Shown here: piece by piece, positions 1 through 38,933 of the stretch
How positions within the stretch are numbered: position 1 is the stretch's first letter
How the letters are laid out: the number at the start of each line of letters is the position of its first letter
DNA from: a virus
Length of the DNA stretch: 38,933 bases
Virus record (IMG/VR): IMGVR_UViG_3300021399_000041
Location: 1 to 38,933 of that record
Strand: one strand, 5' to 3'
Translations under genes and position numbers: made by a program
The notes under the pieces: model-generated
Told to the model about the DNA's origin: nothing
Databases searched by the model: none
Seen by the model: only the letters and a program-made list of their open reading frames with translations

Positions 1-107
1 CGCCGTTTACGATAGTTGGCAGCGGCGCGGTATTTGGGTTATCGGCCTGCGCCGTCTTCTGCCCCGTCTTTGATACCCACCAGTTACCAAATTCGTCCTG
101 CACGGCT
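1..107. repeat. Terminal direct repeat identical to 38827-38933 (circular-assembly overlap or terminal redundancy)
   Basis: cgccgtttacgatagttggc...attcgtcctgcacggct was read at both ends with no mismatch. Confidence 0.95.
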
Positions 108-184
108 TGGTTTACATAGTAGCCGCGCGTAGAATCATAACGCCCTACGGTTCTGATTCCTGCAAATCCTATTAAAATTCTCAT
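1..184 (-). CDS. 5' end of the DGR target/fibre gene after circularisation; adds 27 N-terminal codons (MRILIGFAGIRTVGRYDSTRGYYVNQA) upstream of the GTG at 38929 (equivalent to position 103)
   Basis: ATG at 184-182 is in frame (81 nt) with the ORF that starts at 38929 (equivalent to 103). There is no stop between them. An AT-rich spacer follows the stop of the 211..1596 gene. Confidence 0.6.
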   Translation of the reverse strand, partial: MRILIGFAGIRTVGRYDSTRGYYVNQAVQDEFGNWWVSKTGQKTAQADNPNTAPLPTIVNG

Positions 185-210
185 AGCTATAAAAATAAAT
201 TTATAAAAGT

Positions 211-1596
211 TTAGAAGTTCACGTAAAGACAGCCGTCTTCTGCCAGTTCAAAGCGGCCTGCATCCGTTGGCGCGCTCTCGATATATACGGCCATTGTTTC
301 CGGGTCGCAGTCGAAGCGTGGGAAAGTCGTCGGTATCATTGCCGACAAGTCCGTGACTTCATACTGGTTCGTTTCTGCGTTCCACACGCGCCAGTAGCCG
401 TCGTAGCGGTCAAAATATGGCGGATGCTTCGCGTCGTTTGTAGCCTCAACACATTCCGCTGTGGCGGCTTCAGTGGCGGCTTTTGCAGCGTTGGCACGGC
501 TGACGGCTTCAGTCACTTGTGCGCTGTTGGTCTGCTGCATCTGCGTAATGGCCTGCTGTGTCTCGCTGTCGTTGTCAGCGATGGCAGCGGCCAGCTGTAC
601 TTCAGCACGGCGTATGAATTCACTGGTAGCCGTCTGCGTGGCAGTAGTGGCTTCTATGGCTTCCTGCGTAGCGTTTTCCATATTATCCAGTTTCACGTCT
701 GCGTCTGCCAGCTTTTGCGTCATGCTGGCGGCTGCATCTGTAGCGGTCTGTACGGCTGCTGCCGCGTCGCCTCTGATGGCCTCTATCTGTACTACGGCTG
801 TTTCTGCACGTTCTGCCGCTGAAGTGGCGCGCGTAGTGGCTTCGCCTGCTGCCGTCGTAGCGTCTTCAGTAGTCTGCGTAGCCAGTCGTGCCGCTGCTGC
901 CGCTTCGTTTGCCGATGTCACGGCGGCTGTCGTCGCTGTAGCGGCTTCAGTGGCAGCGGCGTGGGCGCGTGCTGCTGCCGTGTCAAGCTGGCTTTCGGCG
1001 TTGGCCGCTGCCTGCTTAATAGCTGTGTCAGCCTGCCACGTTATTTCTACTATAGCCTGCTTGCAGTCTTCTTTCACTTGCAGCACGGCTACGGCGGCTT
1101 CAGTGGCAGCTTCAGCGGCTTTTCCGGCTTCAAAGCCTACGGCCTGCGCGTCGCCAGTAGCCTGCTGTGCGGCTGTAGTGGCTTGCTGTGTGGCTGTAGT
1201 GGCTTCGCCTGCCGCGTCTGTAGCATCTTTAGCGGCTTCTACGGCGGCGTTCACGGTAGCGGCTGCTTCTGTAGCGGCCTGCTGTGCCTGCTGTGCCTGC
1301 GTTTTCGCGTCAGTGGCCTGCTGTAAGGCCGTCTGCGCGTTGGCCAGCGTAGTGCTGCTGGTTCTCGCAGCTGTGCGCGCTTCAGCAGCAGCGTTATTCG
1401 CGTCTGTTGCAGCGGTAATAGCTGGCTGGCTCAAAGCCTCAACTGGCACTACTACCATTTCGCCGTTAATGTAGCCCGGTAGACTATTAACGCCGTCAAG
1501 TGTCGTTACCTCTCGCAGCTCCGGCACGCTGTCAGCCTGCCCGCGCAAAGCGGCCAGCACTTCGCTGATAATCTGCTGTTTTTCTGCTGCTGTCAT
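211..1596 (-). CDS. Ala/Thr/Gln-rich coiled-coil fibre-like structural protein with a globular C-terminal domain
   Basis: 461-aa ORF with low-complexity A/T/Q/E sequence. C-terminus reads HPPYFDRYDGYWRVWNAETNQYEV...FELAEDGCLYVNF. Lies in the fibre module. The long plus-strand ORFs inside it are composition shadows. Confidence 0.75.
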   Translation of the reverse strand: MTAAEKQQIISEVLAALRGQADSVPELREVTTLDGVNSLPGYINGEMVVVPVEALSQPAITAATDANNAAAEARTAARTSSTTLANAQTALQQATDAKTQAQQAQQAATEAAATVNAAVEAAKDATDAAGEATTATQQATTAAQQATGDAQAVGFEAGKAAEAATEAAVAVLQVKEDCKQAIVEITWQADTAIKQAAANAESQLDTAAARAHAAATEAATATTAAVTSANEAAAAARLATQTTEDATTAAGEATTRATSAAERAETAVVQIEAIRGDAAAAVQTATDAAASMTQKLADADVKLDNMENATQEAIEATTATQTATSEFIRRAEVQLAAAIADNDSETQQAITQMQQTNSAQVTEAVSRANAAKAATEAATAECVEATNDAKHPPYFDRYDGYWRVWNAETNQYEVTDLSAMIPTTFPRFDCDPETMAVYIESAPTDAGRFELAEDGCLYVNF

Positions 1597-1619
1597 AGAT
1601 TTACTATTTTGTCGGGTGT

Positions 1620-1657
1620 CTATATATTACTAATTATTCTGCTTTCGCCCCCTCGAT
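1620..1657 (-). promoter_or_regulatory. Late-gene bipartite repeat, copy E (variant: CATCGAGGGGGCGAAA-N13-GTAATATATAG)
   Basis: Plus strand has ttcgccccctcgat at 1644-1657 and ctatatattac at 1620-1630, 47 nt upstream of the ATG at 1596. It overlaps the last codons (DDIEGAKAE) of the upstream ORF. Confidence 0.55.
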
Positions 1658-1924
1658 GTCGTCAGCCAGTACCATTTCCAAAGCGTCCATGAAGCGCGGC
1701 TGGCAGAAGTTCGTAGCGGCTACTTTCATTATTTGCACTTCTTTTTCGTCGTACTCCACGGCTCCCTCTGACTTGTAAATCTTTTCTGCCAGCACTTTGG
1801 CGGCTATGCCGGTAAGATTGTTATAGATAGAATCTGCGAAAGATTCTCTTACGTCGCCAGTCACTTGCTTTTTGTTTGCTATACCGTCCGGCATAGAAAA
1901 CTTTTGAAAATTGATTTTCTTCAT
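1634..1924 (-). CDS. Hypothetical protein (96 aa) between two fibre genes
   Basis: ORF tightly packed between 1944..6719 and 211..1596; no recognisable motif. Confidence 0.6.
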   Translation of the reverse strand: MKKINFQKFSMPDGIANKKQVTGDVRESFADSIYNNLTGIAAKVLAEKIYKSEGAVEYDEKEVQIMKVAATNFCQPRFMDALEMVLADDIEGAKAE

Positions 1925-1943
1925 AATTCGTTATTTTAATTGT

Positions 1944-4900
1944 TTATCTAATACTTCCCTGCTTATAAAGCCAGTATATTTCTTCGTAGCCGTCTGTTAT
2001 CTTACATTTGCATTCCATGTAACAGAATGAATTTTGCCCAATACCAAACGAAACGCTGCTGCCGCTTTCTGTTTCTTTCAGCGCACCAGTAAACGACATA
2101 GTATAACTGCTTCTATTTACAACTAACAGCGTGTTACCTATCAGCATTCTACATTCGTCTTTTTGTTGCTCATTGTATTTTGTTGCTGTGTAGCTATCCA
2201 TATACGGCATTGCCACGTCTATTCTTTGCCCCACGTTGCTGGCTATCTCTACAAACTGGCCACACTTCAGCACGTCTAAGTAAACGCCAAAGTCGGTATT
2301 AATTGTGTAAGCGGTCACGTTACTGGCGTTAATAATCAGCTTCGCCTTATACATAAAGCCCTTAATGGTAATGTCGTCGAAAATACCGTTTTTCGCTGTC
2401 ACTACGTCTGCCCAAATCTGCTGCACGTTCAGCAAAGACATGTTAATATAGCCATTAGACGCTACCAAAGTCTTTTGGCCGCTGTTTGTCTGCACTACAA
2501 ACTTGTTAGTCGTTATAACTATCTTTTCGTTTGTTATGTCGATACCAGTAGCAAGCTGGCCGCAGCGTTCCATTATTTCCTGCACTGACGGGCAAACGCC
2601 GCCCATAACTACACCAACAGCCCACACGTCCCAGCGGCCTTGCACGCAGTTAATGCCGATAGTGTGCGTGTCTACACCGCTATTGTTAGCCATTAGGCCA
2701 GTGGCTATCTGACGGGTAGCGTAATACTTTCGCCAGCCGTTACCCAAATCAGTAAACGCCGCCGTAGCTGTGTCTACCGCGCTAACGTTTTCGTCACCAC
2801 CACCAAAGCAAAGACGCTTTCTGTTGTTGCCCTCTTGTACCTCGTAGCCGTTCACGCAGCGACATATAACAAACCATGTAGTAACCTTTCCCACCAGCGC
2901 GCTATAATTGTTTCCGGCTGTGAATGTTATTTGCCAGTTCTGCGCCGTGTCATGGTCTACTTGCACAAATTCGCCAAATATCGGGTCTGCGTGCTGGTCT
3001 ACTTCTTCAGTACAATAGTCGTCGTCTATGTTCGCGTCGATGGCGCGCGGATTCAGTATGTAGTTTTTCCAAAGCAGCTGGTCGTCGGCTCCCGGCATCC
3101 ACGCCGTAGCATCTTCGCCGCGCTCTATCTTATACCAGTTTACTACTACGCCGTAGCTTCGTGTACCGCCGGAATTTGTGCCACCCCGGTAGTGCATATA
3201 AGACATAATGTTATATTCTGCTGTTCTGTCAGCAGTAAACGTTACGCTTTTGGTCTGTGCGCTGGTAGACACTATTTCTATATACCCCTTTGTTATCCAG
3301 TCGCCTACGGCCTGCGCATTTCCTGCGTTTACGTCAGCCTGCACCGCCCACCGCCAAACATAACAGCGTAGTGACATGTTATTATTATATGCGCCAGCTG
3401 TCAGCATACCGTTTGCGCTGAAAGTGTACTGCTGTCCGGCTGTCAGCCTCAGCGTTCGCATAGCGAAGCCGTAAAGCGTCGATGTCTCATTAATCAGCGA
3501 AGACGCTAACAAGTTACGCCCGCCTTGATTATCCAGCACTTTGTTAATTTTTGCGCTGATGGTGTCGGCTGTCTGTGTCAGCTGTGTGCCAGTGGCGTAG
3601 TCGTTTTCTATAGTCGTCACACGGCTGCTTATACTTCCAGCCATTTGTGAAATGGTGCTGACACTTGTATTAAGACTGGCTATGTCTCTGTCGTTGTCGT
3701 CTACCGCGTTACCTAACTGGCTTATTTGTGAAGTGTGACTGCTGACGGTTGAAGTAAGGCCGTTGGCTGTTACTTCCAAAGCTGCCACCCGGTCTGTTAC
3801 ACTGGTCAAGCTGCCACCCAAACTATTAATAGAAGACGTGTGGCTGCTGACGGTAGCACTAATTCCGTTTACCGTCGTTTCCAGTGTAGTGGTTCTGTCG
3901 CCTAAGTCGCTTAATGTCTCTGTGTGTTCGCTGACGGTAGCACTAATTCCGCTAACGGTCTGCGTCAGCGTAGCTATAGCCGTGCTGTTGCCGCTGGCCG
4001 TGCTGCTTACTGAAGACAGACTGCTTTCTATTTGCCCGGCTCTGATTTGTAGCGCGCTTATAGAAGACGTGTGGCCGTCTACGGTGTCGCTTATATCCTC
4101 TACGCTGGCAGTAATGCTTTCTGCTGTCGTTTCCAGTGTTCCTATGCGCGTGCTGTTGCCGCTGGCTGTAGATTCCACGGCGGTAACTCTGGCCGTTATA
4201 CTGGTCGCTGTTGTTTCCAGTGTTCCTACGCGGGTAGTCAGCCCGGAAAGGTCGTCTTCGATGTCTGACACGCTGGCCGTAATATTTGTAGCCGTCGTTT
4301 CCAAAGTGCCTACACGGGTAGCTATGCCGTCGGCTTTCGTGTCTACTGCTGTCACACTGGCTTCTATGGCCGTCGCTCTGACTTGCAGCGCGCCTATGGC
4401 TGTGCTGTTGCTGCTGGCTGTAGATTCCACGGCGGTAACGCGCGAAGTAATGCTTTCAGCGGTTACTTCCAAAGTACCTACGCGCGTGGCTATGCCGTCA
4501 GCCTTAGTGTCTACCGCCGTCACACTGGCTTCTATGGCAGTGGCGCGTACTTGTAGCGCGCCTATGGCCGTGCTGTTGCTGCTGGCGGTAGTTTCAACAG
4601 CAGACACGCGCGCTGTGATACTTTCGGCTGTCACCTCCAAAGCACCTACGCGCGTCGTGTTGCTGTCTACTTTGTTTTCCACGCGCTGCACTTCCAGCAA
4701 AATGTGTTCTTTTGTCTGTTCTATCCTGCTTTCGTAGTACGTGTATTCGTTCAGCGTCAGCATTACGTCGTGAATCAGCATAACGCCGTTAGTGGCTATA
4801 GTGAAGTTACCCGTGCCACTCCAGTAGCCCGTAGCCTCAACGTGTATATATTCATTGTCAGCTGTCAAAGCCTCGCTGTACGACAAAGCAGTGAATGTGT

Positions 4901-6719
4901 CGTAGCCCGTCGTAGTCTCTCCGGCTATGCTAATAGTCAGGGTTCCGGCTTCCAGCACTTTCACATACATAGACACGTACACTGGCACGGCCTGCTTTTT
5001 GCTGTTCACCGTCTTTATTTCGGGTGTCTTCGCGTAATCAGCGGCCAGCTGCACCAGTTGGCTGTTAGCGATACGCGCCACACCCAGCCCGCCGTCTGTA
5101 GTCCAGCTTGTGCCATTTCCCAGCTTGTTAGCCAGCGGCGACTTATTAGCCCATACATACTTAGCACCCACTTTGAAGTAGCGCGTGCTGGCGTTACCCT
5201 GCCAACCGTTCAAGTCAGTGGCAAAGCTGCCATTTGTCAGATAGTTGTCTTTGTCGGTAGCTGTGCGCACCGTCTCGCTTATGATGCTGGTAATTTTTCC
5301 GTCTATCACTTGCAGCAGACTACGCCCGTCATTCAGATAGAAGTCGCCAGTAAATACGTTTCCGTGTGGGCTTATGCGCGTCTTCTGTCTGCCAGTCAGC
5401 CTATAGCTATTAATGCCTTGATACTGCGTAATGGCTGGCGCGTCTGTGCCTACGGCTGACAGCATAATAGCGTGCTGGCGTTCTGTGTCTGTACGGTTTC
5501 CCAGCTGCACTACATGGTCGCCTGCTGCTGGCGCGTCGCTGTTGGCCTCGCAGTCGCTCTTTGACACGTCTATATAGTCTTCGCCTACTTCAGTAACCAG
5601 TCGCCACCAGTAGCGATTTTGCACATTTTGGTACACTCCGGCCTTAATATTGAATGTCTGACAGCGTGCTTGGTCGCCAGCGCGCCAGTAGTTCATAGTG
5701 GCTGTAGTGCCGTCGTCGTTCTTAATGGTACACCGCCAAAAAGTGCCTTTGTCTTCCACGCCCGTAATAACGCTGCCAGCACCGCTTAACAGCAGATTAC
5801 CACCTACATAACTAAGACGGCGTATTTCCAATTCATCAAAGATGGCCTTAACTCTTACCAGCAGTTTGTCACACTCTATTACCCACATGCCGCCAGCATC
5901 TTGGTACGCACCTATTCCAGTACCTAACATGCCGCCAGCCGTCCAGTCGGGTGTCTTCAGCCACGCAAAGATAGCACCGCCCAGCAGCTTCAGCAGATAC
6001 CGGGTTTCGTCTTCAGTGTCTTTGCGTAGAAATGTGCCTATCATTTTGGCTACGGTCATAATGGCCGTGTCGTCAGCCTCAACAGCAGCACCGCTTTGGA
6101 TAGCGCGCACTATCTTAGCGTCACCCAGCCACATGCCACGCACCAGCGTAATAAAGTCCTCAAAGGTTATCTTTCCTTTGGCTACGTCGTCATGCAGCTT
6201 TGATAAGAATTTCTTTTCAGCGCGCTTTTCCGATTCCCCTATTTTGCCGTCGATTTTCTGCCAGTCTGTACTATCAGCCGTCAAGTTCTTAGCCAGTGTA
6301 GCTAAGTCTGCCGTCTTCGCGTGGTCTGTTTTGCCTGCTCTGTCAGCAGTCTGCGCGTGTATGGCCTCGTTAGCACTGGCCGCGTGGTCTGCTTCATCTG
6401 CACGCTGTGCGTTCACGGCTACGTCTGCGTGCTTCGCGCGTTCAGCTTCAGCAGCATTTGCGGCTATGTCGGCGTTCTGCGCGTGTGTGGCTTCGTCTGC
6501 TAAGTTGGCACGTTCTGCCAGCCTTGCTTTTCCGGCTTCTTCTGCATACTTCGCGGTTCCGGCTTCTTCTGCATACTGCACACTGCCAGCTGGCGTGTCG
6601 CTGTTGCTGCTGCTGCCTACGTTGTTTATAATGGTAGTGCTGCCGCCGCCAGTTCCTTTGAAGTTCTCGCTACGGCCTTTACCGGGAATAATATACGATA
6701 TTACTTTTACGTCTTTCAT
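1944..6719 (-). CDS. Large tail fibre / host-recognition protein (1591 aa)
   Basis: ATGA overlap with the upstream gene at 6716-6719. N-terminal Ala-rich HAxxAD-type repeats and central ~56-aa imperfect tandem repeats (TRVGxLExTAESITxRV...). Two jelly-roll/CBM-like stretches (NGSFATDLNGWQGN, GGRNLLASSLINET). Position is downstream of the tape measure. Confidence 0.8.
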   Translation of the reverse strand: MKDVKVISYIIPGKGRSENFKGTGGGSTTIINNVGSSSNSDTPAGSVQYAEEAGTAKYAEEAGKARLAERANLADEATHAQNADIAANAAEAERAKHADVAVNAQRADEADHAASANEAIHAQTADRAGKTDHAKTADLATLAKNLTADSTDWQKIDGKIGESEKRAEKKFLSKLHDDVAKGKITFEDFITLVRGMWLGDAKIVRAIQSGAAVEADDTAIMTVAKMIGTFLRKDTEDETRYLLKLLGGAIFAWLKTPDWTAGGMLGTGIGAYQDAGGMWVIECDKLLVRVKAIFDELEIRRLSYVGGNLLLSGAGSVITGVEDKGTFWRCTIKNDDGTTATMNYWRAGDQARCQTFNIKAGVYQNVQNRYWWRLVTEVGEDYIDVSKSDCEANSDAPAAGDHVVQLGNRTDTERQHAIMLSAVGTDAPAITQYQGINSYRLTGRQKTRISPHGNVFTGDFYLNDGRSLLQVIDGKITSIISETVRTATDKDNYLTNGSFATDLNGWQGNASTRYFKVGAKYVWANKSPLANKLGNGTSWTTDGGLGVARIANSQLVQLAADYAKTPEIKTVNSKKQAVPVYVSMYVKVLEAGTLTISIAGETTTGYDTFTALSYSEALTADNEYIHVEATGYWSGTGNFTIATNGVMLIHDVMLTLNEYTYYESRIEQTKEHILLEVQRVENKVDSNTTRVGALEVTAESITARVSAVETTASSNSTAIGALQVRATAIEASVTAVDTKADGIATRVGTLEVTAESITSRVTAVESTASSNSTAIGALQVRATAIEASVTAVDTKADGIATRVGTLETTATNITASVSDIEDDLSGLTTRVGTLETTATSITARVTAVESTASGNSTRIGTLETTAESITASVEDISDTVDGHTSSISALQIRAGQIESSLSSVSSTASGNSTAIATLTQTVSGISATVSEHTETLSDLGDRTTTLETTVNGISATVSSHTSSINSLGGSLTSVTDRVAALEVTANGLTSTVSSHTSQISQLGNAVDDNDRDIASLNTSVSTISQMAGSISSRVTTIENDYATGTQLTQTADTISAKINKVLDNQGGRNLLASSLINETSTLYGFAMRTLRLTAGQQYTFSANGMLTAGAYNNNMSLRCYVWRWAVQADVNAGNAQAVGDWITKGYIEIVSTSAQTKSVTFTADRTAEYNIMSYMHYRGGTNSGGTRSYGVVVNWYKIERGEDATAWMPGADDQLLWKNYILNPRAIDANIDDDYCTEEVDQHADPIFGEFVQVDHDTAQNWQITFTAGNNYSALVGKVTTWFVICRCVNGYEVQEGNNRKRLCFGGGDENVSAVDTATAAFTDLGNGWRKYYATRQIATGLMANNSGVDTHTIGINCVQGRWDVWAVGVVMGGVCPSVQEIMERCGQLATGIDITNEKIVITTNKFVVQTNSGQKTLVASNGYINMSLLNVQQIWADVVTAKNGIFDDITIKGFMYKAKLIINASNVTAYTINTDFGVYLDVLKCGQFVEIASNVGQRIDVAMPYMDSYTATKYNEQQKDECRMLIGNTLLVVNRSSYTMSFTGALKETESGSSVSFGIGQNSFCYMECKCKITDGYEEIYWLYKQGSIR
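4299..4667. repeat. Imperfect 168-bp (56-codon) tandem repeat, about 2.2 copies, inside the fibre gene; more degenerate copies extend from about 3760 to 4680
   Basis: ttccaaagtgcctacacgggtagctatgccgtc... at 4299 recurs at 4467 and partially at 4635. The protein repeat is ATRVGTLEVTAESITxRVxAVExTASSNSTAIGALQVRATAIEASVTAVDTKADGI. Confidence 0.8.
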
Positions 6720-9022
6720 TCTTCAAAAGTTATCATTTGCACGGTTGCAGTGTCGTTTGCAAAATCTATTTCGCCGCCAGTCTGCACAAAACGCTGGCCG
6801 GGCTGTGTCTTATCGGTTATAATGTCAGCTGGCAGCAAAGCCGGGTTTTGGCGAAGTTCTTGCGACAGCCTCACTTTTGGCACTTCATACTGGCTGATAA
6901 TACGGCGCAAAAGCATTTCTTCCGGCCTAACGTATCTATGTGTCACGCCCTCATACAAATGTGCTTCTATGTATTCGCCGTTAAGCATAACCTTGCTAAA
7001 ACATGCGCCGTCGTTATTGTAGCTGCTTATCTTCGCTTCTATTTCGTCTAACTCATTGATAAAGTCAGCGTTTACTTCGTTGGTATAGATGCGGTCGCCG
7101 TTGTCGTCTGCTGTCACGCTGCCGTTATCCATAATGTCATACGTCAGCTTCAGTGTTTGCAGTGCTATGTTTTGACTGGCTCCCACGATGGCAAATTCTA
7201 CACTACCTTGCAGCTGTTCCAGTATAGGCACGGCAAAGCAGTCTACTGCACCCAGCGCGGCTATTTGCTCCGGCGTGGCGCGCTGCTTTGCGTCGCCGTT
7301 TTCGTCTATGGTTATACTGAAGTTGCACGCCGTCGTCTGCCAGTTTGTGCCGTTCCAGTATTTTTCACCTATGCGAAGTATGCAGTACAAGTCTGCTGTA
7401 GTGCCTTTTCTTACACCCCATGCGCTTACAAAGTCGGTAGCACTCTTTACTTCTATCTTTACCCAGCCGTTTGGGTAGCTGGCTTCCGGCGTGGCGTTGG
7501 CAAACTCTAAAAGGTGCTTATCTTCCATACGCACGCCAAAACTTGCCCAGCTCCAGTCTGGCCTATAAGTTCCACGTCCTTTGCCTACAGATAGAATAAG
7601 CAGATAGTTTTTCCAGTTCCATGTGCTATCTTTCAGCTGGTCGTCCGGGTAGATAACTTTCCAGTCCTGCGATTCGTCGCCAGTATTTGCTACTTTTGTG
7701 TTCTTTCCCTCGCTTACATAGTCTATGCTGGCCACGCGCACAAAGAAAGCCCCATATATTACACCATTTGGGCCAGTAGGCAAAGCCCATAAATAGCCGT
7801 CGTTTACGCCTATCGGGTGCTGATACGCCGTAGATACGTCAGCCAGTGCTATGCCTTCCACTTTCTCGCGTAAAGTCTGACCGTGGTAGTCTATCGGGTT
7901 TAGACGCGATATTTGCTGGTCGTTTACCGTGTAGCCAGTCGGCTTAAACTGGTGTATAGCCCACTTTATGCCATTAAGCATTTTGGTAGCGCACCGCCTA
8001 CGGTATAAGTGCCATACCCTATTTTCCCATTCTCCCTCTGTCCGCGTCCACTCTGCATCTGTTTCCCACTGCTTAACTACTGGTAGCGCGGTCATGTCGT
8101 CGTTGGGTAGAATAACGCCGCTGTTATTGCTGGCGGCTGCTGAATAGTTAGACACCTTAATAGTAGCTTTGTTATAGCCACCTAATAAGTCTAACGTGTG
8201 CTGGCTACCATGATAGCCTATAGCCTGCACGCTCTTATAGCCGGGCGTTACGGCGTTAGCCTCAACAAGTGGCAAAGCGTCACTGATTCCGTAAGCGTCA
8301 TAAGCGTCTTTATAGTTGTAGTCTGTAAACCACAAAGCACCCTGCCAGTCGCAAAGTGTCAAGTGTGCAAATCTACAAATTTCTTCCAGTATTTGCAGCC
8401 AGTTCATTGGCTTGCTTTCTTCGTCGAAAAAGTTCTGTTCTGATATTTGGCAGTCGTTACGCAGCAGCGCATTTTCGCCGTATGCTTCGCGGCTGATAGC
8501 AAACGTATGCGGAATATACACGCAGCTATAGCGGCCTGCTGCCAGCGTCAGCGCGCGGCCTATCAGACTGCGAAGACTGACAAAGCCGGGCTTACCGTCC
8601 TGCCCTGCCACTTTGTACGGTATCTGTTCCAGCACATTCACCGCGCTTTGCACTTCGATGTCTAACGGCTGTGTGCCGCCGCTGTAGTCCTGCGTGAATT
8701 CTTCCGGCCTTACAAATCCACACCAGCGCACGCCGCCCGGTTCGTTAGTGCTGGCCAGTTCTACCAGTGTAACGCGGTACTGCTGCCACCCGGTAGCAAA
8801 CAGCTGGCGCAATTCCGCGCCACCCACTACGCTGATGGTTCCAGTGGAAAGCCTTAACGGTGTATATATGAAAGCGTCGTTATTAATGCTGATAGTAAGC
8901 GGTTCCGGCGCGCCAGTAAGTTCTACTGGTTCGCCGCTGTAGCCGCTTTCCTCTACCTCTACGCGGTATTTCCTGCCGCGAAGTGATGCAAATGGTATAG
9001 TATATTTTACTGCGTAACTCAT
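6716..9022 (-). CDS. Tail tip / baseplate protein (putative distal tail protein, 768 aa)
   Basis: First ORF after the tape measure gene and overlaps the fibre gene by 4 nt. The call is positional only. Confidence 0.6.
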   Translation of the reverse strand: MSYAVKYTIPFASLRGRKYRVEVEESGYSGEPVELTGAPEPLTISINNDAFIYTPLRLSTGTISVVGGAELRQLFATGWQQYRVTLVELASTNEPGGVRWCGFVRPEEFTQDYSGGTQPLDIEVQSAVNVLEQIPYKVAGQDGKPGFVSLRSLIGRALTLAAGRYSCVYIPHTFAISREAYGENALLRNDCQISEQNFFDEESKPMNWLQILEEICRFAHLTLCDWQGALWFTDYNYKDAYDAYGISDALPLVEANAVTPGYKSVQAIGYHGSQHTLDLLGGYNKATIKVSNYSAAASNNSGVILPNDDMTALPVVKQWETDAEWTRTEGEWENRVWHLYRRRCATKMLNGIKWAIHQFKPTGYTVNDQQISRLNPIDYHGQTLREKVEGIALADVSTAYQHPIGVNDGYLWALPTGPNGVIYGAFFVRVASIDYVSEGKNTKVANTGDESQDWKVIYPDDQLKDSTWNWKNYLLILSVGKGRGTYRPDWSWASFGVRMEDKHLLEFANATPEASYPNGWVKIEVKSATDFVSAWGVRKGTTADLYCILRIGEKYWNGTNWQTTACNFSITIDENGDAKQRATPEQIAALGAVDCFAVPILEQLQGSVEFAIVGASQNIALQTLKLTYDIMDNGSVTADDNGDRIYTNEVNADFINELDEIEAKISSYNNDGACFSKVMLNGEYIEAHLYEGVTHRYVRPEEMLLRRIISQYEVPKVRLSQELRQNPALLPADIITDKTQPGQRFVQTGGEIDFANDTATVQMITFEE

Positions 9023-9030
9023 AAAATGTC

Positions 9031-9070
9031 TTTATATTACCGCCTGCCAGCGGCTCTTTGCCCCCTCGAT
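9031..9070 (-). promoter_or_regulatory. Late-gene bipartite repeat, copy A (ATCGAGGGGGCAAA-N16-GTAATATAAA)
   Basis: Plus strand has tttgccccctcgat at 9057-9070, abutting the tape measure stop codon, and tttatattac at 9031-9040. The ATG of the next gene is at 9022. Confidence 0.6.
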
Positions 9071-12000
9071 TACGGTTTCTTAGCTTGTTTCTTGTAGTTC
9101 TCCATAAGCAGATATAACGTACTGCCACGCAGCGCGCCTATAATGCGCTTACCGTCAAAGCTGCCACGTAGCATGTCGCTGTTTATGGCGTTCCACAAAC
9201 GTTTCTGCTGACTGCCGTTTAATATCATTTCGCCAGCATTGACCCGCGCCAGCTGCAAATCATTAATGCTGCTGCCGCCCTGCACCACGCCACCGCCTGC
9301 AAACTTAGGAATAGCAGCCATTAAGCCCAGCACGGCACTGATAGCAGCGGCCACGGCCAGCAGATTAGCCGGGAATGGTAATTTAGCGGCACTGGCTCCG
9401 GCTGAAGACGCTGCACTGGCAGTATTTGCGGCTACGTCTGTAGTAGCCTTTGCCACGGTTGCCGCACCTGCTGCTTGGTCGCTGGCTATAGCCTGCGTGT
9501 TGGCGGCTACCTTTTGCGCGGCTGTCGTCTGTGTCATTGCAGCTTCAGCGGCCTGCGCTTTCTGTAAAGTCTCGCTGGCTTCAGTCCATGCGTTCACCGC
9601 GTCAATAATACGCAAAAAGCCGTCTACCGTCTGCGTCATGGAGTTCCAAATGGCGGCTATCTTTTCCCACGGGCTTGCGTCTTCGTCGGAAAGTGTATCT
9701 GCTAAACCAGTCCACGCGCTTACGATTGTGTTTGTGCTGCTGGCTAAGTCTTTTACGCTATTCCATTCAGTCTTCGCTAAGTCCTTTTGCAGTGCCTTAA
9801 CGTCTTCGCGTACCTTTGCCAGCTTCAAAGCCTCATCCAAAGACGTGACTTTCTTCATTTGGTCTTCTATCTCTGCCGTCATGTCGCTGGCCAAAGACTT
9901 CATTTCTGCCAGCCGCTTCTTAGCTTGTTCAAGCTGGTATTCTATTTCAGTCTTCGCTATTTCGTCGGCTGTCAGCTTGTAGTCAAATGTTTTGTCACGT
10001 CCGGGCTGTTTGGCCAGTTCTGCGTTCATGGCTCCCACTTCCAAAGCCTTACGGTATTTCTGTATGACTTGTATAGTGTGCTTCTGTTCGTCTGTCAGCC
10101 CGTCGATGGCGGCGGCTTGGTCTATGAAGCGCGTCTGTGCTGCCAGTACCGCTTTGGCGTAGCTTTCTTCTGTCAGCACGCCGTTAGCTTTCTTTCTGTC
10201 AGCTTCGGCTATGGTTTCCTTATAGCGCGCTTCAGCGTCTGCCAGTTCGCGCGCGGCTTTGGCTGACTTGTCGGCTTTTACTGCTGCTTCCAGCTTCTTA
10301 GCAAATGCAGATTCGCGCGCGGCTACGTCGTCGCTACTGCGAAGCCTTAACAGCGTTTCTTCATTCAGCCGGGAAAGCTGCTGCTGGTATTCGTTTTCCG
10401 TAACCAGTTCCAGCCGCTTCTTTTCGTCAAGTTCACGCAGACTGCGCGTATAGTCTTCTTGCGCTTTCTGTAGGTCGGTTTTTTGTTTGTTGCCGCCACC
10501 GTCGCCGCCAGTACCACCGCCACCGCCACCAGTGCCCCCGGTTCCACTGGTAACTACTACGGCGTTCATTTCCTTTGTCTTATCCTCGATATAGTTGTTT
10601 AGCGTCGTCACGTTGGCTTGCAGCTTTGCCCACTTAGCCTTAAACGCTCTGTAGCCGCTTGGGGATGCTCCAGCCTCGCGTATAGCGTCGTTTTCAGACA
10701 TACCCATAACGCGCTCGTTAAAGTATGCAGCAGACACACCTTTGCTGGCGTTCTTTTCAAAGTCTGACAGCTGCATTTCCGCGTCTGCCAGCTTCGTACT
10801 GGCGGCTTGTATCTGTGCTGCCAGCTTCAGCTTTTTGCAGTAAGCGTCCAGCGCGTTAGTATTGTCGTTTATCAGTTTACCCTCTTGTGTTAGGCTGGCG
10901 TGATAGTCAGGCACTATTTTCTGTAAGTCCGCTATAGCCTGCTGGCGGTTCTTGATGGCCTGCGTATTGTCGTGTACTATCTTAGACAGCGCGGCTATTT
11001 TGGCGCGTTGCTCGTTTTCGCTATTTGTAGCTTCTTTCTCTATGTCCTTGATAACGTCACGCGCTCCGGCGGCTTCGCGTATCAGTGAAGAAATTTTGCT
11101 GATAACTTCCACTATTACGGTCATAAGCAGCATAGGCCAAACGGTACTCCATATAGTCTTCATGGCTGCTGCTGCTGTCGTAGCGGCTGCTTTTATCTTT
11201 ATCATGGCCAGCTGCCACCCGGTAGCACTCTTAACGGCTGCTGCCTGCGCGTCCGCTGCTTTAGCGGCTTCAGTGGCTTTCGTTACGGCCAGTTCGTTGG
11301 CTTTCAGCTGCCGCTTCTTTGCTTCCAGCTGTACTTCGATGGCTAAACGCTGGTCTGCACTGGCCTTTTCCAGCTGTGCTTCCAGTGACTTGATTTGTTT
11401 TCGCAGTGTCAGCCCGGCGCGCTCTAAGGTATTTACCTTTGCGTGTGCTGCCTGCGCTTGTGCTGCCATTGTCATAAACGCAGTACCGCCAGCAGCCTGC
11501 CACTGCCGGAAATACTGGATAACCTTAACGCCTGCGAATATGGCCAGTATCTTAGCGGCCAGTGTGCCTAAATTCTCTGTGAAATATCGTATGAATCCAG
11601 TAAGTGCTTCGATAGGTGCAACAAATAGATTTTCGCCGCCTTGAAAGATTTTGATTTGAAACGCTTCCCATGCAGACGACAAAGAAGCCAGCGCGTTTTC
11701 CATGCGCCCGCTGCCTTGCTCAAACATTCTTTCTGTCTCGCCGTAGCTGCTTGCCAGCGTGTCGTTAAGTTCTATAAACTTTTCGTAGTTGTTAATCAAA
11801 GCAGCTGCACCGCTGAAAGCACGCCGCCCGAATACGTCTGCTAAGTCTTGGTTATTCTTACCTATTCCGCTTTCGTATAGCTTCTTTAATGTGCCTGCCA
11901 GCCCGTCTACTTCTACGGTCTGCTGGTTGATTTCCAGCCCGTATTTCTTCAGTGCTGCTGCTCCTTTGTCGCTTTCAGTAGAAAGCCCCATAAAGACTTG

Positions 12001-12663
12001 TTTCAAAGCCGTGCCAGCGTCCGCGCCCTTGATGCCTACGTTTGCCAGTGTACCCAGCGCGGCGTTAGTTTCTTGGATGCCTACACCGCAGTTCTTAGCC
12101 AGTGGCGCGGCGTTCTTTACGGCCTCTGCCAGTTCCAGTACGTTAGTGGCACTATGCGCGGCTGTACTGGAAAGTATGTCATTCACTTTGCCTAACTCGT
12201 CTACGCTCATGCCAAAGCCGTTCATGGTATTAGTAGCCATGTCTGCCGCCTCTGCCAAACTGATGGCGTTAGCCTGCGCCAGCTGTAGCGTCTTAGACAA
12301 AGCGGCTGTAGCCTGCGTGGGTGTCAAGCCGTTACGTGTCAGATTCTCCAAAGCACTGGCGGCTTCGCTGGCCGTGTACTTCGTCGTACCGCCCAGCCGT
12401 TTGGCTTCCGCTTCCATTGCTTTGAAGTCTTCAGTGCTGGCGTTTGTAACGGCGCGCACTCTGGCCATGCCAGCTTCAAAGTCTTTTCCGGCGTTAATCA
12501 TGCTACGCCCGAATTCCGTTATACCCAAACCGATGCCCAGCCCGCCTAACGTGCTTGTGATGGTACTACGCAGTTTCTTGAAATACCCCTCTACTTCAGT
12601 CACTCCGTGCTTAATTCCCTGCGTTAGCAGATTCAGCGCGATAGAAAAGTTAAGTTTTGCCAT
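9070..12663 (-). CDS. Tail tape measure protein
   Basis: 1197 aa. The N-terminal region (NASTEDFKAMEAEAKRLGGTTKYTASEAASALENLTRNGL...) resembles the TP901-family tape-measure core. Long coiled coils and a Gly-rich run. Position is after the chaperone. Confidence 0.9.
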   Translation of the reverse strand: MAKLNFSIALNLLTQGIKHGVTEVEGYFKKLRSTITSTLGGLGIGLGITEFGRSMINAGKDFEAGMARVRAVTNASTEDFKAMEAEAKRLGGTTKYTASEAASALENLTRNGLTPTQATAALSKTLQLAQANAISLAEAADMATNTMNGFGMSVDELGKVNDILSSTAAHSATNVLELAEAVKNAAPLAKNCGVGIQETNAALGTLANVGIKGADAGTALKQVFMGLSTESDKGAAALKKYGLEINQQTVEVDGLAGTLKKLYESGIGKNNQDLADVFGRRAFSGAAALINNYEKFIELNDTLASSYGETERMFEQGSGRMENALASLSSAWEAFQIKIFQGGENLFVAPIEALTGFIRYFTENLGTLAAKILAIFAGVKVIQYFRQWQAAGGTAFMTMAAQAQAAHAKVNTLERAGLTLRKQIKSLEAQLEKASADQRLAIEVQLEAKKRQLKANELAVTKATEAAKAADAQAAAVKSATGWQLAMIKIKAAATTAAAAMKTIWSTVWPMLLMTVIVEVISKISSLIREAAGARDVIKDIEKEATNSENEQRAKIAALSKIVHDNTQAIKNRQQAIADLQKIVPDYHASLTQEGKLINDNTNALDAYCKKLKLAAQIQAASTKLADAEMQLSDFEKNASKGVSAAYFNERVMGMSENDAIREAGASPSGYRAFKAKWAKLQANVTTLNNYIEDKTKEMNAVVVTSGTGGTGGGGGGTGGDGGGNKQKTDLQKAQEDYTRSLRELDEKKRLELVTENEYQQQLSRLNEETLLRLRSSDDVAARESAFAKKLEAAVKADKSAKAARELADAEARYKETIAEADRKKANGVLTEESYAKAVLAAQTRFIDQAAAIDGLTDEQKHTIQVIQKYRKALEVGAMNAELAKQPGRDKTFDYKLTADEIAKTEIEYQLEQAKKRLAEMKSLASDMTAEIEDQMKKVTSLDEALKLAKVREDVKALQKDLAKTEWNSVKDLASSTNTIVSAWTGLADTLSDEDASPWEKIAAIWNSMTQTVDGFLRIIDAVNAWTEASETLQKAQAAEAAMTQTTAAQKVAANTQAIASDQAAGAATVAKATTDVAANTASAASSAGASAAKLPFPANLLAVAAAISAVLGLMAAIPKFAGGGVVQGGSSINDLQLARVNAGEMILNGSQQKRLWNAINSDMLRGSFDGKRIIGALRGSTLYLLMENYKKQAKKP

Positions 12664-12669
12664 ATTGAA

Positions 12670-13242
12670 TTATACTTTAGTCTTGAATAATGCTGCTGCC
12701 ATTTTCTTTTCCATGTCTGTGATGATTTCGCTTTCCAGTGGTGCTTCCCACGCAAACGGTAGAAATTCTTTGGCGTTGTGTACTTTGTTCTTGTCTAAGT
12801 ACGGCGATAGTTGCAGATAAGCCCAAAAACGGCTGCTTTCCCATGTCTTTTGTTCGTGCTGACATGCGGCGCGCGTCAGCCAGCCCAAATCTTCCAGCCC
12901 GCGCGAAAGCAGAAAATTACCGTCTATGCCGTTAGTGATAAGCTGGCCGCATATATCCGTAATGCTGTCGTCGTTCTTTTCGTCGTCAGCCTCAACACGG
13001 CGCGCATTGAATTGTGCTATATATCGGAATTCCAGCGCGGCGCGGCGTGCCACGCTTTCAAGTTCTTTCGTCTCTTTGGCCAGCAGCAAAGCGTCTTTGT
13101 ATTCTGCCAGCGTCCATTTACGGCGGTCTTCATACTGCACATAGCCCAAAGCGGCCATGTCGTCTATACTGCTGCCGTCGTATTCTTGCAGCTTCTTACC
13201 CGTCAGCTGCTCCCACTCTATGATATTCGCTAAAGTAAGCAT
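12670..13242 (-). CDS. Putative tail assembly chaperone
   Basis: 190-aa ORF between the major tail protein and tape measure genes (positional). No convincing slippery site or extension frame was found. Confidence 0.5.
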   Translation of the reverse strand: MLTLANIIEWEQLTGKKLQEYDGSSIDDMAALGYVQYEDRRKWTLAEYKDALLLAKETKELESVARRAALEFRYIAQFNARRVEADDEKNDDSITDICGQLITNGIDGNFLLSRGLEDLGWLTRAACQHEQKTWESSRFWAYLQLSPYLDKNKVHNAKEFLPFAWEAPLESEIITDMEKKMAAALFKTKV

Positions 13243-13278
13243 AAAAAAGAAAAAAGCCAGCCAGTTACCCGGCTGGCT
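13243..13278 (-). terminator. Rho-independent terminator/attenuator after the major tail protein gene
   Basis: Minus-sense AGCCAGCC-gggtaact-GGCTGGCT followed by TTTTTCTTTTTT (plus strand A-tract at 13243-13254), immediately before the ATG at 13242. Confidence 0.65.
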
Positions 13279-13318
13279 CCCTAACCTAAAACTAACTACT
13301 GATTATGTCAAACAACCG

Positions 13319-13780
13319 TTATTCGCCCTCTGACTTCAGCGCGCCAGTACCCTGCATATTGCACTGGAATTTAATCAAGTTTCCGGCCTCACTGGTCACG
13401 GTGCAACCAGTGATGTGTGCCTTACCCGTCCAGCCTTTGCTTCCTTTGGTTACGTCCACGCCGCCCTCTGCGTTGTCGGTAATGGTACACTTACCAAACC
13501 AAATAGTAAGCGTCTGCCCGTTAATCTGCTTTGCCAGCAGTTCGTCGGCACTAAGCGCGCCCTGCTTCTGCGTGACAAACGACTGGCCGTTAAGTGTCCA
13601 GCCTTTCTTACCGGGTAGACTACTTTCCCAGCCACCGTCTAACTGGTTGCTGGTGTCTACCATGTTAGTGTTAAGTGCAAGTTCTGTACTTGTGGAAAAC
13701 GCAAACAGCGTGCTATCCACGTAAATCAGCATTTGACCCTGCATGATGTCAGATGCGCTGTCGTATGCTCCTGCTGCCAT
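13319..13780 (-). CDS. Major tail protein
   Basis: 153-aa ORF in the canonical position, followed by a terminator hairpin. Size and composition are typical of TP901-1/phi13-type tail tube proteins. Confidence 0.7.
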   Translation of the reverse strand: MAAGAYDSASDIMQGQMLIYVDSTLFAFSTSTELALNTNMVDTSNQLDGGWESSLPGKKGWTLNGQSFVTQKQGALSADELLAKQINGQTLTIWFGKCTITDNAEGGVDVTKGSKGWTGKAHITGCTVTSEAGNLIKFQCNMQGTGALKSEGE

Positions 13781-13815
13781 AATTTGAAAATGTTTAATTT
13801 GTTAATAACTATGAT

Positions 13816-14220
13816 TTATTTTTGAAGTGTTCCAAATGTCAAAGTGAAAGCCTGCACGTAGACGGCTTCGCCAGTGTCCTTAAACTCTGCTGCCACGTCT
13901 TCCACGCAGTCGGCTATGAATATTTCCACGCCGCTGTTACGCATAACGCGCACGGTATCTTCTACGGCTTCGGCCATGTCTAAAGTTTCGTCGTAGTCGG
14001 TGCTGTAGCAGTTTACCAGCACTTCGGCCACATTGTCTACTTTTCCCATTTGCGTTAGCGTAGGTTCGTAGCCGTCGCGTCCATATAGTATGTAGCTGCC
14101 AGTAGTGCCTTTGGCGGCGCGTAGTGGCATTATCTGCTGGCCTACTATTGCCGTCAGTGCTTCGTTTTGAAGTAGCGCGTCACGTATCACCGCGCCTGCA
14201 CGTATATTTGACTTTGCCAT
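13816..14220 (-). CDS. Tail completion / tail terminator-like protein
   Basis: 134-aa ORF between the gp10-like gene and the major tail gene (positional; DUF3168-like N-terminus). Confidence 0.55.
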   Translation of the reverse strand: MAKSNIRAGAVIRDALLQNEALTAIVGQQIMPLRAAKGTTGSYILYGRDGYEPTLTQMGKVDNVAEVLVNCYSTDYDETLDMAEAVEDTVRVMRNSGVEIFIADCVEDVAAEFKDTGEAVYVQAFTLTFGTLQK

Positions 14221-14228
14221 ATTCTCGT

Positions 14229-14268
14229 TTTATATTACTGGCGTGTGCTTTACTTTTGCCCCCTCGAT
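14229..14268 (-). promoter_or_regulatory. Late-gene bipartite repeat, copy B (CATCGAGGGGGCAAAA-N16-GTAATATAAA)
   Basis: Plus strand has tttgccccctcgat at 14255-14268, 1 nt after the upstream stop, and tttatattac at 14229-14238. ATG at 14220. Confidence 0.6.
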
Positions 14269-14269
14269 G

Positions 14270-14800
14270 TTATTTTGACAGCCTGCGCGTGGCTGCTTTC
14301 TCTATTCCCTCGATAACGTAGCCCAAAGCTGTGCCAGTGTCTTGTTCGCGCGTCTCACTCCAGTAGCGTAACGATGGCATTTCGCCACGATTTAAGCCGC
14401 TGTGTGTCTCACGCTTTTGGGTTCCTAAGTCTACTAAGTGGCTGTGCGCACCCTCTGGCCGTTTGAAGCCTACCAGCGCACCAGTACGGCTTTTCTTCAG
14501 CCTCACCACGAAAGACTTCAGTAAATTGCCGGGCTGTCTGCCAGCTTCACGGCGTTTGTGCGCTTTGTCTGTCTTCAGTCCTTTACGCAGACGCTTACGG
14601 CCTTGTCTGACTAAGTAAGTACCGCCAGCGCGTAGCCCGGCTTGCACGGCTTTGTCTCGCTCGATTTCTGCCAGCTGTTGCAAAGCAGCGTCTATGTGTT
14701 CGATGCCGCTATACTCCACGCTGATGCCGTCGGCTACCTTGCCACCAGTGCCAGCGTTACCGCTTCCGGGCTTACCAAAATATTCTGTCAGCCTACCCAT
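14270..14800 (-). CDS. HK97 gp10-family head-tail joining protein
   Basis: 176 aa; GIEHIDAALQQLAEIERDKAVQAGLRAGGTYLVRQGRKRL resembles the HK97 gp10 family; position after the head closure gene. Confidence 0.65.
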   Translation of the reverse strand: MGRLTEYFGKPGSGNAGTGGKVADGISVEYSGIEHIDAALQQLAEIERDKAVQAGLRAGGTYLVRQGRKRLRKGLKTDKAHKRREAGRQPGNLLKSFVVRLKKSRTGALVGFKRPEGAHSHLVDLGTQKRETHSGLNRGEMPSLRYWSETREQDTGTALGYVIEGIEKAATRRLSK

Positions 14801-14802
14801 GC

Positions 14803-15120
14803 TTATTTCTGAATCTGCTGGCCAGTCAGTTCTAACGACTTATCCGCGCGCTGTCTGATGGTCTGCGTAATATGGTAGTCTTCGCCGTCGTAGTTAAAGC
14901 TGGTAGCACCACGCAGCCGCGCGTCGTCACGCAGCTGTAGCGTTACTTGGCCTTGCAGCTGTTCTTCGTTGGCAGCTACGGCGGCTTTCTCGCGCTTGTT
15001 GATACGATGGCAGCGCACGCGCGCCAGTTCCACGGTCTCGCGCTTCACAAAGCCAGTAGTGCTTTGCGTCTGTTGCTCTCCGTAGATAGTGCAAAATTCG
15101 TCTAATAGTCCGGCACGCAT
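14803..15120 (-). CDS. Head closure / head-tail adaptor protein
   Basis: 105-aa ORF, position and size typical (SPP1 gp16-like). Confidence 0.6.
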   Translation of the reverse strand: MRAGLLDEFCTIYGEQQTQSTTGFVKRETVELARVRCHRINKREKAAVAANEEQLQGQVTLQLRDDARLRGATSFNYDGEDYHITQTIRQRADKSLELTGQQIQK

Positions 15121-15123
15121 AAC

Positions 15124-15429
15124 TTAACGGTATTTGATGTATGGTGTTACCAGCGACATAAGATTATACGGCACTGGCGTAGGCTGGCCGCTAAACGCCA
15201 CGCCCTCACGGTTCGCATAAAGCCCGGCTCCAAAGATAAGTATAGCCTGCTTTAAGTCCTTTGGCAGCGCGCCGTTATTCTTTGCGGCTATGTCAGTAAG
15301 CGGCTGCTGTACGGTCTTTTCAAGCCATGATTCAGCAGCGTCTAACATTTCACGCAGTCGCTTGTCGTCTTCGTTGTGCTGTACGTTGCACTGCTCTTTC
15401 AAGTCTTCCAGTGTTGCAAAAGTTGCCAT
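15124..15429 (-). CDS. Head-tail connector (gp6-like, DNA-packaging) protein
   Basis: 101 aa; LEDLKEQCNVQHNEDDKRLREMLDAAESWLEKTV matches the gp6-like connector signature; directly after the capsid gene. Confidence 0.7.
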   Translation of the reverse strand: MATFATLEDLKEQCNVQHNEDDKRLREMLDAAESWLEKTVQQPLTDIAAKNNGALPKDLKQAILIFGAGLYANREGVAFSGQPTPVPYNLMSLVTPYIKYR

Positions 15430-15450
15430 GATAGTGTCGTTTTAAGTGAA

Positions 15451-15484
15451 GCGGCTGGCCAGCCTCAACGTGCCAGCCAGCCGC
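15451..15484 (-). terminator. GC-rich hairpin after the major capsid gene (possible attenuator)
   Basis: gcggctggc ... gccagccgc forms a 9-bp stem. It contains the palindrome ggctggccagcc and one AGCCTCAAC copy in the loop. There is no clear U-tract. Confidence 0.35.
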
Positions 15485-15512
15485 CTGCTGATGATAGAAA
15501 GAATTCAAAGCC

Positions 15513-16739
15513 TTACTTCTTTGTGATGTAGGCAAATGCCTCTGCACGCAGTGCTTTCAAGTCCATGTAGCCGTTCAGCACAAACCATGTCATGCCCTGC
15601 TTCATAGCGTCCTTACTGGTTGAATCAAAGCCCAAACTCTGCTGGCCAAAGAAGCCGCAAACGTCATAGCTAAAGATACCAAAGCCCAGCTTATTAGCGT
15701 CGAAGTCGGTAGTATAGAATACGGGTGTACCGTCTATCTTACCGTCCTGCAATACCATAAGGCCGCTACCAGCGTCGCGTGGCGTGGTTGCCAGTTCTGC
15801 GTAGGTCTCCGGCGTACATACATAGCAGCCGAATTCAGCACCCAGCACACCCTTACCGATAACAGCATACTTCAGTGCTACGGCTTCGGCGTAGGTAATC
15901 TTTGTAGCAGCGGCGTTGATGTTGGCGCAGCCTACAAATGGGCCAGTCGGGAAAGTAGCGGCCTGCCCTACCTGCGTAGTGCTGAAAGTAACCTTGTTAA
16001 TCAGATTAGCCACACCCATAGACATGGCGTTAATGATGATGCTACGCAGTCCTACGGCTTGAATCATAGCGAGATTAGACACGGGAATGCTGATGCTGTA
16101 ACGCTTTGGTTCCGGCGTAATTTTGCTGAAGTCCAGCTTGCTGTCGGTTACTTCCACGTTCTCACCTAAGAAAGTAGCCTCAACACCACTAACCACGGGG
16201 AAATTCCACTGGCCTTCGATTCCGTGCTGCATACGCAAACCTACTTTGTCGTAGATAAGCAGATGCGAAAGCGGCTCGATAATATCCTGCATAGTGATAG
16301 GCACTACCGGGGTAACGGTGTTAAGCGACTGGATAGCTGGCGTACCGCCGTCACGCTGCAAAATGCGTGTAGCTTCTGCGTCGCTGGCCGGGATAATCAT
16401 TTGGTTTGGGTCTTCTGTAGCACGCAGATAAGCGTACTTGTCAGGCAGTCCGCGCAAACTGCGCATAGATGCGAGAATTTCAGAAGTGGCCAGCTCTCTG
16501 TCGGCGCGCTCCTGCACGGGTTCGTAGTCGGGTGCTTCCAGCACGTCCAGCTGTACGCTGATTTGCTGGTTTGCAGTACGCAGATTCTCCATTTCTGTAG
16601 TCTCTTCGTCTGTCATAGCACGCTTTTCGGCTACCAGTTTGTCACTGATTTGCTGCATTTTCAGCTTGTTTGCTGCCAGCTGACTGCGCAAATTCTTTTC
16701 TTTGGCGCGTGTTTCCACGCTCTTAGTCTTTTTTGGCAT
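15513..16739 (-). CDS. Major capsid protein, HK97 family, with N-terminal coiled-coil delta domain
   Basis: 408 aa immediately downstream of the prohead protease. The N-terminal ~100 aa are a charged coiled coil (KLKMQQISDKLVAEKRAMTDEE...). Confidence 0.85.
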   Translation of the reverse strand: MPKKTKSVETRAKEKNLRSQLAANKLKMQQISDKLVAEKRAMTDEETTEMENLRTANQQISVQLDVLEAPDYEPVQERADRELATSEILASMRSLRGLPDKYAYLRATEDPNQMIIPASDAEATRILQRDGGTPAIQSLNTVTPVVPITMQDIIEPLSHLLIYDKVGLRMQHGIEGQWNFPVVSGVEATFLGENVEVTDSKLDFSKITPEPKRYSISIPVSNLAMIQAVGLRSIIINAMSMGVANLINKVTFSTTQVGQAATFPTGPFVGCANINAAATKITYAEAVALKYAVIGKGVLGAEFGCYVCTPETYAELATTPRDAGSGLMVLQDGKIDGTPVFYTTDFDANKLGFGIFSYDVCGFFGQQSLGFDSTSKDAMKQGMTWFVLNGYMDLKALRAEAFAYITKK

Positions 16740-16775
16740 AATTGTAACTTTATAAAGTTGGTGAATAATATAAGT

Positions 16776-17492
16776 TTAGTGTCTCATTTCGATGTCTAAC
16801 GCTTCTTTCAAAGCGGCGTTTGCAAGCTGACGGCTACGCCAGTATTTTTCTTCGCGCGTCTCGTCGTCTTCGTTGCCGTCGTCTTCGTCAGCTTCACCCA
16901 GCGCGCGCTTAATGGCGGCTTCCAGTTCTTTCATTTCTTCCGCGCGTGCTTCCACACTGCTGGCTGGATATGCCGGGCGCATTACTACGGCTACGTCCAG
17001 CAGTTTGTCGATGGTGTTCACCGTTCTAATAATCTGTTCTTTGCCGTTTTCGTCGGTCTCTTTGGTGTACGTCACATTACATTCGTCGTCTTTATTGACA
17101 TACATAAAGCTGCTGCCAGTAATATTTCCGCGCTTCACATGTTCGTACACAAAATTGCCGTCGGCTGTGTCCGGGCACTCAAAAGAATACTTTAGGCCAG
17201 TTTCGTCTATGGATAGTTCCAGCGTACCTTTGCCGTTAAGACTGCGTGCCAGCAGACGGCGGCTGTCATGCTCTACGGTAGCTATAACGTCGCTACGCTT
17301 CAGTAGGTCGTCGTTAATGGCCGTAGGCGCGATAATTTCTATAACACGCTTCCAAAGGTTCCAGTCAGTCACAAATACACTGCGCTGATTGAAAACGATA
17401 GCGTAGCCCTCTATGCGCCGGGTTCCCTCAACGGCACGCGGTTGAAAGTGTTCACCCTCAAAGGCTCTTGTAAATTTTCTCGTTTTACTCAT
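16776..17492 (-). CDS. Prohead maturation protease, HK97 family
   Basis: 238 aa; EGYAIVFNQRS...VIATVEHDSRRLLARS...GSSFMY pattern typical of S78/U35 prohead proteases; lies between the portal and capsid genes. Confidence 0.85.
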   Translation of the reverse strand: MSKTRKFTRAFEGEHFQPRAVEGTRRIEGYAIVFNQRSVFVTDWNLWKRVIEIIAPTAINDDLLKRSDVIATVEHDSRRLLARSLNGKGTLELSIDETGLKYSFECPDTADGNFVYEHVKRGNITGSSFMYVNKDDECNVTYTKETDENGKEQIIRTVNTIDKLLDVAVVMRPAYPASSVEARAEEMKELEAAIKRALGEADEDDGNEDDETREEKYWRSRQLANAALKEALDIEMRH

Positions 17493-17505
17493 TTTTATGC
17501 GTCGT

Positions 17506-17546
17506 TTTATAATTACGTCACTTATTCTGCATTTTGCCCCCTCGAT
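17506..17546 (-). promoter_or_regulatory. Late-gene bipartite repeat, copy C (CATCGAGGGGGCAAAA-N16-GTAATTATAAA)
   Basis: Plus strand has tttgccccctcgat at 17533-17546, inside the last codons of the portal gene (EASRGQNAE), and tttataattac at 17506-17516. ATG at 17492. Confidence 0.6.
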
Positions 17547-18811
17547 GCTTCAGTTTGTTTGTCGCCGTTTATCTTTGCGCTGTCAGCGGGTGCTACATTG
17601 CAGCTGACAAACAACTTGTTTCCACCGGGTAGCGGCTTACGGCCTTTACGCAGTCTTACTTCATTTGGTGTCATGCCGCCAGCCTGCACCATTTTAGTGA
17701 AGTAGTCGGCTTCTGCCAGTACGTCGCTTTGGTAGTAGTCTTCCAAATTGAATTTAATTTTGTAGTCTGCTGCCACGCTTTGCGGTATCAGCTTAACCTT
17801 AAATTCGTTTTCTATCTTGATAAGCAAAGGTGCTAACGTGTCAGTCATATACACCGTTTGGCTGTTTTCGCTGGCCTTATAGTTCGTACTGGTCTGTGCA
17901 AATACTTTGTCGGGATGCACACCAAAGAAGCGGCAAATTTCCAGCACGTTAAACTTCTTACTATCCAGCAGCTGTAAGTCAGCCGGGGAAAGTGCCAGCT
18001 GATTGAAGCGCATAACGCCCGGTAACTGGAAAATACGCTTTCCGCTGCCTAACTCTCTTTCTACGCGCTCGCTGACAGCTTCCAGCTGGTCGTCTTGCAG
18101 CTGGCCAAAGCCCTGCGTTACGGTATTGTCGCCGGAAATGAAGCCGCGCGTAGTGCTGCCGGGCTTAAAGCTGTCTATTTGCAGTTCGTCGGTCTTCATG
18201 CCGATTTGCAGCACCTTACCAGCGTAGGCTATAGTGCTGCTGCCAGTATAGCCGCCGTCTAACGAGAAATTACGCAAATGTATGATTTCGTCTGCGTAAT
18301 ATTCGCCGTGTACGTGGTTGTAGTCGTCATTAACGGCGTAGGTGTTCGTCAGTGCGTCGTAAGTCACTCTGTCGCTTTGCAGCAGCAGCAGCTTCTTAAC
18401 TTCGCCACGCTCATAGACTGGCAGAATGTAGGCGTTACCGCGAAGCAGCACGTTAAGCACGGCGTTTTTCATAAAGTCGAAAGCCGTAAGCACGTCGTTA
18501 GGCTTTTCGCTCAAAAGATACTGAAGCGGGTGCTTTTCTTCTACACTGAATAGCTGGTAGCTTTCGCCGTCAGCCTCAACGGTCTTACGTCTTAGCACAT
18601 TCATACCCAGCCCGGCTACACTGCTGCTTACGATGTCGGCACACCTAAACACGGTAGCTATACGCACGGCTGTAGTTTCGCTTACACCCTCGTTATTGCC
18701 AAAGATGGCTGATAAGTCGCCCGTAGTGCTGGCGATTACGTTAGGGTCTGCGCCACGGCTGTAACTTCGCCCGGCGTTTTTCTTCTTTCTGAATCTGTCA
18801 AATATACCCAT
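17522..18811 (-). CDS. Portal protein, HK97 family
   Basis: 429 aa between the terminase and protease genes; the C-terminal GGMTPNEVRLRKGRKPLPGGNKLFV motif is typical of HK97-type portals. Confidence 0.9.
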   Translation of the reverse strand: MGIFDRFRKKKNAGRSYSRGADPNVIASTTGDLSAIFGNNEGVSETTAVRIATVFRCADIVSSSVAGLGMNVLRRKTVEADGESYQLFSVEEKHPLQYLLSEKPNDVLTAFDFMKNAVLNVLLRGNAYILPVYERGEVKKLLLLQSDRVTYDALTNTYAVNDDYNHVHGEYYADEIIHLRNFSLDGGYTGSSTIAYAGKVLQIGMKTDELQIDSFKPGSTTRGFISGDNTVTQGFGQLQDDQLEAVSERVERELGSGKRIFQLPGVMRFNQLALSPADLQLLDSKKFNVLEICRFFGVHPDKVFAQTSTNYKASENSQTVYMTDTLAPLLIKIENEFKVKLIPQSVAADYKIKFNLEDYYQSDVLAEADYFTKMVQAGGMTPNEVRLRKGRKPLPGGNKLFVSCNVAPADSAKINGDKQTEASRGQNAE

Positions 18812-18825
18812 TTTGCAAAATTCGA

Positions 18826-18866
18826 TTTATTATTACTGGTTCCATTGCTTCTTTTGCCCCCTCGAT
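18826..18866 (-). promoter_or_regulatory. Late-gene bipartite repeat, copy D (CATCGAGGGGGCAAAA-N16-GTAATAATAAA)
   Basis: Plus strand has tttgccccctcgat at 18853-18866, 3 nt after the terminase stop, and tttattattac at 18826-18836. ATG at 18811. Confidence 0.6.
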
Positions 18867-18869
18867 GTC

Positions 18870-20600
18870 CTACCCCTTACGCACTTGGTTGTCTGCCATA
18901 CCCAAAGCCATAAGCGCGGTAATAACGCCGTCTATCTTCGTTTTCTCGCTGTCGTTTTTCTTAAATGGCTTTGCGTTGCCCATATTATCCACTACCAGCA
19001 CGGCGTTATCAAAGCAAAACTGCGTTATCGGGTTCGGCTCAAATACTAAATAGTTCTTTTCTATGCCCCTACTCATGGCCAGCACTGGCGCGGTAAAGTG
19101 TACGGCTGTCTGTGAATAGTCAAATAGCTGGTCTTTGCTGGCTCCCCATGCTATCAGCGTGTTACGGAATTCAGCAGACTTGTAGCGGTCATAGCCAAAC
19201 TTCCATATTCGCAGATATTTGCTGTAACCCCAAATGTCCTTAACGATTTGCTGGTAGTCTATTATATTGCCCTCGCATAGATGCAGATAGCCAGCTTCAG
19301 CCCATTTCTTGTATAGTTCGCGGTTCGGATGCGTAGCCAGCTGGCCTTTGGGGAAATAGTAGTCTGTCTTAATGTAGCCCTGCTTTCGGTTTTTGAGATA
19401 TATAAAGTAGCTGACAGCGGAAAAGTCGTTATCTACTGACAAGTCTATGCCTACTTCGCAGTCTGCTGGCGCGCCTAACGTCGTTATGTCTATCTGTTCG
19501 CTATGGTCTCGCACGGTTGCGCCCTCTATCCACGGCTTTGAATTTCCGCTTACGAATATATTCAGCATCTTAGTTAAAAACGTCTTCATGGCCTCTGCGT
19601 CTGTCTGCGCGCGCTCCCATTCAGCGGCGTAGTAGTCCGGCTGTACCGTTATGCCTAAGTGTGGCTGCACCTTTGCCCACGTTGCCGGGTCGTCCGGCGC
19701 GTCGTCCACGTCCGGCTCAAAGATGTGGGCAAATACGCGGTCATTTTCCACTTCGCCGCGTAGTATGCTTTTATAGCGGTTCAGCATTGACACAAACGGC
19801 GCGTTTGGCTTGTCTGAAGCCGTAGTGATAACGATAGTAAGCGGGTTTAGACGCGCACCCATTGAAGTAGTCAGCACGCCGTAAAGTTCGCTGCTGTCGG
19901 CTTGGCTGTATTCGTCCATAATAACGGTGCTGGCGTTCAAGCCGTCCAGCGTGTCGGCTTTGCTGGCCAAACAGCGCACAAATGCAGTACGTCCGCTGGC
20001 GGCTGTGTCTATCCATTCCACTTTCTCGCGCTTCAGCTTAAACGACTTTAATTGTGGGTCTAAGCCTTTTAGCACTTCTTTGATTTCCCTAAAGCAGATT
20101 TGCGCCTGCTCGTAGCTGTTGGCCGCTGTGTAGGCTTGTGCGTTTGCGTCGCCTACTAACAAGTCATAAATAGCAAAGCTGGTTACGCTGGTAGTCTTCG
20201 CAAACTTACGCGGCACAAACAGCAGCACGTCACGGATAAGCCGTTTACCGTCTTCAGTGTAAAAGCCCATGATGTTGGCAAACTGAAAGACTTGTACGGG
20301 TGTCATTTTGTAGCGTGTCCGGCCATGTAAGCCGTCAAACTTCAGACTTTCGTAGAAGACTATGTAGTTTTGCACTTCATTGATACGGAATTCGTATATT
20401 TTCAGAAATTCAAAGAATCTGCGAAGTGCCAGCAGTTCCCAAAGGTTGTGTTTTTCCGGCGACATAATAAGCCCACGGGCGTACACTTCCAGTCTGTAGT
20501 CGATAGCTGTCAAGTTGTACGCTTCCACGCTGATAGCTGCCAGTTCTTTACTAACGGCTTCTTTCAGCGCACGGGCTGCTTGTTTCTCGCTATCTGTCAC
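18870..20600 (-). CDS. terL: Terminase large subunit
   Basis: 576 aa; Walker A-like VPRKFAKTT, Walker B VIMDEYSQ and a C-terminal nuclease-type acidic motif (IDLSVDNDFS). The GTG start overlaps the TerS stop by 1 nt. Confidence 0.9.
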   Translation of the reverse strand: MTDSEKQAARALKEAVSKELAAISVEAYNLTAIDYRLEVYARGLIMSPEKHNLWELLALRRFFEFLKIYEFRINEVQNYIVFYESLKFDGLHGRTRYKMTPVQVFQFANIMGFYTEDGKRLIRDVLLFVPRKFAKTTSVTSFAIYDLLVGDANAQAYTAANSYEQAQICFREIKEVLKGLDPQLKSFKLKREKVEWIDTAASGRTAFVRCLASKADTLDGLNASTVIMDEYSQADSSELYGVLTTSMGARLNPLTIVITTASDKPNAPFVSMLNRYKSILRGEVENDRVFAHIFEPDVDDAPDDPATWAKVQPHLGITVQPDYYAAEWERAQTDAEAMKTFLTKMLNIFVSGNSKPWIEGATVRDHSEQIDITTLGAPADCEVGIDLSVDNDFSAVSYFIYLKNRKQGYIKTDYYFPKGQLATHPNRELYKKWAEAGYLHLCEGNIIDYQQIVKDIWGYSKYLRIWKFGYDRYKSAEFRNTLIAWGASKDQLFDYSQTAVHFTAPVLAMSRGIEKNYLVFEPNPITQFCFDNAVLVVDNMGNAKPFKKNDSEKTKIDGVITALMALGMADNQVRKG

Positions 20601-21058
20601 TATACGTTAGTCTTCAGCTTCAGTATTACGGGCGTTCTGTTGCCCTCGATAGCTTTACGCAGTTCTGTAAGCGGGCTGTCTGCCATATCACTGCCGCCGC
20701 CACTACTACCAGCGTCGCCAGCTTTGGCCATTGCAGCGGATAAGCCTAACTGCTGTAAGTAGTTCTGTATAGCTTTGGCATAGCTTAGATTCATAGCCAC
20801 TGCCGGGTTCGCCACCGTCTTAAAAGTCGTCTTTGTGCTATTCTCTACCGTCAGCCCGTCTTTGTCGATGGCGGCGCGCGTCTTTTGGTATAGTTCCAGT
20901 AACGTAGCCAGTATGTATATGGCTGGTTCCTTTTCCGGCTTGTATAAGTCGGCTACTTCCAGCGCGGCGCGTATTAAGTCCATGAAGCTGTTTGTTTTTC
21001 GCTGCTTCATGGTTTTGTCGTCGCCTATTAGGTGTCTTTGCTTCTTTTCGTCTGCCAT
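20600..21058 (-). CDS. terS: Terminase small subunit (P27-family-like)
   Basis: Start moved to the ATG at 21058 (MADEKKQ), just after the HNH stop. ANPAVAMNLSYAKAIQNYLQQLGLS resembles the P27-family TerS C-terminal region. The longer ORF 20600..21307 would overlap the HNH gene. Confidence 0.65.
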   Translation of the reverse strand: MADEKKQRHLIGDDKTMKQRKTNSFMDLIRAALEVADLYKPEKEPAIYILATLLELYQKTRAAIDKDGLTVENSTKTTFKTVANPAVAMNLSYAKAIQNYLQQLGLSAAMAKAGDAGSSGGGSDMADSPLTELRKAIEGNRTPVILKLKTNV

Positions 21059-21062
21059 GTCC

Positions 21063-21395
21063 TTAGTCTTCAAATAGTGATAGTATGCTGCTGGCGCGGT
21101 CTTCATTCCGGCGCGCCGCCAGTTCCTTGTTACGGGCAAAGTTATGGCTATCCAGTTCTTTATGCAGTTTGTCGTGGCATTTTTGGCAAACGCTTTCCAA
21201 ATTCTGCCAGTCGTATGCTGCTGCCAGCATGTCGCCAAAATTCGTAAACGTTTCCAGCGGTCTGCGATGATGTACCGCCGTAGCTGGCCATTTTTCGCAT
21301 TCTTCACATAGCGGATGCGCGGCTTTATACAGCTTACTGACGCGCCGCCACTCTTTGCCGTGAATGATTCTGTTATAGTTGTCGTCTTTGGCCAT
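21063..21395 (-). CDS. HNH endonuclease (terminase-associated)
   Basis: 110 aa with CEEC...HHRRP...CQKCHDKLH zinc/HNH motifs, adjacent to the terminase genes. Confidence 0.85.
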   Translation of the reverse strand: MAKDDNYNRIIHGKEWRRVSKLYKAAHPLCEECEKWPATAVHHRRPLETFTNFGDMLAAAYDWQNLESVCQKCHDKLHKELDSHNFARNKELAARRNEDRASSILSLFED

Positions 21396-21399
21396 ACGC

Positions 21400-21822
21400 T
21401 TACTTTACGGTTCGTTTCAGTACGTTAGCCGGGTATGTCTTCACTGCGCCCTCATTCTCGCAGTCTTCAAACATACTGGCTACTTCGTCAGCTATAACGT
21501 CGCCAGCTTCCGGCTTGTCATAATCTCCGGCTTTCATGTGAAAGTCACGTAGCGCGTAGGCTGCACGCCCAAAGTTCTTATAGACAGCTTCCAGCCGTTT
21601 CTTCTGTCCTTTGTCAGTGCTGAATAACTCTATAAATTCAGGTGCTAACGGCGCGTCTATAACGTCGTTCTTAGGGTCTGCCACGCGCAAAAACGTGTGA
21701 ATAAGATAGCGCACTAATGCGTAGTCACTACTGAAGCCGCTACGCTTTGCCACGGCTTTAAGACGTTCTGCGTCTGCTTTCAGTAGGCGTGTGCCTACTT
21801 TTACAAATTCGATTTCTTTCAT
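21400..21822 (-). CDS. Hypothetical protein, first gene of the late transcription unit
   Basis: ORF with ATG at 21822 (MKEIEF), 28 nt downstream of a TAnnTTTG box. Confidence 0.6.
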   Translation of the reverse strand: MKEIEFVKVGTRLLKADAERLKAVAKRSGFSSDYALVRYLIHTFLRVADPKNDVIDAPLAPEFIELFSTDKGQKKRLEAVYKNFGRAAYALRDFHMKAGDYDKPEAGDVIADEVASMFEDCENEGAVKTYPANVLKRTVK

Positions 21823-21845
21823 AATCAGCAAAAACTAATAGGTTT

Positions 21846-21876
21846 GGCACAAAGGTACTAAGATTTTCACAAAGTT
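21846..21876 (-). promoter_or_regulatory. Bacteroidota-type promoter (CTTTG-N12-TACCTTTG) for the late unit
   Basis: Minus-sense ACTTTGTGAAAATCTTAGTACCTTTGTGC. TACCTTTG fits the TAnnTTTG -7 consensus. The 15-mer TTAGTACCTTTGTGC is identical to 32598-32612. Confidence 0.55.
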
Positions 21877-21893
21877 AGTTCATTTGTGCTAAC

Positions 21894-21917
21894 AAAAAAG
21901 CGCGCCCGCTGGCGCGC
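21894..21917 (-). terminator. Rho-independent terminator ending the early/replication unit
   Basis: Minus-sense GCGCGCC-AGCG-GGCGCGC followed by TTTTTT. Confidence 0.8.
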
Positions 21918-22019
21918 CAAAGCCTATGTTTAACTAAAAATCCTTGTGTATTACCGCCTATCTTCGCAGACTGGCAAAGCTAATTCAAGTGCTATGAAAA
22001 CACACTACAAAGGTAGTAA

Positions 22020-22361
22020 TTATTTTGCATTATTAGCACGTTTGGGTTTATATTTCTGCTTAAATTCTGCGTCAAACATGATTTGCAGATAGTTTCCGTT
22101 CCATACCAGCCAGTCGCCGGGATAAGCCGCGCCTTTGTCTGCTATGATATATTTAAGCACCTTATAGTCTTCTTTCTTACCGCTGGCGTAGGTCGTTATA
22201 TGGTGTTCCCATTCTGCACGCGCCACGCCCTGCACTTTCAGCATAGCCGGAATGTCTTCGTTAAGCTGGATAGCGCACACGTCCACGGCTTCTTTGATGA
22301 TGTAAATATCATAGCGGCTGGTATCAAACTTTCGTACCGGGTTTTCGTTTTCTTCTATCAT
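22020..22361 (-). CDS. Hypothetical protein (113 aa)
   Basis: Last ORF of the early unit; no motif recognised. Confidence 0.6.
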   Translation of the reverse strand: MIEENENPVRKFDTSRYDIYIIKEAVDVCAIQLNEDIPAMLKVQGVARAEWEHHITTYASGKKEDYKVLKYIIADKGAAYPGDWLVWNGNYLQIMFDAEFKQKYKPKRANNAK

Positions 22362-22415
22362 AAGTATATACTTTTATTTCGTTTGTAATTTCTTCGCGCC
22401 TGCATAAGTATATAC

Positions 22416-22766
22416 TTACGCCTGCGCACACTTAAACCAGTTGGCCGCGCCTATGCGGTTGCCGGGCTGAAAGCGGCCACGGCCTAACTTGTTATTCCTT
22501 ATCCGCGCCCACGTCAAAGACTGATGGCGTAGCTTATGTAGCCAGCCAGCATCTTTCTGAAGTCCTAACTGCTTTGCCTTACGCTGTACGCTGCACCGTG
22601 ACACGCCCAGCAGCGCGGCCAGTTCGTCGTTAGTCGTAGTGGCATACCAGCGGCGCAAATCTGCTAACATTTGGCCAGTCCATACACGCACCAGTGTAAT
22701 GCAGCCAGTGTGACGTTCATAAAGTCTGCCAGTGGCAGTGTCGTAATATCTCTGTTTCATAGCCAT
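22416..22766 (-). CDS. HTH DNA-binding protein (candidate transcription regulator)
   Basis: 116 aa; TNDELAALLGVSRCSVQRKAKQLGL is a classic helix-turn-helix (sigma region-4-like). Confidence 0.6.
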   Translation of the reverse strand: MAMKQRYYDTATGRLYERHTGCITLVRVWTGQMLADLRRWYATTTNDELAALLGVSRCSVQRKAKQLGLQKDAGWLHKLRHQSLTWARIRNNKLGRGRFQPGNRIGAANWFKCAQA

Positions 22767-22781
22767 GTCATTTGAATAGTT

Positions 22782-23009
22782 CTAACTGAATAGCGGTAAC
22801 TCCCCCCCCCTCGCACGTTCCAGCTTTGGGCGTGTGTAACTGCGCTGGCTGGCGCGTTTGGCTTTCAATCTCTCATAGATGGCGTTAGCTTGTTCGTACT
22901 GGCACGGTATGGTAATACTTTCGCGCTCACCAGTAAGTCTATTAACGCCCGTAACCGTCCAGCGGCCACGGTAGCCGTCTGTGCGCTGCTTCTTTGTCCT
23001 TTTTCTCAT
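22782..23009 (-). CDS. Hypothetical basic protein (75 aa) containing a G9 homopolymer near its 3' end
   Basis: ORF; C9 run on the plus strand at 22802-22810 encodes RGGE. Confidence 0.5.
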   Translation of the reverse strand: MRKRTKKQRTDGYRGRWTVTGVNRLTGERESITIPCQYEQANAIYERLKAKRASQRSYTRPKLERARGGELPLFS

Positions 23010-23021
23010 AATTCTTTCTAT

Positions 23022-23699
23022 CTAAAAGTCGAATGATAATTGAATATATTTACTTGATTCTTCGCGCTTCTTTTTCCGGCGCGCTGGCCTGCGTATAATT
23101 TCCGGCTGTTTTTGCGCATTATTTCCGGCTGGTTCTGCGTGTTTTGGTTCTACTGGTTCCGGCACTGGTAGCACGGGTTTTGGTAGTTCCGGCGTTACTG
23201 GCTCCGGCGTTACTGGCTCCGGGTCTTTATAGCCGATATGTCGGCACACGTCAGCGCGGAATATACGCATATAGTCGGGAATAGCATCTACTTGTATGTG
23301 GTTGCGTTCATGGTTCCAGTGTGCTTTCAAGAAAGCCCGGCTGTCTGCCAGCCAGTCTTCGCCGTCCGGCTGTGCCACTGGTTCCAGTGTGGCTTCCACT
23401 GGCGCGGCTGGCTCCGGCTTTGTCTGCTGGCTTCGTGTCTGGAATTCACGCCACGCGGTTGCTGCTGCTTCGCTGGTATCATAGACATGCTTCTTATGAT
23501 AGGCACATATATTGTAACAGCCTGCCACTATCGGCTTACCGTCTGACGCTGGCACTTGCATAGAAATAGCTATCCAGTCTTTCCATATCTCGCCGCTAAA
23601 GTTGGCCTTTTGCTTATCCAGTACCGTTCCAGCACATACATGGCCGTACCAGTTTACAAATACTTGTGTACCCGGTTCCATACGCTTAATGCTTTGCAA
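23022..23699 (-). CDS. Hypothetical protein with a Pro-rich linker and a C-terminal QLSFDF tail
   Basis: 225 aa. PEPVTPEPVTPELPKPVLPVPEPVEP arises from a 15-bp tandem repeat at 23189-23222. The basic KKKREESSKYIQLSFDF C-terminus resembles a sliding-clamp binding motif. Confidence 0.6.
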   Translation of the reverse strand: MQSIKRMEPGTQVFVNWYGHVCAGTVLDKQKANFSGEIWKDWIAISMQVPASDGKPIVAGCYNICAYHKKHVYDTSEAAATAWREFQTRSQQTKPEPAAPVEATLEPVAQPDGEDWLADSRAFLKAHWNHERNHIQVDAIPDYMRIFRADVCRHIGYKDPEPVTPEPVTPELPKPVLPVPEPVEPKHAEPAGNNAQKQPEIIRRPARRKKKREESSKYIQLSFDF

Positions 23700-23913
23700 A
23701 GTGTTCTATTTCCAAAGGTAGCACACGCGCTTCTTCGTAGCGGTTCTGACACGCTGCTGGTAGCGGCGCGCTGGCTACTTCACGCTGGCCGCTGGCCGCG
23801 CACTGGCTTATTATCGGGTCATTGCCCCACTGCATAAGATGCGCTTTTGCGCACGTCATGCAGTTGCCAGCTACGCGGCGCGGTCTGCTTACTTTGGTCG
23901 TTTTCTTCACCAT
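23686..23913 (-). CDS. Hypothetical Cys-containing small protein (75 aa)
   Basis: Start taken at the ATG at 23913 (MVKKTTKV), which overlaps the upstream stop (ATGGTGA). The longer ORF start at 23964 was rejected. Confidence 0.45.
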   Translation of the reverse strand: MVKKTTKVSRPRRVAGNCMTCAKAHLMQWGNDPIISQCAASGQREVASAPLPAACQNRYEEARVLPLEIEHFAKH

Positions 23914-24074
23914 ATCAGTGCAATATAGATGCGGTCTAACATGATACCCAGCAGTATAAAGCACGCTGCCAGTAGCCAGCCGGACAGCTTGATATGCTTA
24001 AACTGATTACTTACTACGGCCAGCACAAAAGTAAAAAGTGCTGCCAGTGCTAACAAAATGATACTTGTCTTCAT
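23907..24074 (-). CDS. Small two-TM membrane protein (55 aa), below the ORF-track cut-off
   Basis: Hand translation: MKTSIILLALAALFTFVLAVVSNQFKHIKLSGWLLAACFILLGIMLDRIYIALIW. ATGA overlap with the VRR-NUC stop and ATGGTGA overlap with the next gene. Confidence 0.5.
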   Translation of the reverse strand: MKTSIILLALAALFTFVLAVVSNQFKHIKLSGWLLAACFILLGIMLDRIYIALIW

Positions 24075-24496
24075 AATTTTGCTGTTTTAAGATATTGTTT
24101 AACAATAGAAATAAATTCTTCCAGTGTGTAGACGACGACGTACAAGTTTCCGTGTTCCTCTGTAGATGCCTGCCACTCCTTTTGTAAGTCTGTCTGTTTG
24201 TTCTTTCCATGCTTCAGTTCAATACAAAGCGCGCCGTATTTGTCATTTGGTATTAGCAGAATCAAGTCTGCCACACCAGCCACCACGCCAGCGGCTTTCA
24301 TGTTAGCGGCTTCTTTCCTGTTTCTGCTGCCGCCGTTTGGCACTGCGAAAAGCTGCCGCCAGTGTAGCGGGTACTGGTATCTAAACCACTCTACGCAGTC
24401 CATTTGCAGCCGTTCTTCCGGGTTGTCGTAGTGCTGTTTGGCTTTCAGCCCGGCTACTTCGGCTTTGTTTTGCTTCAGCATTTCTTCGTAGGTCAT
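24071..24496 (-). CDS. VRR-NUC domain nuclease
   Basis: 141 aa; MDCVEWFRYQYP...VPNGG...GVADLILL...CIELK pattern (PD-(D/E)xK type). Confidence 0.8.
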   Translation of the reverse strand: MTYEEMLKQNKAEVAGLKAKQHYDNPEERLQMDCVEWFRYQYPLHWRQLFAVPNGGSRNRKEAANMKAAGVVAGVADLILLIPNDKYGALCIELKHGKNKQTDLQKEWQASTEEHGNLYVVVYTLEEFISIVKQYLKTAKL

Positions 24497-24508
24497 AACT
24501 TCCAGTGG

Positions 24509-24901
24509 TTACATACGTGGCAGACTGCTAACTGGCACGTCACCGGGTAGCGGCGCAGCCTGCTGCTTTCTCTCTGTCAGTGTCAGCATAGAAGCGTCGA
24601 TGTACGCGGCTGTAACTTGCTGGCCTTGTTCGTTTGTATATGTGTCGTACTTCAGCATACCGCGCACATAGATAAAAGCACCTTTGCGTACATACTTCTG
24701 CACATATTCCGCGTTCTTATCCCAGCAGACTATGTTATGCCACTGCGTTACTTTAGGAATTTCCCTGCCGTCTTTGGTAGTGAAGCCGCCCGTACTGGTA
24801 GCCAGTGAAAAGCGCGCCACCAGCCCGCCGTTCTGTAAACCTTGAAATTCCGGCTCCCTGCCGACATTTCCCAATAGAATCACTAAGTTTTCGTAAGTCA
24901 T
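24509..24901 (-). CDS. ssb: Single-stranded DNA-binding protein
   Basis: 130 aa; OB-fold signature NLVILLGNVGREPE...ARFSLATS...TQWHNIVCW...YVRKGAFIYVRG. Confidence 0.85.
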   Translation of the reverse strand: MTYENLVILLGNVGREPEFQGLQNGGLVARFSLATSTGGFTTKDGREIPKVTQWHNIVCWDKNAEYVQKYVRKGAFIYVRGMLKYDTYTNEQGQQVTAAYIDASMLTLTERKQQAAPLPGDVPVSSLPRM

Positions 24902-25026
24902 ACGTTCTTAAATTTTGAAGTTATACAATTCTGCTTTTTATATTCTTCCATTTTCTTGATGGTTTCCCACGCTATGACAGCACGCCCCAGCAGCCGCCAA
25001 AACTCTTTATTACGTTTTCGTTTCAT
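24898..25026 (-). CDS. Possible small basic protein (42 aa), below the ORF-track cut-off
   Basis: Hand translation: MKRKRNKEFWRLLGRAVIAWETIKKMEEYKKQNCITSKFKNV. ATGA overlap with the ssb start; it begins 17 nt inside the upstream gene. Confidence 0.35.
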   Translation of the reverse strand: MKRKRNKEFWRLLGRAVIAWETIKKMEEYKKQNCITSKFKNV

Positions 25027-25387
25027 ACGCTGGCTGTTTATCCAGTTCTATTAGAAATTGCACATGCTGGTTAAGTTCTGCCAGCGTCGTTTCCATTGTG
25101 GCCGTCTTATCCCATGAATAGAAAGCAAAGTGTCGTAGCGTACCGCTGTTTTTACGCAGCTGGCATATTACCATTAAGCGCACGCCGTCCTGCCAGTCCG
25201 GGCTGAAGTCTGTGCGTACCGTCATTTCCAGCACGCCAGTACATGCCACTTGTAAGTTCTGAATTCTACGCAGCACGTCTTTAAGATGTGGCAGAAAGAA
25301 GACGGCCTGCTTCTTTTGCCATTCTGCTATAGCTTTCAGCGGCGCGGCTGCTTCTGCGCCCAGCTTCTTTCTTTCTTCGTCAGTCAT
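25010..25387 (-). CDS. Hypothetical protein (125 aa)
   Basis: Start taken at the ATG at 25387 (MTDEERKK). The upstream extension to 25465 runs into the repeat-rich intergenic region. Confidence 0.55.
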   Translation of the reverse strand: MTDEERKKLGAEAAAPLKAIAEWQKKQAVFFLPHLKDVLRRIQNLQVACTGVLEMTVRTDFSPDWQDGVRLMVICQLRKNSGTLRHFAFYSWDKTATMETTLAELNQHVQFLIELDKQPAYETKT

Positions 25388-25465
25388 ACATTTATATACT
25401 TTTGTAGGTTCGGTTATGCTGCCAACATGCGCGCCAGCGCGCGGCCATGTGCGCGAAATTCCCAT

Positions 25466-25704
25466 TTTTGAAAGTGGCGTTTTTGACTATTTCCAGCCGC
25501 GTAGACGGCATTAAAAACACACCCCGCCACCTTATCAGTCGCCAGCGCAAACGCGCCCAAACAGCCTTATTTTTCCCATTTCCAAAACGGCCAAACAGCC
25601 CCGCGTGTGAAGACGGTTTCGGGGAGAGGGTTACGCGCCCCGTCCGGCACTCAATTAACGATAGCCCCATTTTGCAATTTTTTACACTCATTTTCGATGC
25701 CCCA
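25466..25704. promoter_or_regulatory. Non-coding repeat-rich region next to the replication gene (candidate origin/iteron region)
   Basis: About 240 bp without a convincing ORF. Plus-strand direct repeats: ccaaacagcc at 25557 and 25591; cgat(a)gccccatt at 25659 and 25695; cccattt at 25461 and 25575. Confidence 0.4.
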
Positions 25705-26496
25705 TTAAAGTGAATTTTCTATGCACTGCACAAAGTGCTTTTCTTCCATTATCCAGTCGAAGTCAGCAGCAGCTTTGCGCCGCTTTGTCCGGCCATTCAG
25801 AAAGTCGCTTTGCATTGCGTTGCTAACAGCAGTACGCAAATGCGCTGACTGGTATTTATTAAGAATAACACGCAGCTTTTGCCGTCTGTCTTCTGTCAGC
25901 GCACGCACTGGCTTAATGTCGCTACGGTACAGATGCACGCACTTATTGAAGTATTGCATTATCAAAATAAATGCTGCTTCTTCGTTGTCAGCCTGCCACG
26001 GGTCATTATTATTTTTTTCTTTTTTTTCTTCCCCAGCTTCATGCGCGTGTGTGTCTGTCTGTGTGTGTAAAGAAGAAAAAGAAACGTTAGTTTCTACATT
26101 TTCATTATCATTCTCATTATCATTTACATTTTCATTATCATTCTCATTATCATTATCAGTTACGTTTGTATTCGTTTGTGTACGTTTGTTTACTTTTGTA
26201 TTCTTTCGTACACGTTCGTTTACGTTCGTGTTTTCTTGTGCTTCTTTCTTCTTACGCTCACGTTCTAAGGCTATGGCCTTATTCTTTTCACACCGCTTTT
26301 CGTACTTGGTGCTATCCATATCTATCTGTATGCGTAAGAAGTTCATAGCTACGCGCACCGCTTCGCTGTTTGTGGCTGGCATAGTTCCAGTAATAGCGTA
26401 CTGGAATAAGCAGTCAAGCAGCTGGCCTTTTTGTTCTATAGCCAGTTCTTTCAGTGCTTCATACTGCGCTGTGTATAAGATAAAGCTATCTTTCAT
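25705..26496 (-). CDS. Putative replication initiation / DnaD-like protein (phage conserved C-terminal domain) with a low-complexity linker
   Basis: 263 aa. C-terminal LTEDRRQKLRVILNKYQSAHLRTAVSNAMQSDFLNGR...ADFDWIMEEKHF resembles the DnaD/phage replisome-organiser C-terminal domain. Central NDNENDNENV repeats. Confidence 0.6.
   Translation of the reverse strand: MKDSFILYTAQYEALKELAIEQKGQLLDCLFQYAITGTMPATNSEAVRVAMNFLRIQIDMDSTKYEKRCEKNKAIALERERKKKEAQENTNVNERVRKNTKVNKRTQTNTNVTDNDNENDNENVNDNENDNENVETNVSFSSLHTQTDTHAHEAGEEKKEKNNNDPWQADNEEAAFILIMQYFNKCVHLYRSDIKPVRALTEDRRQKLRVILNKYQSAHLRTAVSNAMQSDFLNGRTKRRKAAADFDWIMEEKHFVQCIENSL
26097..26156. repeat. 30-bp tandem repeat, 2 copies, inside the replication gene linker
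   Basis: acattttcattatcattctcattatcatt(t/a) repeated back to back; encodes NDNENDNENV twice. Confidence 0.85.
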
Positions 26497-26515
26497 AATC
26501 TTTCCGGGTTTGAAG

Positions 26516-26755
26516 TTATACGCTACGACTGGCCAAATAGCCTATGACATTGTTATATGGATAACGCCAGTCTGCTTTACCTACCTTTAGGCGCGGCCAG
26601 TCTTTAGCGTTATGCCTAACGTATGATTCTGACAAGTTCAAGCGTTCTGCCAGCTGCTTAGTCGTCAGCAGTTCGTCACCGTAATACGGGTTATCTGCCA
26701 GCCTCAACTTATGCAGTTCTTCGGCTATCATGCGCGCGTCGTTTCGGTTCAGCAT
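26516..26755 (-). CDS. HTH DNA-binding protein (MerR/excisionase-like)
   Basis: 79 aa; LLTTKQLAERLNLSESYVRHNAKDWP...KADWRY pattern. Confidence 0.6.
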   Translation of the reverse strand: MLNRNDARMIAEELHKLRLADNPYYGDELLTTKQLAERLNLSESYVRHNAKDWPRLKVGKADWRYPYNNVIGYLASRSV

Positions 26756-26761
26756 AGCTTC

Positions 26762-26995
26762 TTAGTTTAGAATGATTTGCTTTGCACTCTTATAGATTCC
26801 CAGCCTACGCAGTATTCCCACCACTCCGGCGCGCGTCAGTTCGTGACGTTCTGCCACTTCGTCTAAGGCTCTGTTTGGCTTGTAGCCAGCAGCCTGCACT
26901 ACTGGCCAAATCTCTCTGAAGCTGGCCGCTACTGCTGCTTCACGGTCTGCTTTTCTACGCTCGTTAGCGGTTAATTTGATTTCTGCTGTACTCAT
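26762..26995 (-). CDS. Small HTH-like DNA-binding protein
   Basis: 77 aa; LDEVAERHELTRAGVVGILRRLGI. Confidence 0.5.
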   Translation of the reverse strand: MSTAEIKLTANERRKADREAAVAASFREIWPVVQAAGYKPNRALDEVAERHELTRAGVVGILRRLGIYKSAKQIILN

Positions 26996-26997
26996 AC

Positions 26998-27564
26998 TTA
27001 TTTGCTTTCTAATTGTTTCTGAAAATGTCTGTCTGCCAGTGTAGCTTCCATAAACATAACTTTCTGTAGCCTTATTAGGTCTTCATGTGTCAGTGGCTTA
27101 TCTTCGTCGTCTTCGTTCTTTACGCCACTATATAAGTTATGCTTCATTATGTAGGCTTCTGCCAGTAGCTTCAGCTGTTCGTCTCTCTCGCGCTCTAAGT
27201 TCGCTTTGTGCCACTCAAATAGTTCGTTAATCTCGATAAACTGCGCCTTTGTAATTTCCAGCCGTATTCTGTCACGGCCTATGTGCCAGCAGTTATAACT
27301 TCTTACTTTCATTACCTTACAACAGCACTGCGTGAATAGTGTACGCATAAGGTTTGTACGGCCTACCGTAAATGTGTAGCGTTCTTTCTTGTCATTGTCC
27401 TGCATTTCCAGTAACTCTTCCGGCGTAATGCCGTAGCGTTCACAAAGCCTTTTGATACCAGCCTTTGCAGCCTCAACTTCACCGCCATAGCCACGTTCTG
27501 CCAGTGCTTGTAATTTGCGAAGTTTTTCACGCACGCTTTCGTACTTTTCATTTGTCTTATCCAT
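26998..27564 (-). CDS. Hypothetical protein with a DUF2786-like N-terminal domain
   Basis: 188 aa; KLRKLQALAERGYGGEVEAAKAGIKRLCERYGI resembles the DUF2786 motif common in phage early regions. Confidence 0.55.
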   Translation of the reverse strand: MDKTNEKYESVREKLRKLQALAERGYGGEVEAAKAGIKRLCERYGITPEELLEMQDNDKKERYTFTVGRTNLMRTLFTQCCCKVMKVRSYNCWHIGRDRIRLEITKAQFIEINELFEWHKANLERERDEQLKLLAEAYIMKHNLYSGVKNEDDEDKPLTHEDLIRLQKVMFMEATLADRHFQKQLESK

Positions 27565-27574
27565 ATTATTGATA

Positions 27575-27766
27575 CTATGCTTTTTTGATTATTACTGCGT
27601 ATTCATTTCCCTTACATATAGTCTGGCCGATTTGCCCGGCTACCAGTAAAGCCATGCTGACGGCCAAAGCCTGCTGTCTGCTGACACACTCATAACGCTT
27701 ACGGTCTTCTGTCTCGCTGACTGGCAGCTGCACCACTTCACCGTTCATTAACTTGATACTTTCCAT
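27575..27766 (-). CDS. Hypothetical protein (63 aa)
   Basis: ORF tightly packed in the early operon. Confidence 0.45.
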   Translation of the reverse strand: MESIKLMNGEVVQLPVSETEDRKRYECVSRQQALAVSMALLVAGQIGQTICKGNEYAVIIKKA

Positions 27767-27772
27767 AACTAC

Positions 27773-28111
27773 CTATTTCTTTGGTTTAACACTCAATTCA
27801 GCGGCGGCTTCGCTAAAGATTCCATGCCATACGGTACTGATAGCGGCCAGTACGTCTTTCTTAGTCTTAAAATGGTAATAGTTGGCTTTAGTACCGTTCT
27901 TTGTAGTCCAGCTGTAGCGTTTTTCACCGTCAGCACTCCAAAGCGTCATTTTCCAGCCTTGAAAACTCCACGGACTGCCAGCTATACACTTTCCATTCTT
28001 ATCGTAAGCGCACCCGTCTTTAAGCATGATGCGGCGCGCACGCAGTTTCTTTGTTTCGTCGTTACTGATAGCTACTACCATGTAGCCGTCATTCTGTTGT
28101 ATCTTTGCCAT
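27773..28111 (-). CDS. Hypothetical protein (112 aa)
   Basis: ORF tightly packed in the early operon. Confidence 0.55.
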   Translation of the reverse strand: MAKIQQNDGYMVVAISNDETKKLRARRIMLKDGCAYDKNGKCIAGSPWSFQGWKMTLWSADGEKRYSWTTKNGTKANYYHFKTKKDVLAAISTVWHGIFSEAAAELSVKPKK

Positions 28112-28184
28112 ATCTCTTTCTATTGTTAATTTTCTGTTAAATGTCGTTTCTAAGCCGCTGTTATGTCTTCAGTGGATAACTATA

Positions 28185-28427
28185 CTACCGCCTATAAAAA
28201 ACCACGCTGAAGCCGCCGGAATGATGATTAAATGATTTCTTTGCAGCGTAAATCTTCAAAGCCTTTTGGCAGTAGTGTATAGCGTGCAAGTCACCTACCA
28301 GCAGACAAAGGCGCGTGAAGCCCACCAGCCTGCTTGTTTTGTCCTTTCGCAGTATCTGTATTATGTACTCCTTATTTATTTCAGCCCTAAGTGCTGGTAC
28401 ATTTATATTGGTGCTGTATTGTGCCAT
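28185..28427 (-). CDS. Hypothetical protein (80 aa)
   Basis: ORF co-oriented with its neighbours. Confidence 0.45.
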   Translation of the reverse strand: MAQYSTNINVPALRAEINKEYIIQILRKDKTSRLVGFTRLCLLVGDLHAIHYCQKALKIYAAKKSFNHHSGGFSVVFYRR

Positions 28428-28478
28428 ACTTCTTTCTATCTTTATGCAGCCCAGCCGGGAAAGCCGGGCTGCTGGTTA

Positions 28479-28652
28479 TTACAACTTGTCTTCGTCAAAA
28501 GTCAAAGCGTCTTCTATGGTTCCTATAACTTGCCCCAGCTTCATATACAAGTCGTCGTAGTGTCCGGCGTGGTGCTTTTCGATATAGTTACAAAAGCGCA
28601 CCAAACGGGCTTGTACTTTCTCTAAGTTCTTTAATTCAGCCTGCACCGTCAT
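28479..28652 (-). CDS. Possible small protein (57 aa), below the ORF-track cut-off
   Basis: Hand translation: MTVQAELKNLEKVQARLVRFCNYIEKHHAGHYDDLYMKLGQVIGTIEDALTFDEDKL. It fills a gap otherwise covered only by antisense plus-strand ORFs. Confidence 0.45.
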   Translation of the reverse strand: MTVQAELKNLEKVQARLVRFCNYIEKHHAGHYDDLYMKLGQVIGTIEDALTFDEDKL

Positions 28653-28664
28653 AGTCGTATAGTT

Positions 28665-28898
28665 TTAGCGGTCTATGATTTCTTGTAAGTTATCTATTAC
28701 ATCTTGCAAGTCACTGACGTAGCTGTCTAAGTCGTTAGCGTTTTCTTCGATAGCTTCGCCGCGCTCTGAATATTGTAGAGATTCCGGCATATTGTCGTAG
28801 CTTTCTTGTTCTTCACACTGGATGCTTTCCAGTTCTTCTTTTTGTTCTTCCAGTTTGGCTATTACGTCTTCCAGCCATTTTCTTCTTGCTTTGTTCAT
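28665..28898 (-). CDS. Hypothetical acidic coiled-coil protein (77 aa)
   Basis: ORF; highly acidic (EEQKEELESIQCEEQESYDN...). Confidence 0.5.
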   Translation of the reverse strand: MNKARRKWLEDVIAKLEEQKEELESIQCEEQESYDNMPESLQYSERGEAIEENANDLDSYVSDLQDVIDNLQEIIDR

Positions 28899-28944
28899 AA
28901 GGCTTTGTTTTTAGTGGCCGGGAATTACACCCGGCCATGATTAC

Positions 28945-29280
28945 TTATAATACTATTTCTTTAATTAGCACTTGATAGATAAGTACCTTTGTACCTCTTT
29001 CGTCTTCAGCCATTTTTTCGTGGCGTAGTTCGATAGTGGCCTGCTGATGAATGTCGAGATACTGGAAATGATACTGGTATTTCTCTACGCCAGTAATCGG
29101 GTCTACAAACTTTTCGCCCTCACCTACATGCTTATTGTCGTCGCCTACATAAAACGGGCAGCGCATAGCTTCGGCCAGTGTAGCGTAGTTAAATACGTGC
29201 TTATAAGTAGCGTCTAAACTTGATTCGTGCCAGTCTGTAACTAACACTTGATAAAACTTGATACCGTTCTTTGTTTCCAT
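28945..29280 (-). CDS. Hypothetical protein, first gene of the early operon (111 aa)
   Basis: ORF divergent from the repressor gene. Confidence 0.55.
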   Translation of the reverse strand: METKNGIKFYQVLVTDWHESSLDATYKHVFNYATLAEAMRCPFYVGDDNKHVGEGEKFVDPITGVEKYQYHFQYLDIHQQATIELRHEKMAEDERGTKVLIYQVLIKEIVL

Positions 29281-29456
29281 AATTTCTTGAATTAGCTTTG
29301 TAATTTGAATTATTTTTCTTAATTTTGCAGCGTGTTTTGAAACACGTTTCGGAATTCGTTGGCAAAGTTACGACAAATGTCTTAAACTACCAAGACAAAT
29401 GGCGTAAATCTTTAGTTCAGATGTGTTATTTATATTTATTCTAAATTAGAAAAATT
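29281..29456. promoter_or_regulatory. Lysis-lysogeny switch region with candidate promoters and operators
   Basis: Minus-strand TAACTTTG box (plus coordinates 29363-29370). Plus-strand TAGCTTTG (29293-29300) and TAATTTTG (29320-29327). Inverted repeat cgtgttt-tg-aaacacg at 29331-29346. Direct repeats gacaaatg at 29372 and 29394. Confidence 0.5.
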
Positions 29457-29798
29457 ATGGAAAGTATTATAATTCAACGAATTAGGCAGCTTTTAGAAGC
29501 GCGCGGCGAAAGTATAAACGCTTTTGCAGCCGCTATTAACATGAAGCAAACGACGGTAAATAACTACTTTTTGGGCAAACGTTCACCGTCATTTGAGTTA
29601 ATAGACAGCATACTGGCCAGCATCCCGGAATTATCAGCAGAATGGCTTTTGCGCGGTAATGGTACTATGTTTTTAGCAGATACGGCAAAGCCTACCGATG
29701 AAGTGGCCGCGCTTCGTGGCGAATTAAACGGCGTATATAACGCCCTGCGAATTTTAGGTATTAGTTTGCAGCCTCAACAAAAGAAAGCGGCTGTGTAA
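29457..29798 (+). CDS. XRE-family HTH repressor (CI-like)
   Basis: 113 aa; IRQLLEARGESINAFAAAINMKQTTVNNYFLGKRSPS...AEWLLRGNG; divergent from the early operon. Confidence 0.8.
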   Translation: MESIIIQRIRQLLEARGESINAFAAAINMKQTTVNNYFLGKRSPSFELIDSILASIPELSAEWLLRGNGTMFLADTAKPTDEVAALRGELNGVYNALRILGISLQPQQKKAAV

Positions 29799-29820
29799 TT
29801 ATTAAAATGTTTCCAAAGAT

Positions 29821-30009
29821 ATGACTATAGTAGTTTGGTTAATTGCCGCGTTTATAGCTTTCTGTCTCGTTATGCGCCGCGTAGGTAATCGGGAAAGAAA
29901 GATAGAAGCCTGCCAGCAGCAGCAAAGCAAAGAAGTAGGCGAAAGTCTGAAGAAAGAAGAAAAAGCCAGCGTAGACAGACTTCACACGCTGGCAGAAAAG
30001 TATAAGTAA
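29821..30009 (+). CDS. Small membrane protein co-transcribed with the repressor (62 aa)
   Basis: N-terminal TM helix IVVWLIAAFIAFCLVM followed by a charged tail. Confidence 0.5.
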   Translation: MTIVVWLIAAFIAFCLVMRRVGNRERKIEACQQQQSKEVGESLKKEEKASVDRLHTLAEKYK

Positions 30010-30028
30010 GTATTAATTTAATTAAAAG

Positions 30029-30301
30029 TATTACCGCTATGGAGTTATAAAGACATTAAGTAACTGATTACTACCCGATTAGTGCGCTTTGTCTCTGACC
30101 CCAAACGGGTCACAAAGCAAACTTGAGGAAAATCGGGTCAAACAGCCCGGTTTTCTTTGTATTTAGGCGTTACAGACTTATTCTGCCAGCCTACACTCTC
30201 GCCACGGCGCGCCGGAATTCATGCACCAATATGCACCAATATGCACGCCAGTATTACCGTAGTATTACCAAATATCCTTGTTATTACCGCAAAAGTATTA
30301 C
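30029..30301. repeat. attP-like region: five (G/T)TATTAC(C) arm-type repeats, a 3-copy ATGCACCAAT-type tandem repeat and a nested inverted repeat
   Basis: gtattacc at 30029, 30251 and 30262; ttattacc at 30281; gtattac at 30295. atgcaccaat-atgcaccaat-atgcacgcca at 30221-30250. gctttgt-ctct-gaccc-caaac-gggtc-acaaagc at 30086-30118. Confidence 0.5.
30128..30163 (+). terminator. Candidate intrinsic terminator of the repressor operon
   Basis: gaaaatcggg-tcaaacag-cccggttttc (10-bp stem with one G-T pair) followed by tttgtattt. Confidence 0.5.
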
Positions 30302-30307
30302 TTTTAT

Positions 30308-31516
30308 ATGAATATCCCACTAATAGCGTATGTCTTTGACAGAAAAAAGCAGTCTGCCGCTGACATACCCGGAAAGATAGAAATACGCATAACCAGCGGC
30401 AAAGTTCAGAAATATGTCGCTACTGGTATCAGTGTGCTGCCGTCGCAGTGGCAGCGTAACTTAGTCGTCAATCTGCCAAACGCTGCCAGCCTCAACAACC
30501 GTATAAGCATAATGCGCCGTCAGATAGACAAATACATTAACGACTGCTTAGAAAGCGGCCAGCCTATAGACATGTCGGCTTTTAAGTCGCTGGTTCGCGT
30601 AGATGATTCCGGCGACAACTTTTTAGACTTCGTAGCTGACCGCGCCGCCAGTCGCCATGTCGCTGATGGTACACGCGCCCGCTACGACGTATTTGTTAAT
30701 AACCTTATACGCTATGGCCGTCTTCGTCGCTTCACTGACTTAACGGCTGCTGGCATACTGGAATATAACGAATGGCTGCACCGTCAGACTATAGGCGACA
30801 ACCGTAGCCGTAAGATACGCAGCACGGCGCGCGATAAGTTGCCGCTTTCCGATTCTGCCATTTACAATTACCATAAATGCCTCAAAGCGTTCTGTAACGA
30901 TGCCTATATACGCGGTCTTATCCCGGAAAATCCCTATAACCGTATTCCGGCTGACGTTATAAAGCGCGGCGATAGACAGACGGCTGACTACCTTACTGAA
31001 GCGGAAATGATGACAATAGTAAACACGCCCATGCCTACGCCCACCATGCAGATAGCAGCGGACTTGTTTATTTTCCAAATGTTCACTGGTATGGCCTACG
31101 CTGACTTAGTGGCGTTTGACTTTAACGATTACAAGCTGGTAGATGGTAAATGGATATACCACGGCCAGCGCGTGAAGTCCGGCGTGGTTTACTTCAGCCA
31201 GCTTTTGCCGCCAGCCTATGAAGTAGCCAAAAAGTACGACTTCGTGCTGCCAGTCATGGAAAATTCGCAGTATAACGCTATGCTGAAGCTGGTAGCGGCT
31301 GAATGTAGGCTAAAACGCCGCCTATATTCCCATTTGGCGCGCCACACCTTTGCCACTTACATGCTTTCCCACGGCTCCCGTCTTCAGAATGTCAGCCGTA
31401 TGTTAGGACACACAAACACGCGGCAAACGCAAAGATACGCTGCCACGTTAGACGCTGACGTACAGAAAGACTTCGATACGGTAGCAAAGGAATTAGAAAA
31501 GAAGCCGGGCAAATAG
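30308..31516 (+). CDS. int: Tyrosine recombinase / phage integrase
   Basis: Start taken at the ATG at 30308 (MNIPLIAYVF). The C-terminal catalytic region has ARHTFATYML and LGHTNTRQTQRYA (R..HxxR..Y). Confidence 0.9.
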   Translation: MNIPLIAYVFDRKKQSAADIPGKIEIRITSGKVQKYVATGISVLPSQWQRNLVVNLPNAASLNNRISIMRRQIDKYINDCLESGQPIDMSAFKSLVRVDDSGDNFLDFVADRAASRHVADGTRARYDVFVNNLIRYGRLRRFTDLTAAGILEYNEWLHRQTIGDNRSRKIRSTARDKLPLSDSAIYNYHKCLKAFCNDAYIRGLIPENPYNRIPADVIKRGDRQTADYLTEAEMMTIVNTPMPTPTMQIAADLFIFQMFTGMAYADLVAFDFNDYKLVDGKWIYHGQRVKSGVVYFSQLLPPAYEVAKKYDFVLPVMENSQYNAMLKLVAAECRLKRRLYSHLARHTFATYMLSHGSRLQNVSRMLGHTNTRQTQRYAATLDADVQKDFDTVAKELEKKPGK

Positions 31517-31524
31517 TCCGGCTT
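31502..31524. terminator. Weak hairpin between the convergent int and 31530..31835 genes
   Basis: aagccgg-gcaaatagt-ccggctt, 7-bp stem overlapping the int stop codon. Confidence 0.3.
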
Positions 31525-31529
31525 TCTCT

Positions 31530-31835
31530 TTAGTTTCCGGGTTCGTCGTCTTCTATCTCGCTGGCCATGTCCTTAATGGTGTCGCAGATGAAAAGCCCCT
31601 CTTTCTCGATGGTAGCACCAGCCACGCAGTAGGCCAGCGCGAAAGCCTGCGAAGACTCTTTGCCGTCGTCGCCCATGCCGTCGCCTAATATCATACTCAT
31701 GCAGCCTGCAATAACTGCCGGGTCGCCAGTCTGCATGTGCTGGCACTCTCCGGCGTTCCAGTGAAGCACCAGCATAGTTTCCCCGTTCTTTTCAGCCTGC
31801 TTTAGCGCGGCTTCCAGTAGTTCTTTTGTATTCAT
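31530..31835 (-). CDS. Hypothetical acidic protein (101 aa), accessory cassette
   Basis: ORF; acidic C-terminus DMASEIEDDEPGN. Confidence 0.55.
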   Translation of the reverse strand: MNTKELLEAALKQAEKNGETMLVLHWNAGECQHMQTGDPAVIAGCMSMILGDGMGDDGKESSQAFALAYCVAGATIEKEGLFICDTIKDMASEIEDDEPGN

Positions 31836-31837
31836 TT

Positions 31838-32080
31838 CTATACTATTGTTTGTTTGATTTGTACGTTTGCATTTGCCTTTAGCCGTCGCAGAATCTTTTC
31901 AGCATCCGCTTTTGGCACTCTCACACAATACTGGCGTAGGTCTACCAGCTTACCGTCTACATACCAGCCGCCGGGCTTACGCTCTACTTCCACTTTCTCT
32001 TTGAAGCGATATATTTCTACATGCTTCGCGTCGCTGCCAGTAACCAGCACCGCGCCTTTCTCATACGTCGTCTTTACCAT
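31838..32080 (-). CDS. Hypothetical basic protein (80 aa), accessory cassette
   Basis: ORF; overlaps the upstream gene by 20 nt. Confidence 0.5.
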   Translation of the reverse strand: MVKTTYEKGAVLVTGSDAKHVEIYRFKEKVEVERKPGGWYVDGKLVDLRQYCVRVPKADAEKILRRLKANANVQIKQTIV

Positions 32081-32579
32081 GTCTGCTTTGGTATTTGTAT
32101 TCGTTAATAAAATATTTGATGCCTGCGTGTTCCAGTTCCACGATGTCTTTAAGCTGTATGCGTGCTATCAGACAGCCTTCAAGTTTAATACCCTCTGCCT
32201 CTGCCGTCGTAATGCGTGCCGATGGTACGGTACACTTCACCGTCCGCGCGTCCTCAAAAAGCCCGTCGTATTTGTCCGCGTCTCTGTGTTTCCATAATAT
32301 CACGGTGTCAAACATGCCGCCGCGCTTCAGCGTTTGAAAGCAGCGCATAGTGTCTTCGCCGTCTATTTCTTCGTCTGCTACATTCTGCCGCCGTGCTTCA
32401 GCCTCAACAGCAGCAGCGTAGCCAACAGAATCAGCCGCCAGCATGTCGCGGCGTATTAACTCATTCACATAGCGGCCTTTGTTCGGCTGCTTGTCTAACC
32501 AGTCCAGCAGTTCGTTATCTATCTTAAACAGACGCGCTTTCTGACTGGCTCCGCTGTTTGATTTCTTTCTTCTTTCCAT
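32061..32579 (-). CDS. Protein with an N-terminal ribbon-helix-helix-like segment (172 aa), accessory cassette
   Basis: ARLFKIDNELLDWLDKQPNKGRYVNELIRRD resembles CopG/Arc-type RHH; the ATG is 23 nt downstream of a TACCTTTG box. Confidence 0.55.
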   Translation of the reverse strand: MERRKKSNSGASQKARLFKIDNELLDWLDKQPNKGRYVNELIRRDMLAADSVGYAAAVEAEARRQNVADEEIDGEDTMRCFQTLKRGGMFDTVILWKHRDADKYDGLFEDARTVKCTVPSARITTAEAEGIKLEGCLIARIQLKDIVELEHAGIKYFINEYKYQSRHGKDDV

Positions 32580-32597
32580 GTGTTCTTTCTATCAGTT

Positions 32598-32628
32598 AGC
32601 ACAAAGGTACTAATTTTCCGGCAAAGTA
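32598..32628 (-). promoter_or_regulatory. Bacteroidota-type promoter (CTTTG-N12-TACCTTTG), near-duplicate of the late-unit promoter
   Basis: Minus-sense ACTTTGCCGGAAAATTAGTACCTTTGTGC. Same spacing and identical 15-mer as 21846-21876. Confidence 0.55.
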
Positions 32629-32738
32629 TATACTTTCAGCCTCAACTTTTTGCAGATAGGTATATACAAGAAAACTGGCCTACATTCACATGCAAGCCAG
32701 CGGCGAGAAAAGAAATAAATCTACTCTTTTTTATTAAA

Positions 32739-33293
32739 TTATTTATGTCGTATGAACAAGAAGCGTTTAATAAGCCACCAGCCCACGGCTATTACTAAGC
32801 CTGCCAGCACCAGTGTAGCCACGCCGTTAAGTAGCCAGTTCTGCCAGCCGCCACCGCTTCCGGCTTCCGCTGGTTGTACGTCTGTGCTGTCAGCTTTCTG
32901 CCAGTGTGTATTTTGGCTGTCGTCTATCAAATCTACTTTATTATGATAGTTCAAATGTGCTAAATCTTCCGTTTTTGCCACTTTCCTGCCGTTCTGACGG
33001 CGTTTTGTTTCTTTCGTGAATGATTTCACACCCTCTGCACTAATTTGGCCGTCAGCGTTAATTTTTACGGTTCCGCTGTCAGTCAGCTGGAATGTCAGCG
33101 TTTCCGTAGTGCTGTCAGTCTGTACTTCAAACGTCTGCGTAGTCGTCTGCTGGCTGGTTGTGCTGTCAGTCTGCTGGCCAGCCTCTACGTGACTGGTCGA
33201 AGTCTGGTCGCTTTCAGTCCTTACTATGTGCTTCTTACTGGCACATGCAACCAGCAGCAGCGCGGCCAGTATAATGTAGATGGCTTTCTTCAT
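32739..33293 (-). CDS. Candidate unimolecular spanin (lipoprotein signal plus C-terminal TM anchor)
   Basis: MKKAIYIILAALLLVAC lipobox, T/Q/S-rich middle and C-terminal TM WLLNGVATLVLAGLVIAVGWWLI. ATGA overlap with the amidase stop. Confidence 0.55.
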   Translation of the reverse strand: MKKAIYIILAALLLVACASKKHIVRTESDQTSTSHVEAGQQTDSTTSQQTTTQTFEVQTDSTTETLTFQLTDSGTVKINADGQISAEGVKSFTKETKRRQNGRKVAKTEDLAHLNYHNKVDLIDDSQNTHWQKADSTDVQPAEAGSGGGWQNWLLNGVATLVLAGLVIAVGWWLIKRFLFIRHK

Positions 33294-33976
33294 ACGCTTT
33301 CGATGTATTTAATTATACCCTCAACATGCAGACGCGCCAGCGCGTGCTTTCCGTCTTCAGACAGCAGCCAGTCGGTATCTGCCTTATTATCCATAAACAT
33401 GTTTTCTGTCAGCACCGCCGGGCATTCCGTATGCTTCAGCACGTACAAAGCGGCTTCCATGTCGCTGTCGCCGTCTGTTGTGTCTCTGCGTATAGGTTTC
33501 TGCACCTTTTCCGTAGCCGGGAAAGTCTTTGCGTAGTCTTTTAGATTCGCTTCAGCGGCCTTGTAAAGACATTCTGCCAGCGTGTCGGCCTTTGTCTTAC
33601 CTACAGACGTGTAGGCACTCCAGCCGCGTGCGTTAAGCCACTGGCCACCGTTTCCGGCGGCGTTCACATGAATAGACACATACATGCAGTTAGCAGCCTT
33701 AAACAGCTTACAAGCGGCGTTTACAAACTTCACCCTATATTCCAGTTCGCGCTGCTGCTGGCCTTTGGCCGTAGTAGCCTGCATGTCCTTACACGGTGTC
33801 ATGTCTTCATAGTCTACCATTACATGATAGTCGTATGCTTCCAGCTTCGCTTTGATGTCAGCCACCAGCGCGCGGCTGTAGGCGTATTCTTTTAGCCTGC
33901 TGTCCGGGCTGCATTTGCCGGGCGTAGTGGCTAAGTGTGCCGTGCCTAATATGATAACAGCTTTATTCTTCTGCAT
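33290..33976 (-). CDS. N-acetylmuramoyl-L-alanine amidase (endolysin)
   Basis: 228 aa; ILGTAH...VSIHVNAAGNGG...VLTENMFMDN motifs of Amidase_3-type lysins. Confidence 0.85.
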   Translation of the reverse strand: MQKNKAVIILGTAHLATTPGKCSPDSRLKEYAYSRALVADIKAKLEAYDYHVMVDYEDMTPCKDMQATTAKGQQQRELEYRVKFVNAACKLFKAANCMYVSIHVNAAGNGGQWLNARGWSAYTSVGKTKADTLAECLYKAAEANLKDYAKTFPATEKVQKPIRRDTTDGDSDMEAALYVLKHTECPAVLTENMFMDNKADTDWLLSEDGKHALARLHVEGIIKYIESV

Positions 33977-34466
33977 TTTCTTCTTTGTGTTTCTTGTCGT
34001 AGCGGTCTACCAGTTCGCTAATGTGTCCGGGTAGTAGCCGCTTCAGTTCCAAACGTATTACTAAGTAGATTATCCAAAGCCCTTTGTTCTTAGGGTACGC
34101 TATGACTAAGTTCTTGAAAGCGTTCTGCACGTACACATACATGATAACGTATGTTAGTGTCTTCGCGGCATACACGGCGGCTGTACCGTCACCGCAAAGC
34201 CACATAACGCCATGAATCAGCCATAAGATAGATACATACAAAGCCAGTTCTACCAGCGCGCCACGCAGTTTCTTCATACTGAAGCGTTTGCAGCGGAATA
34301 TAACCACGCCGTCGGCTCTCATACCAGCCCAAATATTAAAAGACGCTACCAGTATCAAAGCCAGTACGAATTTATGCGTAGGCATAATGACTGCGAAGAC
34401 TGGCGCACTGAATCCCGTAAACACCAAACGCAGCGTGTCGCTGCTGAATATTGTTATACCGTTCAT
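33963..34466 (-). CDS. Holin (multi-TM membrane protein)
   Basis: 167 aa with about 4 hydrophobic helices and a charged C-terminus (DRYDKKHKEENAEE); overlaps the amidase start by 14 nt. Confidence 0.65.
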   Translation of the reverse strand: MNGITIFSSDTLRLVFTGFSAPVFAVIMPTHKFVLALILVASFNIWAGMRADGVVIFRCKRFSMKKLRGALVELALYVSILWLIHGVMWLCGDGTAAVYAAKTLTYVIMYVYVQNAFKNLVIAYPKNKGLWIIYLVIRLELKRLLPGHISELVDRYDKKHKEENAEE

Positions 34467-34471
34467 AACTG

Positions 34472-34930
34472 CTAAGTGTTATAAATAAGCTGGCCTTGCT
34501 CGTTCAGTTCAAAGTTTTCTGCCATACCGTCCACCGTAAGCCCCAGCGTTTCCGGGTCGATTTCAAAGTTTGGCCATTCAAACGGCGTTACGCCCAGCGT
34601 GAAGTCTACCACGTCGTCGGCTTCCTCTCCGGCTTCAGCGTCAGCGTTCCAGTTTACCACTTCTACGCTGTCTTCCTGCGCCCACCGCTTTGGCAGCGCG
34701 CCCACCTTTGCCGTCAGTTCTATGCCGTAGCAGCCGCAGACGACTGACGGCGGTACGATGCCGATAAGTTCGTTATCTTCGCCGTCAGCCGCTACTACTG
34801 GCACGTCATAGCCGCCGCCCGTGCTGGTAGTCAGACGCAGACGTACTTCGGACATTTGCGTAACGTCCGCTGTCGTGTCAGCTATCTGCACTTTGATGTA
34901 TTGGGCATTGCCTCTGACGATTTTCTTCAT
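34472..34930 (-). CDS. Hypothetical structural protein (152 aa) sharing a C-terminal module with the 211..1596 fibre
   Basis: C-terminus WPNFEIDPETLGLTVDGMAENFELNEQGQLIYNT compared with FPRFDCDPETMAVYIESAPTDAGRFELAEDGCLYVNF. Confidence 0.6.
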   Translation of the reverse strand: MKKIVRGNAQYIKVQIADTTADVTQMSEVRLRLTTSTGGGYDVPVVAADGEDNELIGIVPPSVVCGCYGIELTAKVGALPKRWAQEDSVEVVNWNADAEAGEEADDVVDFTLGVTPFEWPNFEIDPETLGLTVDGMAENFELNEQGQLIYNT

Positions 34931-34934
34931 TTTC

Positions 34935-35537
34935 TTAGATGGTAAATGTTAGCTTTTCGGGATAGCCTGCCGTGAAGTCATACGCCAGTATTTCTTCCAC
35001 GGTCAAAGTCATGTCGTCAATAGCGGCCAAATGTGCGCTGGTTTGGTTGTAGCACTTCACCGCGTACACTTCCAGTTCTTGCAACATGGCCAGCAGCTTT
35101 GCACATTCTATTTCCGGCGACAAATCAAACTCCCTAATATCCAAATGGTAGTTACCTTTACGGGCTGACTTCCACGCGCTGACGCTTTCGCGTATCTGTG
35201 CGCGCTTCGCCACGGGTAGCCAGTAGGGAATAGTAGTGCCTATGGCCTCAACTTCAAAGCTGAATTCATTAATGGCTGCGCTGTTGTCGTAGTCGTTAAT
35301 GGCCTGCTTCATAAACTGGCGTGCTATGGCCGTCGCTTCTGTCTCGTCTGTTTCCAGTTCGATGTAGTTGGCCACATGTACGGTACGCTGGCGTGGTTCC
35401 TCGCCCTCGCCTGCTTCGTCGGTTACTTCACGCTCTGAATGATTAAAATAGACGCGCTTCACGGTCTTACCGTCGCGCGTGGCTACCGTCTGCACTTCCG
35501 GCTGGCGGCTGTTGGCTTCGTCTTGTTTGTAAATCAT
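34935..35537 (-). CDS. Hypothetical protein (200 aa) downstream of the DGR
   Basis: ORF; no motif recognised. Confidence 0.6.
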   Translation of the reverse strand: MIYKQDEANSRQPEVQTVATRDGKTVKRVYFNHSEREVTDEAGEGEEPRQRTVHVANYIELETDETEATAIARQFMKQAINDYDNSAAINEFSFEVEAIGTTIPYWLPVAKRAQIRESVSAWKSARKGNYHLDIREFDLSPEIECAKLLAMLQELEVYAVKCYNQTSAHLAAIDDMTLTVEEILAYDFTAGYPEKLTFTI

Positions 35538-35742
35538 ATTCTATAACTTTAAGTGGTTCTTTCTCTTTGTCGTTCAGCGCGGCAAAGTAATAGTACCCGT
35601 CACGCTTTCTTATTATCTTCGTGTAATGTGGCAGTTCTGCTTCAGTGCCGCGTATTGTCTTCAGCAACTTGTAGCCCTCTGCTAACAGCAGACGCGCTTC
35701 TATTGCGCCGTCTTCCACATAGTACACTTGCGCTGCCAGCAT
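35467..35742 (-). CDS. Possible small ORF (91 aa) directly after the RT; coding status uncertain
   Basis: The ATG at 35742 (MLAAQVYYVEDG...) lies 35 nt after the RT stop. The ORF overlaps the next gene by 71 nt. The longer version to 35886 would overlap the RT. Confidence 0.3.
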   Translation of the reverse strand: MLAAQVYYVEDGAIEARLLLAEGYKLLKTIRGTEAELPHYTKIIRKRDGYYYFAALNDKEKEPLKVIEYDLQTRRSQQPPAGSADGSHARR

Positions 35743-35776
35743 CTCTTTTCCTGCGTGCAACTGACTGGCCGTTATC

Positions 35777-37132
35777 TCAAAATGGCAAATCAGCAGCGGC
35801 TTGTAAAGCAGCTGGCCGCAGTAGGCGCGCTTTCCTAAATACTGGTGCTTTAGTATCTTTTGCCCCCTCGATGTCGATAAGTCCATATAGCGGATATTGT
35901 GCTTTATGCTCCGGGCTTCTGAAGTCCGGCGCGGTTGTTAGTATCTTTTTCAGTTTGTTGTGCCATGCCTTTTGTCTGTGCCTGCGCTTCACCTCTGCAC
36001 GGCCAGCAGCCAGCATGTCGAAAAATTCCGGGTATTTCCGTTTCCAGTAGTTTATAAGGTTCGCCACGTCCAAATCTCGCAGACTGCCGCTAACGCCAGC
36101 CCAGCTTTGCATAGCCTTTTCCGGGTTCCAGCCCTCACGTATGCGCGTCTTCATCATTGCTTCCACTCTCCGGCGGCTCACACGTCGAAGCCACGCGCGC
36201 CTGCTGTTCACCATTGCGCCCAAACACTCAAAGCGTTCTTTTTCCACATTCAGCACGCGCCAGTTAGCTTTCAGCGTTTGCTTCATATCATCCTCAACAC
36301 TGGCACGTAGCACGCGCATAGCCGTATGCAGATAGTTTACGTCTTTGTGTATCATATATTTGTCGTCACAAAAGCGGTAGTAGCGGCGTATCTTATAGGC
36401 TAACAAAAGCTGCCAGTCTGTCGCTGCGTGGTAAACATGACCTAACACGTTGCTACTTGGCAGTCCTAAAGCCATGCCTACGCTACCCATGCGGCTAAGA
36501 TTCACTTCAGACAGCCAAAGCAGCCATTTGTCTTTGATATGGTCTGCCAGTATCTTCAGCAGCACTTCGTGGTTTGTTGTAGGGTAGAATTTGGCCGTGT
36601 CGCCAGTACCTACGAATAAGTCCGGCCTATGCCTCACTTTGCGGATAATCTCACGCCGCATGTCATGCTGGCCTTTGCCCTTGATGCTGCCGTAGCTGTT
36701 GGCTGGTATGATATGCTTCTTTTCCATGAAGACGTACTGAAGACAGTCGAAATACAAAATGTCTACTATCAATTCTTCCGGCCTGCTGGCATAGATTACA
36801 CGGTGCTTATTGTTTTCTTTCTTGTCGAAGACAATAAACGCGCGCGGCTTCCATACCATATAGCGAAGCTGGTAGTAAAGCCGCGTAACGTTTTCGTCTA
36901 AGTGTCCTAACCAGTCATGCCATGCGGCGCGTATCTCGTTAGTCCATTCCTTTTGTTTTTCGGGTCTGTTCAGATATTCCACTATTAGCAGAATTCTTTC
37001 GCGCGTCAGCATCCGCTTTCGCACATTGCCCACTTTCTTTGTCATTTTAATGCGTTTGCTAATTGGCGACACCATTTCTTCGTTCGGACTTATTCCCGTG
37101 CCGTCCTGCCAGTCATGCCAGCCTACTGCCAC
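35777..37132 (-). CDS. DGR-type reverse transcriptase with atypical motifs
   Basis: RT motifs in order: NKHRVIYASRPEELIVD (1/2), NSYGSIKGKGQHD (2a), GTGDTAKFYPTTNH (A/3), GLPSSNVLGHVYH (4), YYRFCDDKYMI (C/5), FECLGAMV (6) and QSWAGVSGS (DGR thumb motif ASWxGH-like). Immediately 3' of the TR. Start is uncertain (GTG 37132, ATG 37075 or ATG 37045). Confidence 0.85.
   Translation of the reverse strand: MAVGWHDWQDGTGISPNEEMVSPISKRIKMTKKVGNVRKRMLTRERILLIVEYLNRPEKQKEWTNEIRAAWHDWLGHLDENVTRLYYQLRYMVWKPRAFIVFDKKENNKHRVIYASRPEELIVDILYFDCLQYVFMEKKHIIPANSYGSIKGKGQHDMRREIIRKVRHRPDLFVGTGDTAKFYPTTNHEVLLKILADHIKDKWLLWLSEVNLSRMGSVGMALGLPSSNVLGHVYHAATDWQLLLAYKIRRYYRFCDDKYMIHKDVNYLHTAMRVLRASVEDDMKQTLKANWRVLNVEKERFECLGAMVNSRRAWLRRVSRRRVEAMMKTRIREGWNPEKAMQSWAGVSGSLRDLDVANLINYWKRKYPEFFDMLAAGRAEVKRRHRQKAWHNKLKKILTTAPDFRSPEHKAQYPLYGLIDIEGAKDTKAPVFRKARLLRPAALQAAADLPF
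35834..35872 (-). promoter_or_regulatory. Late-gene bipartite repeat, copy F, inside the 3' end of the RT gene (CATCGAGGGGGCAAAA-N16-GTATTTAGG)
   Basis: Plus strand has tttgccccctcgat at 35859-35872, encoding IDIEGAK of the RT. The distal half is a weaker match (cctaaatac at 35834-35842). Confidence 0.45.
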
Positions 37133-37251
37133 ACGTTTGCCTACTTGCTGTCTTTAAGTGTCTAATTTGATTGTGCAACCTTTGGCACCGTTCTGAATTC
37201 CATGCTTTCTTTTGATACATATTTCCGGCTGTGTGACAAAACAGCTGGCCA

Positions 37252-37356
37252 TTAGTTCACCGCCCGCGTTGGTTCCAGTTCGCATTCCCAGCCGAATTGT
37301 TCGCATTCCGAGCAAACACGCCACAATTCGCGCCGTTGTTCGAGTTCCCACCAGCG
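37252..37356 (-). repeat. DGR template repeat (TR)
   Basis: Non-coding copy of VR, offset exactly 260 bp. In the VR frame it reads AGGNSNNGANCGVFARNANNSAGNANWNQRGR and is rich in AAC/AAT codons. All differences from VR are at TR adenines (T on the plus strand). Confidence 0.9.
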
Positions 37357-37477
37357 GGCTGGAATTCAGCCCGTCGCGCATATTAAGCCATGCGCCGCTA
37401 ATTCTCTTTGACAGACGCGCGGCGCGCCCGGCCATTCAAAACCGGGTCGCCGTTCATCTGTTCAACTTGGCTTCGCC

Positions 37478-37490
37478 GTCGCTTTGCGAC
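37478..37490 (-). other. Small hairpin 12 nt downstream of the target stop codon (candidate DGR homing-associated hairpin)
   Basis: Minus-sense GTCGC-AAA-GCGAC, flanked by the 13-bp direct repeats at 37453-37465 and 37501-37513. Confidence 0.35.
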
Positions 37491-37501
37491 ATTCAGCTGC
37501 T

Positions 37502-38929
37502 TCATCTGTTCAAAGCACACCGCCCGCGGAGGTCCCAGTTCGCATACCCAGCCGAAGCGGACGCAGACCGAGCAAACACGCCACAAAACGCGCCGTTGAG
37601 CGAGGTCCCACCAGCGTAGAAGACCGTACCGCCACCAGTAATTAAATACTGGCCGTCAGTAACGCCCGTGCTGCTGCTGCCGTCTTCGTCTTCAGCCATG
37701 CCAAAGAAGTTAATATTCTTTGGATATTTCCAGTTATTAGCATCTACGACATGGAAATTAACGGTAATCTCTGCGTTATCGTCGGTAACGGTTACGGCGG
37801 CGTTAGCCTTTACGTCGTCCATTGTGAATTTAGCCACGCCGTTGGCTGTAAACTTCCAGCCAGCACCCCAAAGCCACTGCTTGCCGTCGATGGCATTTTC
37901 GCAATACATAAAGCGATGGCCACCGCCAACAGCACCACATGCAGCTACCAGCGTGTCAGTGGTTCCGGCTACCCAGTTACGTGCTGCTGATTCACCGCCG
38001 CCGTTCATCTGACCGCCGCGTGCTGTAGCCACGTCGAATGTACCGTAGTAGGCGACTTCCAGCCAGCCGAATACGATAATCTCCCACGCCGTCCAGTTCA
38101 GCAGATTGGCATTTGTTGCCACGGTCATGCTGTGAATGCTGTTTGCGCTGAAGTTGCCAGTAGGCTGGCTGTTTCCGGCGGCGCAATCCAGTGTAGTGCC
38201 GTCTTCGTTGAAAGTCAGGTCGTAGCGTCCCATGCACTTTGTACCGTTCTTAAACCAGCGATAGAAGCCGTTAGGACATACGCTGTCTAAGTTGAAGTAC
38301 ACCGTCATGGTACGGTCTAACAAGTTGATAAACGGTGCTACGTTGATGTTCTGAAGTTCCACCAGCTGCAAATAGTCGTTTTTGTCGTCAGTGGCGTAGT
38401 GGCTACCCGTGCCGTCTGCGCGCTCCGTCCAGTTCACGTTACTGGCTACGCCAGCCTCGTTACGCAGATAGGCAAAGTTCGTGAAGTCTTTCTTGATTTC
38501 ACACGGTTTGCCGCTGGTCTCTACCCACGTCTTAAACTTGTTGTAAAGCGTGGTGTTTCCTACTACGGTAATGGTCTTTACCGCGTCGTCGATGTTCCAG
38601 CGTATGCCAAAGCTGGCCAGCTGAAGCGTCTGTAGTTCGTTAGTCACCTTTGCGGCGATTTCTCCGATTTGCCCGGTAATGACTTGTGCGTTAGCCTCTG
38701 CGTGTGCTGCTGCTGCTTTAGCTGCTGCTGTAGCTGCTTGGCATTCTGCAATAGCCTGCGAAGCCGGAATGGTTACACCAGTCTGCATGTCGATACCCAG
38801 CTGCCAGTCTTCTGATGGTGTCTGTTCGCCGTTTACGATAGTTGGCAGCGGCGCGGTATTTGGGTTATCGGCCTGCGCCGTCTTCTGCCCCGTCTTTGAT
38901 ACCCACCAGTTACCAAATTCGTCCTGCAC
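37502..38929 (-). CDS. DGR target protein: fibre/receptor-binding protein with a C-terminal C-type-lectin-like variable tip (continues to the ATG at 184 across the circular junction)
   Basis: 475 aa in the window, about 502 aa once circularised. N-terminal fibre-like segment (GNWWVSKTG..., Ala-rich coiled coil AATAAAKAAAAHAEANAQ). C-terminal GGxxxNGAxCG...W..R..C pattern typical of DGR CLec-fold variable proteins. Confidence 0.9.
   Translation of the reverse strand: MQDEFGNWWVSKTGQKTAQADNPNTAPLPTIVNGEQTPSEDWQLGIDMQTGVTIPASQAIAECQAATAAAKAAAAHAEANAQVITGQIGEIAAKVTNELQTLQLASFGIRWNIDDAVKTITVVGNTTLYNKFKTWVETSGKPCEIKKDFTNFAYLRNEAGVASNVNWTERADGTGSHYATDDKNDYLQLVELQNINVAPFINLLDRTMTVYFNLDSVCPNGFYRWFKNGTKCMGRYDLTFNEDGTTLDCAAGNSQPTGNFSANSIHSMTVATNANLLNWTAWEIIVFGWLEVAYYGTFDVATARGGQMNGGGESAARNWVAGTTDTLVAACGAVGGGHRFMYCENAIDGKQWLWGAGWKFTANGVAKFTMDDVKANAAVTVTDDNAEITVNFHVVDANNWKYPKNINFFGMAEDEDGSSSTGVTDGQYLITGGGTVFYAGGTSLNGAFCGVFARSASASAGYANWDLRGRCALNR
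37512..37616 (-). repeat. DGR variable repeat (VR), last 35 codons of the target gene
   Basis: Encodes AGGTSLNGAFCGVFARSASASAGYANWDLRGRCAL. There are 15 mismatches to TR in the 99-bp core (37518-37616 vs 37258-37356) plus 4 in the 6-bp 3' extension, all opposite TR adenines. Confidence 0.9.
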
Positions 38930-38933
38930 GGCT
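38827..38933. repeat. Terminal direct repeat identical to 1-107
   Basis: Exact 107-bp identity with the start of the window. Confidence 0.95.

Follow-up and report, generated by a model that had tools for sequence, protein, structure and literature searches.

A two-part sequence unit at the late-gene junctions of a temperate Bacteroidales phage, a candidate class of phage-specific late promoters

To our knowledge, almost nothing is known about how Bacteroidales phages time the expression of their late genes. The Bacteroidales are some of the most plentiful bacteria of the gut and rumen, and their primary sigma factor has an unusual promoter code. The window analysed here, the whole 38,933-nucleotide stretch of IMG/VR record IMGVR_UViG_3300021399_000041, closes into a circular genome of 38,826 bp, with its ends overlapping by 107 bp. 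It belongs to a temperate siphophage of the HK97-like type whose hosts are Bacteroidales of the gut or rumen (WIN below; the relatives compared with it carry L-numbers, such as L109 and L272), and its coding fraction exceeds 90%. The late region extends over about 28 kb and is co-directional, with its genes on the - strand and with internal terminators. Six copies of a two-part sequence unit are found in this genome, all within the late region and all at module boundaries, and they do not follow the promoter code of the Bacteroidales primary sigma factor. What, then, do these units do, and what reads them?

The first part of the unit, box 1, contains the 14-mer TTTGCCCCCTCGAT (as read on the + strand), which occurs exactly at 9057, 14255, 17533, 18853 and 35859 and with one mismatch (TTCGCC...) at 1644. 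When up to two mismatches are allowed, 6 matches are found in the genome as against 0.12 expected from shuffles, and 0 of 100 shuffles reach 6, confirming the original prediction of five exact copies and one variant in a single orientation. That orientation is the strand of the genes. The six units are as follows.

1621..1660, - strand: unit A (variant), within the 96-aa gene at its 3' end, ahead of the start of the 461-aa gene (ATG 1596); box 1 gacATCGAGGGGGCGAA (14-mer 1644-1657), spacer 13 nt, box 2 GTAATATATAGA (as GTAATATATA(GA) at 1621-1630)
9031..9070, - strand: unit B, sharing sequence with the tape-measure stop codon and preceding the 768-aa gene (ATG 9022); 14-mer 9057-9070, box 2 GTAATATAAA at 9031-9040
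14229..14271, - strand: unit C, after the stop of the 176-aa neck gene (14270) and before the tail terminator/completion ATG (14220); 14-mer 14255-14268, box 2 GTAATATAAA at 14229-14238
17506..17549, - strand: unit D, within the last portal codons, upstream of the protease ATG (17492); 14-mer 17533-17546, box 2 GTAATTATAAA at 17506-17516
18826..18869, - strand: unit E, after the TerL stop codon (18870) and before the ATG of the portal gene (18811); box 1 gacATCGAGGGGGCAAA (14-mer 18853-18866), spacer 18837-18852, box 2 GTAATAATAAA at 18826-18836
35831..35875, - strand: unit F, within the DGR (diversity-generating retroelement) reverse-transcriptase (RT) gene at its 3' end, heading the lysis-side block; 14-mer 35859-35872, degenerate box 2 GTATTTAGGAAA at 35831-35842

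On the coding strand the unit reads (gac)A(T/C)CGAGGGGGCA(A/G)A, 16 nt, GTAAT(A)ATAAA, 8-24 nt, ATG. Box 1 is 17-18 nt long and asymmetric, with no dyad symmetry found in it (GACAYCGAGGGGGCARAA), and no inverted repeats are reported at the unit sites. The motif had been written as CATCGAGGGGGCAAAA, which is too strict in two places, as the leading C and the fourth A are not present in all copies and the 9057 copy is gtaATCGAGGGGGCAAAg. The predicted spacing of 16 nt in five copies and 13 nt at 1644 stands, with the qualification that the box 2 of the 35859 copy, at the same 16-nt distance, is degenerate. The distance from the end of the 14-mer to the ATG, measured at 34, 34, 40, 41 and 47 nt in five of the six copies and at 116 nt (to the ATG at 35742) for the RT-internal copy, is also as predicted. 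Box 2 by itself is not over-represented (4 matches vs 3.06 expected); the non-random part of box 2 is its association with box 1. A pattern of GCAAA, 17 nt and a TAWWWW hexamer is found at all six sites, and even in unit A, despite its 13-nt spacer, the TATATA hexamer lies 17 nt past GCGAA. The gene labels given earlier held for the portal, protease and tail terminator/completion genes and failed to find PHROGs support for the 461-aa 'fibre' and the 768-aa 'tail protein'. No unit lies directly ahead of the capsid, major tail or terS gene in WIN.

Comparison with relatives shows which parts of the unit are maintained. Where portal identity is 78-86%, the unit is retained at the same junctions, and the TerL/portal unit (E) is also present in L109, L117-L124, L146 and L267-L272. 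Across 20 distinct instances from five lineages, identity is 93% in box 1, 74-77% in box 2 and 33-46% in the 16-nt spacer. The same pattern of conserved boxes and unconserved spacer is seen among orthologous sites and among different sites, and the spacers of separate copies are unrelated (33% identity). The box is also translated in more than one frame, as had been noted for WIN, and this now extends to orthologous portal proteins, whose C-termini read ASRGQN in WIN and L272 vs DTEGAK in L120 and L123; DIEGAK is the reading of the box in the RT and the 96-aa protein. Every copy in the WIN group and in L272 has T at position 2 of the box, as against C in nearly all copies of L119, L122, L271 and L146, with some fibre-site copies deviating. 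The T to C switch includes the RT-internal copy, at the cost of an Ile to Thr change, and unit F is kept in L054, L019 and L140-L144 with a T/C state that matches the other copies of each genome. Selection acts on the nucleic acid and not on the protein, because orthologous portal C-termini read the box in two frames, the unit is kept at the same junctions, and the T/C position switches together in almost all copies of a genome.

More distant lineages carry other upstream halves at the same junctions (GTTGAGGTTG, AGCCGACT), with (C/T)AAA-N16-(G)TAAT..TAAA retained. L394 and L395 have three copies of (C)GTTGAGGTTGCAAAAA-N14-GTAWWWATAAA, L396 has AGCCGACTAAAA-N13/14-TAATWATAAA, and L131, a Bacteroides mediterraneensis prophage, has GTGCYACCAAAAWACG-N10-GTAARGTAAA, in each case at the same junctions. 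The (C/T)AAA-N16-(G)TAAT spacing is common to WIN, L394 and L396. L146, a single Logan contig, has a spacer of 6 nt and not 16 nt in two of its three units, and all three lie 9-10 nt nearer the ATG. The cultured relative Bacteroides phage Bacuni_F1 has CCAGTAATAGTAGAGA just upstream of its portal gene and no TAnnTTTG there; this portal gene needs a promoter of its own because the preceding genes are divergently oriented.

The explanation that we favour, with moderate confidence, is that the units are phage-specific late promoters of sigma-70-like geometry, read via a phage-encoded factor. Each would consist of an upstream 'address' of 8-10 nt, here A(T/C)CGAGGGG, fused to a -35-like GCAAA and followed, after a 17-nt gap, by a -10-like AT-rich hexamer (TAATAT, TAATTA, TAATAA, TATATA or TATTTA) within box 2. 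With initiation a few nucleotides past box 2, the leader would measure about 4-17 nt in transcripts of the portal, protease-capsid, tail-terminator/major-tail, distal-tail and 461-aa gene blocks, and about 90 nt in that of the block downstream of the RT gene. We infer promoter function from the anatomy of the units alone, and the transcription start position and the identity of the factor are likewise predictions. The boxes are conserved and the spacer is not, and all the relatives examined have the unit at these late-gene junctions. Two conserved elements separated by 16-18 bp of unconserved spacer, the arrangement typical of sigma-70-type promoters, are found in WIN, L394 and L396, with L146 as the exception. 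A phage-encoded factor would be needed because the host sigma motif TTTG/TAnnTTTG is absent from the units; neither TAnnTTTG nor a -33 TTTG is present on the coding strand of any of the six, in agreement with the earlier statement that the motif is unlike the host-type promoter. Junction conservation, the box/spacer pattern and the sigma-70 geometry all support, but do not prove, the original suggestion of late promoters or activator sites with short leaders.

The surroundings of the units include the following features.

22416..22766, - strand: 116-aa helix-turn-helix (HTH) protein gene (LGVSRxSVQRKAKQLGL), second candidate regulator
21899..21918, - strand: intrinsic terminator, 8-bp GC-rich stem then T run, at the end of the early region and immediately ahead of the late host-type promoter
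21846..21880, - strand: promoter-like site of the host type (Bacteroidetes sigma-A), TTTG...TAccTTTG, preceding the 140-aa/HNH/terminase genes
21400..21822, - strand: 140-aa protein gene, the first to follow the late host-type promoter, with HNH-TerS-TerL immediately downstream
13251..13282, - strand: intrinsic terminator after the major tail gene
32674..32701, - strand: intrinsic terminator, end of the lysis-side block that begins after unit F

TAnnTTTG itself is present in WIN near 21851-21858 and 32600-32610, and a second clear canonical-type promoter lies near 32598-32640. Unit D is followed by the protease and capsid genes and then by a hairpin 3' of the capsid gene (about 15440-15490), unit C by the tail-terminator and major-tail genes and then by the strong terminator at 13282-13251, and unit F by the lysis-side block and its terminator (32701-32674). 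This layout fits transcription units, and for units D and C the order is that of putative promoter, abundant genes and attenuator.

The leading candidate for the factor that reads box 1 is the 140-aa protein, the N-terminus of which fits a ribbon-helix-helix (RHH) template. Activator-dependent promoters share an upstream site, as the units do, and the gene for this candidate heads the packaging operon under the host-type promoter. Made from that promoter, the protein would switch on the downstream modules in a feed-forward manner. The position of the gene before HNH-TerS is kept in most lineages that have it (L133 is an exception), and the family comprises about 72 clusters, usually as the first gene of the packaging operon and currently without annotation. 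A predicted beta-strand, FVKVGTRLL, is invariant in all lineages with the G-rich box and different in those with another box 1, and identity to the WIN protein tracks the T/C type (83% in L272, 62-71% in other lineages, 53% in L146), a co-variation that is confounded by phylogeny and linkage. Weak matches to RHH families were obtained for 5 of 48 family members. No significant match to the 140-aa protein was found in Pfam, NCBIfam or the PDB, and the AlphaFold model is unreliable (pLDDT 45). Among RHH proteins, activators are less common than repressors or accessory DNA-binding proteins. The 116-aa HTH protein has generic HTH fold matches only (all E > 0.1), and no sigma-like domain was detected among the WIN proteins.

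A broader idea, which we hold only tentatively, is that HK97-like temperate Bacteroidales phages share a modular late code, made up of a constant core, an exchangeable address and a co-evolving phage reader. The core, (C/T)AAA-N17-TAATAT, is similar to a sigma-70 promoter of proteobacteria and has no place in the host's own TTTG/TAnnTTTG system. Joined to it would be an 8-10-nt address that can be exchanged and that the phage RHH protein reads with its beta-strand; this protein might redirect host RNA polymerase or serve as a specificity subunit of an unconventional kind. Co-evolution of address and reader would give each phage lineage a private late programme, and some lineages may add parts, such as the free-standing alpha-CTD-like protein in L394. 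If the units are late promoters, Bacteroides and Prevotella genetics would gain a promoter/factor pair that is defined, portable and probably orthogonal; late operons and transcription units could be annotated by their sequence signature in thousands of genomes of uncultured Bacteroidales phages; and studies of how promoter specificity changes would have a natural series of co-evolving address/reader variants. The units also flag the conserved, unannotated 140-aa family as worth testing.

Several findings count against the promoter interpretation. The 6-nt spacers of L146 do not fit a -35/-10 arrangement, the capsid and major tail genes lack units of their own, and just 1.3 kb separates the portal unit from the protease unit. 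Leaders as short as those predicted are also unusual; in B. thetaiotaomicron only about 3.7% of 5' UTRs are below 10 nt (PMC7366714).

In a rival reading, the unit would work in RNA, as an unstructured cis-element of the late polycistronic mRNA recognised by a phage or host protein, with a role in endonucleolytic processing, in loading an antitermination or processivity factor, or in boosting translation of the next, uncoupled gene. We judge this rather unlikely. Every copy lies on the coding strand, where transcription from the host-type promoter upstream would include it, box 1 frequently adjoins the upstream stop codon, and the L146 spacer is easier to reconcile with an RNA-binding reader than with the geometry of RNA polymerase. 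The unit regions are unstructured or less structured than shuffles, as expected of single-stranded sites or ribosome landing pads, and box 2 is A/U-rich and near the start codon, which suits the Shine-Dalgarno-independent initiation of Bacteroidetes. Conserved secondary structure is absent: the six sites show no shared or better-than-shuffle folding (z -0.7 to +1.5), and no Rfam family matches them at gathering thresholds. The unit is not a general translation signal, because the leaders of the capsid and major tail genes, which encode the most abundant late proteins, are AT-rich and lack box 1. A distance of 34-47 nt from box 1 to the start codon is too far for a ribosome-binding-site role. 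Complementarity to what we take to be the anti-Shine-Dalgarno sequence at the 16S 3' end is at most 4-5 nt, with none in the L396 and L131 variants. Finally, the fixed (C/T)AAA-N16-(G)TAAT spacing in three deep lineages is what one would expect of DNA recognition by RNA polymerase.

It is improbable that the unit is no promoter and that box 1 instead serves as the DNA target of a transcription-modifying phage protein, for example as a loading site for a Q-like or RfaH/ops-like antiterminator on polymerases that started at the host-type promoter near 21860, or as a roadblock or timing operator. At 17-18 nt the asymmetric, lineage-specific box exceeds a normal -35 element, and its copies follow at intervals of 1.3-7.4 kb within a single co-directional unit of 28 kb, which has internal terminators and is headed by a single host-type promoter with a terminator upstream. 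The spacing change in L146 moves box 1 relative to everything downstream. However, known antiterminator loading sites are located at or just after the promoter and not at each module boundary, units D and C are 1-2 kb upstream of terminators and do not adjoin them, and no NusG, RfaH or Q-like protein was detected among the WIN proteins. A pure binding site would also leave the constant core and the fixed-spacing box 2 unexplained.

Very improbable is a function apart from expression, with the boxes as module-boundary linkers that promote homologous exchange, or as another DNA signal such as strand-specific nick sites. The copies do lie exactly at the borders between packaging, portal, head, tail, distal tail, fibre-DGR and lysis modules, and several share a longer unit, a C-terminal ...EGAK(A/T)E* peptide plus CAGAATAA. 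The relatives are indeed mosaic, such that the similarity rank of L120 and L123 to WIN flips between neighbouring genes (74/82% for the 176-aa and 84/72% for the 134-aa protein, respectively), but such flips occur at almost every gene boundary with no preference for boxes. Homologous exchange would be poorly served by 18 nt and hindered by lineage-specific box variants, and it has no need for a second AT-rich box at fixed spacing or for a fixed orientation to start codons. A mobile mini-repeat (MITE/REP-like), which the original prediction had named as a finding that would overturn it, is excluded because all relatives have the unit at orthologous positions and the spacers show no relationship.

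Read as late promoters, the units can be compared with several known systems. Activator-dependent late promoters include those of Mu C (Plys/PI/PP/Pmom) and of P2/P4 Ogr/Delta (PP/PO/PV/PF), and the RinA/ArpU/LtrC-type late activators of Gram-positive phages are encoded just upstream of terS. As in these systems, WIN has a few near-identical sites of phage-specific sequence, in one orientation before late-gene blocks, each with a conserved upstream site and a -10-like element, and a small candidate regulator gene directly upstream of HNH-terS-terL. The differences are that box 1 is asymmetric and not a dyad, that no unit precedes terS, that the -10-like element mismatches the Bacteroidetes primary sigma consensus, that no homology to C, Ogr, RinA or ArpU was detected for the candidate factor, and that the upstream half is exchanged between lineages while the constant core is kept. 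The late promoters of T4 consist of TATAAATA at -10, with no upstream element, and use the phage sigma gp55 together with gp33 and the sliding clamp. They share with the units an AT-rich, TATAAA-like -10 element unlike the host consensus, short leaders (predicted in WIN) and a restriction to late genes; in WIN, however, the 17-18-nt upstream box is the best-conserved part, and homologues of gp55 and gp33 were not detected.

The canonical Bacteroidetes sigma-ABfr promoter, with TTTG at -33 and TAnnTTTG at -7 (PMC7366714), is also bipartite and located upstream of genes, and WIN has two clear examples of it, but neither element is found in the units. The TGTT -10 of the non-canonical B. thetaiotaomicron motif PM2 (PMC12596196) likewise does not match them.

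The original prediction had also drawn an analogy with the start-associated sequences (SAS) of cluster K mycobacteriophages, which are 13-bp GGGATAGGAGCCC-like repeats with a Shine-Dalgarno core, 3-7 bp from the start codon, present in the non-structural arm in many copies per genome, with 93 sites identified in total (PMC3203893). SAS/ESAS and the units are alike as short, asymmetric, phage-specific repeats in one orientation at gene starts, sometimes overlapped by the upstream stop codon, and in the sub-lineage-specific variants of an associated element. The analogy does not hold further: box 1 is 34-47 nt and box 2 8-24 nt from the start, which is not a ribosome-binding-site position, AGGAG is absent from that position, and the six copies are found only at late structural, DGR and lysis blocks.

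Another Bacteroidetes system, RNA-guided transcription by dCas12f-sigmaE, uses an address of about 20 nt that fixes a downstream start, and canonical motifs are unneeded (PMC12259090). The units resemble it in having an address, a start site (predicted here) at a fixed distance and no canonical promoter motifs. WIN differs in encoding no Cas12f-like protein and in having, beyond the six sites, no further copy of the 14-mer (at up to two mismatches) as a possible guide; unlike dCas12f-sigmaE targets, its units carry conserved -35-like and -10-like elements.

The long ORFs of the region all lie on the minus strand, and the recurrent element of the window is a 14-mer, TTTGCCCCCTCGAT on the plus strand, that is found exactly at 9057, 14255, 17533, 18853 and 35859 and with one mismatch at 1644. 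When up to two mismatches are allowed there are six matches against 0.12 expected, and six were reached in no shuffle. In coding-strand orientation the unit consists of (gac)ATCGAGGGGGCAAA(a), a 16-nt spacer, (cca)GTAAT(A)ATAAA, 8-24 nt and an ATG; the conserved parts are called here box 1 (G-rich, the G-box) and box 2 (AT-rich). The end of the 14-mer is 34, 34, 40, 41 or 47 nt from the start codon. The 1644 copy has a 13-nt spacer, and the 35859 copy lies within the 3' end of the reverse-transcriptase (RT) gene, with a degenerate box 2 (GTATTTAGGAAA) and the next start (35742) 116 nt away. Box 2 by itself is not enriched (4 matches, 3.06 expected); its non-random feature is its placement after box 1. 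The original prediction had described this six-copy bipartite repeat correctly, save for minor details of the flanking bases. The positions of box 2 are as follows.

18826-18836, minus strand: box 2, with box 1 at 18853
17506-17516, minus strand: box 2, with box 1 at 17533
14229-14238, minus strand: box 2, with box 1 at 14255
9031-9040, minus strand: box 2, with box 1 at 9057
1621-1630, minus strand: box 2, with box 1 at 1644
35831-35842, minus strand: box 2, with box 1 at 35859

Bases 1-107 and 38827-38933 form a 100% identical terminal direct repeat of 107 bp, which makes the window a circularly closed assembly, its genome being 38,826 bp. It belongs to a temperate HK97-like siphophage, with genes identified by Pfam and PHROGs or by synteny with annotated relatives: a tyrosine integrase with Bacteroidetes-type Arm-DNA-bind_5 and SAM_5 domains, a cI-like HTH protein, SSB, VRR-NUC, HNH, TerS, TerL, portal, S78 protease, capsid, tail terminator, tape measure and amidase. 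Relatives with 52-60% TerL identity come from Bacteroides mediterraneensis, a Prevotella MAG and a Bacteroides MAG. The nearest cultured phage is Bacteroides phage Bacuni_F1 (TerL identity 47%), and a near-identity search with 25 kb against INPHARED phages found no match. The phage carries a complete diversity-generating retroelement (DGR) with an intervening 93-aa ORF: TR and VR are 85% identical and differ at coding-strand A positions, and the target gene (about 502 aa) begins at ATG 184, crosses the sequence origin and ends at 37502. The features that matter for transcription and for the DGR are these.

21918-21899, minus strand: strong terminator at the end of the early region
about 21846-21880: canonical Bacteroidetes promoter, TTTG...TAccTTTG, heading the 140-aa, HNH, TerS and TerL genes
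21400-21822: gene for a 140-aa protein, the first after the host-type promoter
22416-22766: gene for a 116-aa protein with a confidently modelled HTH core
13282-13251, coding strand: terminator after the major tail gene
32701-32674, coding strand: terminator after the lysis-side block
after the capsid gene: hairpin without a T run
37258-37356: TR of the DGR
37518-37616: VR of the DGR
35777..37132: RT gene of the DGR

Twenty-six G-box loci were gathered from IMG/VR, ENA and Logan, with the portal, RT, 116-aa and 140-aa proteins as handles. By lineage, portal identity is 99% in the window's own group, 86% in L272, 82% in L119 and L271, 80% in L122 and 78% in L146 (L numbers denote relatives' loci or contigs). 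Wherever the contigs reach them, the unit occupies identical junctions in these 26 loci, namely TerL/portal, portal/protease, neck/tail terminator, tape measure/768-aa protein, 96-aa/461-aa protein and the inside of the RT 3' end. Among 20 distinct instances, identity is 93% in box 1, 74-77% in box 2, 33-46% in the spacer and 51-57% in the 5' flank, and the pattern is equal for comparisons of orthologous and of different sites. Exact 14- and 15-mer scans (viral with ATCGAGGGGGCAAA and TGAGGTTGCAAAAA, metagenome with GACAYCGAGGGGGCA) gave chance single matches, and among the matches listed only L026 and L074, of the window's own clade, were informative. A gapped-pattern scan of IMG/VR, which used TAWTNNTAAA for box 2 and misses TAATATAAA, found G-box units confined to about 10 contigs of that clade.

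Box 1 is read as ASRGQN in the portals of the window phage and L272, as DTEGAK in the orthologous portals of L120 and L123, and as DIEGAK in the RT and the 96-aa protein. Because orthologues translate it in different frames, selection acts on the nucleic acid, as had been argued from the window alone. The second base of box 1 is T in every copy of the window's group and L272 (the ATC lineages), and the other four (the ACC lineages) have C almost throughout; the fibre-site copy of L145 has AGC. This pattern extends to the RT-internal copy, at the cost of an Ile-to-Thr change. An A/G position near the 3' end of box 1 differs from site to site within one genome. The concerted T/C switch argues for a trans-acting reader whose specificity would differ between lineages.

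In units whose box 1 is translated as part of the upstream ORF, the spacer starts (n)CAGAATAA (1631-1643 and 17517-17532 in the window, and in L119, L142, L145 and L146), and the proteins concerned terminate in EGAK(A/T)E or RGQNAE. The portal/protease and 96-aa/461-aa units are thus alike beyond the two boxes, a hint that a longer unit was duplicated to produce one of them from the other. A partial look-alike, ATCGAGGGCAACA-N8-GTAATACT (20601-20653, minus strand), lies at the TerS 3' end just upstream of the TerL GTG start and encodes ...IEGN...; it is probably a chance or relic resemblance, and L146 does not keep it as a box. For TerS itself (20600-21307), gene calls in relatives are 150-169 aa, mostly 151 aa, with a start near 21055, and the alternative 235-aa GTG ORF overlapping the HNH gene is not favoured by the calls in close relatives.

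In more distant lineages the arrangement is kept and the upstream half is changed. L125, L394 and L395 (portal identity 63%) carry (C)GTTGAGGTTGCAAAAA-N14-GTA(A/T)(A/T)(A/T)ATAAA, exact at three junctions, and L396 (58%) carries AGCCGACTAAAA(C/A)-N13/14-TAAT(T)ATA(T)AAA at two junctions and AGCCGACTTTTTT at a third. A B. mediterraneensis prophage (L131) has GTGC(T/C)ACCAAAA(A/T)ACG three times, twice followed by N10 and GTAA(A/G)GTAAA, and L127 and L128 have a looser pair, ACCAAAA(A/C)AAGGC...TATAAA. The distance from (C/T)AAA to (G)TAAT is 15-16 nt in the window phage, L394 and L396. The element is therefore modular, consisting of a lineage-specific address of 8-10 nt and a constant core. A search of the window for promoters with the constant core only (CAAA-N14-18-GTAWT) gave no excess over the known sites. 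In the cultured Bacuni_F1 (L273, MT635598; 12363-12470), the two genes preceding the portal gene are divergently oriented, so that the portal gene must be served by a promoter of its own; CCAGTAATAGTAGAGA lies 14 nt before the portal ATG, and there is no TAnnTTTG. No multi-copy box 1 was found in this phage. Further upstream of its portal, aACACCGGGTACCATTTT loosely resembles the ACC-type box 1.

On the pattern of the sequence, we favour with moderate confidence the reading that the units are phage-specific late promoters of sigma-70-family geometry. A TA(A/T)(A/T)(A/T)(A/T) hexamer stands 17 nt after GCAAA (GCGAA at 1644) at all six window sites, and even the odd copies fit this rule, with TATATA at 1644 and TATTTA at 35859. 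The G-rich address would then fall at about -38 to -47, where an activator or UP-type contact would be expected, and the predicted starts would give leaders of roughly 4-17 nt. Near-leaderless transcripts had been part of the original prediction, and these lengths agree with it; however, in Bacteroides they would be on the short side: of B. thetaiotaomicron 5' UTRs, only about 3.7% measure less than 10 nt (PMC7366714). The unit at 17533 is followed by the protease and capsid genes and then the hairpin, that at 14255 by the tail-terminator and major-tail genes and then a strong terminator, and that at 35859 by a block closed by the 32701-32674 terminator. The layout looks like serial modules of promoter, abundant product and attenuator, which would restore transcription along the 28-kb late region.

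The exception is L146, a single Logan contig. The G-box is present in its three units (5340-5394, 6640-6681 and 9860-9900), in two of which the spacer measures 6 nt (...GCAGA-ctggca-GTAATAGTAAAA and ...GCAAA-atcaga-ATAATAGTAAAG), and all three lie 9-10 nt nearer the ATG. At the same junction, L119 and L271 show a 9-nt tandem spacer duplication with a co-varying base (actggcaga/actggcag versus actgacaga/actgacag). Displaced by about one turn of the helix, a bound protein could still face the same side of the DNA. The L146 spacing is, as read from the contig, incompatible with a -35/-10 pair, so that in L146 the units would act differently or box 1 would not be -35-proximal. It is mainly because of this exception that substantial weight is kept on other explanations. 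An RNA-level cis-element is unlikely, though the foremost of these, and a protein site that is not a promoter, such as a loading site for an antiterminator, is more doubtful still. A recombination linker is very improbable, being weakened by mosaic flips between lineages that occur at almost every gene boundary and are not specific to the boxes.

Several known elements do not account for the units. The canonical Bacteroidetes promoter has TTTG at -33 and TAnnTTTG at -7 (PMC7366714); as originally predicted, the motif is unlike it, both elements being absent from all units, and two clear examples occur elsewhere in the genome. PM2, a non-canonical B. thetaiotaomicron promoter with TGTT at -10 (PMC12596196), does not match either. 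An antisense promoter, with the TTTG of TTTTGCCCCC as -7 or -33, would give TAnnTTTG from only one of six copies, and the bases concerned fall in the non-conserved spacer. Against a structured RNA, Rfam and tRNA scans gave no match, and the six sites are no more stably folded than shuffled sequences (z -0.7 to +1.5) and have no structure in common. The suggested analogy to the start-associated sequence of cluster K phages is not supported: that element, of the non-structural arm, is 13 bp with a Shine-Dalgarno core and stands 3-7 bp before the start codon (PMC3203893), whereas box 1 in the late region lies 34-47 nt away. A general translation signal is excluded by the capsid and major tail genes, which have AT-rich leaders without box 1, and a mobile mini-repeat, raised earlier as a possible refutation, by unrelated spacers and orthologous positions. 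An IMH-like or priming element of the DGR is rejected because TR and VR lie elsewhere and five copies are unrelated to the DGR, and RNA-guided transcription because the window has no Cas12f-like gene and no separate guide copy.

No phage protein contains a sigma domain, and we infer that the trans factor may be the 140-aa protein, the leading candidate. Its gene precedes HNH-TerS in most lineages where it is found (including L394, L396, L128 and L131; L133 is an exception). The family forms 72 clusters at 50% identity among 1.8 billion proteins, and its conserved part, the N-terminal 70 residues, fits a ribbon-helix-helix (RHH) template of beta-strand, helix, G-F-x-S turn and helix. Five of 48 members show weak matches to NikA-like, RHH_5 or RelB; profile searches of PDB and Pfam with the 140-aa protein gave nothing significant, and its AlphaFold model is unreliable (pLDDT 45). 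The predicted strand, FVKVGTRLL, is invariant in all G-box lineages, with the whole protein down to 51% identity, and is changed in lineages with another address. Compared with the window's protein, that of the other ATC lineage is 83% identical, those of three ACC lineages are 62-71% identical and that of L146 is 53% identical, an ATC/ACC contrast absent from neighbouring proteins. All these observations on the 140-aa protein are confounded by phylogeny. The model of the second candidate, the 116-aa protein, gave generic Foldseek matches only (E > 0.1).

Phage-specific late promoters with a common upstream site are already known as a class. The literature searched yielded no late promoter of a Bacteroidales phage, and what is new is the host group, the departure from the promoter code of the phylum, the modular address-plus-core design with its concerted lineage-specific changes, and the conserved, unannotated candidate reader.

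Other possible regulatory sites were seen. The perfect 12-bp palindrome AAGTATATACTT occurs three times (22362-22373, 22406-22417 and 32624-32635; 0.09 expected): two of them lie on either side of the point where the 116-aa HTH gene stops and the 113-aa gene starts, the third covers the -33 region of the host-type promoter ahead of the 32579 gene, and in L146 the palindrome likewise precedes the homologous genes. Its form is suggestive of an operator bound by a dimeric regulator. An inverted pair, TTTGTGCTAAC / GTTAGCACAAA (21871-21893 and 32595-32617; 23 nt, 87% complementary), is present at the two host-type promoters and may be a common operator. At about 21899-22025 on the minus strand, the 113-aa gene has a -7-like TAccTTTG at its end, after which come about 100 nt of non-coding DNA, the 21918-21899 terminator and the late host-type promoter; this may specify a short non-coding transcript or resemble the lambda pR'-tR' pair, and the terminator-plus-promoter arrangement is kept in L146.

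The gene for the 1591-aa tail protein contains 84-nt (28-aa) tandem repeats of 60-79% mutual identity (3724-4655), and the protein also matches tail, tail-fibre and glycerophosphodiesterase PHROG families. Finally, the early genes of L394 include one for a free-standing 123-aa protein that contains the C-terminal domain of an RNA polymerase alpha subunit (PF03118, E 9.6e-9; 2443-2814, and 811-1182 in L395), of which no homologue is detectable in the window. Phages seldom carry an alpha-CTD, and this one could be relevant to the way in which transcription is redirected by these phages.

Follow-up and report, generated by a model that had tools for sequence, protein, structure and literature searches.

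The window analysed here, a 38,933-nucleotide stretch of viral DNA (positions 1-38,933 of IMG/VR record IMGVR_UViG_3300021399_000041), very probably encodes a functional diversity-generating retroelement (DGR) of a temperate tailed phage that probably infects Prevotella or other Bacteroidales. The element is a genuine DGR, and every test proposed in an earlier note on this DNA that was run favoured this interpretation. It diversifies the 3' end of a fibre-like gene and features a divergent reverse transcriptase (RT), a structured RNA around the template repeat (TR), and a small basic protein beside the RT. All features of the cassette given with coordinates below map to the minus strand, except the assembly overlap at the window ends, to which no strand is assigned.

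Genome organization and target gene

The last 107 bp of the window (38827-38933) are an exact copy of bases 1-107, an overlap which denotes a circular or terminally redundant genome. Once this direct terminal repeat is removed, the unique length is 38826 bp. Genes encoding a terminase, a portal, a protease, a major head protein, a tape measure, an integrase, an amidase and a spanin-like protein are present. The DGR is flanked by tail genes and lysis genes, in keeping with the earlier description of a cassette close to the lysis genes of a temperate tailed phage. The phage is temperate and belongs to Bacteroidales of the rumen or gut; its host is probably Prevotella or another member of this order.

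The target gene is split by the window ends, as the earlier note had anticipated when it placed the cassette across the circular junction. The main part (37502-38933) encodes the C-terminal 477 codons plus the stop codon (37502-37504), and the 5' end (108-184, with the start ATG at 184) lies beyond the junction, so that the ORF spans the 107-bp end repeat and encodes a fibre-like protein of 502 residues. The variable repeat (VR) is located within the final 35 codons, that is, inside the 3' end of the fibre-like ORF, where it had been placed. Pfam searches with the target and 56 homologous clusters found no domain in any of them. An AlphaFold2 model (pLDDT 83.6) features a long N-terminal helix followed by a C-terminal C-type-lectin-like variable domain. 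In a Foldseek comparison with the PDB, the model matched the Thermus DGR variable protein TaqVP (5vf4, E = 2e-5) and, more weakly, Mtd (1yu2) and then TvpA (2y3c). The predicted structure therefore bears out the C-type-lectin fold suspected earlier, and the modelled domain has the fold of DGR variable proteins.

Adenine-specific variation between TR and VR

The repeat pair first noticed aligns over 105 bp (37252-37356 and 37512-37616, offset 260), and its homology breaks off sharply at both ends. As claimed, all mismatches tabulated on realignment fall exclusively at TR adenines: there are 19, hitting 19 of the 26 adenines (chance of all falling on A, 1.8e-15). The mutagenised extent had been set too wide, since 6 nt at the 3' end, which hold four of the mismatches, form a fixed boundary. 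These last four mismatches (TR ...TGAACTAA vs VR ...TGTGCTTT) are identical in 8/8 related loci and are thus ascribed to a putative IMH/IMH*-type boundary, not to mutagenesis. Because all 22 remaining adenines are variable among the same eight loci, the mutagenised stretch corresponds to 99 nt, TR 37258-37356 and VR 37518-37616.

The TR core is non-coding, and its 22 adenines occur as 11 AA dinucleotides. In the core, 15/15 TR/VR mismatches are at adenines (chance, 7.9e-13). Pooling the eight close loci gave 112 of 113 core mismatches at A, with changes to G (41), T (38) and C (33). The VR-TR-RT layout and the A-specific mismatches recur in eleven remoter loci, the RTs of which are 43-61% identical; the mismatches are entirely at A in nine loci, with one exception in L012 and two in L019. 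A single VR was counted genome-wide. Read in the VR frame, the TR holds 10 AAY codons and one CAA codon, and the figure of about 10^12 protein variants given in the earlier note agrees with the computed value (15^10 x 5 = 2.9e12).

At its 3' end the VR closes with CGCGGGCGGTG (37518-37528), a GC-rich sequence that resembles an IMH. It is followed by a VR-specific fixed flank, TGCTTTGA (37510-37517), which differs from the TR flank at four positions and is constant in the eight close relatives. At this position the TR carries TGA, which in the VR frame is a stop codon; it is never transferred. The fixed 3' flank of the TR, AACUAAU (37251-37257), is not passed on to VR either and would provide the template strand of the template:primer duplex proposed below. 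A short GC-rich hairpin, GTCGC-AAA-GCGAC (37478-37490), lies 28 nt 3' of VR. Comparable hairpins of 4-9 bp occur 18-45 nt past VR in 11/12 loci, unrelated in sequence and at variable distance, and by analogy the hairpin is a candidate target-recognition hairpin or cruciform.

A divergent reverse transcriptase and no detectable Avd

The RT gene (35777-37045) encodes 422 residues from a conserved ATG and matches phrog_1423, a reverse transcriptase family (E = 1.6e-38). It adjoins the repeat pair in all of the 20 or more loci. The earlier note had the RT starting about 120-200 bp 3' of the TR. The ORF is indeed open from a GTG at 37132, but the conserved start is the ATG at 37045 (MTKKVG...), 212 nt past the 99-nt TR core and 205 nt past the AACTAAT flank.

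Motif 4 of the RT reads LGLPSSN and the catalytic motif FCDD. The asparagine of motif 4, N228, is invariant in 34/34 sequences of the RT family and aligns with Q187 of the Bordetella phage RT (bRT), a residue that touches the incoming dNTP (preprint on bRT). The clade is small and divergent: an invariant LGxxxSN replaces IGxxxSQ, and the canonical [IL]GxxxSQ signature is not found. At E <= 1, Pfam returned no match for this RT copy; RVT_1 was found in 18/34 relatives. When the family profile was compared with the PDB, the best match was bRT (8ub7, E = 6e-20), identified as such by its numbering, as D138, I181, G182 and Q187 agree with the preprint text. A CRISPR-associated RT (8bgj, 2e-13), group II intron RTs (5e-6), Drt2 (2e-5) and retron-type RTs (6e-5) followed at a distance, the outcome expected if the RT belonged with DGR RTs. 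Profile similarity thus places the RT closer to DGR RTs (bRT) than to group II, retron or Drt2 RTs. The best GenBank phage matches to the RT include the DGR phages ANMV-1 and Hankyphage p00, whose elements were shown in this analysis to be DGRs.

Avd, a four-helix bundle of the Pfam 23S rRNA-IVP family, had no match among 37 window ORFs. The gap between VR core and TR is 161 nt and leaves no room for an avd gene there. The system presumably works without Avd.

A structured RNA brackets the TR

The region from the TR to the RT start (37046-37250) has the covariation of a structured RNA. Over the 13 pairs tested, 86% of cells are paired, vs 27-52% when the pairing is slid; 21 cells are changed on both sides, and the covariation score was reached in 0/500 shuffles. 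The spacer RNA, for which an Rfam search found no family match, is predicted to contain a UGUCA-loop hairpin (37225-37250), a hairpin P1 with a CAAAGGUU loop (37173-37188) and P2, a long-range helix between 37158-37162 and 37068-37072. Two invariant motifs, AGUAGG and UCCGAA, lie within the segment closed by P2. A long-range duplex appears to bracket the TR itself: its upstream half, CUGAAUUCCA (37360-37369), forms 10 bp with a downstream half at 37193-37202. In L008 the corresponding strands are CCAAAUUCCG/CGGAAUUUGG, with full compensation. A duplex of 6-15 bp is present at the equivalent position in 12/12 loci, and its score was reached by <=6/300 shuffles in 7/11 loci tested. Taken together, these comparisons indicate that a covarying structured RNA brackets the TR.

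The TR flank has a complement in the heptamer AUUAGCA (37057-37063). The template:primer duplex that the two may form is 4-8 bp long, is not significant vs shuffles in most single loci, and draws its support from a few compensatory changes at homologous positions. In BPP-1, cDNA synthesis is cis-primed and duplexes flank the TR (preprint on bRT). By analogy, we infer that cDNA synthesis may be cis-primed here too: synthesis would be primed by the adenosine conserved in AUUAGCA (37057), with AUUAG paired to CUAAU of the TR flank, and the duplex 37360-37369/37193-37202 would be the counterpart of the BPP-1 'cPRT Stop'.

Evidence for activity, and alternative origins of the repeat pair

A close relative, L007, is 99.09% identical to the window over 4727 nt, without gaps and with an identical TR. 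Of 43 differences, 15 fall in the 99-nt VR, all of them opposite TR adenines, a 24-fold enrichment (P = 6e-15). L011 and L012 likewise have a common TR and different VRs. Among the eight close loci, the TR is polymorphic at 10 non-adenine positions, and each time the VR that belongs to it shows the matching base; TR adenines remain A in all loci compared. The earlier expectation that polymorphism would be confined to A-templated VR sites agrees with this between-assembly surrogate (L007 and the eight loci). Comparison between assemblies thus points to a TR-to-VR transfer that is one-way and recent in the population, and to an element that is active or recently active.

The TR/VR pair could instead be the record of past mutagenesis in an element now dead in this phage. 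The activity evidence consists of differences between assembled relatives, motif 4 of the RT (SN) is unusual, and this RT copy has no Pfam RVT_1 match. A fossil should nonetheless not have kept the RT, the small ORF, the TR and the RNA structure intact and conserved, nor N228 invariant across the clade, as a selected residue would be. The VR of L007 differs at adenine-templated sites and at no other VR site, and non-adenine TR changes are carried into VR in every lineage. We regard a dead element as quite improbable. The bare existence of a repeat would also fit an ordinary duplication or gene conversion, with an adenine bias that is coincidental or derives from protein-level selection. The bias has P = 8e-13 in this locus and extends to nearly all pooled mismatches of the eight loci, each of the three other bases occurs as a substitute, the non-coding TR has a stop codon in the VR frame, and the RT is adjacent throughout. 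The adenine statistics across loci effectively refute such an origin, the likelihood of which is negligible.

In the functional DGR that we favour, a transcript from about 37370 to 37046 would hold the 99-nt TR within folded RNA. The RT would copy the TR into cDNA, placing random bases opposite the 22 adenines, and the cDNA would take the place of VR, where the fibre-tip gene ends. The GC-rich CGCGGGCGGTG and the diverged flank would jointly determine how far the exchange reaches on the 3' side and that it runs from TR to VR. As a result, 11 codons of a C-type-lectin-like ligand-binding surface would be re-randomised, giving access to about 3e12 proteins.

Comparison with known DGRs

The earlier note had likened the element to BPP-1 mtd/TR/brt, an analogy that holds for architecture and adenine specificity and fails for Avd, the SN motif and the protein beside the RT. 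In both elements the target gene encodes the tip of a phage tail fibre and has its VR at the 3' end, within a C-type-lectin-type fold, a non-coding TR is followed by an RT on the same strand, and adenine-specific transfer proceeds from TR to VR. Both feature GC-rich sequence at the 3' limit next to a TR flank that has diverged, here a candidate IMH/IMH* boundary, and a structured RNA that holds the TR, with a flanking duplex and a downstream segment complementary to the TR 3' end. In contrast to BPP-1, the window lacks avd, with the short VR core-TR gap noted above, and carries a small, beta-rich basic protein after the RT. The RT is 422 residues long vs 328 in bRT, the pairwise match is weak (E = 9e-6), N occupies the position of bRT Q187, and the spacer RNA has no detectable sequence likeness to that of BPP-1.

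The element also resembles the Avd-less Bacteroidales DGRs, both those of the Hankyphage p00 type and those described as Lineage 3 and as Architectures A and E (Wu et al. 2017, PMC5758913), with which it shares a temperate Bacteroidales phage as carrier. The gene order target-TR-RT is shared, as is an acidic DUF4376-like protein downstream. The RTs are about 26-28% identical over 36-38% of the query. The free-standing module of the window corresponds to the C-terminal ~100 residues of the Hankyphage-type RT, but is encoded by a separate overlapping ORF instead of being fused to the RT. The order target(VR)-TR-RT-small protein also recalls ANMV-1 (adtA-TR-RT), where the 98-residue 'hypothetical protein' AJP62065.1, encoded right after the RT, belongs to the same family as the product of window 35467-35886. 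Unlike the window phage, ANMV-1 has an archaeal host and an RT with a canonical LGNYTSQ. The Avd-like label in ANMV-1 was given to a different small ORF, between target and RT, on no other basis than its pI and size (Paul et al. 2015, PMC4372165).

The acidic protein of the window (34935-35537; 200 residues, pI 4.73) is encoded in most clade loci and is missing from L013/14, L017/18 and L019. DUF4376 matches were obtained for 2/9 family members and are weak (best E = 5e-4). The Hankyphage gene at the equivalent position encodes 161 residues (pI 4.69) with DUF4376. CH1 proteins of 160-169 residues and pI ~4.7 flank Avd-less Bacteroides DGRs of Architecture E (Wu et al. 2017, PMC5758913). Set against the published description of CH1, the acidic protein is possibly a CH1-type or fibre-related gene product.

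A candidate accessory module beside the RT

A small basic protein (35467-35886; 139 residues, pI 9.3) is encoded directly downstream of the RT, overlapping its 3' end by 110 nt. Its family (A3) is related to a family of ~100-residue proteins (A6; hhalign probability 99%, E = 8e-18), members of which lie beside the RT in five further independent A-specific DGRs (L087, L089/L090, ANMV-1, vir525 and L085). In RTs of the Hankyphage type this module forms the C-terminal part of the RT itself (E = 1.3e-10). Modelled with AlphaFold2 (pLDDT 84.7), the small protein is beta-rich and matches, in BFVD, domains inside viral RT proteins (E = 2-3e-4). A structural search of the PDB gave a best E of 0.09, with OB-fold SSB/RPA/PriB proteins appearing only among insignificant matches. 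We found no annotated relatives, as homologues are unannotated ORFs. The small protein is a candidate DGR accessory factor and a free-standing homologue of the C-terminal extension seen in other DGR RTs. We propose, from the same comparisons, a grouping of Avd-less DGRs with an RT C-terminal module (Hankyphage/ANMV-1 type), in which the ~100-residue module is either fused to the RT or encoded by an abutting ORF. The window lacks Avd and carries the module in free-standing form.

The small protein could also be an ordinary phage gene product, for instance a tail or assembly factor, that travels with the fibre module of a DGR needing no accessory. Indeed, 29% of DGRs have no accessory gene (Architecture A; Wu et al., PMC5758913), the protein lacks annotated relatives and a significant PDB fold match, and one distant member (P0164, L088) is found on a 1.4-kb contig without a visible RT nearby. 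A passenger of the tail region, however, would hardly stay directly 3' of the RT in 20/20 clade loci long enough to show it, including those in which other genes follow. The family moreover adjoins the RT in viruses that are unrelated and differ in their tail modules (a Prevotella-type siphovirus, a Mu-like prophage, ANMV-1 and a Methanosarcinales virus), lies upstream of the RT in one locus, with a 4-nt overlap, and is covalently fused to the RT in Hankyphage-type elements. An ordinary phage gene is therefore unlikely, if still a reading of some weight.

We infer instead that the small protein is the partner of the RT and may replace Avd by holding the RNA or the template:primer duplex. More broadly, and tentatively, since we rate this at somewhat less than even chances, it may represent an undescribed, widespread accessory module that takes the role of Avd, placing the structured RNA of the TR, along with its cis-primer, on the RT, here an RT with an invariant Asn in place of the dNTP-contacting Gln. 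If so, the module would explain the 'unexplained C-terminal extension' of ~20% of DGR RTs.

Repeat pair and boundary of the mutagenised unit

The DGR cassette contains a minus-strand direct repeat with an offset of 260, consisting of a non-coding template repeat (TR, 37252-37356) and a variable repeat (VR, 37512-37616), which forms the last 35 codons of a target ORF ending at 37502. The earlier note had claimed that the two copies, taken as 105-bp units, differ only at TR adenines. Realignment confirmed this: all 19 mismatches are at adenines (19 of the 26 present in TR), and identity drops abruptly on either side. Such a restriction has a chance probability of 1.8e-15 over the 105 bp and of 7.9e-13 over a 99-nt core. 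No second VR was found in the genome.

The length of the unit had to be revised. Eight close relatives (L003-L010, RT 85-99% identical) were identified in IMG/VR, seven of which carry a TR/VR pair and were compared with the window. In all eight loci the final four adenine mismatches (TR TGAACTAA, VR TGTGCTTT) are the same, whereas all 22 adenines upstream are variable, indicating that the mutagenised unit is 99 nt long (TR 37258-37356, VR 37518-37616). This unit terminates in the GC-rich sequence CGCGGGCGGTG, and the diverged flanks of TR and VR resemble the IMH/IMH* boundary of Bordetella phage BPP-1. A TGA in the VR frame is supplied by the TR flank, and this stop is never transferred to VR. 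A short GC-rich hairpin located after VR (37478-37490, VR +28), counterparts of which occur in 11 of 12 loci, is a candidate DGR element with a putative role.

Recent activity

One relative, L007, has exactly the TR of the window and matches the latter at 99.09% over 4727 bases without gaps. Fifteen of the 43 differences fall inside VR, all opposite TR adenines (24-fold enrichment, P = 6e-15). In the eight loci together, the core has 113 mismatches; 112 are at adenines, which are replaced by G (41), T (38) or C (33). Ten non-adenine positions vary between the phage TRs, and the cognate VR matches at each of them, a signature of continuing TR-to-VR copying. Two further loci, L011 and L012, share a common TR and feature different VRs. 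On the evidence of these comparisons between assemblies, the window carries a genuine and, by all appearances, recently active DGR, acting on a fibre-tip gene of a temperate phage.

Non-adenine mismatches are rare. The L008 VR has a G to T change at position 16 (1 of 113 mismatches among the close loci), and the L012 VR has a C to T change (1 of 14 mismatches). Both are compatible with either ordinary point mutation or occasional non-A misincorporation.

A divergent reverse transcriptase

The RT is encoded by an open ORF at 35777-37132 (-), with a conserved start ATG at 37045. Pfam returned no match to the window RT even at E <= 1; the protein matches phrog_1423 ("reverse transcriptase") at 1.6e-38. 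Homologues form 67 clusters among 5.8 billion proteins, mostly labelled "hypothetical" and lacking a Pfam match, and 18 of the 34 aligned family members reach RVT_1. The family profile, searched against the PDB, matched 8ub7 best (6e-20, nearly full length). This entry was recognised as the Bordetella phage RT (bRT) since the aligned residues D138, I181, G182 and Q187 are numbered as in the BPP-1 cryo-EM preprint. CRISPR-associated RT (2e-13), group II intron RTs (5e-6), Drt2 (2e-5) and retron-type RTs (6e-5) ranked below it, so the comparison with RT models proposed in the earlier note came out on the side of DGR RTs. The top matches among GenBank phage RTs (22-30% identity) are ANMV-1, Hankyphage p00, BalMu-1, crAss-like cr50_1 and VP585, and include two known DGR phages, ANMV-1 and Hankyphage p00.

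The window RT has LGLPSSN as motif 4 and FCDD as catalytic motif. Its N228, which does not vary within the family, falls opposite bRT Q187 in the alignment; according to the BPP-1 cryo-EM preprint, Q187 is in contact with the incoming dNTP. Within IMG/VR the clade is limited to L003-L019 (43-99% identity), and identity then drops to about 27%. The RT is a member of a small divergent SN clade that is partly missed by standard RT models. Every clade locus with enough flank has A-specific mismatches and the same layout, in which VR is followed after 73 to 255 nt by TR and, after a further ~165-230 nt, by the RT start. Among 185,579 species-representative genomes, the clade was found in only one, a Prevotella sp. 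MAG, and assignment of the phage to a Prevotella host is accordingly tentative.

Absence of Avd and candidates for its place

Only 161 nt separate the VR core from TR, and none of the 37 window ORFs scanned matches the Avd family. An ORF at 37154-37435 (93 aa), which overlaps TR, was considered as Avd and rejected, since it represents a different reading frame of TR and lacks family matches. The DGR reading of the earlier note holds, both as observation and as interpretation. The cassette, however, is not of the BPP-1 type: Avd is absent, the RT belongs to the SN clade, and an unannotated RT-linked protein family is present. According to Wu et al. (PMC5758913), 29% of DGRs have no accessory gene, Lineage 3 lacks avd, and an unexplained C-terminal extension is present in ~20% of DGR RTs.

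Two genes follow the RT. The second encodes an acidic 200-aa protein (34935-35537, pI 4.73) with weakly DUF4376-like relatives, which follow the small ORF discussed below in most, not all, clade loci. Since 5 clade loci lack it, it was rejected as an essential component of the DGR. The gene at the same position in Hankyphage, a Bacteroides phage with an Avd-less DGR (L094, PV107408.1, Bacteroides phage jmh72_hp, 3984-4469), encodes a 161-aa protein of pI 4.69, labelled "Avd" in the record note and in a recent paper (PMC12135933). This protein matches Pfam DUF4376 and no other Pfam family at E <= 0.01. The label appears to have been given by position; the properties of the protein agree with the description of CH1, an accessory gene class, in Wu et al. 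2017 (PMC5758913).

The first gene encodes a small basic protein (35467-35886, -; 139 aa, pI 9.3, starting MDLST) and shares 110 nt with the 3' end of the RT gene. It lies directly after the RT in 20 of the 20 clade loci reaching that far, including L019, the RT of which is 43% identical, and loci with different following genes. In L016 the ORF is cut to 83 aa (5097-5348) and tblastn similarity runs on to ~5495, which suggests a frameshift, due either to sequencing error or to decay. The small protein has no Pfam, NCBIfam or PHROG assignment, and phrog_19665 (unknown function) weakly matches distant family members only. Its profile matches only 60 clusters (50% identity) among 1.84 billion representatives. 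The AlphaFold2 model (pLDDT 84.7) predicts three strands, a helix, two strands and a C-terminal helix. Foldseek found no significant PDB neighbour for this model; an OB-fold is not claimed, being a topological impression only. In BFVD, the model matches domains inside two viral RT proteins (E = 2-3e-4).

Distant and fused relatives of the small protein

Profile-profile comparison linked the small protein to a distant family of ~100 aa (99.0% probability, E = 7.9e-18). By tblastn against GenBank phages, the window protein has no match, and P0173 is the sole distant member to reach ANMV-1 and Methanosarcinales virus vir525. Distant members adjoin a DGR RT in the five contexts, out of six, that are resolved, and an A-specific TR/VR pair of its own is present in each locus that is fully contained. 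Mismatches are at adenines in 17 of 17 cases in L087 and in 13 of 13 in L089/L090, where the target is Mtd-like and the DGR lies in a Mu-like baseplate module. The corresponding figures are 17 of 17 in ANMV-1 and 13 of 14 in vir525. In ANMV-1 (L092, KP703175.1, 4607-4903), the family member is the 98-aa "hypothetical protein" AJP62065.1, encoded directly after the RT; the ANMV-1 paper (Paul et al. 2015, PMC4372165) marked another ORF, between target and RT, as Avd-like by pI and size. In L085, the family gene precedes the RT, which carries the canonical IGNYLSQ, and overlaps it by 4 nt; the contig is too short to show repeats. A further member, P0164, is found between small ORFs at 311-625 of L088 (ERZ27294293 k141_43524), a 1.4-kb contig with no visible RT.

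The module also occurs within RTs. We surveyed 63 more distant RT loci from IMG/VR (L020-L082), the RTs of which are 22-32% identical to that of the window. In most of them, the stop-to-stop RT ORF is 460-527 aa long and its C-terminal ~100 residues match the small-protein profile, the matching segment beginning MKKFSEMG; in L068 and L072 this segment is a separate short ORF. Similarly, residues 328-422 of a 434-aa Hankyphage-type RT match the profile (E = 1.3e-10), whereas the window module is free-standing. The family is an unannotated RT-linked one, with relatives in Hankyphage-type, Mu-like and archaeal-virus DGRs. We read the small ORF as a free-standing form of the RT C-terminal extension noted by Wu et al. 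and as the probable partner of the RT in Avd-less DGRs. We infer that it may functionally replace Avd.

RNA structure around TR

The spacer between TR and RT (37046-37250) is conserved in blocks. No Rfam family was found at E <= 1 in 34500-38933. RNAalifold, run on a MAFFT alignment of the spacer, recovered 3 pairs only, because of indels; the structure was therefore taken from single-sequence folds and by eye, and pairs were then counted. A 10-bp duplex forms between 37360-37369, just 5' of TR, and 37193-37202, and is fully compensated in L008. A duplex of 6-15 bp is found in the same place in 12 of 12 loci, and at most 6 of 300 shuffles reach its score in 7 of 11. A hairpin, P1 (37173-37188, loop CAAAGGUU), and a long-range helix, P2 (37158-37162 with 37068-37072), covary. 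In addition, CUAAU in the TR flank is paired with AUUAG (37059-37063), immediately ahead of the RT start, with compensatory changes in L013, L017, L019, L015 and L083. For 13 tested pairs, 86% of cells are paired versus 27-52% in slid controls, with double changes in 21 cells, and none of 500 shuffles reaches the covariation score.

The TR-flank pairing and the TR-bracketing duplex parallel the arrangement of the BPP-1 RNA, in which the priming adenosine lies at the end of a TR:Sp template:primer duplex and TR is bracketed by an avd:Sp duplex (cryo-EM preprint). By analogy, the conserved A of AUUAGCA (37057) would be the candidate cDNA primer; priming from this position is the weakest part of the model.

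Target gene and genome context

The end of the window is an exact 107-bp copy of its start (1-107/38827-38933), which shows the 38826-bp assembly to be circular. The target ORF spans the junction, starting at ATG 184 and encoding 502 aa in total, so the gene is truncated in a linear annotation, as the earlier note had anticipated, and will be split by gene callers on the linear record. The target itself has no match in Pfam, NCBIfam or PHROGs, and no Pfam domains were found in 56 clusters homologous to it. Its AlphaFold2 model (37-sequence alignment; pLDDT 83.6, pTM 0.78) consists of a long N-terminal helix and a globular C-terminal part. In a Foldseek search of the PDB, the sole significant match was TaqVP, the variable protein of a Thermus aquaticus DGR (E = 2e-5, probability 1.00); Mtd, PvdO and TvpA were among the best non-significant ones. 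The TaqVP match and the weaker matches to Mtd and TvpA support the predicted C-type-lectin-type variable fold, for which a check had been suggested. In the VR frame, TR contains 10 AAY codons and one CAA, which gives 15^10 x 5 = 2.9e12 proteins, in line with the previous estimate of ~10^12.

Genes were identified for small and large terminase, portal, head protease, major head protein (phrog_10), tail tube, tape measure and large tail proteins, as well as for an integrase, an amidase and a spanin-like lipoprotein. The annotation places the cassette between tail and lysis genes, where it had been located from the sequence. A Pfam scan of 28 further ORFs (20600-29800) identified SSB, HNH endonuclease, VRR-NUC, small terminase, head-tail connector and completion proteins, tail tube and HTH repressor-type proteins, and no further RT or Avd; this region is an ordinary temperate siphovirus gene set. 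A 1591-aa tail protein (1944-6719, -) has several PHROG matches, and its residues 753-850 resemble glycerophosphoryl diester phosphodiesterase (phrog_4896, E = 1.5e-13); the protein is possibly a depolymerase or esterase associated with the tail. No GenBank phage matched 33000-38933 in a megablast search.

Significance

DGRs are a familiar class of element, of which about 31,000 have been catalogued, and one acting on a phage fibre tip is a textbook case. The finding is ordinary by itself, and its value lies in the surrounding features. Since about half of the clade escapes Pfam RVT_1 and SN replaces SQ, DGR finders that start from the RT may undercount SN-type elements. The covarying RNA around TR provides mutable predictions, namely the bracketing duplex, the AUUAG/CUAAU pairing and the candidate priming adenosine, which allow the generality of BPP-1 cis-priming to be tested. 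For the working of Avd-less DGRs, the small-protein module offers a concrete and genetically testable candidate. It is ~100 aa long, is either fused to the RT or encoded right next to it, and has members in Prevotella phages, in archaeal viruses and in Hankyphage, which is ubiquitous in the gut.

Follow-up and report, generated by a model that had tools for sequence, protein, structure and literature searches.

The question raised by this locus is whether its DGR reverse transcriptase (RT) reaches adenine-selective infidelity through a motif 4 different from that of other DGR RTs, as was proposed in the initial annotation, and which other parts of the system depart from the known type. The DNA analysed, referred to here as the window, is the whole 38,933 nt of IMGVR_UViG_3300021399_000041, which is the complete, circularly assembled genome of a temperate siphovirus-like phage.

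Phage genome and layout of the DGR cassette

The phage is of gut or rumen type and carries a working DGR. There is an exact terminal overlap of 107 nt, window positions 1–107 being a repeat of 38827–38933, and terminase, portal, capsid, tape measure, integrase and endolysin genes are all present. The DGR components are encoded on the minus strand in the order target gene with the VR, TR, structured spacer, RT and small basic protein. The TR, RT and small protein together occupy approximately 2.2 kb, and the distance between the VR and the TR is only approximately 160 nt. The features of the cassette are as follows:

108..184, minus strand: 5' end of the target gene, comprising 25 complete codons and a portion of codon 26, placed by the 107-nt overlap and by colinearity with related locus L012
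35467..35886, minus strand: gene for the small basic protein, of 139 aa and pI 9.3, which overlaps the 3' end of the RT gene
35777..37045, minus strand: DGR RT gene, 422 aa from the likely ATG start, M30
36362..36373, minus strand: catalytic box F254-C-D-D257, the YxDD equivalent, read from the sequence
36449..36469, minus strand: RT motif 4, L222-G-L-P-S-S-N228, which is (I/L/V)GxxxSQ except for an N in place of the Q
36800..36802, minus strand: R111, aligned to R74 of the Bordetella phage RT (bRT) as its counterpart and invariant in the clade
37046..37257, minus strand: TR-to-RT spacer, with conserved sequence blocks in an alignment of six loci
37258..37356, minus strand: TR of 99 nt, 22 of them adenines; L012 and L018 have the same sequence
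37478..37490, minus strand: GC-rich hairpin GTCGC-AAA-GCGAC, beginning 28 nt downstream of the VR
37502..38933, minus strand: 3' part of the target gene (putative tail fibre or receptor-binding protein), containing the VR
37518..37616, minus strand: VR, confined to the final ~40 codons of the target gene and ending 8 codons before its stop

The target gene spans the circular junction (37502..38933 into 184..108) and encodes a protein of 502 aa. Homologous targets are located upstream of every related RT, and the target of the window lies within the tail and lysis region. The protein has no Pfam match and no meaningful PDB sequence match, and its function as a tail fibre is putative. DGR targets display their variable residues on a C-type-lectin or Ig fold. 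In the proposed mechanism the RT would copy an RNA containing the TR, template adenines would lead to misincorporation, the VR at the C-terminus of the tail-fibre-like protein would be replaced by the cDNA, and host recognition would be altered. A 93 aa ORF at 37154..37435 and the plus-strand ORFs over the TR and VR are regarded as repeat artefacts.

The spacer following the TR is probably part of the DGR RNA. It contains a short hairpin at 37171–37190 with a 6-bp helix, in which three pairs exhibit two-sided changes, and an Rfam search of the TR and spacer region gave no match. The TR and VR share a GC-rich 3' end that is followed by a fixed difference, TGCTTT in the VR and AACTAA in the TR. 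Of 13 clade loci, 11 have a GC-rich hairpin after the VR, its sequence varying between them. These features may correspond to the IMH-like 3' boundary and the downstream hairpin/cruciform of DGRs.

The RT open frame at 35777..37132 on the minus strand is real according to the ORF list and its translation, and it encodes 451 aa if counted from the GTG at 37132. All of the strings previously quoted from it were found (KGKGQHD, GDTAKFYPTTNH, GLPSSNVLGHVYH, YYRFCDDKYMI, FECLG and QSWAGVSGS). The true start is most likely the ATG at 37045 (M30), since this is where 33 homologues and the canonical profile start, and the model shows residues 1–29 as disordered. The AF2 model of the protein has a pLDDT of 85.4. 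An extension of about 130 aa past the thumb had been described for this ORF; counted from where the alignment to bRT stops, the extension is instead approximately 84 aa (residues 368–451). Residues 368–412 form a long helix that is modelled confidently and is conserved in the clade, and residues 417–451, which overlap the following gene, have a pLDDT below 50 and are present in the closest relatives only.

The suggestion that the RT represents a divergent lineage held up. Pfam gave no RVT_1 match at E<=1, and the clade to which the RT belongs is set off from other relatives by a sharp drop in score, from >300 to <=180 bits. No close relative was found among 50,697 GenBank phage records at the nucleotide or protein level, where the best RTs, of crAss-like and Hankyphage-type DGRs, exhibit about 25–30% identity. 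The 185,579 GTDB species genomes contained one close relative only. The clade phages are associated with Prevotella and Bacteroidaceae, based on host labels taken from MAG record titles. Proteins of this clade are labelled 'hypothetical' in public records.

The small basic protein and Avd

The gene at the end of the RT encodes a small basic protein that is a candidate DGR accessory factor and may serve as an Avd-like cofactor of the RT and its RNA, a role suggested by its synteny among related phages and by two RT fusions. In 29/29 loci a homologue of this gene adjoins the RT end or overlaps it, and in clade members P0055 and P0066 the protein is fused in frame to the RT C-terminus. Across the clade it is 109–149 aa in length (typically ~115 aa) with a pI of 7.7–9.8 (typically about 9.2). 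The AF2 model (pLDDT 84.9) is a barrel of beta1-3/helix/beta4-5 followed by a C-terminal helix, and this predicted topology, a five-stranded barrel with the helix between strands 3 and 4, is compatible with the OB-fold of single-strand nucleic-acid-binding proteins. No Pfam, PHROG or PDB sequence match was found for the protein, and the PDB fold search provided no significant match (best E=0.018). Its weak PDB matches (E>=0.018, TM 0.2–0.3) are enriched in RPA, SSB and PriB, with no Avd chains among them, and a BFVD fold search matched two viral proteins annotated as RT. A profile search for further homologues returned clade members only, the word index probably being limiting.

The small protein could instead be an ordinary syntenic phage gene, such as a tail-fibre assembly factor, in which case the DGR would have Architecture A, which lacks an accessory gene and is described as common among catalogued DGRs (PMC5758913). 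A second downstream gene of ~200 aa is likewise syntenic in several loci, so phage gene order alone can yield such conservation, and the fold searches gave no confident assignment for the small protein. An ordinary neighbour is harder to reconcile with a position at the RT stop that is kept even where the next genes differ or switch strand, with the in-frame fusions, with a fold that resembles domains of the two RT-annotated viral proteins, and with a size and basic pI like those of Avd. We therefore regard an ordinary phage gene as unlikely, and a cofactor role for the small protein remains the preferred reading.

Avd is a small basic four-helix bundle, encoded in the cassette by a gene that mostly lies between target and TR. 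The present protein shares the size and basic pI of Avd, but it is predicted to be a beta-barrel and not a helical bundle. Pfam scans revealed no Avd-like family among the cassette genes or the 31 other window ORFs and gave no match for the neighbouring genes of any locus, and there is no ORF fitting an Avd between the VR and TR. The avd genes are poorly conserved (PMC5758913), so that a negative Pfam scan is no proof that Avd is absent. Based on the Pfam scans together with the cassette layout, the clade is read as an Avd-less DGR lineage.

Avd-less DGRs of Bacteroides and relatives were described by Wu et al. in 2018, in which Lineage 3 is without avd and Architecture E1, with the accessory protein CH1, is confined to Lineage 3a (PMC5758913). 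The present clade resembles them in the lack of avd, the TR immediately upstream of the RT, the Bacteroidales host range and the phage or mobile-element context. The small partner protein is apparently undescribed and differs from CH1 in its size and pI, CH1 being 160–169 aa and acidic (pI 4.7) whereas the small protein is 109–149 aa and basic.

The RT, its motif 4 and its catalytic box

By sequence and by fold, the RT is a genuine DGR RT, in agreement with the initial annotation. The best PDB sequence match is bRT (8ub7, E=1e-19, 74 bits), compared to 53 bits for a CRISPR-associated RT and <=29 bits for group II, DRT2 and retron-type RTs. The best fold match is also bRT (8ub7_A, E=8.9e-18, TM 0.86, rmsd 3.0). 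The nearest outgroup relatives, identified in a search of 1.84 billion representatives, almost all carry the DGR signature as GLPIGNxxSQ with RY(C/M/A)DD, while the clade itself always carries LGxxxSN with RFCD(D/N).

Motif 4 had been read as GLPSSNVLGH, with neither the G at position 2 nor the terminal SQ, and was proposed to be a re-invented motif in which other active-site residues give adenine selectivity. Such a motif would bear on how DGR RTs reach adenine-selective infidelity. Its register is contradicted by three independent profile alignments (phmmer against bRT, the clade profile against bRT at E=1e-19, and a reciprocal HMM built from 128 canonical relatives), all of which align IGxxxSQ to L222-G223-L-P-S-S227-N228. 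The reciprocal HMM matches the RT with 188 bits, and the alignments are gapless, with top posterior probability, from motif 4 to the end of the GH(V/I)YH behind it. The earlier reading was thus displaced by four residues. It had paired G223-L-P with the canonical GLP that precedes IG, and the actual counterpart of that GLP is G219-M-A. The hydrophobic residue, the G and the S of the signature are therefore in place (L222, G223 and S227), and only the final Q is absent, as had been noted, being replaced by N228 at the position equivalent to bRT Q187. A profile alignment recovering the motif in a different register was the outcome that the initial annotation had named as evidence against its own proposal, and this is largely what was found.

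The literal GLP at 223–225 does mimic the canonical sequence, the divergence is sufficient for Pfam RVT_1 to miss the clade, and the residues after the motif are consistently different, GH(V/I)YH in place of (G/A)NxYL. A re-invented motif would nonetheless imply that the RT differs from all other DGR RTs by a 4-residue indel, and the residues that define the profile register are those that are conserved: A221, L222, G223 and N228 are invariant among 34 clade members and S227 is nearly so. Motif residues across the clade are read most reliably from the HMM columns, regular-expression motif matches elsewhere in P0066 and P0006 being spurious. Experiments on bRT identified R74 and I181 as the two residues that promote adenine mutagenesis (PMC7826257), and both have clade-invariant counterparts here, R111 and L222. 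A re-invented motif 4 is accordingly very improbable, and adenine infidelity through different motif-4 residues is not supported. The RT chemistry is most likely that of a standard DGR and not a new solution, because the counterparts of R74 and I181 are retained.

In about 10% of the DGR RTs that have been catalogued, motif 4 departs from the standard in its last two residues, and the 2012 DiGReF catalogue lists the endings SP, SH, NQ, PA, AQ and VQ (PMC3521204). The SN ending is absent from that list, and it is fixed throughout this clade whereas the DiGReF variants are sporadic. Replacement of bRT Q187 by Pro leaves the misincorporation frequency unchanged (PMC7826257). The N at the end of the motif may have a subtle effect on the misincorporation spectrum.

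The FCDD box is present as it had been quoted and falls inside the published variation of DGR RTs. In the DiGReF survey, F replaces Y of the YxDD box in 14% and C is a documented minority residue at x, with adenine-type VRs kept in these variants (PMC3521204). FCDD is a box of the YxDD type. Within the clade, R253, F254, C255 and D256 are invariant and D257 is replaced by N in several subclades. These FCDN relatives break the rule, as both aspartates were 100% conserved in the survey (PMC3521204).

Diversification of the VR and meaning of the lineage

The adenine-only divergence of the VR was confirmed, with 15/15 TR/VR mismatches located at TR adenines. For 22 adenines in 99 nt, the probability of this outcome by chance is about 1.6e-10. 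An A-specific VR/TR pair was found in 22/22 clade loci with sufficient upstream sequence. The expectation that the enzyme is active was borne out by near-identical phages that have the same TR and VRs differing at adenine sites. L018, with an RT 99% identical to that of the window, has no TR differences and 15 VR differences, all at TR adenines. L024 and L025 differ at 10 positions in 4341 nt, every one a VR site of a TR adenine, and the pairs L016/L021, L017/L019 and L004/L005 likewise exhibit VR changes with a constant TR. L011 has four non-A changes in its TR, and its own VR carries copies of three of them. The FCDN subclades still diversify, as L022 and L023, with identical TRs and 99% identity over 6.1 kb, have 16 VR differences, 15 of them at adenines. 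Judged from these comparisons, the DGR is active and its diversification is ongoing.

An absence of VR variation had been named as the sign of a decayed relic, in which the TR/VR differences would be old and N228, F254 and the N257 of relatives would reflect loss of function. Replacement of the second catalytic Asp by Asn is expected to impair catalysis, and a few mismatches do fall outside adenines (3/17 in L007 and 1/14 in L009). The VR differs between near-identical phages with a common TR and does so only at adenine sites, as in all ten of the L024/L025 differences, and TR point changes have been transferred to the cognate VR. In addition, the RT ORF is intact and its motifs are invariant throughout about 70 clusters that extend down to 40% identity. 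A relic is extremely improbable for the clade and is refuted for the lineage of the window by the comparison with L018. Just as improbable is a non-DGR RT of the group II intron, retron or UG/DRT defence type adjoining the repeat by chance, since the only NCBIfam matches (a group II intron RT at 9e-12 and a retron model) and the weak PADLOC matches (RT_UG17 and others, 1e-11) score far below the family thresholds, while bRT is the best match, the nearest outgroup has the DGR signature and the VR-TR-RT synteny is found in all 22 loci.

The locus is of a known kind. It shares with the DGR of Bordetella phage BPP-1 (bRT-Avd-TR RNA, PDB 8ub7 series) the target(VR)-TR-RT logic on a temperate phage, A-specific transfer from TR to VR, the RT fold, the R74 and I181 counterparts, the hydrophobic/G/S core of motif 4, and the GC-rich 3' repeat end with a hairpin after the VR. 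It differs from BPP-1 in the N in place of Q in motif 4, in FCDD in place of YMDD, and in GH(V/I)YH after motif 4 in place of ANVYG. No Avd was found and there is no room for one between the VR and TR, a basic beta-barrel gene follows the RT, the RT carries an additional conserved helix at its C-terminus, and the identity between the two RTs is only about 20%.

Taken as a whole, it is very likely that the phage carries an active DGR with an SN-motif RT of standard chemistry, belonging to an Avd-less clade in which the small protein would act as cofactor. It is a tentative proposal, held at somewhat less than even confidence, that the clade represents an Avd-independent type of DGR in which the small OB-like barrel, coupled to the RT in translation or fused to it, replaces Avd as the RT/RNA cofactor and the second catalytic Asp is dispensable.

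As the claim of a re-invented motif fails, the locus does not open a new way to approach adenine infidelity. Screens for DGRs will overlook this clade if they depend on Pfam RVT_1 or require a strict SQ. The cassette is compact and is active in nature, so it is a candidate for Avd-free targeted-diversification tools. With a candidate cofactor of another fold and an Asp-to-Asn change that the catalytic box tolerates, the lineage is a natural test of which components of the bRT-Avd-RNA machine can be replaced.

Retroelement organization and evidence of activity

The window carries genes for terminase, portal, prohead protease, major capsid, tape measure, integrase and endolysin proteins. Positions 1-107 and 38827-38933 form an exact 107-nt terminal overlap, and the window is therefore a circular phage genome assembly of approximately 38.8 kb. 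The diversity-generating retroelement (DGR) consists of the following features, in order along the coding strand:

join(184..1, 38826..37502), minus strand: DGR target gene, 502 aa, starting at 184 and crossing the junction
37518-37616, minus strand: variable repeat (VR), within the final ~40 codons of the ORF upstream
37478-37490, minus strand: GC-rich hairpin (GTCGC-AAA-GCGAC) that begins 28 nt past the VR
37258-37356, minus strand: template repeat (TR), a 99-nt direct repeat just upstream of the reverse transcriptase (RT)
37171-37190, minus strand: hairpin of 6 bp in the TR-RT spacer, with two-sided changes in 3 pairs across six loci
35777..37132, minus strand: RT ORF, 451 aa from GTG
35467..35886, minus strand: small basic-protein gene, 139 aa in the window

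The target protein has no Pfam match and no PDB sequence match. Two further ORFs that cross the TR and VR (37154-37435, minus strand, 93 aa, and 37212-37619, plus strand, 135 aa) are in all likelihood products of the repeat sequence and not genes.

The TR and VR exhibit 15 mismatches, all at TR adenines (22 A in 99 nt; chance probability ~1.6e-10). Among the related loci, L012 is identical to the window, while L018 (IMG/VR 3300021387_001618; RT 99% identical) has the same TR and a VR that differs at 15 positions, all TR adenines. A phage with 96.5% identity (L011) has four non-adenine TR changes, three of which are mirrored in its own VR; the copied changes show that information has passed from TR to VR since the divergence of these two phages. 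In the clade of RTs to which the window enzyme belongs, all 22 loci with enough upstream sequence contain a VR ending a homologous gene of ~420-500 aa, followed by a TR, and the mismatches fall almost exclusively at TR adenines. Over 4,341 nt, loci L024 and L025 show 10 differences, all of them at VR adenine sites. The initial annotation held that the RT is probably active, which these data bear out; a decayed relic is excluded by the near-identical phages (window and L018, L024 and L025) that differ in the VR at adenine sites.

The TR-RT spacer (37046-37257, minus strand, ~210 nt) contains sequence blocks conserved across loci of 40-60% RT identity and has no Rfam match. By analogy, it may be the equivalent of the BPP-1 spacer RNA, scaffolding or priming reverse transcription. 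Of 13 related loci, 11 have a hairpin at the same place after the VR, with a sequence that varies between loci, and these hairpins recall the DGR target-recognition hairpin.

Motif 4 and the catalytic box

All peptide strings quoted in the initial annotation are present in the RT ORF, and its description of a motif 4 lacking both the G at position 2 and SQ is a register error of four residues. A phmmer alignment with the Bordetella phage BPP-1 RT (bRT, PDB 8ub7) pairs bRT V-G-I-P-I-G-S-L-T-S-Q with V-G-M-A-L-G-L-P-S-S-N of the query. The identical register is given by a 34-member clade profile aligned to nearly all of bRT (E=1e-19, residues 25-323). A reciprocal HMM made from the 128 nearest relatives outside the clade pairs its consensus 'GlpIGnytSqlfaNlyL' with 'GMALGLPSSNVLGHVYH', gapless and with top posterior probability (188 bits overall). 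As the three alignments agree, the counterpart of (I/L/V)GxxxSQ is:

36449-36469, within the minus-strand RT ORF: motif 4, L222-G223-L-P-S-S227-N228

The G223-L-P of the query had been equated with the canonical 'GLP' that precedes IG, an assignment that the profile alignments place four residues out of step. The proposal of a different route to adenine infidelity through motif 4 is thus an alignment artefact.

In the correct register, the sole unusual residue of motif 4 is the last one, with N in place of Q. Residues A221, L222, G223 and N228 are invariant in the clade alignment and S227 is nearly so. The two bRT residues shown to promote adenine mutagenesis, R74 and I181 (PMC7826257), align with the clade-invariant R111 and L222, and the bRT substitution Q187P leaves the misincorporation frequency at adenines unchanged (PMC7826257). 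A survey of 155 DGRs recorded variation of the final two motif residues in 15 elements (SP, SH, NQ, PA, AQ, VQ) (PMC3521204), and SN reads as a new member of this known class of variation. The same survey found Y to F in 14% of YxDD boxes, with x being M (53%), V (33%) or A/C (PMC3521204), and therefore FCDD falls within known variation. The window encodes a genuine and active DGR RT, whose motifs read LGxxxSN and FCDD.

An Asn replaces the second catalytic Asp (RFCDN) in at least 13 clusters among the homologues listed (P0006, P0025, P0029-31, P0034-35, P0040-41, P0043, P0047, P0053 and P0080). These clusters form at least 3-4 separate groups in a neighbour-joining tree, and their codons were confirmed at the DNA level. 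Both aspartates of the box were 100% conserved in the 2012 survey (PMC3521204). VR/TR mismatches at FCDN loci lie at adenine sites in 15/15 (L013), 12/12 (L026), 15/15 (L027), 13/14 (L009) and 14/17 (L007) cases. The FCDN phages L022 and L023 have the same TR and share 99.0% identity across 6,148 nt; 15 of the 16 positions that differ between their VRs are adenine sites, and the mismatch density in the VR is in ~21-fold excess. This suggests that D-to-N is tolerated in clade RTs, though the FCDN loci may be served in trans by another RT.

The RT termini and the small basic protein

Translation of the RT appears to begin at M30 (ATG at 37045), the start favoured by an alignment of 33 homologues, by a canonical DGR-RT profile and by the AlphaFold model, in which residues 1-29 have a pLDDT below 50. 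At the other end, bRT homology stops at about residue 367, a long helix modelled with confidence spans residues 368-400, and clade conservation runs on through a DxRS...YP block to approximately residue 412. Residues 417-451 are of low confidence and are found only in the nearest relatives; they correspond to the region shared with the small gene, whose start lies at RT codon 416. A C-terminal extension, first given as about 130 aa, does exist, with a length of ~84 aa from the end of bRT homology, and ~45 aa of it are truly conserved. Across 35777-35886 (minus strand) the final ~36 RT codons and the small gene share sequence in different frames, and this stretch of the RT is restricted to the nearest relatives and predicted to be disordered. 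For most members of the clade, the RT stop lies within a few codons of the small-gene start, which suggests translational coupling, with lineage-specific read-on in the window lineage.

No accessory variability determinant (Avd) was identified: the gap between VR and TR is only ~160 nt, and an Avd-like Pfam family was found neither on neighbouring genes of any locus nor among the 31 other window ORFs. In all 29 loci, the small gene (109-149 aa; ~115 aa in general) begins either on the RT stop or slightly ahead of it. Its product is basic (pI ~9.2) and matched nothing in Pfam, in PHROG or among PDB sequences. A confident structure prediction (pLDDT 84.9) shows a beta1-beta2-beta3-helix-beta4-beta5 barrel followed by a C-terminal helix, a topology that is OB-like in the model. 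Fold matches in the PDB are weak and enriched for RPA, SSB and PriB, and in a viral library the fold matches domains of two RT-annotated proteins (E ~2e-4 to 4e-4). The same domain is joined to the RT C-terminus in the homologues P0055 (568 aa) and P0066 (581 aa).

Four classes of DGR accessory protein have been published, namely Avd, HRDC, MSL and CH1 (PMC5758913). CH1 is acidic and 160-169 aa in length (PMC5758913), whereas the small protein is basic and 109-149 aa. By size, charge or predicted fold, the small protein is placed outside all four classes, and no description of it was found in the searchable literature. We infer that it is an Avd-like cofactor and a candidate replacement for Avd. 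Phage synteny alone can keep a small gene beside the RT, and a gene of ~200 aa farther downstream is likewise syntenic in several loci, so that synteny extends beyond the DGR cassette. This downstream gene (34935-35537, minus strand) exhibits 31-45% identity in several loci and has no family match.

Family assignment and distribution

The window RT has no match to Pfam RVT_1 at E<=1, and NCBIfam and PADLOC gave sub-threshold matches only to group II, retron and UG-type families. A match at 1.6e-38 was obtained with PHROG 1423 ('reverse transcriptase'). The top fold match of the AlphaFold model (pLDDT 85.4) is bRT (8ub7_A; E=8.9e-18, TM 0.86 normalised to bRT, rmsd 3.0 A), with DRT9, group II, G2L4 and retron RTs ranking lower.

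Among 1.84 billion representatives searched exhaustively with HMMER, there were 5,959 relatives; seven 50%-identity clusters scored above 300 bits, and the next match scored 180 bits. Over the motif columns of all matches, every clade member has ALGxx(S/T)(S/A)N...GH(V/I)YH with RFCD(D/N), the one exception being RYCDN. Almost all outgroups have GLPIGNxxSQ...(G/A)NxYL with RY(C/M/A)DD. The score gap and the motif pattern place the clade next to or within canonical DGR RTs, yet sharply set apart. A few canonical-type outgroups (P0097, P0114, P0138, P0154, P0182, P0196, P0199 and P0223; P0125 and P0185) replace the second catalytic Asp with Asn or have SN for SQ, so both changes recur sporadically across the broader family of DGR-like RTs.

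The clade is scarce in reference collections. No close relative of the RT was found in 50,697 GenBank phage records, and 185,579 GTDB species genomes contain one clade locus, in a Prevotella sp. MAG. The clade is present on 17 IMG/VR contigs and in ~67 clusters at 90% identity within a set of 5.8 billion proteins, where the five with a source name are all 'hypothetical protein'; P0001 and P0028 are clade members so named in public sources. This clade would escape DGR pipelines whose seed is RVT_1 or a strict SQ motif. What is new in the lineage is an SN-type, Pfam-invisible, Avd-less clade with a conserved, sometimes-fused, predicted basic beta-barrel partner and apparently active FCDN members.

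Follow-up and report, generated by a model that had tools for sequence, protein, structure and literature searches.

Comparisons between related contigs indicate that the viral DNA stretch analyzed here (38,933 nt in full, hereafter the window) almost certainly carries an active diversity-generating retroelement (DGR), located in the circular genome of a temperate siphovirus-like phage. Systems of this kind are already known; in this one the reverse transcriptase (RT) belongs to an unusual clade and no standard Avd helper gene accompanies it. The genome is a circular assembly of 38,826 bp with a 107-nt terminal repeat, and its source is a gut-type phage of roughly 39 kb, with an integrase encoded at 30278-31516. 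On the minus strand the cassette runs from the target gene, which contains the variable repeat (VR), through a 161-nt intergenic region with hairpins, the 99-nt template repeat (TR) and a 209-nt spacer to the RT gene and a small basic ORF. The target gene stands at the end of the tail module, with the tape measure and tail protein genes before it and the lysis genes after it. Neither sigma-70-like promoter sites nor minus-strand terminator-like sites were found inside the cassette, and given this the layout appears operon-like.

The TR (37258..37356, minus strand) and the VR (37518..37616, minus strand) form a gap-free alignment of 99 nt when one is shifted by a constant 260, with 15 mismatches, the same counts that a first-pass annotation of this DNA had obtained by hand. 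Our re-alignment also reproduced each of the mismatch positions that it had listed, namely 37269, 37270, 37274, 37286, 37297, 37298, 37300, 37301, 37306, 37307, 37327, 37328, 37339, 37340 and 37345, as well as the sharp ends of homology on both sides of the repeat. All 15 mismatches are T on the plus strand and therefore A in the coding sense, as checked on the minus-strand genes; they fall on TR adenines, which make up 22 of the 99 positions, and the seven T positions described as unchanged are what remains of those 22. No substitution at any other template base, named beforehand as evidence against a DGR, is present in the window. In the VR frame the TR adenines lie in ten AAY codons and one CAA codon, and 13 of the mismatches are in AAY codons and two in the CAA codon, in line with the predominance of AAY codons noted before; the resulting changes (N>T, N>L, N>F, N>S, N>S, N>A, N>Y, N>D and Q>L, with two Asn codons unchanged) were verified. 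The VR lies at the 3' end of the target ORF (502 aa), within the last 35 codons of the gene, and covers residues about 466-498 with diversified positions 37529-37606, whereas the TR is non-coding, located in an intergenic region and leading, when read in the VR frame, to a TGA stop just beyond the repeat. A scan of the contig for extra VRs, which had been suggested, found no further TR-like copy elsewhere in the window. Three ORFs that overlap the TR or the VR in other frames, at 37154-37435(-), 37398-37586(-) and 37212-37619(+), were judged spurious.

Two 99-nt direct repeats lying 260 nt apart are, on that alone, compatible with an ordinary dispersed duplication of a coding segment whose copies came to differ through random mutation or biased gene conversion, with no reverse transcription involved. 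We consider this explanation vanishingly improbable, because the restriction of 15 of 15 mismatches to template adenines has a hypergeometric P of 7.9e-13 in the window and recurs in 12 more pairs, the TR copy sits outside any coding context with its in-frame stop directly past the repeat, the RT gene always adjoins, and every TR adenine belongs to an AAY or CAA codon, a designed-looking usage typical of DGR templates. When the 13 TR/VR pairs (the window plus 12 from related contigs) were counted together, 188 of 295 A sites differed, against 2 of 992 non-A sites. TR adenines are thus changed to any other base at about 64% of sites, with a near-uniform spectrum (A>G 70, A>C 61, A>T 57). The statistics of A-specificity together with the conserved linkage to the RT refute the duplication reading. 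The first-pass proposal that the two repeats are the TR and VR of a DGR is upheld by the A-specific mismatches in 13 pairs, the adjacent bRT-related RT, the predicted fold of the target protein, the VR alleles and a conserved GC-rich block at the 3' boundary.

The RT gene (35777..37048, minus strand) begins 209 nt downstream of the TR and encodes 423 aa. Its start, MTKKVG, corresponds to codon 29 of an annotated 451-aa ORF (35777-37132), the first 28 codons of which were rejected after comparison with relatives. The protein matched PHROG family 1423 (RT, E 1.6e-38) and, among PDB sequences, 8bgj (deposited as RNA-directed DNA polymerase, E 4.8e-6), 8ub7 (a 328-aa 'Reverse transcriptase' chain that we take to be the bRT of Bordetella phage, E 8.8e-6) and the group II intron RT 6ar1 (E 2e-3). 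The Pfam RVT_1 model (PF00078) gave no match in the RT even at E<=10; since PF00078 is detected in more distant members of the clade, this miss reflects a limit of sensitivity. Invariant in the clade are LG..SSN, GH.YH and RFCD, seen in the window as ALGLPSSN and YYRFCDD. The signature (I/L/V)GxxxSQ in motif 4, described for DGR-type RTs (Schillinger et al. 2012, PMC3521204), is not matched: the RT reads LGLPSSN, and the change of Q to N is invariant in 40 clade members. Functional-looking DGRs listed in the same work carry SP, SH, NQ, PA, AQ or VQ instead, but SN is absent from that list (PMC3521204). LGLPSSN is a clade-specific variant and does not disqualify the RT from DGR membership. Surveys based on motifs or on Pfam would miss this clade, since its RT goes undetected by Pfam and does not have the textbook SQ.

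Comparison of VR alleles across related contigs, which the first-pass annotation had called for, showed that they differ at TR-adenine sites. The TR of locus L005 is identical to that of the window, while those of six other IMG/VR loci are 89-98% identical, and the non-A variants found in TRs are mirrored in the cognate VR (e.g. GGGGTGTTCTATCGG in L001 and TCTGCTTCGAAC in L008); because such changes reappear in the TR's own VR, information flows from TR to VR. Moreover, L005 shares 98.6-99.6% identity with the window over 8.5 kb, and its VR differs from that of the window at 15 positions, all of them TR-adenine sites; no other difference between the two was found within 36288-37528. Among 50 close homologues of the target protein, hypervariability is confined to the 11 predicted codons (ten AAY, one CAA), where entropy reaches about 3 bits for the AAY codons and 1.9 bits for the CAA codon, with lower values in the rest of the VR. 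At the CAA codon these homologues display exactly the five residues that CNN can encode. The 11 varied codons allow about 1.8e13 DNA and about 3e12 protein sequences. The window offers a clean natural example of an active phage DGR whose population record is intact, in which 13 related cassettes document transfer from template to target and adenine-only randomisation of 11 codons.

The 3' limit of diversification is marked by a GC-rich block, CGCGGGCGGTG, at the 3' end of the VR (37518..37528, minus strand), with an identical copy in the TR (37258-37268). Its initial description as an IMH-like element was borne out: the block is unchanged in 8 close loci, coincides with the 3' boundary of diversification in relatives, and no VR variation occurs 3' of codon 494. 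In divergent relatives the GC-rich block is closely similar, for example CGTGGGCGCTG or CGGGGGCGGTG. The pattern is of the IMH/IMH* type, CGCGGGCGGTG being common to both repeats and followed by TGCTTT in the VR (37512..37517, minus strand) and by AACTAA in the TR (37252-37257). The VR hexamer completes Cys-Ala-Leu codons, and the TR copy leads to the TGA. An extension of the repeat by these 6 nt had been proposed on the grounds that it adds four mismatches, again at TR adenines. The four differences stand, with 2 of 6 positions matching, but TGCTTT is the same in all 8 close relatives, and in the 50 close homologues the Cys and Ala are invariant and the Leu position shows two residue types. 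These differences are therefore fixed and not currently diversified, and the hexamer was rejected as part of the varied tract. Other lineages have TGCTGT or CGCTGT facing AACTAA. Judging from these alignments, the extension may represent an IMH versus IMH*-like difference or an old selected event.

The fixation of the four extension differences among close relatives, together with an RT that Pfam misses and whose SQ motif is altered, could be read as the mark of a relic, a DGR that recorded past mutagenic homing and is now inactive with its VR fixed. This appears very improbable to us. The RT ORF is intact and its catalytic motif is conserved in 40 homologues; genomes 96-99% identical to the window have different VRs, at TR-adenine sites only; clusters of the target protein at 90% identity hold up to 166 distinct sequences, with variation concentrated at the 11 codons; and drift at non-A sites amounts to just 2 of 992. 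A VR fixed across samples, which the first-pass annotation had named as evidence against its own reading, is contradicted by the variation between relatives, and an active DGR remains the preferred interpretation.

The main part of the target gene, including the stop, lies at 37502..38933 (minus strand), and the window ends inside the gene; the first 26 codons (108..184, minus strand, ATG at 184-182) are joined to it via the terminal repeat of the circular assembly. The complete protein of 502 aa is colinear with a 502-aa orthologue in L006. In sequence searches it gave no CLec or FGE match (Pfam, NCBIfam, PDB sequences), the PDB search returned noise alone, and tblastn against GenBank phages found no match; the 56 sequence homologues recovered are all unannotated metagenomic proteins. 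An AF2 model (pLDDT 84.9) was compared by Foldseek, and the best PDB match was the Thermus aquaticus protein TaqVP (5vf4; E 4.5e-6, probability 1.0, TM-score 0.34-0.49), with which sequence identity is 12%. In BFVD the model found tail fibre and tail collar fibre proteins with E values down to 1.8e-20, its neighbours including crAss-like tail fibre proteins (e.g. from cr55_1, a phage that also encodes a distant relative of the window RT) and CotH-annotated phage proteins. The predicted structure suggests that the target is a tail-fibre-like protein whose fold resembles known DGR variable proteins. Prophage-borne DGR variable proteins similar to TaqVP have been described as likely tail-fibre receptor binders, those of Bacteroides prophages forming 'domain group 2' (Macadangdang et al. 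2024, 10.1101/2024.11.15.621889). By analogy, and considering the gene position and fold neighbours, the purpose of diversification is likely to vary the receptor-binding specificity of the phage, and the variation suggests that receptor range evolves in phages infecting Bacteroidales of the gut or rumen. The host itself probably belongs to the Bacteroidales, according to metagenome bin names; a scan of GTDB genomes gave one match, a 5.3-kb Prevotella MAG contig, and the cassette had no megablast match among GenBank phages. Pfam searches with the RT, the target, the small ORFs and the ORFs overlapping TR or VR returned nothing, the amidase being the sole scorer.

Next to the RT gene lies the small basic ORF (35467..35886, minus strand), which encodes 139 aa with a pI of 9.3 and shares 110 nt with the 3' end of the RT gene, read in a different frame. 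Across the clade its product measures 117-139 aa with a pI of 9.0-9.3. The AF2 model (pLDDT 84.8) predicts five beta strands and a C-terminal helix; Foldseek with this model gave nothing significant, the best matches being OB-fold RPA/SSB domains (E about 0.1-0.4). No significant match was obtained for the protein in Pfam or PHROG, for its profile among PDB sequences, or by tblastn against GenBank phages. A profile search of 1.84 billion representatives returned at least 17 stand-alone clusters of this ORF among the 150 matches listed, most of which were RTs because two RT-fused rows had brought RT columns into the profile. The next ORF downstream (34935..35537, minus strand) encodes an acidic protein of 200 aa (pI 4.73) and may be a gene of either the DGR or the tail module. 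Several relatives retain it behind their small ORF; its orthologues of 182-186 aa show a weak DUF4376 match.

Avd is a four-helix bundle, whereas the small ORF product is predicted to be mostly beta; what the two share is short length, basic charge and tight linkage to the RT. No ORF in 34472-38933 matches Avd families (Pfam, NCBIfam, PHROG), and the 161-nt gap between VR and TR is too short for an avd gene. As the small ORF has no Pfam match, no Avd, HRDC or MutS-type family is detected in it. Published DGR accessory proteins comprise Avd, HRDC, MSL and CH1 (Wu et al. 2018, PMC5758913); CH1, with 160-169 aa and an acidic pI of 4.7 (PMC5758913), is set apart by description from the small ORF product of 117-139 aa and pI about 9.

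We tentatively suggest, with rather less than even confidence, that the small basic beta-rich protein is a previously undescribed DGR accessory factor that substitutes for Avd, for example as an OB-like barrel binding the DGR RNA or cDNA. If true, this would imply an Avd-independent and mechanistically distinct assembly of the mutagenic RT-RNA complex, alongside an RT of the SN/RFCDD type. That the ORF is a mere neighbouring phage gene or an extended C-terminus of the RT, the DGR being a plain, accessory-less target-TR-RT system, is a reading we hold to be evenly poised between right and wrong. It agrees with the fact that an accessory gene is missing from about a quarter to 29% of DGRs, lineage 3 among those without avd (PMC5758913, PMC7290462), and with the lack of a recognisable nucleic-acid-binding domain and of significant Foldseek matches for the small ORF. 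Speaking against it, all relatives examined, with RTs 37-99% identical to that of the window, have a homologue of the small ORF directly behind the RT, usually overlapping it, whereas the genes beyond vary; two separate clusters, P0111 and P0122, of 30 member sequences each, have the ORF joined in frame to the RT; and the pI of 9.0-9.3 of its product is basic like that of Avd (mean 9.5). The small basic protein coupled to the RT of this Avd-less cassette offers a concrete candidate for the "Avd-independent" mutagenic homing that has long been noted.

Avd is found in about 74% of DGRs and is thus not universal, and the lineage 3 DGRs of Bacteroides and crAss-like phages consist of target, TR and RT without avd (Wu et al. 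2018, PMC5758913; crAssphage LMMB, PMC7290462). The window cassette resembles these phage DGRs in architecture: it shares with them the order target-VR(IMH)-TR(IMH*)-RT without avd, a target of roughly 490-500 aa of tail-collar or tail-fibre type, and Bacteroidales as associated hosts, and the crAss-like and CotH-annotated fold neighbours of its target fit the same group. The RT is, however, only 22-30% identical to any deposited phage RT, including those of cr50_1, cr55_1, Versailles and Hankyphage; this distant kinship and the fold neighbours are hints of a place in lineage 3. After the RT, those phages have an acidic ORF (pI 4.7-4.8), in contrast to the basic beta-rich ORF of the window clade, and the two show no detectable homology: HMM scores of the small ORF against the acidic post-RT ORFs of cr55_1, Versailles and Hankyphage were near zero. 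The acidic 200-aa ORF also scored near zero against the post-RT ORFs of the same phages, a weak test since the HMM had two possibly unrelated rows.

Compared with the prototype DGR of phage BPP-1 (mtd-avd-TR-brt), the cassette shares its position at the end of the tail module of a phage, a VR at the C-terminus of a putative receptor-binding protein, adenine-specific substitutions mostly in AAY codons, a GC-rich element at the 3' boundary of mutagenesis, a hairpin downstream of the VR (in BPP-1 a hairpin/cruciform after the IMH) and a structured spacer separating TR and RT. It differs in lacking the avd that BPP-1 carries between target and TR, in an RT about 95 aa longer and missed by Pfam, in the RT motifs (LGLPSSN/RFCDD against IGSLTSQ/YMDD) and in an IMH/IMH* difference confined to four adenine positions; the target matches Mtd only weakly (1yu1, Foldseek rank 30, E 0.88, not significant). 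Given that no Avd is present, the BPP-1 mechanism is not transferable in detail. By analogy with BPP-1, an RNA reaching from the upstream segment across the TR into the spacer would be bound by the RT, and cDNA synthesis would be primed within the spacer, with misincorporation opposite template adenines; the cDNA would then replace the VR and so rewrite the tip of the tail-fibre-like protein. The 3' crossover would be set by the common CGCGGGCGGTG block together with the VR-specific flank and the downstream hairpin, and the 5' crossover at 37616, where homology ends. The small basic beta-rich protein, coupled in translation to the RT or, in certain relatives, fused with it, may hypothetically fill the role of Avd in these steps.

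The hairpin downstream of the VR, GTCGC-AAA-GCGAC (37478..37490, minus strand), is placed 27 nt from the GC block. A GC-rich inverted repeat follows the VR in about a third of DGRs, and in most of the 9 lineages compared here a GC-rich hairpin of different sequence occupies a comparable place, for instance CGCCG-TAG-GCGGCG or ACCTGC-GTAA-GCAGGT. Two more hairpins precede the TR. One of them, GCGCAT-GGCTTAAT-ATGCGC (37376..37395, minus strand), shows compensatory changes to GCGCGT...ACGCGC in L004/L006, and a hairpin folds at the equivalent place in L008, L014 and L015; this conservation suggests that it is probably a piece of the 5' segment of the DGR RNA. The other, GGGCTG-AATTC-CAGCCC (37356..37372, minus strand), abuts the 5' boundary of the TR and was found in close relatives only, with a compensatory change of T-A to C-G in L004/L006.

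The spacer between TR and RT start (37049..37257, minus strand), the putative 3' segment of the DGR RNA, is conserved and structured over its 209 nt, and indels among relatives that break the frame indicate that it is non-coding. A search of 36800-37800 against Rfam at permissive thresholds found nothing. The spacer contains the invariant blocks AGCAAGTAGG and ATAA.TCCGAA.GA and helices at 37241-37245/37228-37232, 37157-37162/37068-37073 and 37139-37141/37087-37089. This conserved RNA flanking the TR, with support from covariation, provides a second system for comparison with the BPP-1 RNA. The structure that RNAalifold predicted from a spacer alignment of 9 lineages has 14 pairs, and compensatory changes occur in 10 of these; 90.9% of the alignment cells were paired, against 77.5% in shuffles (0 of 500 reached the observed value) and 31-45% when the structure was slid along the alignment.

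The direct repeat proposed by the first-pass annotation was confirmed: over 36400-38933, at an offset of 260, the template repeat (TR, 37258-37356) and the variable repeat (VR, 37518-37616) align without gaps for 99 nt each, with 15 mismatches at exactly the positions it had listed and an abrupt end of homology at either side. All genes around the pair lie on the minus strand, and in the coding sense every mismatch (15/15) falls at a TR adenine as had been noted, the TR having 22 adenines in 99 bases; the probability of all 15 landing on these by chance is 7.9e-13. Read in frame with the overlapping ORF, the 22 TR adenines make up exactly ten AAY codons and one CAA codon, and the TR to VR changes previously read (Asn to Thr, Leu, Phe, Ser, Ser, Ala, Tyr and Asp; Gln to Leu; two Asn codons unaltered) were reproduced. 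The scan for more TR-like copies that it had called for found none in the window, also when mismatches were tolerated at every A position plus 15 more.

Eight IMG/VR contigs encode reverse transcriptases (RTs) 85-99% identical to that of the window, and both repeats are present in seven of them. Counted over 105 nt (the 99-nt core plus a 6-nt extension), these seven pairs show 13-21 mismatches each, all at TR adenines but one G>T. Five divergent relatives (RTs 41-61% identical) have the same layout as the window, and the adenine share of their mismatches is 20/21, 13/13, 10/10, 19/20 and 15/15. When the 99-nt cores of 13 pairs were pooled, 188 of 295 adenine sites (64%) differed, compared with 2 of 992 other sites, and the substitution spectrum was nearly even (A>G 70, A>C 61, A>T 57). 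The two non-adenine differences, a G>T in contig L006 (around 3513, VR position 16) and a C>A in the VR of L015, we regard as ordinary point mutations or rare non-canonical events. The non-adenine TR changes of a lineage recur in that lineage's own VR, which shows that information is transferred from TR to VR.

A TR identical to that of the window is found in contig L005, and the two are 98.6-99.6% identical over 8.5 kb; across 36288-38217 they show only 16 differences, of which 15 are within the VR, 15/15 of these at TR-adenine positions. In 50 proteins with at least 81% identity to the target, the VR-bearing protein, the ten AAY codons have an entropy of ~3 bits and the CAA codon, where exactly the five residues encodable by CNN occur, one of 1.9 bits; at the remaining VR residues it is near zero, except for two that track non-adenine TR differences between lineages. 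Up to 166 distinct sequences fall into a single target-protein cluster at 90% identity. Given the mismatch pattern of the relatives, the comparison with L005 and the variation of homologues at TR-adenine codons, we found neither a pattern of substitutions at other TR bases nor VRs fixed and identical across samples, and the interpretation of the pair as a diversity-generating retroelement (DGR) was upheld. These sequence comparisons thus point to an active, phage-borne DGR diversifying 11 codons of a tail-fibre-like protein, which would allow ~1.8e13 DNA or ~3e12 protein variants.

The first-pass annotation had also extended the pair by 6 nt; the four additional differences indeed fall at TR adenines (TR AACTAA, VR TGCTTT), but the extension lies outside the tract that is varying now. 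TGCTTT is the same on the VR side in 8/8 close relatives, and the Cys-Ala-Leu that it encodes is essentially invariant in 50 close homologues, while 9-13 residue types occur at the codons that truly vary; in other lineages, AACTAA is paired with TGCTGT or CGCTGT in the VR. The four differences may be rare read-through events that selection went on to fix, as a TGA stop would arise if the A were kept; alternatively, they may represent the distinction between the VR-side and TR-side elements (IMH and IMH*) that mark the 3' limit of mutagenesis. On either reading, the effective 3' boundary of variation is the GC block CGCGGGCGGTG common to TR and VR.

The 451-aa ORF downstream of the TR matches PHROG 1423 "reverse transcriptase" (1.6e-38) and was not recognised by Pfam. 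Its best PDB sequence matches are 8bgj, an RNA-directed DNA polymerase (4.8e-6), and 8ub7, a 328-aa reverse transcriptase chain that we take to be bRT (8.8e-6); a group II intron RT is also matched. The ORF as annotated was rejected: its first 28 codons (37049-37132) are non-coding, as they suffer frame-breaking indels in relatives, and 40/40 RT homologues begin M(T/K/R)K(K/R)(I/V)G. The true start is therefore placed at MTKKVG (37048), giving an RT of 423 aa and a non-coding spacer of 209 nt after the TR. Its motifs are ALGLPSSN..GH.YH and YYRFCDD, of which LG..SSN, GH.YH and RFCD are invariant in 40 clade members. Thus this clade has SN whereas the usual DGR RT signature, (I/L/V)GxxxSQ, has SQ, and SN is not among the variants of Schillinger et al. 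(SP, SH, NQ, PA, AQ, VQ; PMC3521204). The nearest RTs in deposited phage genomes, among them those of crAss-like cr50_1, cr10_1 and cr55_1 and of Bacteroides phages Versailles and Hankyphage, are just 22-30% identical. Such a clade would escape detection based on Pfam or on the SQ motif.

The 37049-37132 stretch instead forms part of a conserved spacer RNA. The spacer has blocks that are invariant across RT identities from 41% to 100%, and RNAalifold predicted three helices of 14 pairs, 10/14 with compensatory changes. In this fold 90.9% of cells are paired; shuffles give 77.5%, with 0/500 as high as observed, and sliding the helix partners gives 31-45%. This support, from nine sequences, is suggestive of a structured RNA. 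Two hairpins upstream of the TR also show compensatory changes among close relatives. Moreover, downstream of the VR, 27 nt from its GC block, lies a GC-rich hairpin (37478-37490, minus strand), and one at a comparable place, with differing stem sequences, is found in most of nine lineages; in the Bordetella phage BPP-1, homing is promoted by a similarly placed hairpin, downstream of the IMH (PMC5758913). A 13-nt direct repeat, TTGAACAGATGAA in the coding sense (37501-37513 and 37453-37465), flanks the window hairpin, its copy at 37501-37513 overlapping the last codons and stop of the target; a degenerate TGAA.AGATGAA pair is seen again in some relatives. Rfam gave no match in the cassette region. 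Scans of the cassette detected neither sigma-70-like promoter sites nor minus-strand terminator-like sites, which fits co-transcription, Bacteroidota-type promoters being outside the scan.

A small basic ORF (35467-35886, minus strand; 139 aa, pI 9.3) overlaps the 3' end and stop of the RT. In each of the relatives examined (RT identity to the window 37-99%), the gene right after the RT is a homologue of this ORF (HMM E-values 1e-16 to 1e-52), the genes farther downstream being variable. Two protein clusters of 30 member sequences each, P0111 and P0122, have it as an in-frame fusion at the C-terminus of the RT, and a further 17 clusters or more exist at 50% identity. This linkage and the fusions make it a reasonable candidate for an accessory factor of the DGR. 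It has no match in Pfam, PHROG, NCBIfam or PDB sequences. Five beta strands and one helix, at the C-terminus, make up its predicted structure (pLDDT 84.8), whereas the accessory protein Avd is a four-helix bundle; thus it is not Avd-like. Foldseek gave nothing significant with this model, the best matches being OB-fold ssDNA-binding domains (E ~0.1-0.4), a resemblance we treat as a lead. In contrast, the ORF directly after the RT is acidic (pI 4.7-4.8) in cr55_1, Versailles and Hankyphage, in agreement with the published description of the accessory protein CH1; one record labels such an ORF "Avd". These acidic ORFs, located in the known phage DGRs at 4926-5261 (L021), 4992-5420 (L022) and 4984-5469 (L023), have no detectable relation to the small basic ORF, and no homology to them was found for the acidic 200-aa ORF (34935-35537, minus strand; pI 4.73) that comes next in the window.

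No Avd-like ORF was detected in the cassette region with Pfam, NCBIfam or PHROG. About a quarter of DGRs are without Avd (PMC5758913), and so is the 'lineage 3' of Bacteroides and crAss-like phages, whose target-TR-RT architecture (PMC5758913, PMC7290462) is also that of the window. The window DGR therefore most resembles Avd-less phage DGRs of Bacteroidales, lineage 3 being the closest described group by architecture; unusual here are the RT clade, the conserved structured spacer RNA and the RT-coupled small basic protein of unassigned fold class.

The target ORF leaves the window end and picks up at 184, with a full length of 502 aa, and is colinear with its L006 orthologue. It has no sequence match in Pfam, NCBIfam or PDB, and its 56 homologues are all unannotated metagenomic proteins. 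Of PDB structures, the DGR variable protein TaqVP of Thermus aquaticus best matches the fold of its AlphaFold model (pLDDT 84.9; 41 sequences in the alignment) with E 4.5e-6 and TM 0.34-0.49, Mtd being first reached at rank 30. A comparison with predicted viral structures ranked tail fibre and tail collar fibre proteins highest (E to 1.8e-20, TM ~0.6), some from crAss-like phages. According to Macadangdang et al. (bioRxiv 10.1101/2024.11.15.621889), Bacteroides prophages carry TaqVP-like variable proteins that probably bind receptors as tail fibres; by analogy, and as its gene closes the tail module, the target is best inferred to be a receptor-binding protein.

The first and last 107 nt of the window are an exact direct repeat (1-107 = 38827-38933), so that the assembly closes into a circle of 38,826 bp, opened here within the DGR target gene. 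Judged by its PHROG matches, this is the complete genome of a temperate tailed phage, with an integrase; small and large terminase, portal, protease and major head protein; tail terminator, major tail protein, tape measure (9070-12663) and two large tail proteins, followed by the DGR; and an amidase and a spanin-like lipoprotein. The integrase gene, of the tyrosine-integrase-like type (30278-31516, plus strand), is oriented against nearly all the others, and a temperate lifestyle is probable. Residues 753-850 of a 1591-aa tail protein (1944-6719, minus strand) match a glycerophosphoryl diester phosphodiesterase PHROG (E 1.5e-13) and may be a host-envelope-degrading domain. Immediately upstream of the target, a 461-aa Ala/Thr/Gln-rich low-complexity protein (211-1596, minus strand), also present in L006 and without a PHROG match, may be a fibre shaft or linker. 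The host is hinted at by metagenome bin names alone (Prevotella, Paludibacteraceae, Bacteroidaceae). More distant members of the RT/small-ORF/target cassette were seen in much larger contigs of 64-302 kb (L009, L018 and L020), and its range therefore extends beyond 39-kb siphovirus-like genomes; these three contigs have a common upstream gene set including RNase H, with DUF488-type genes in two of the three.
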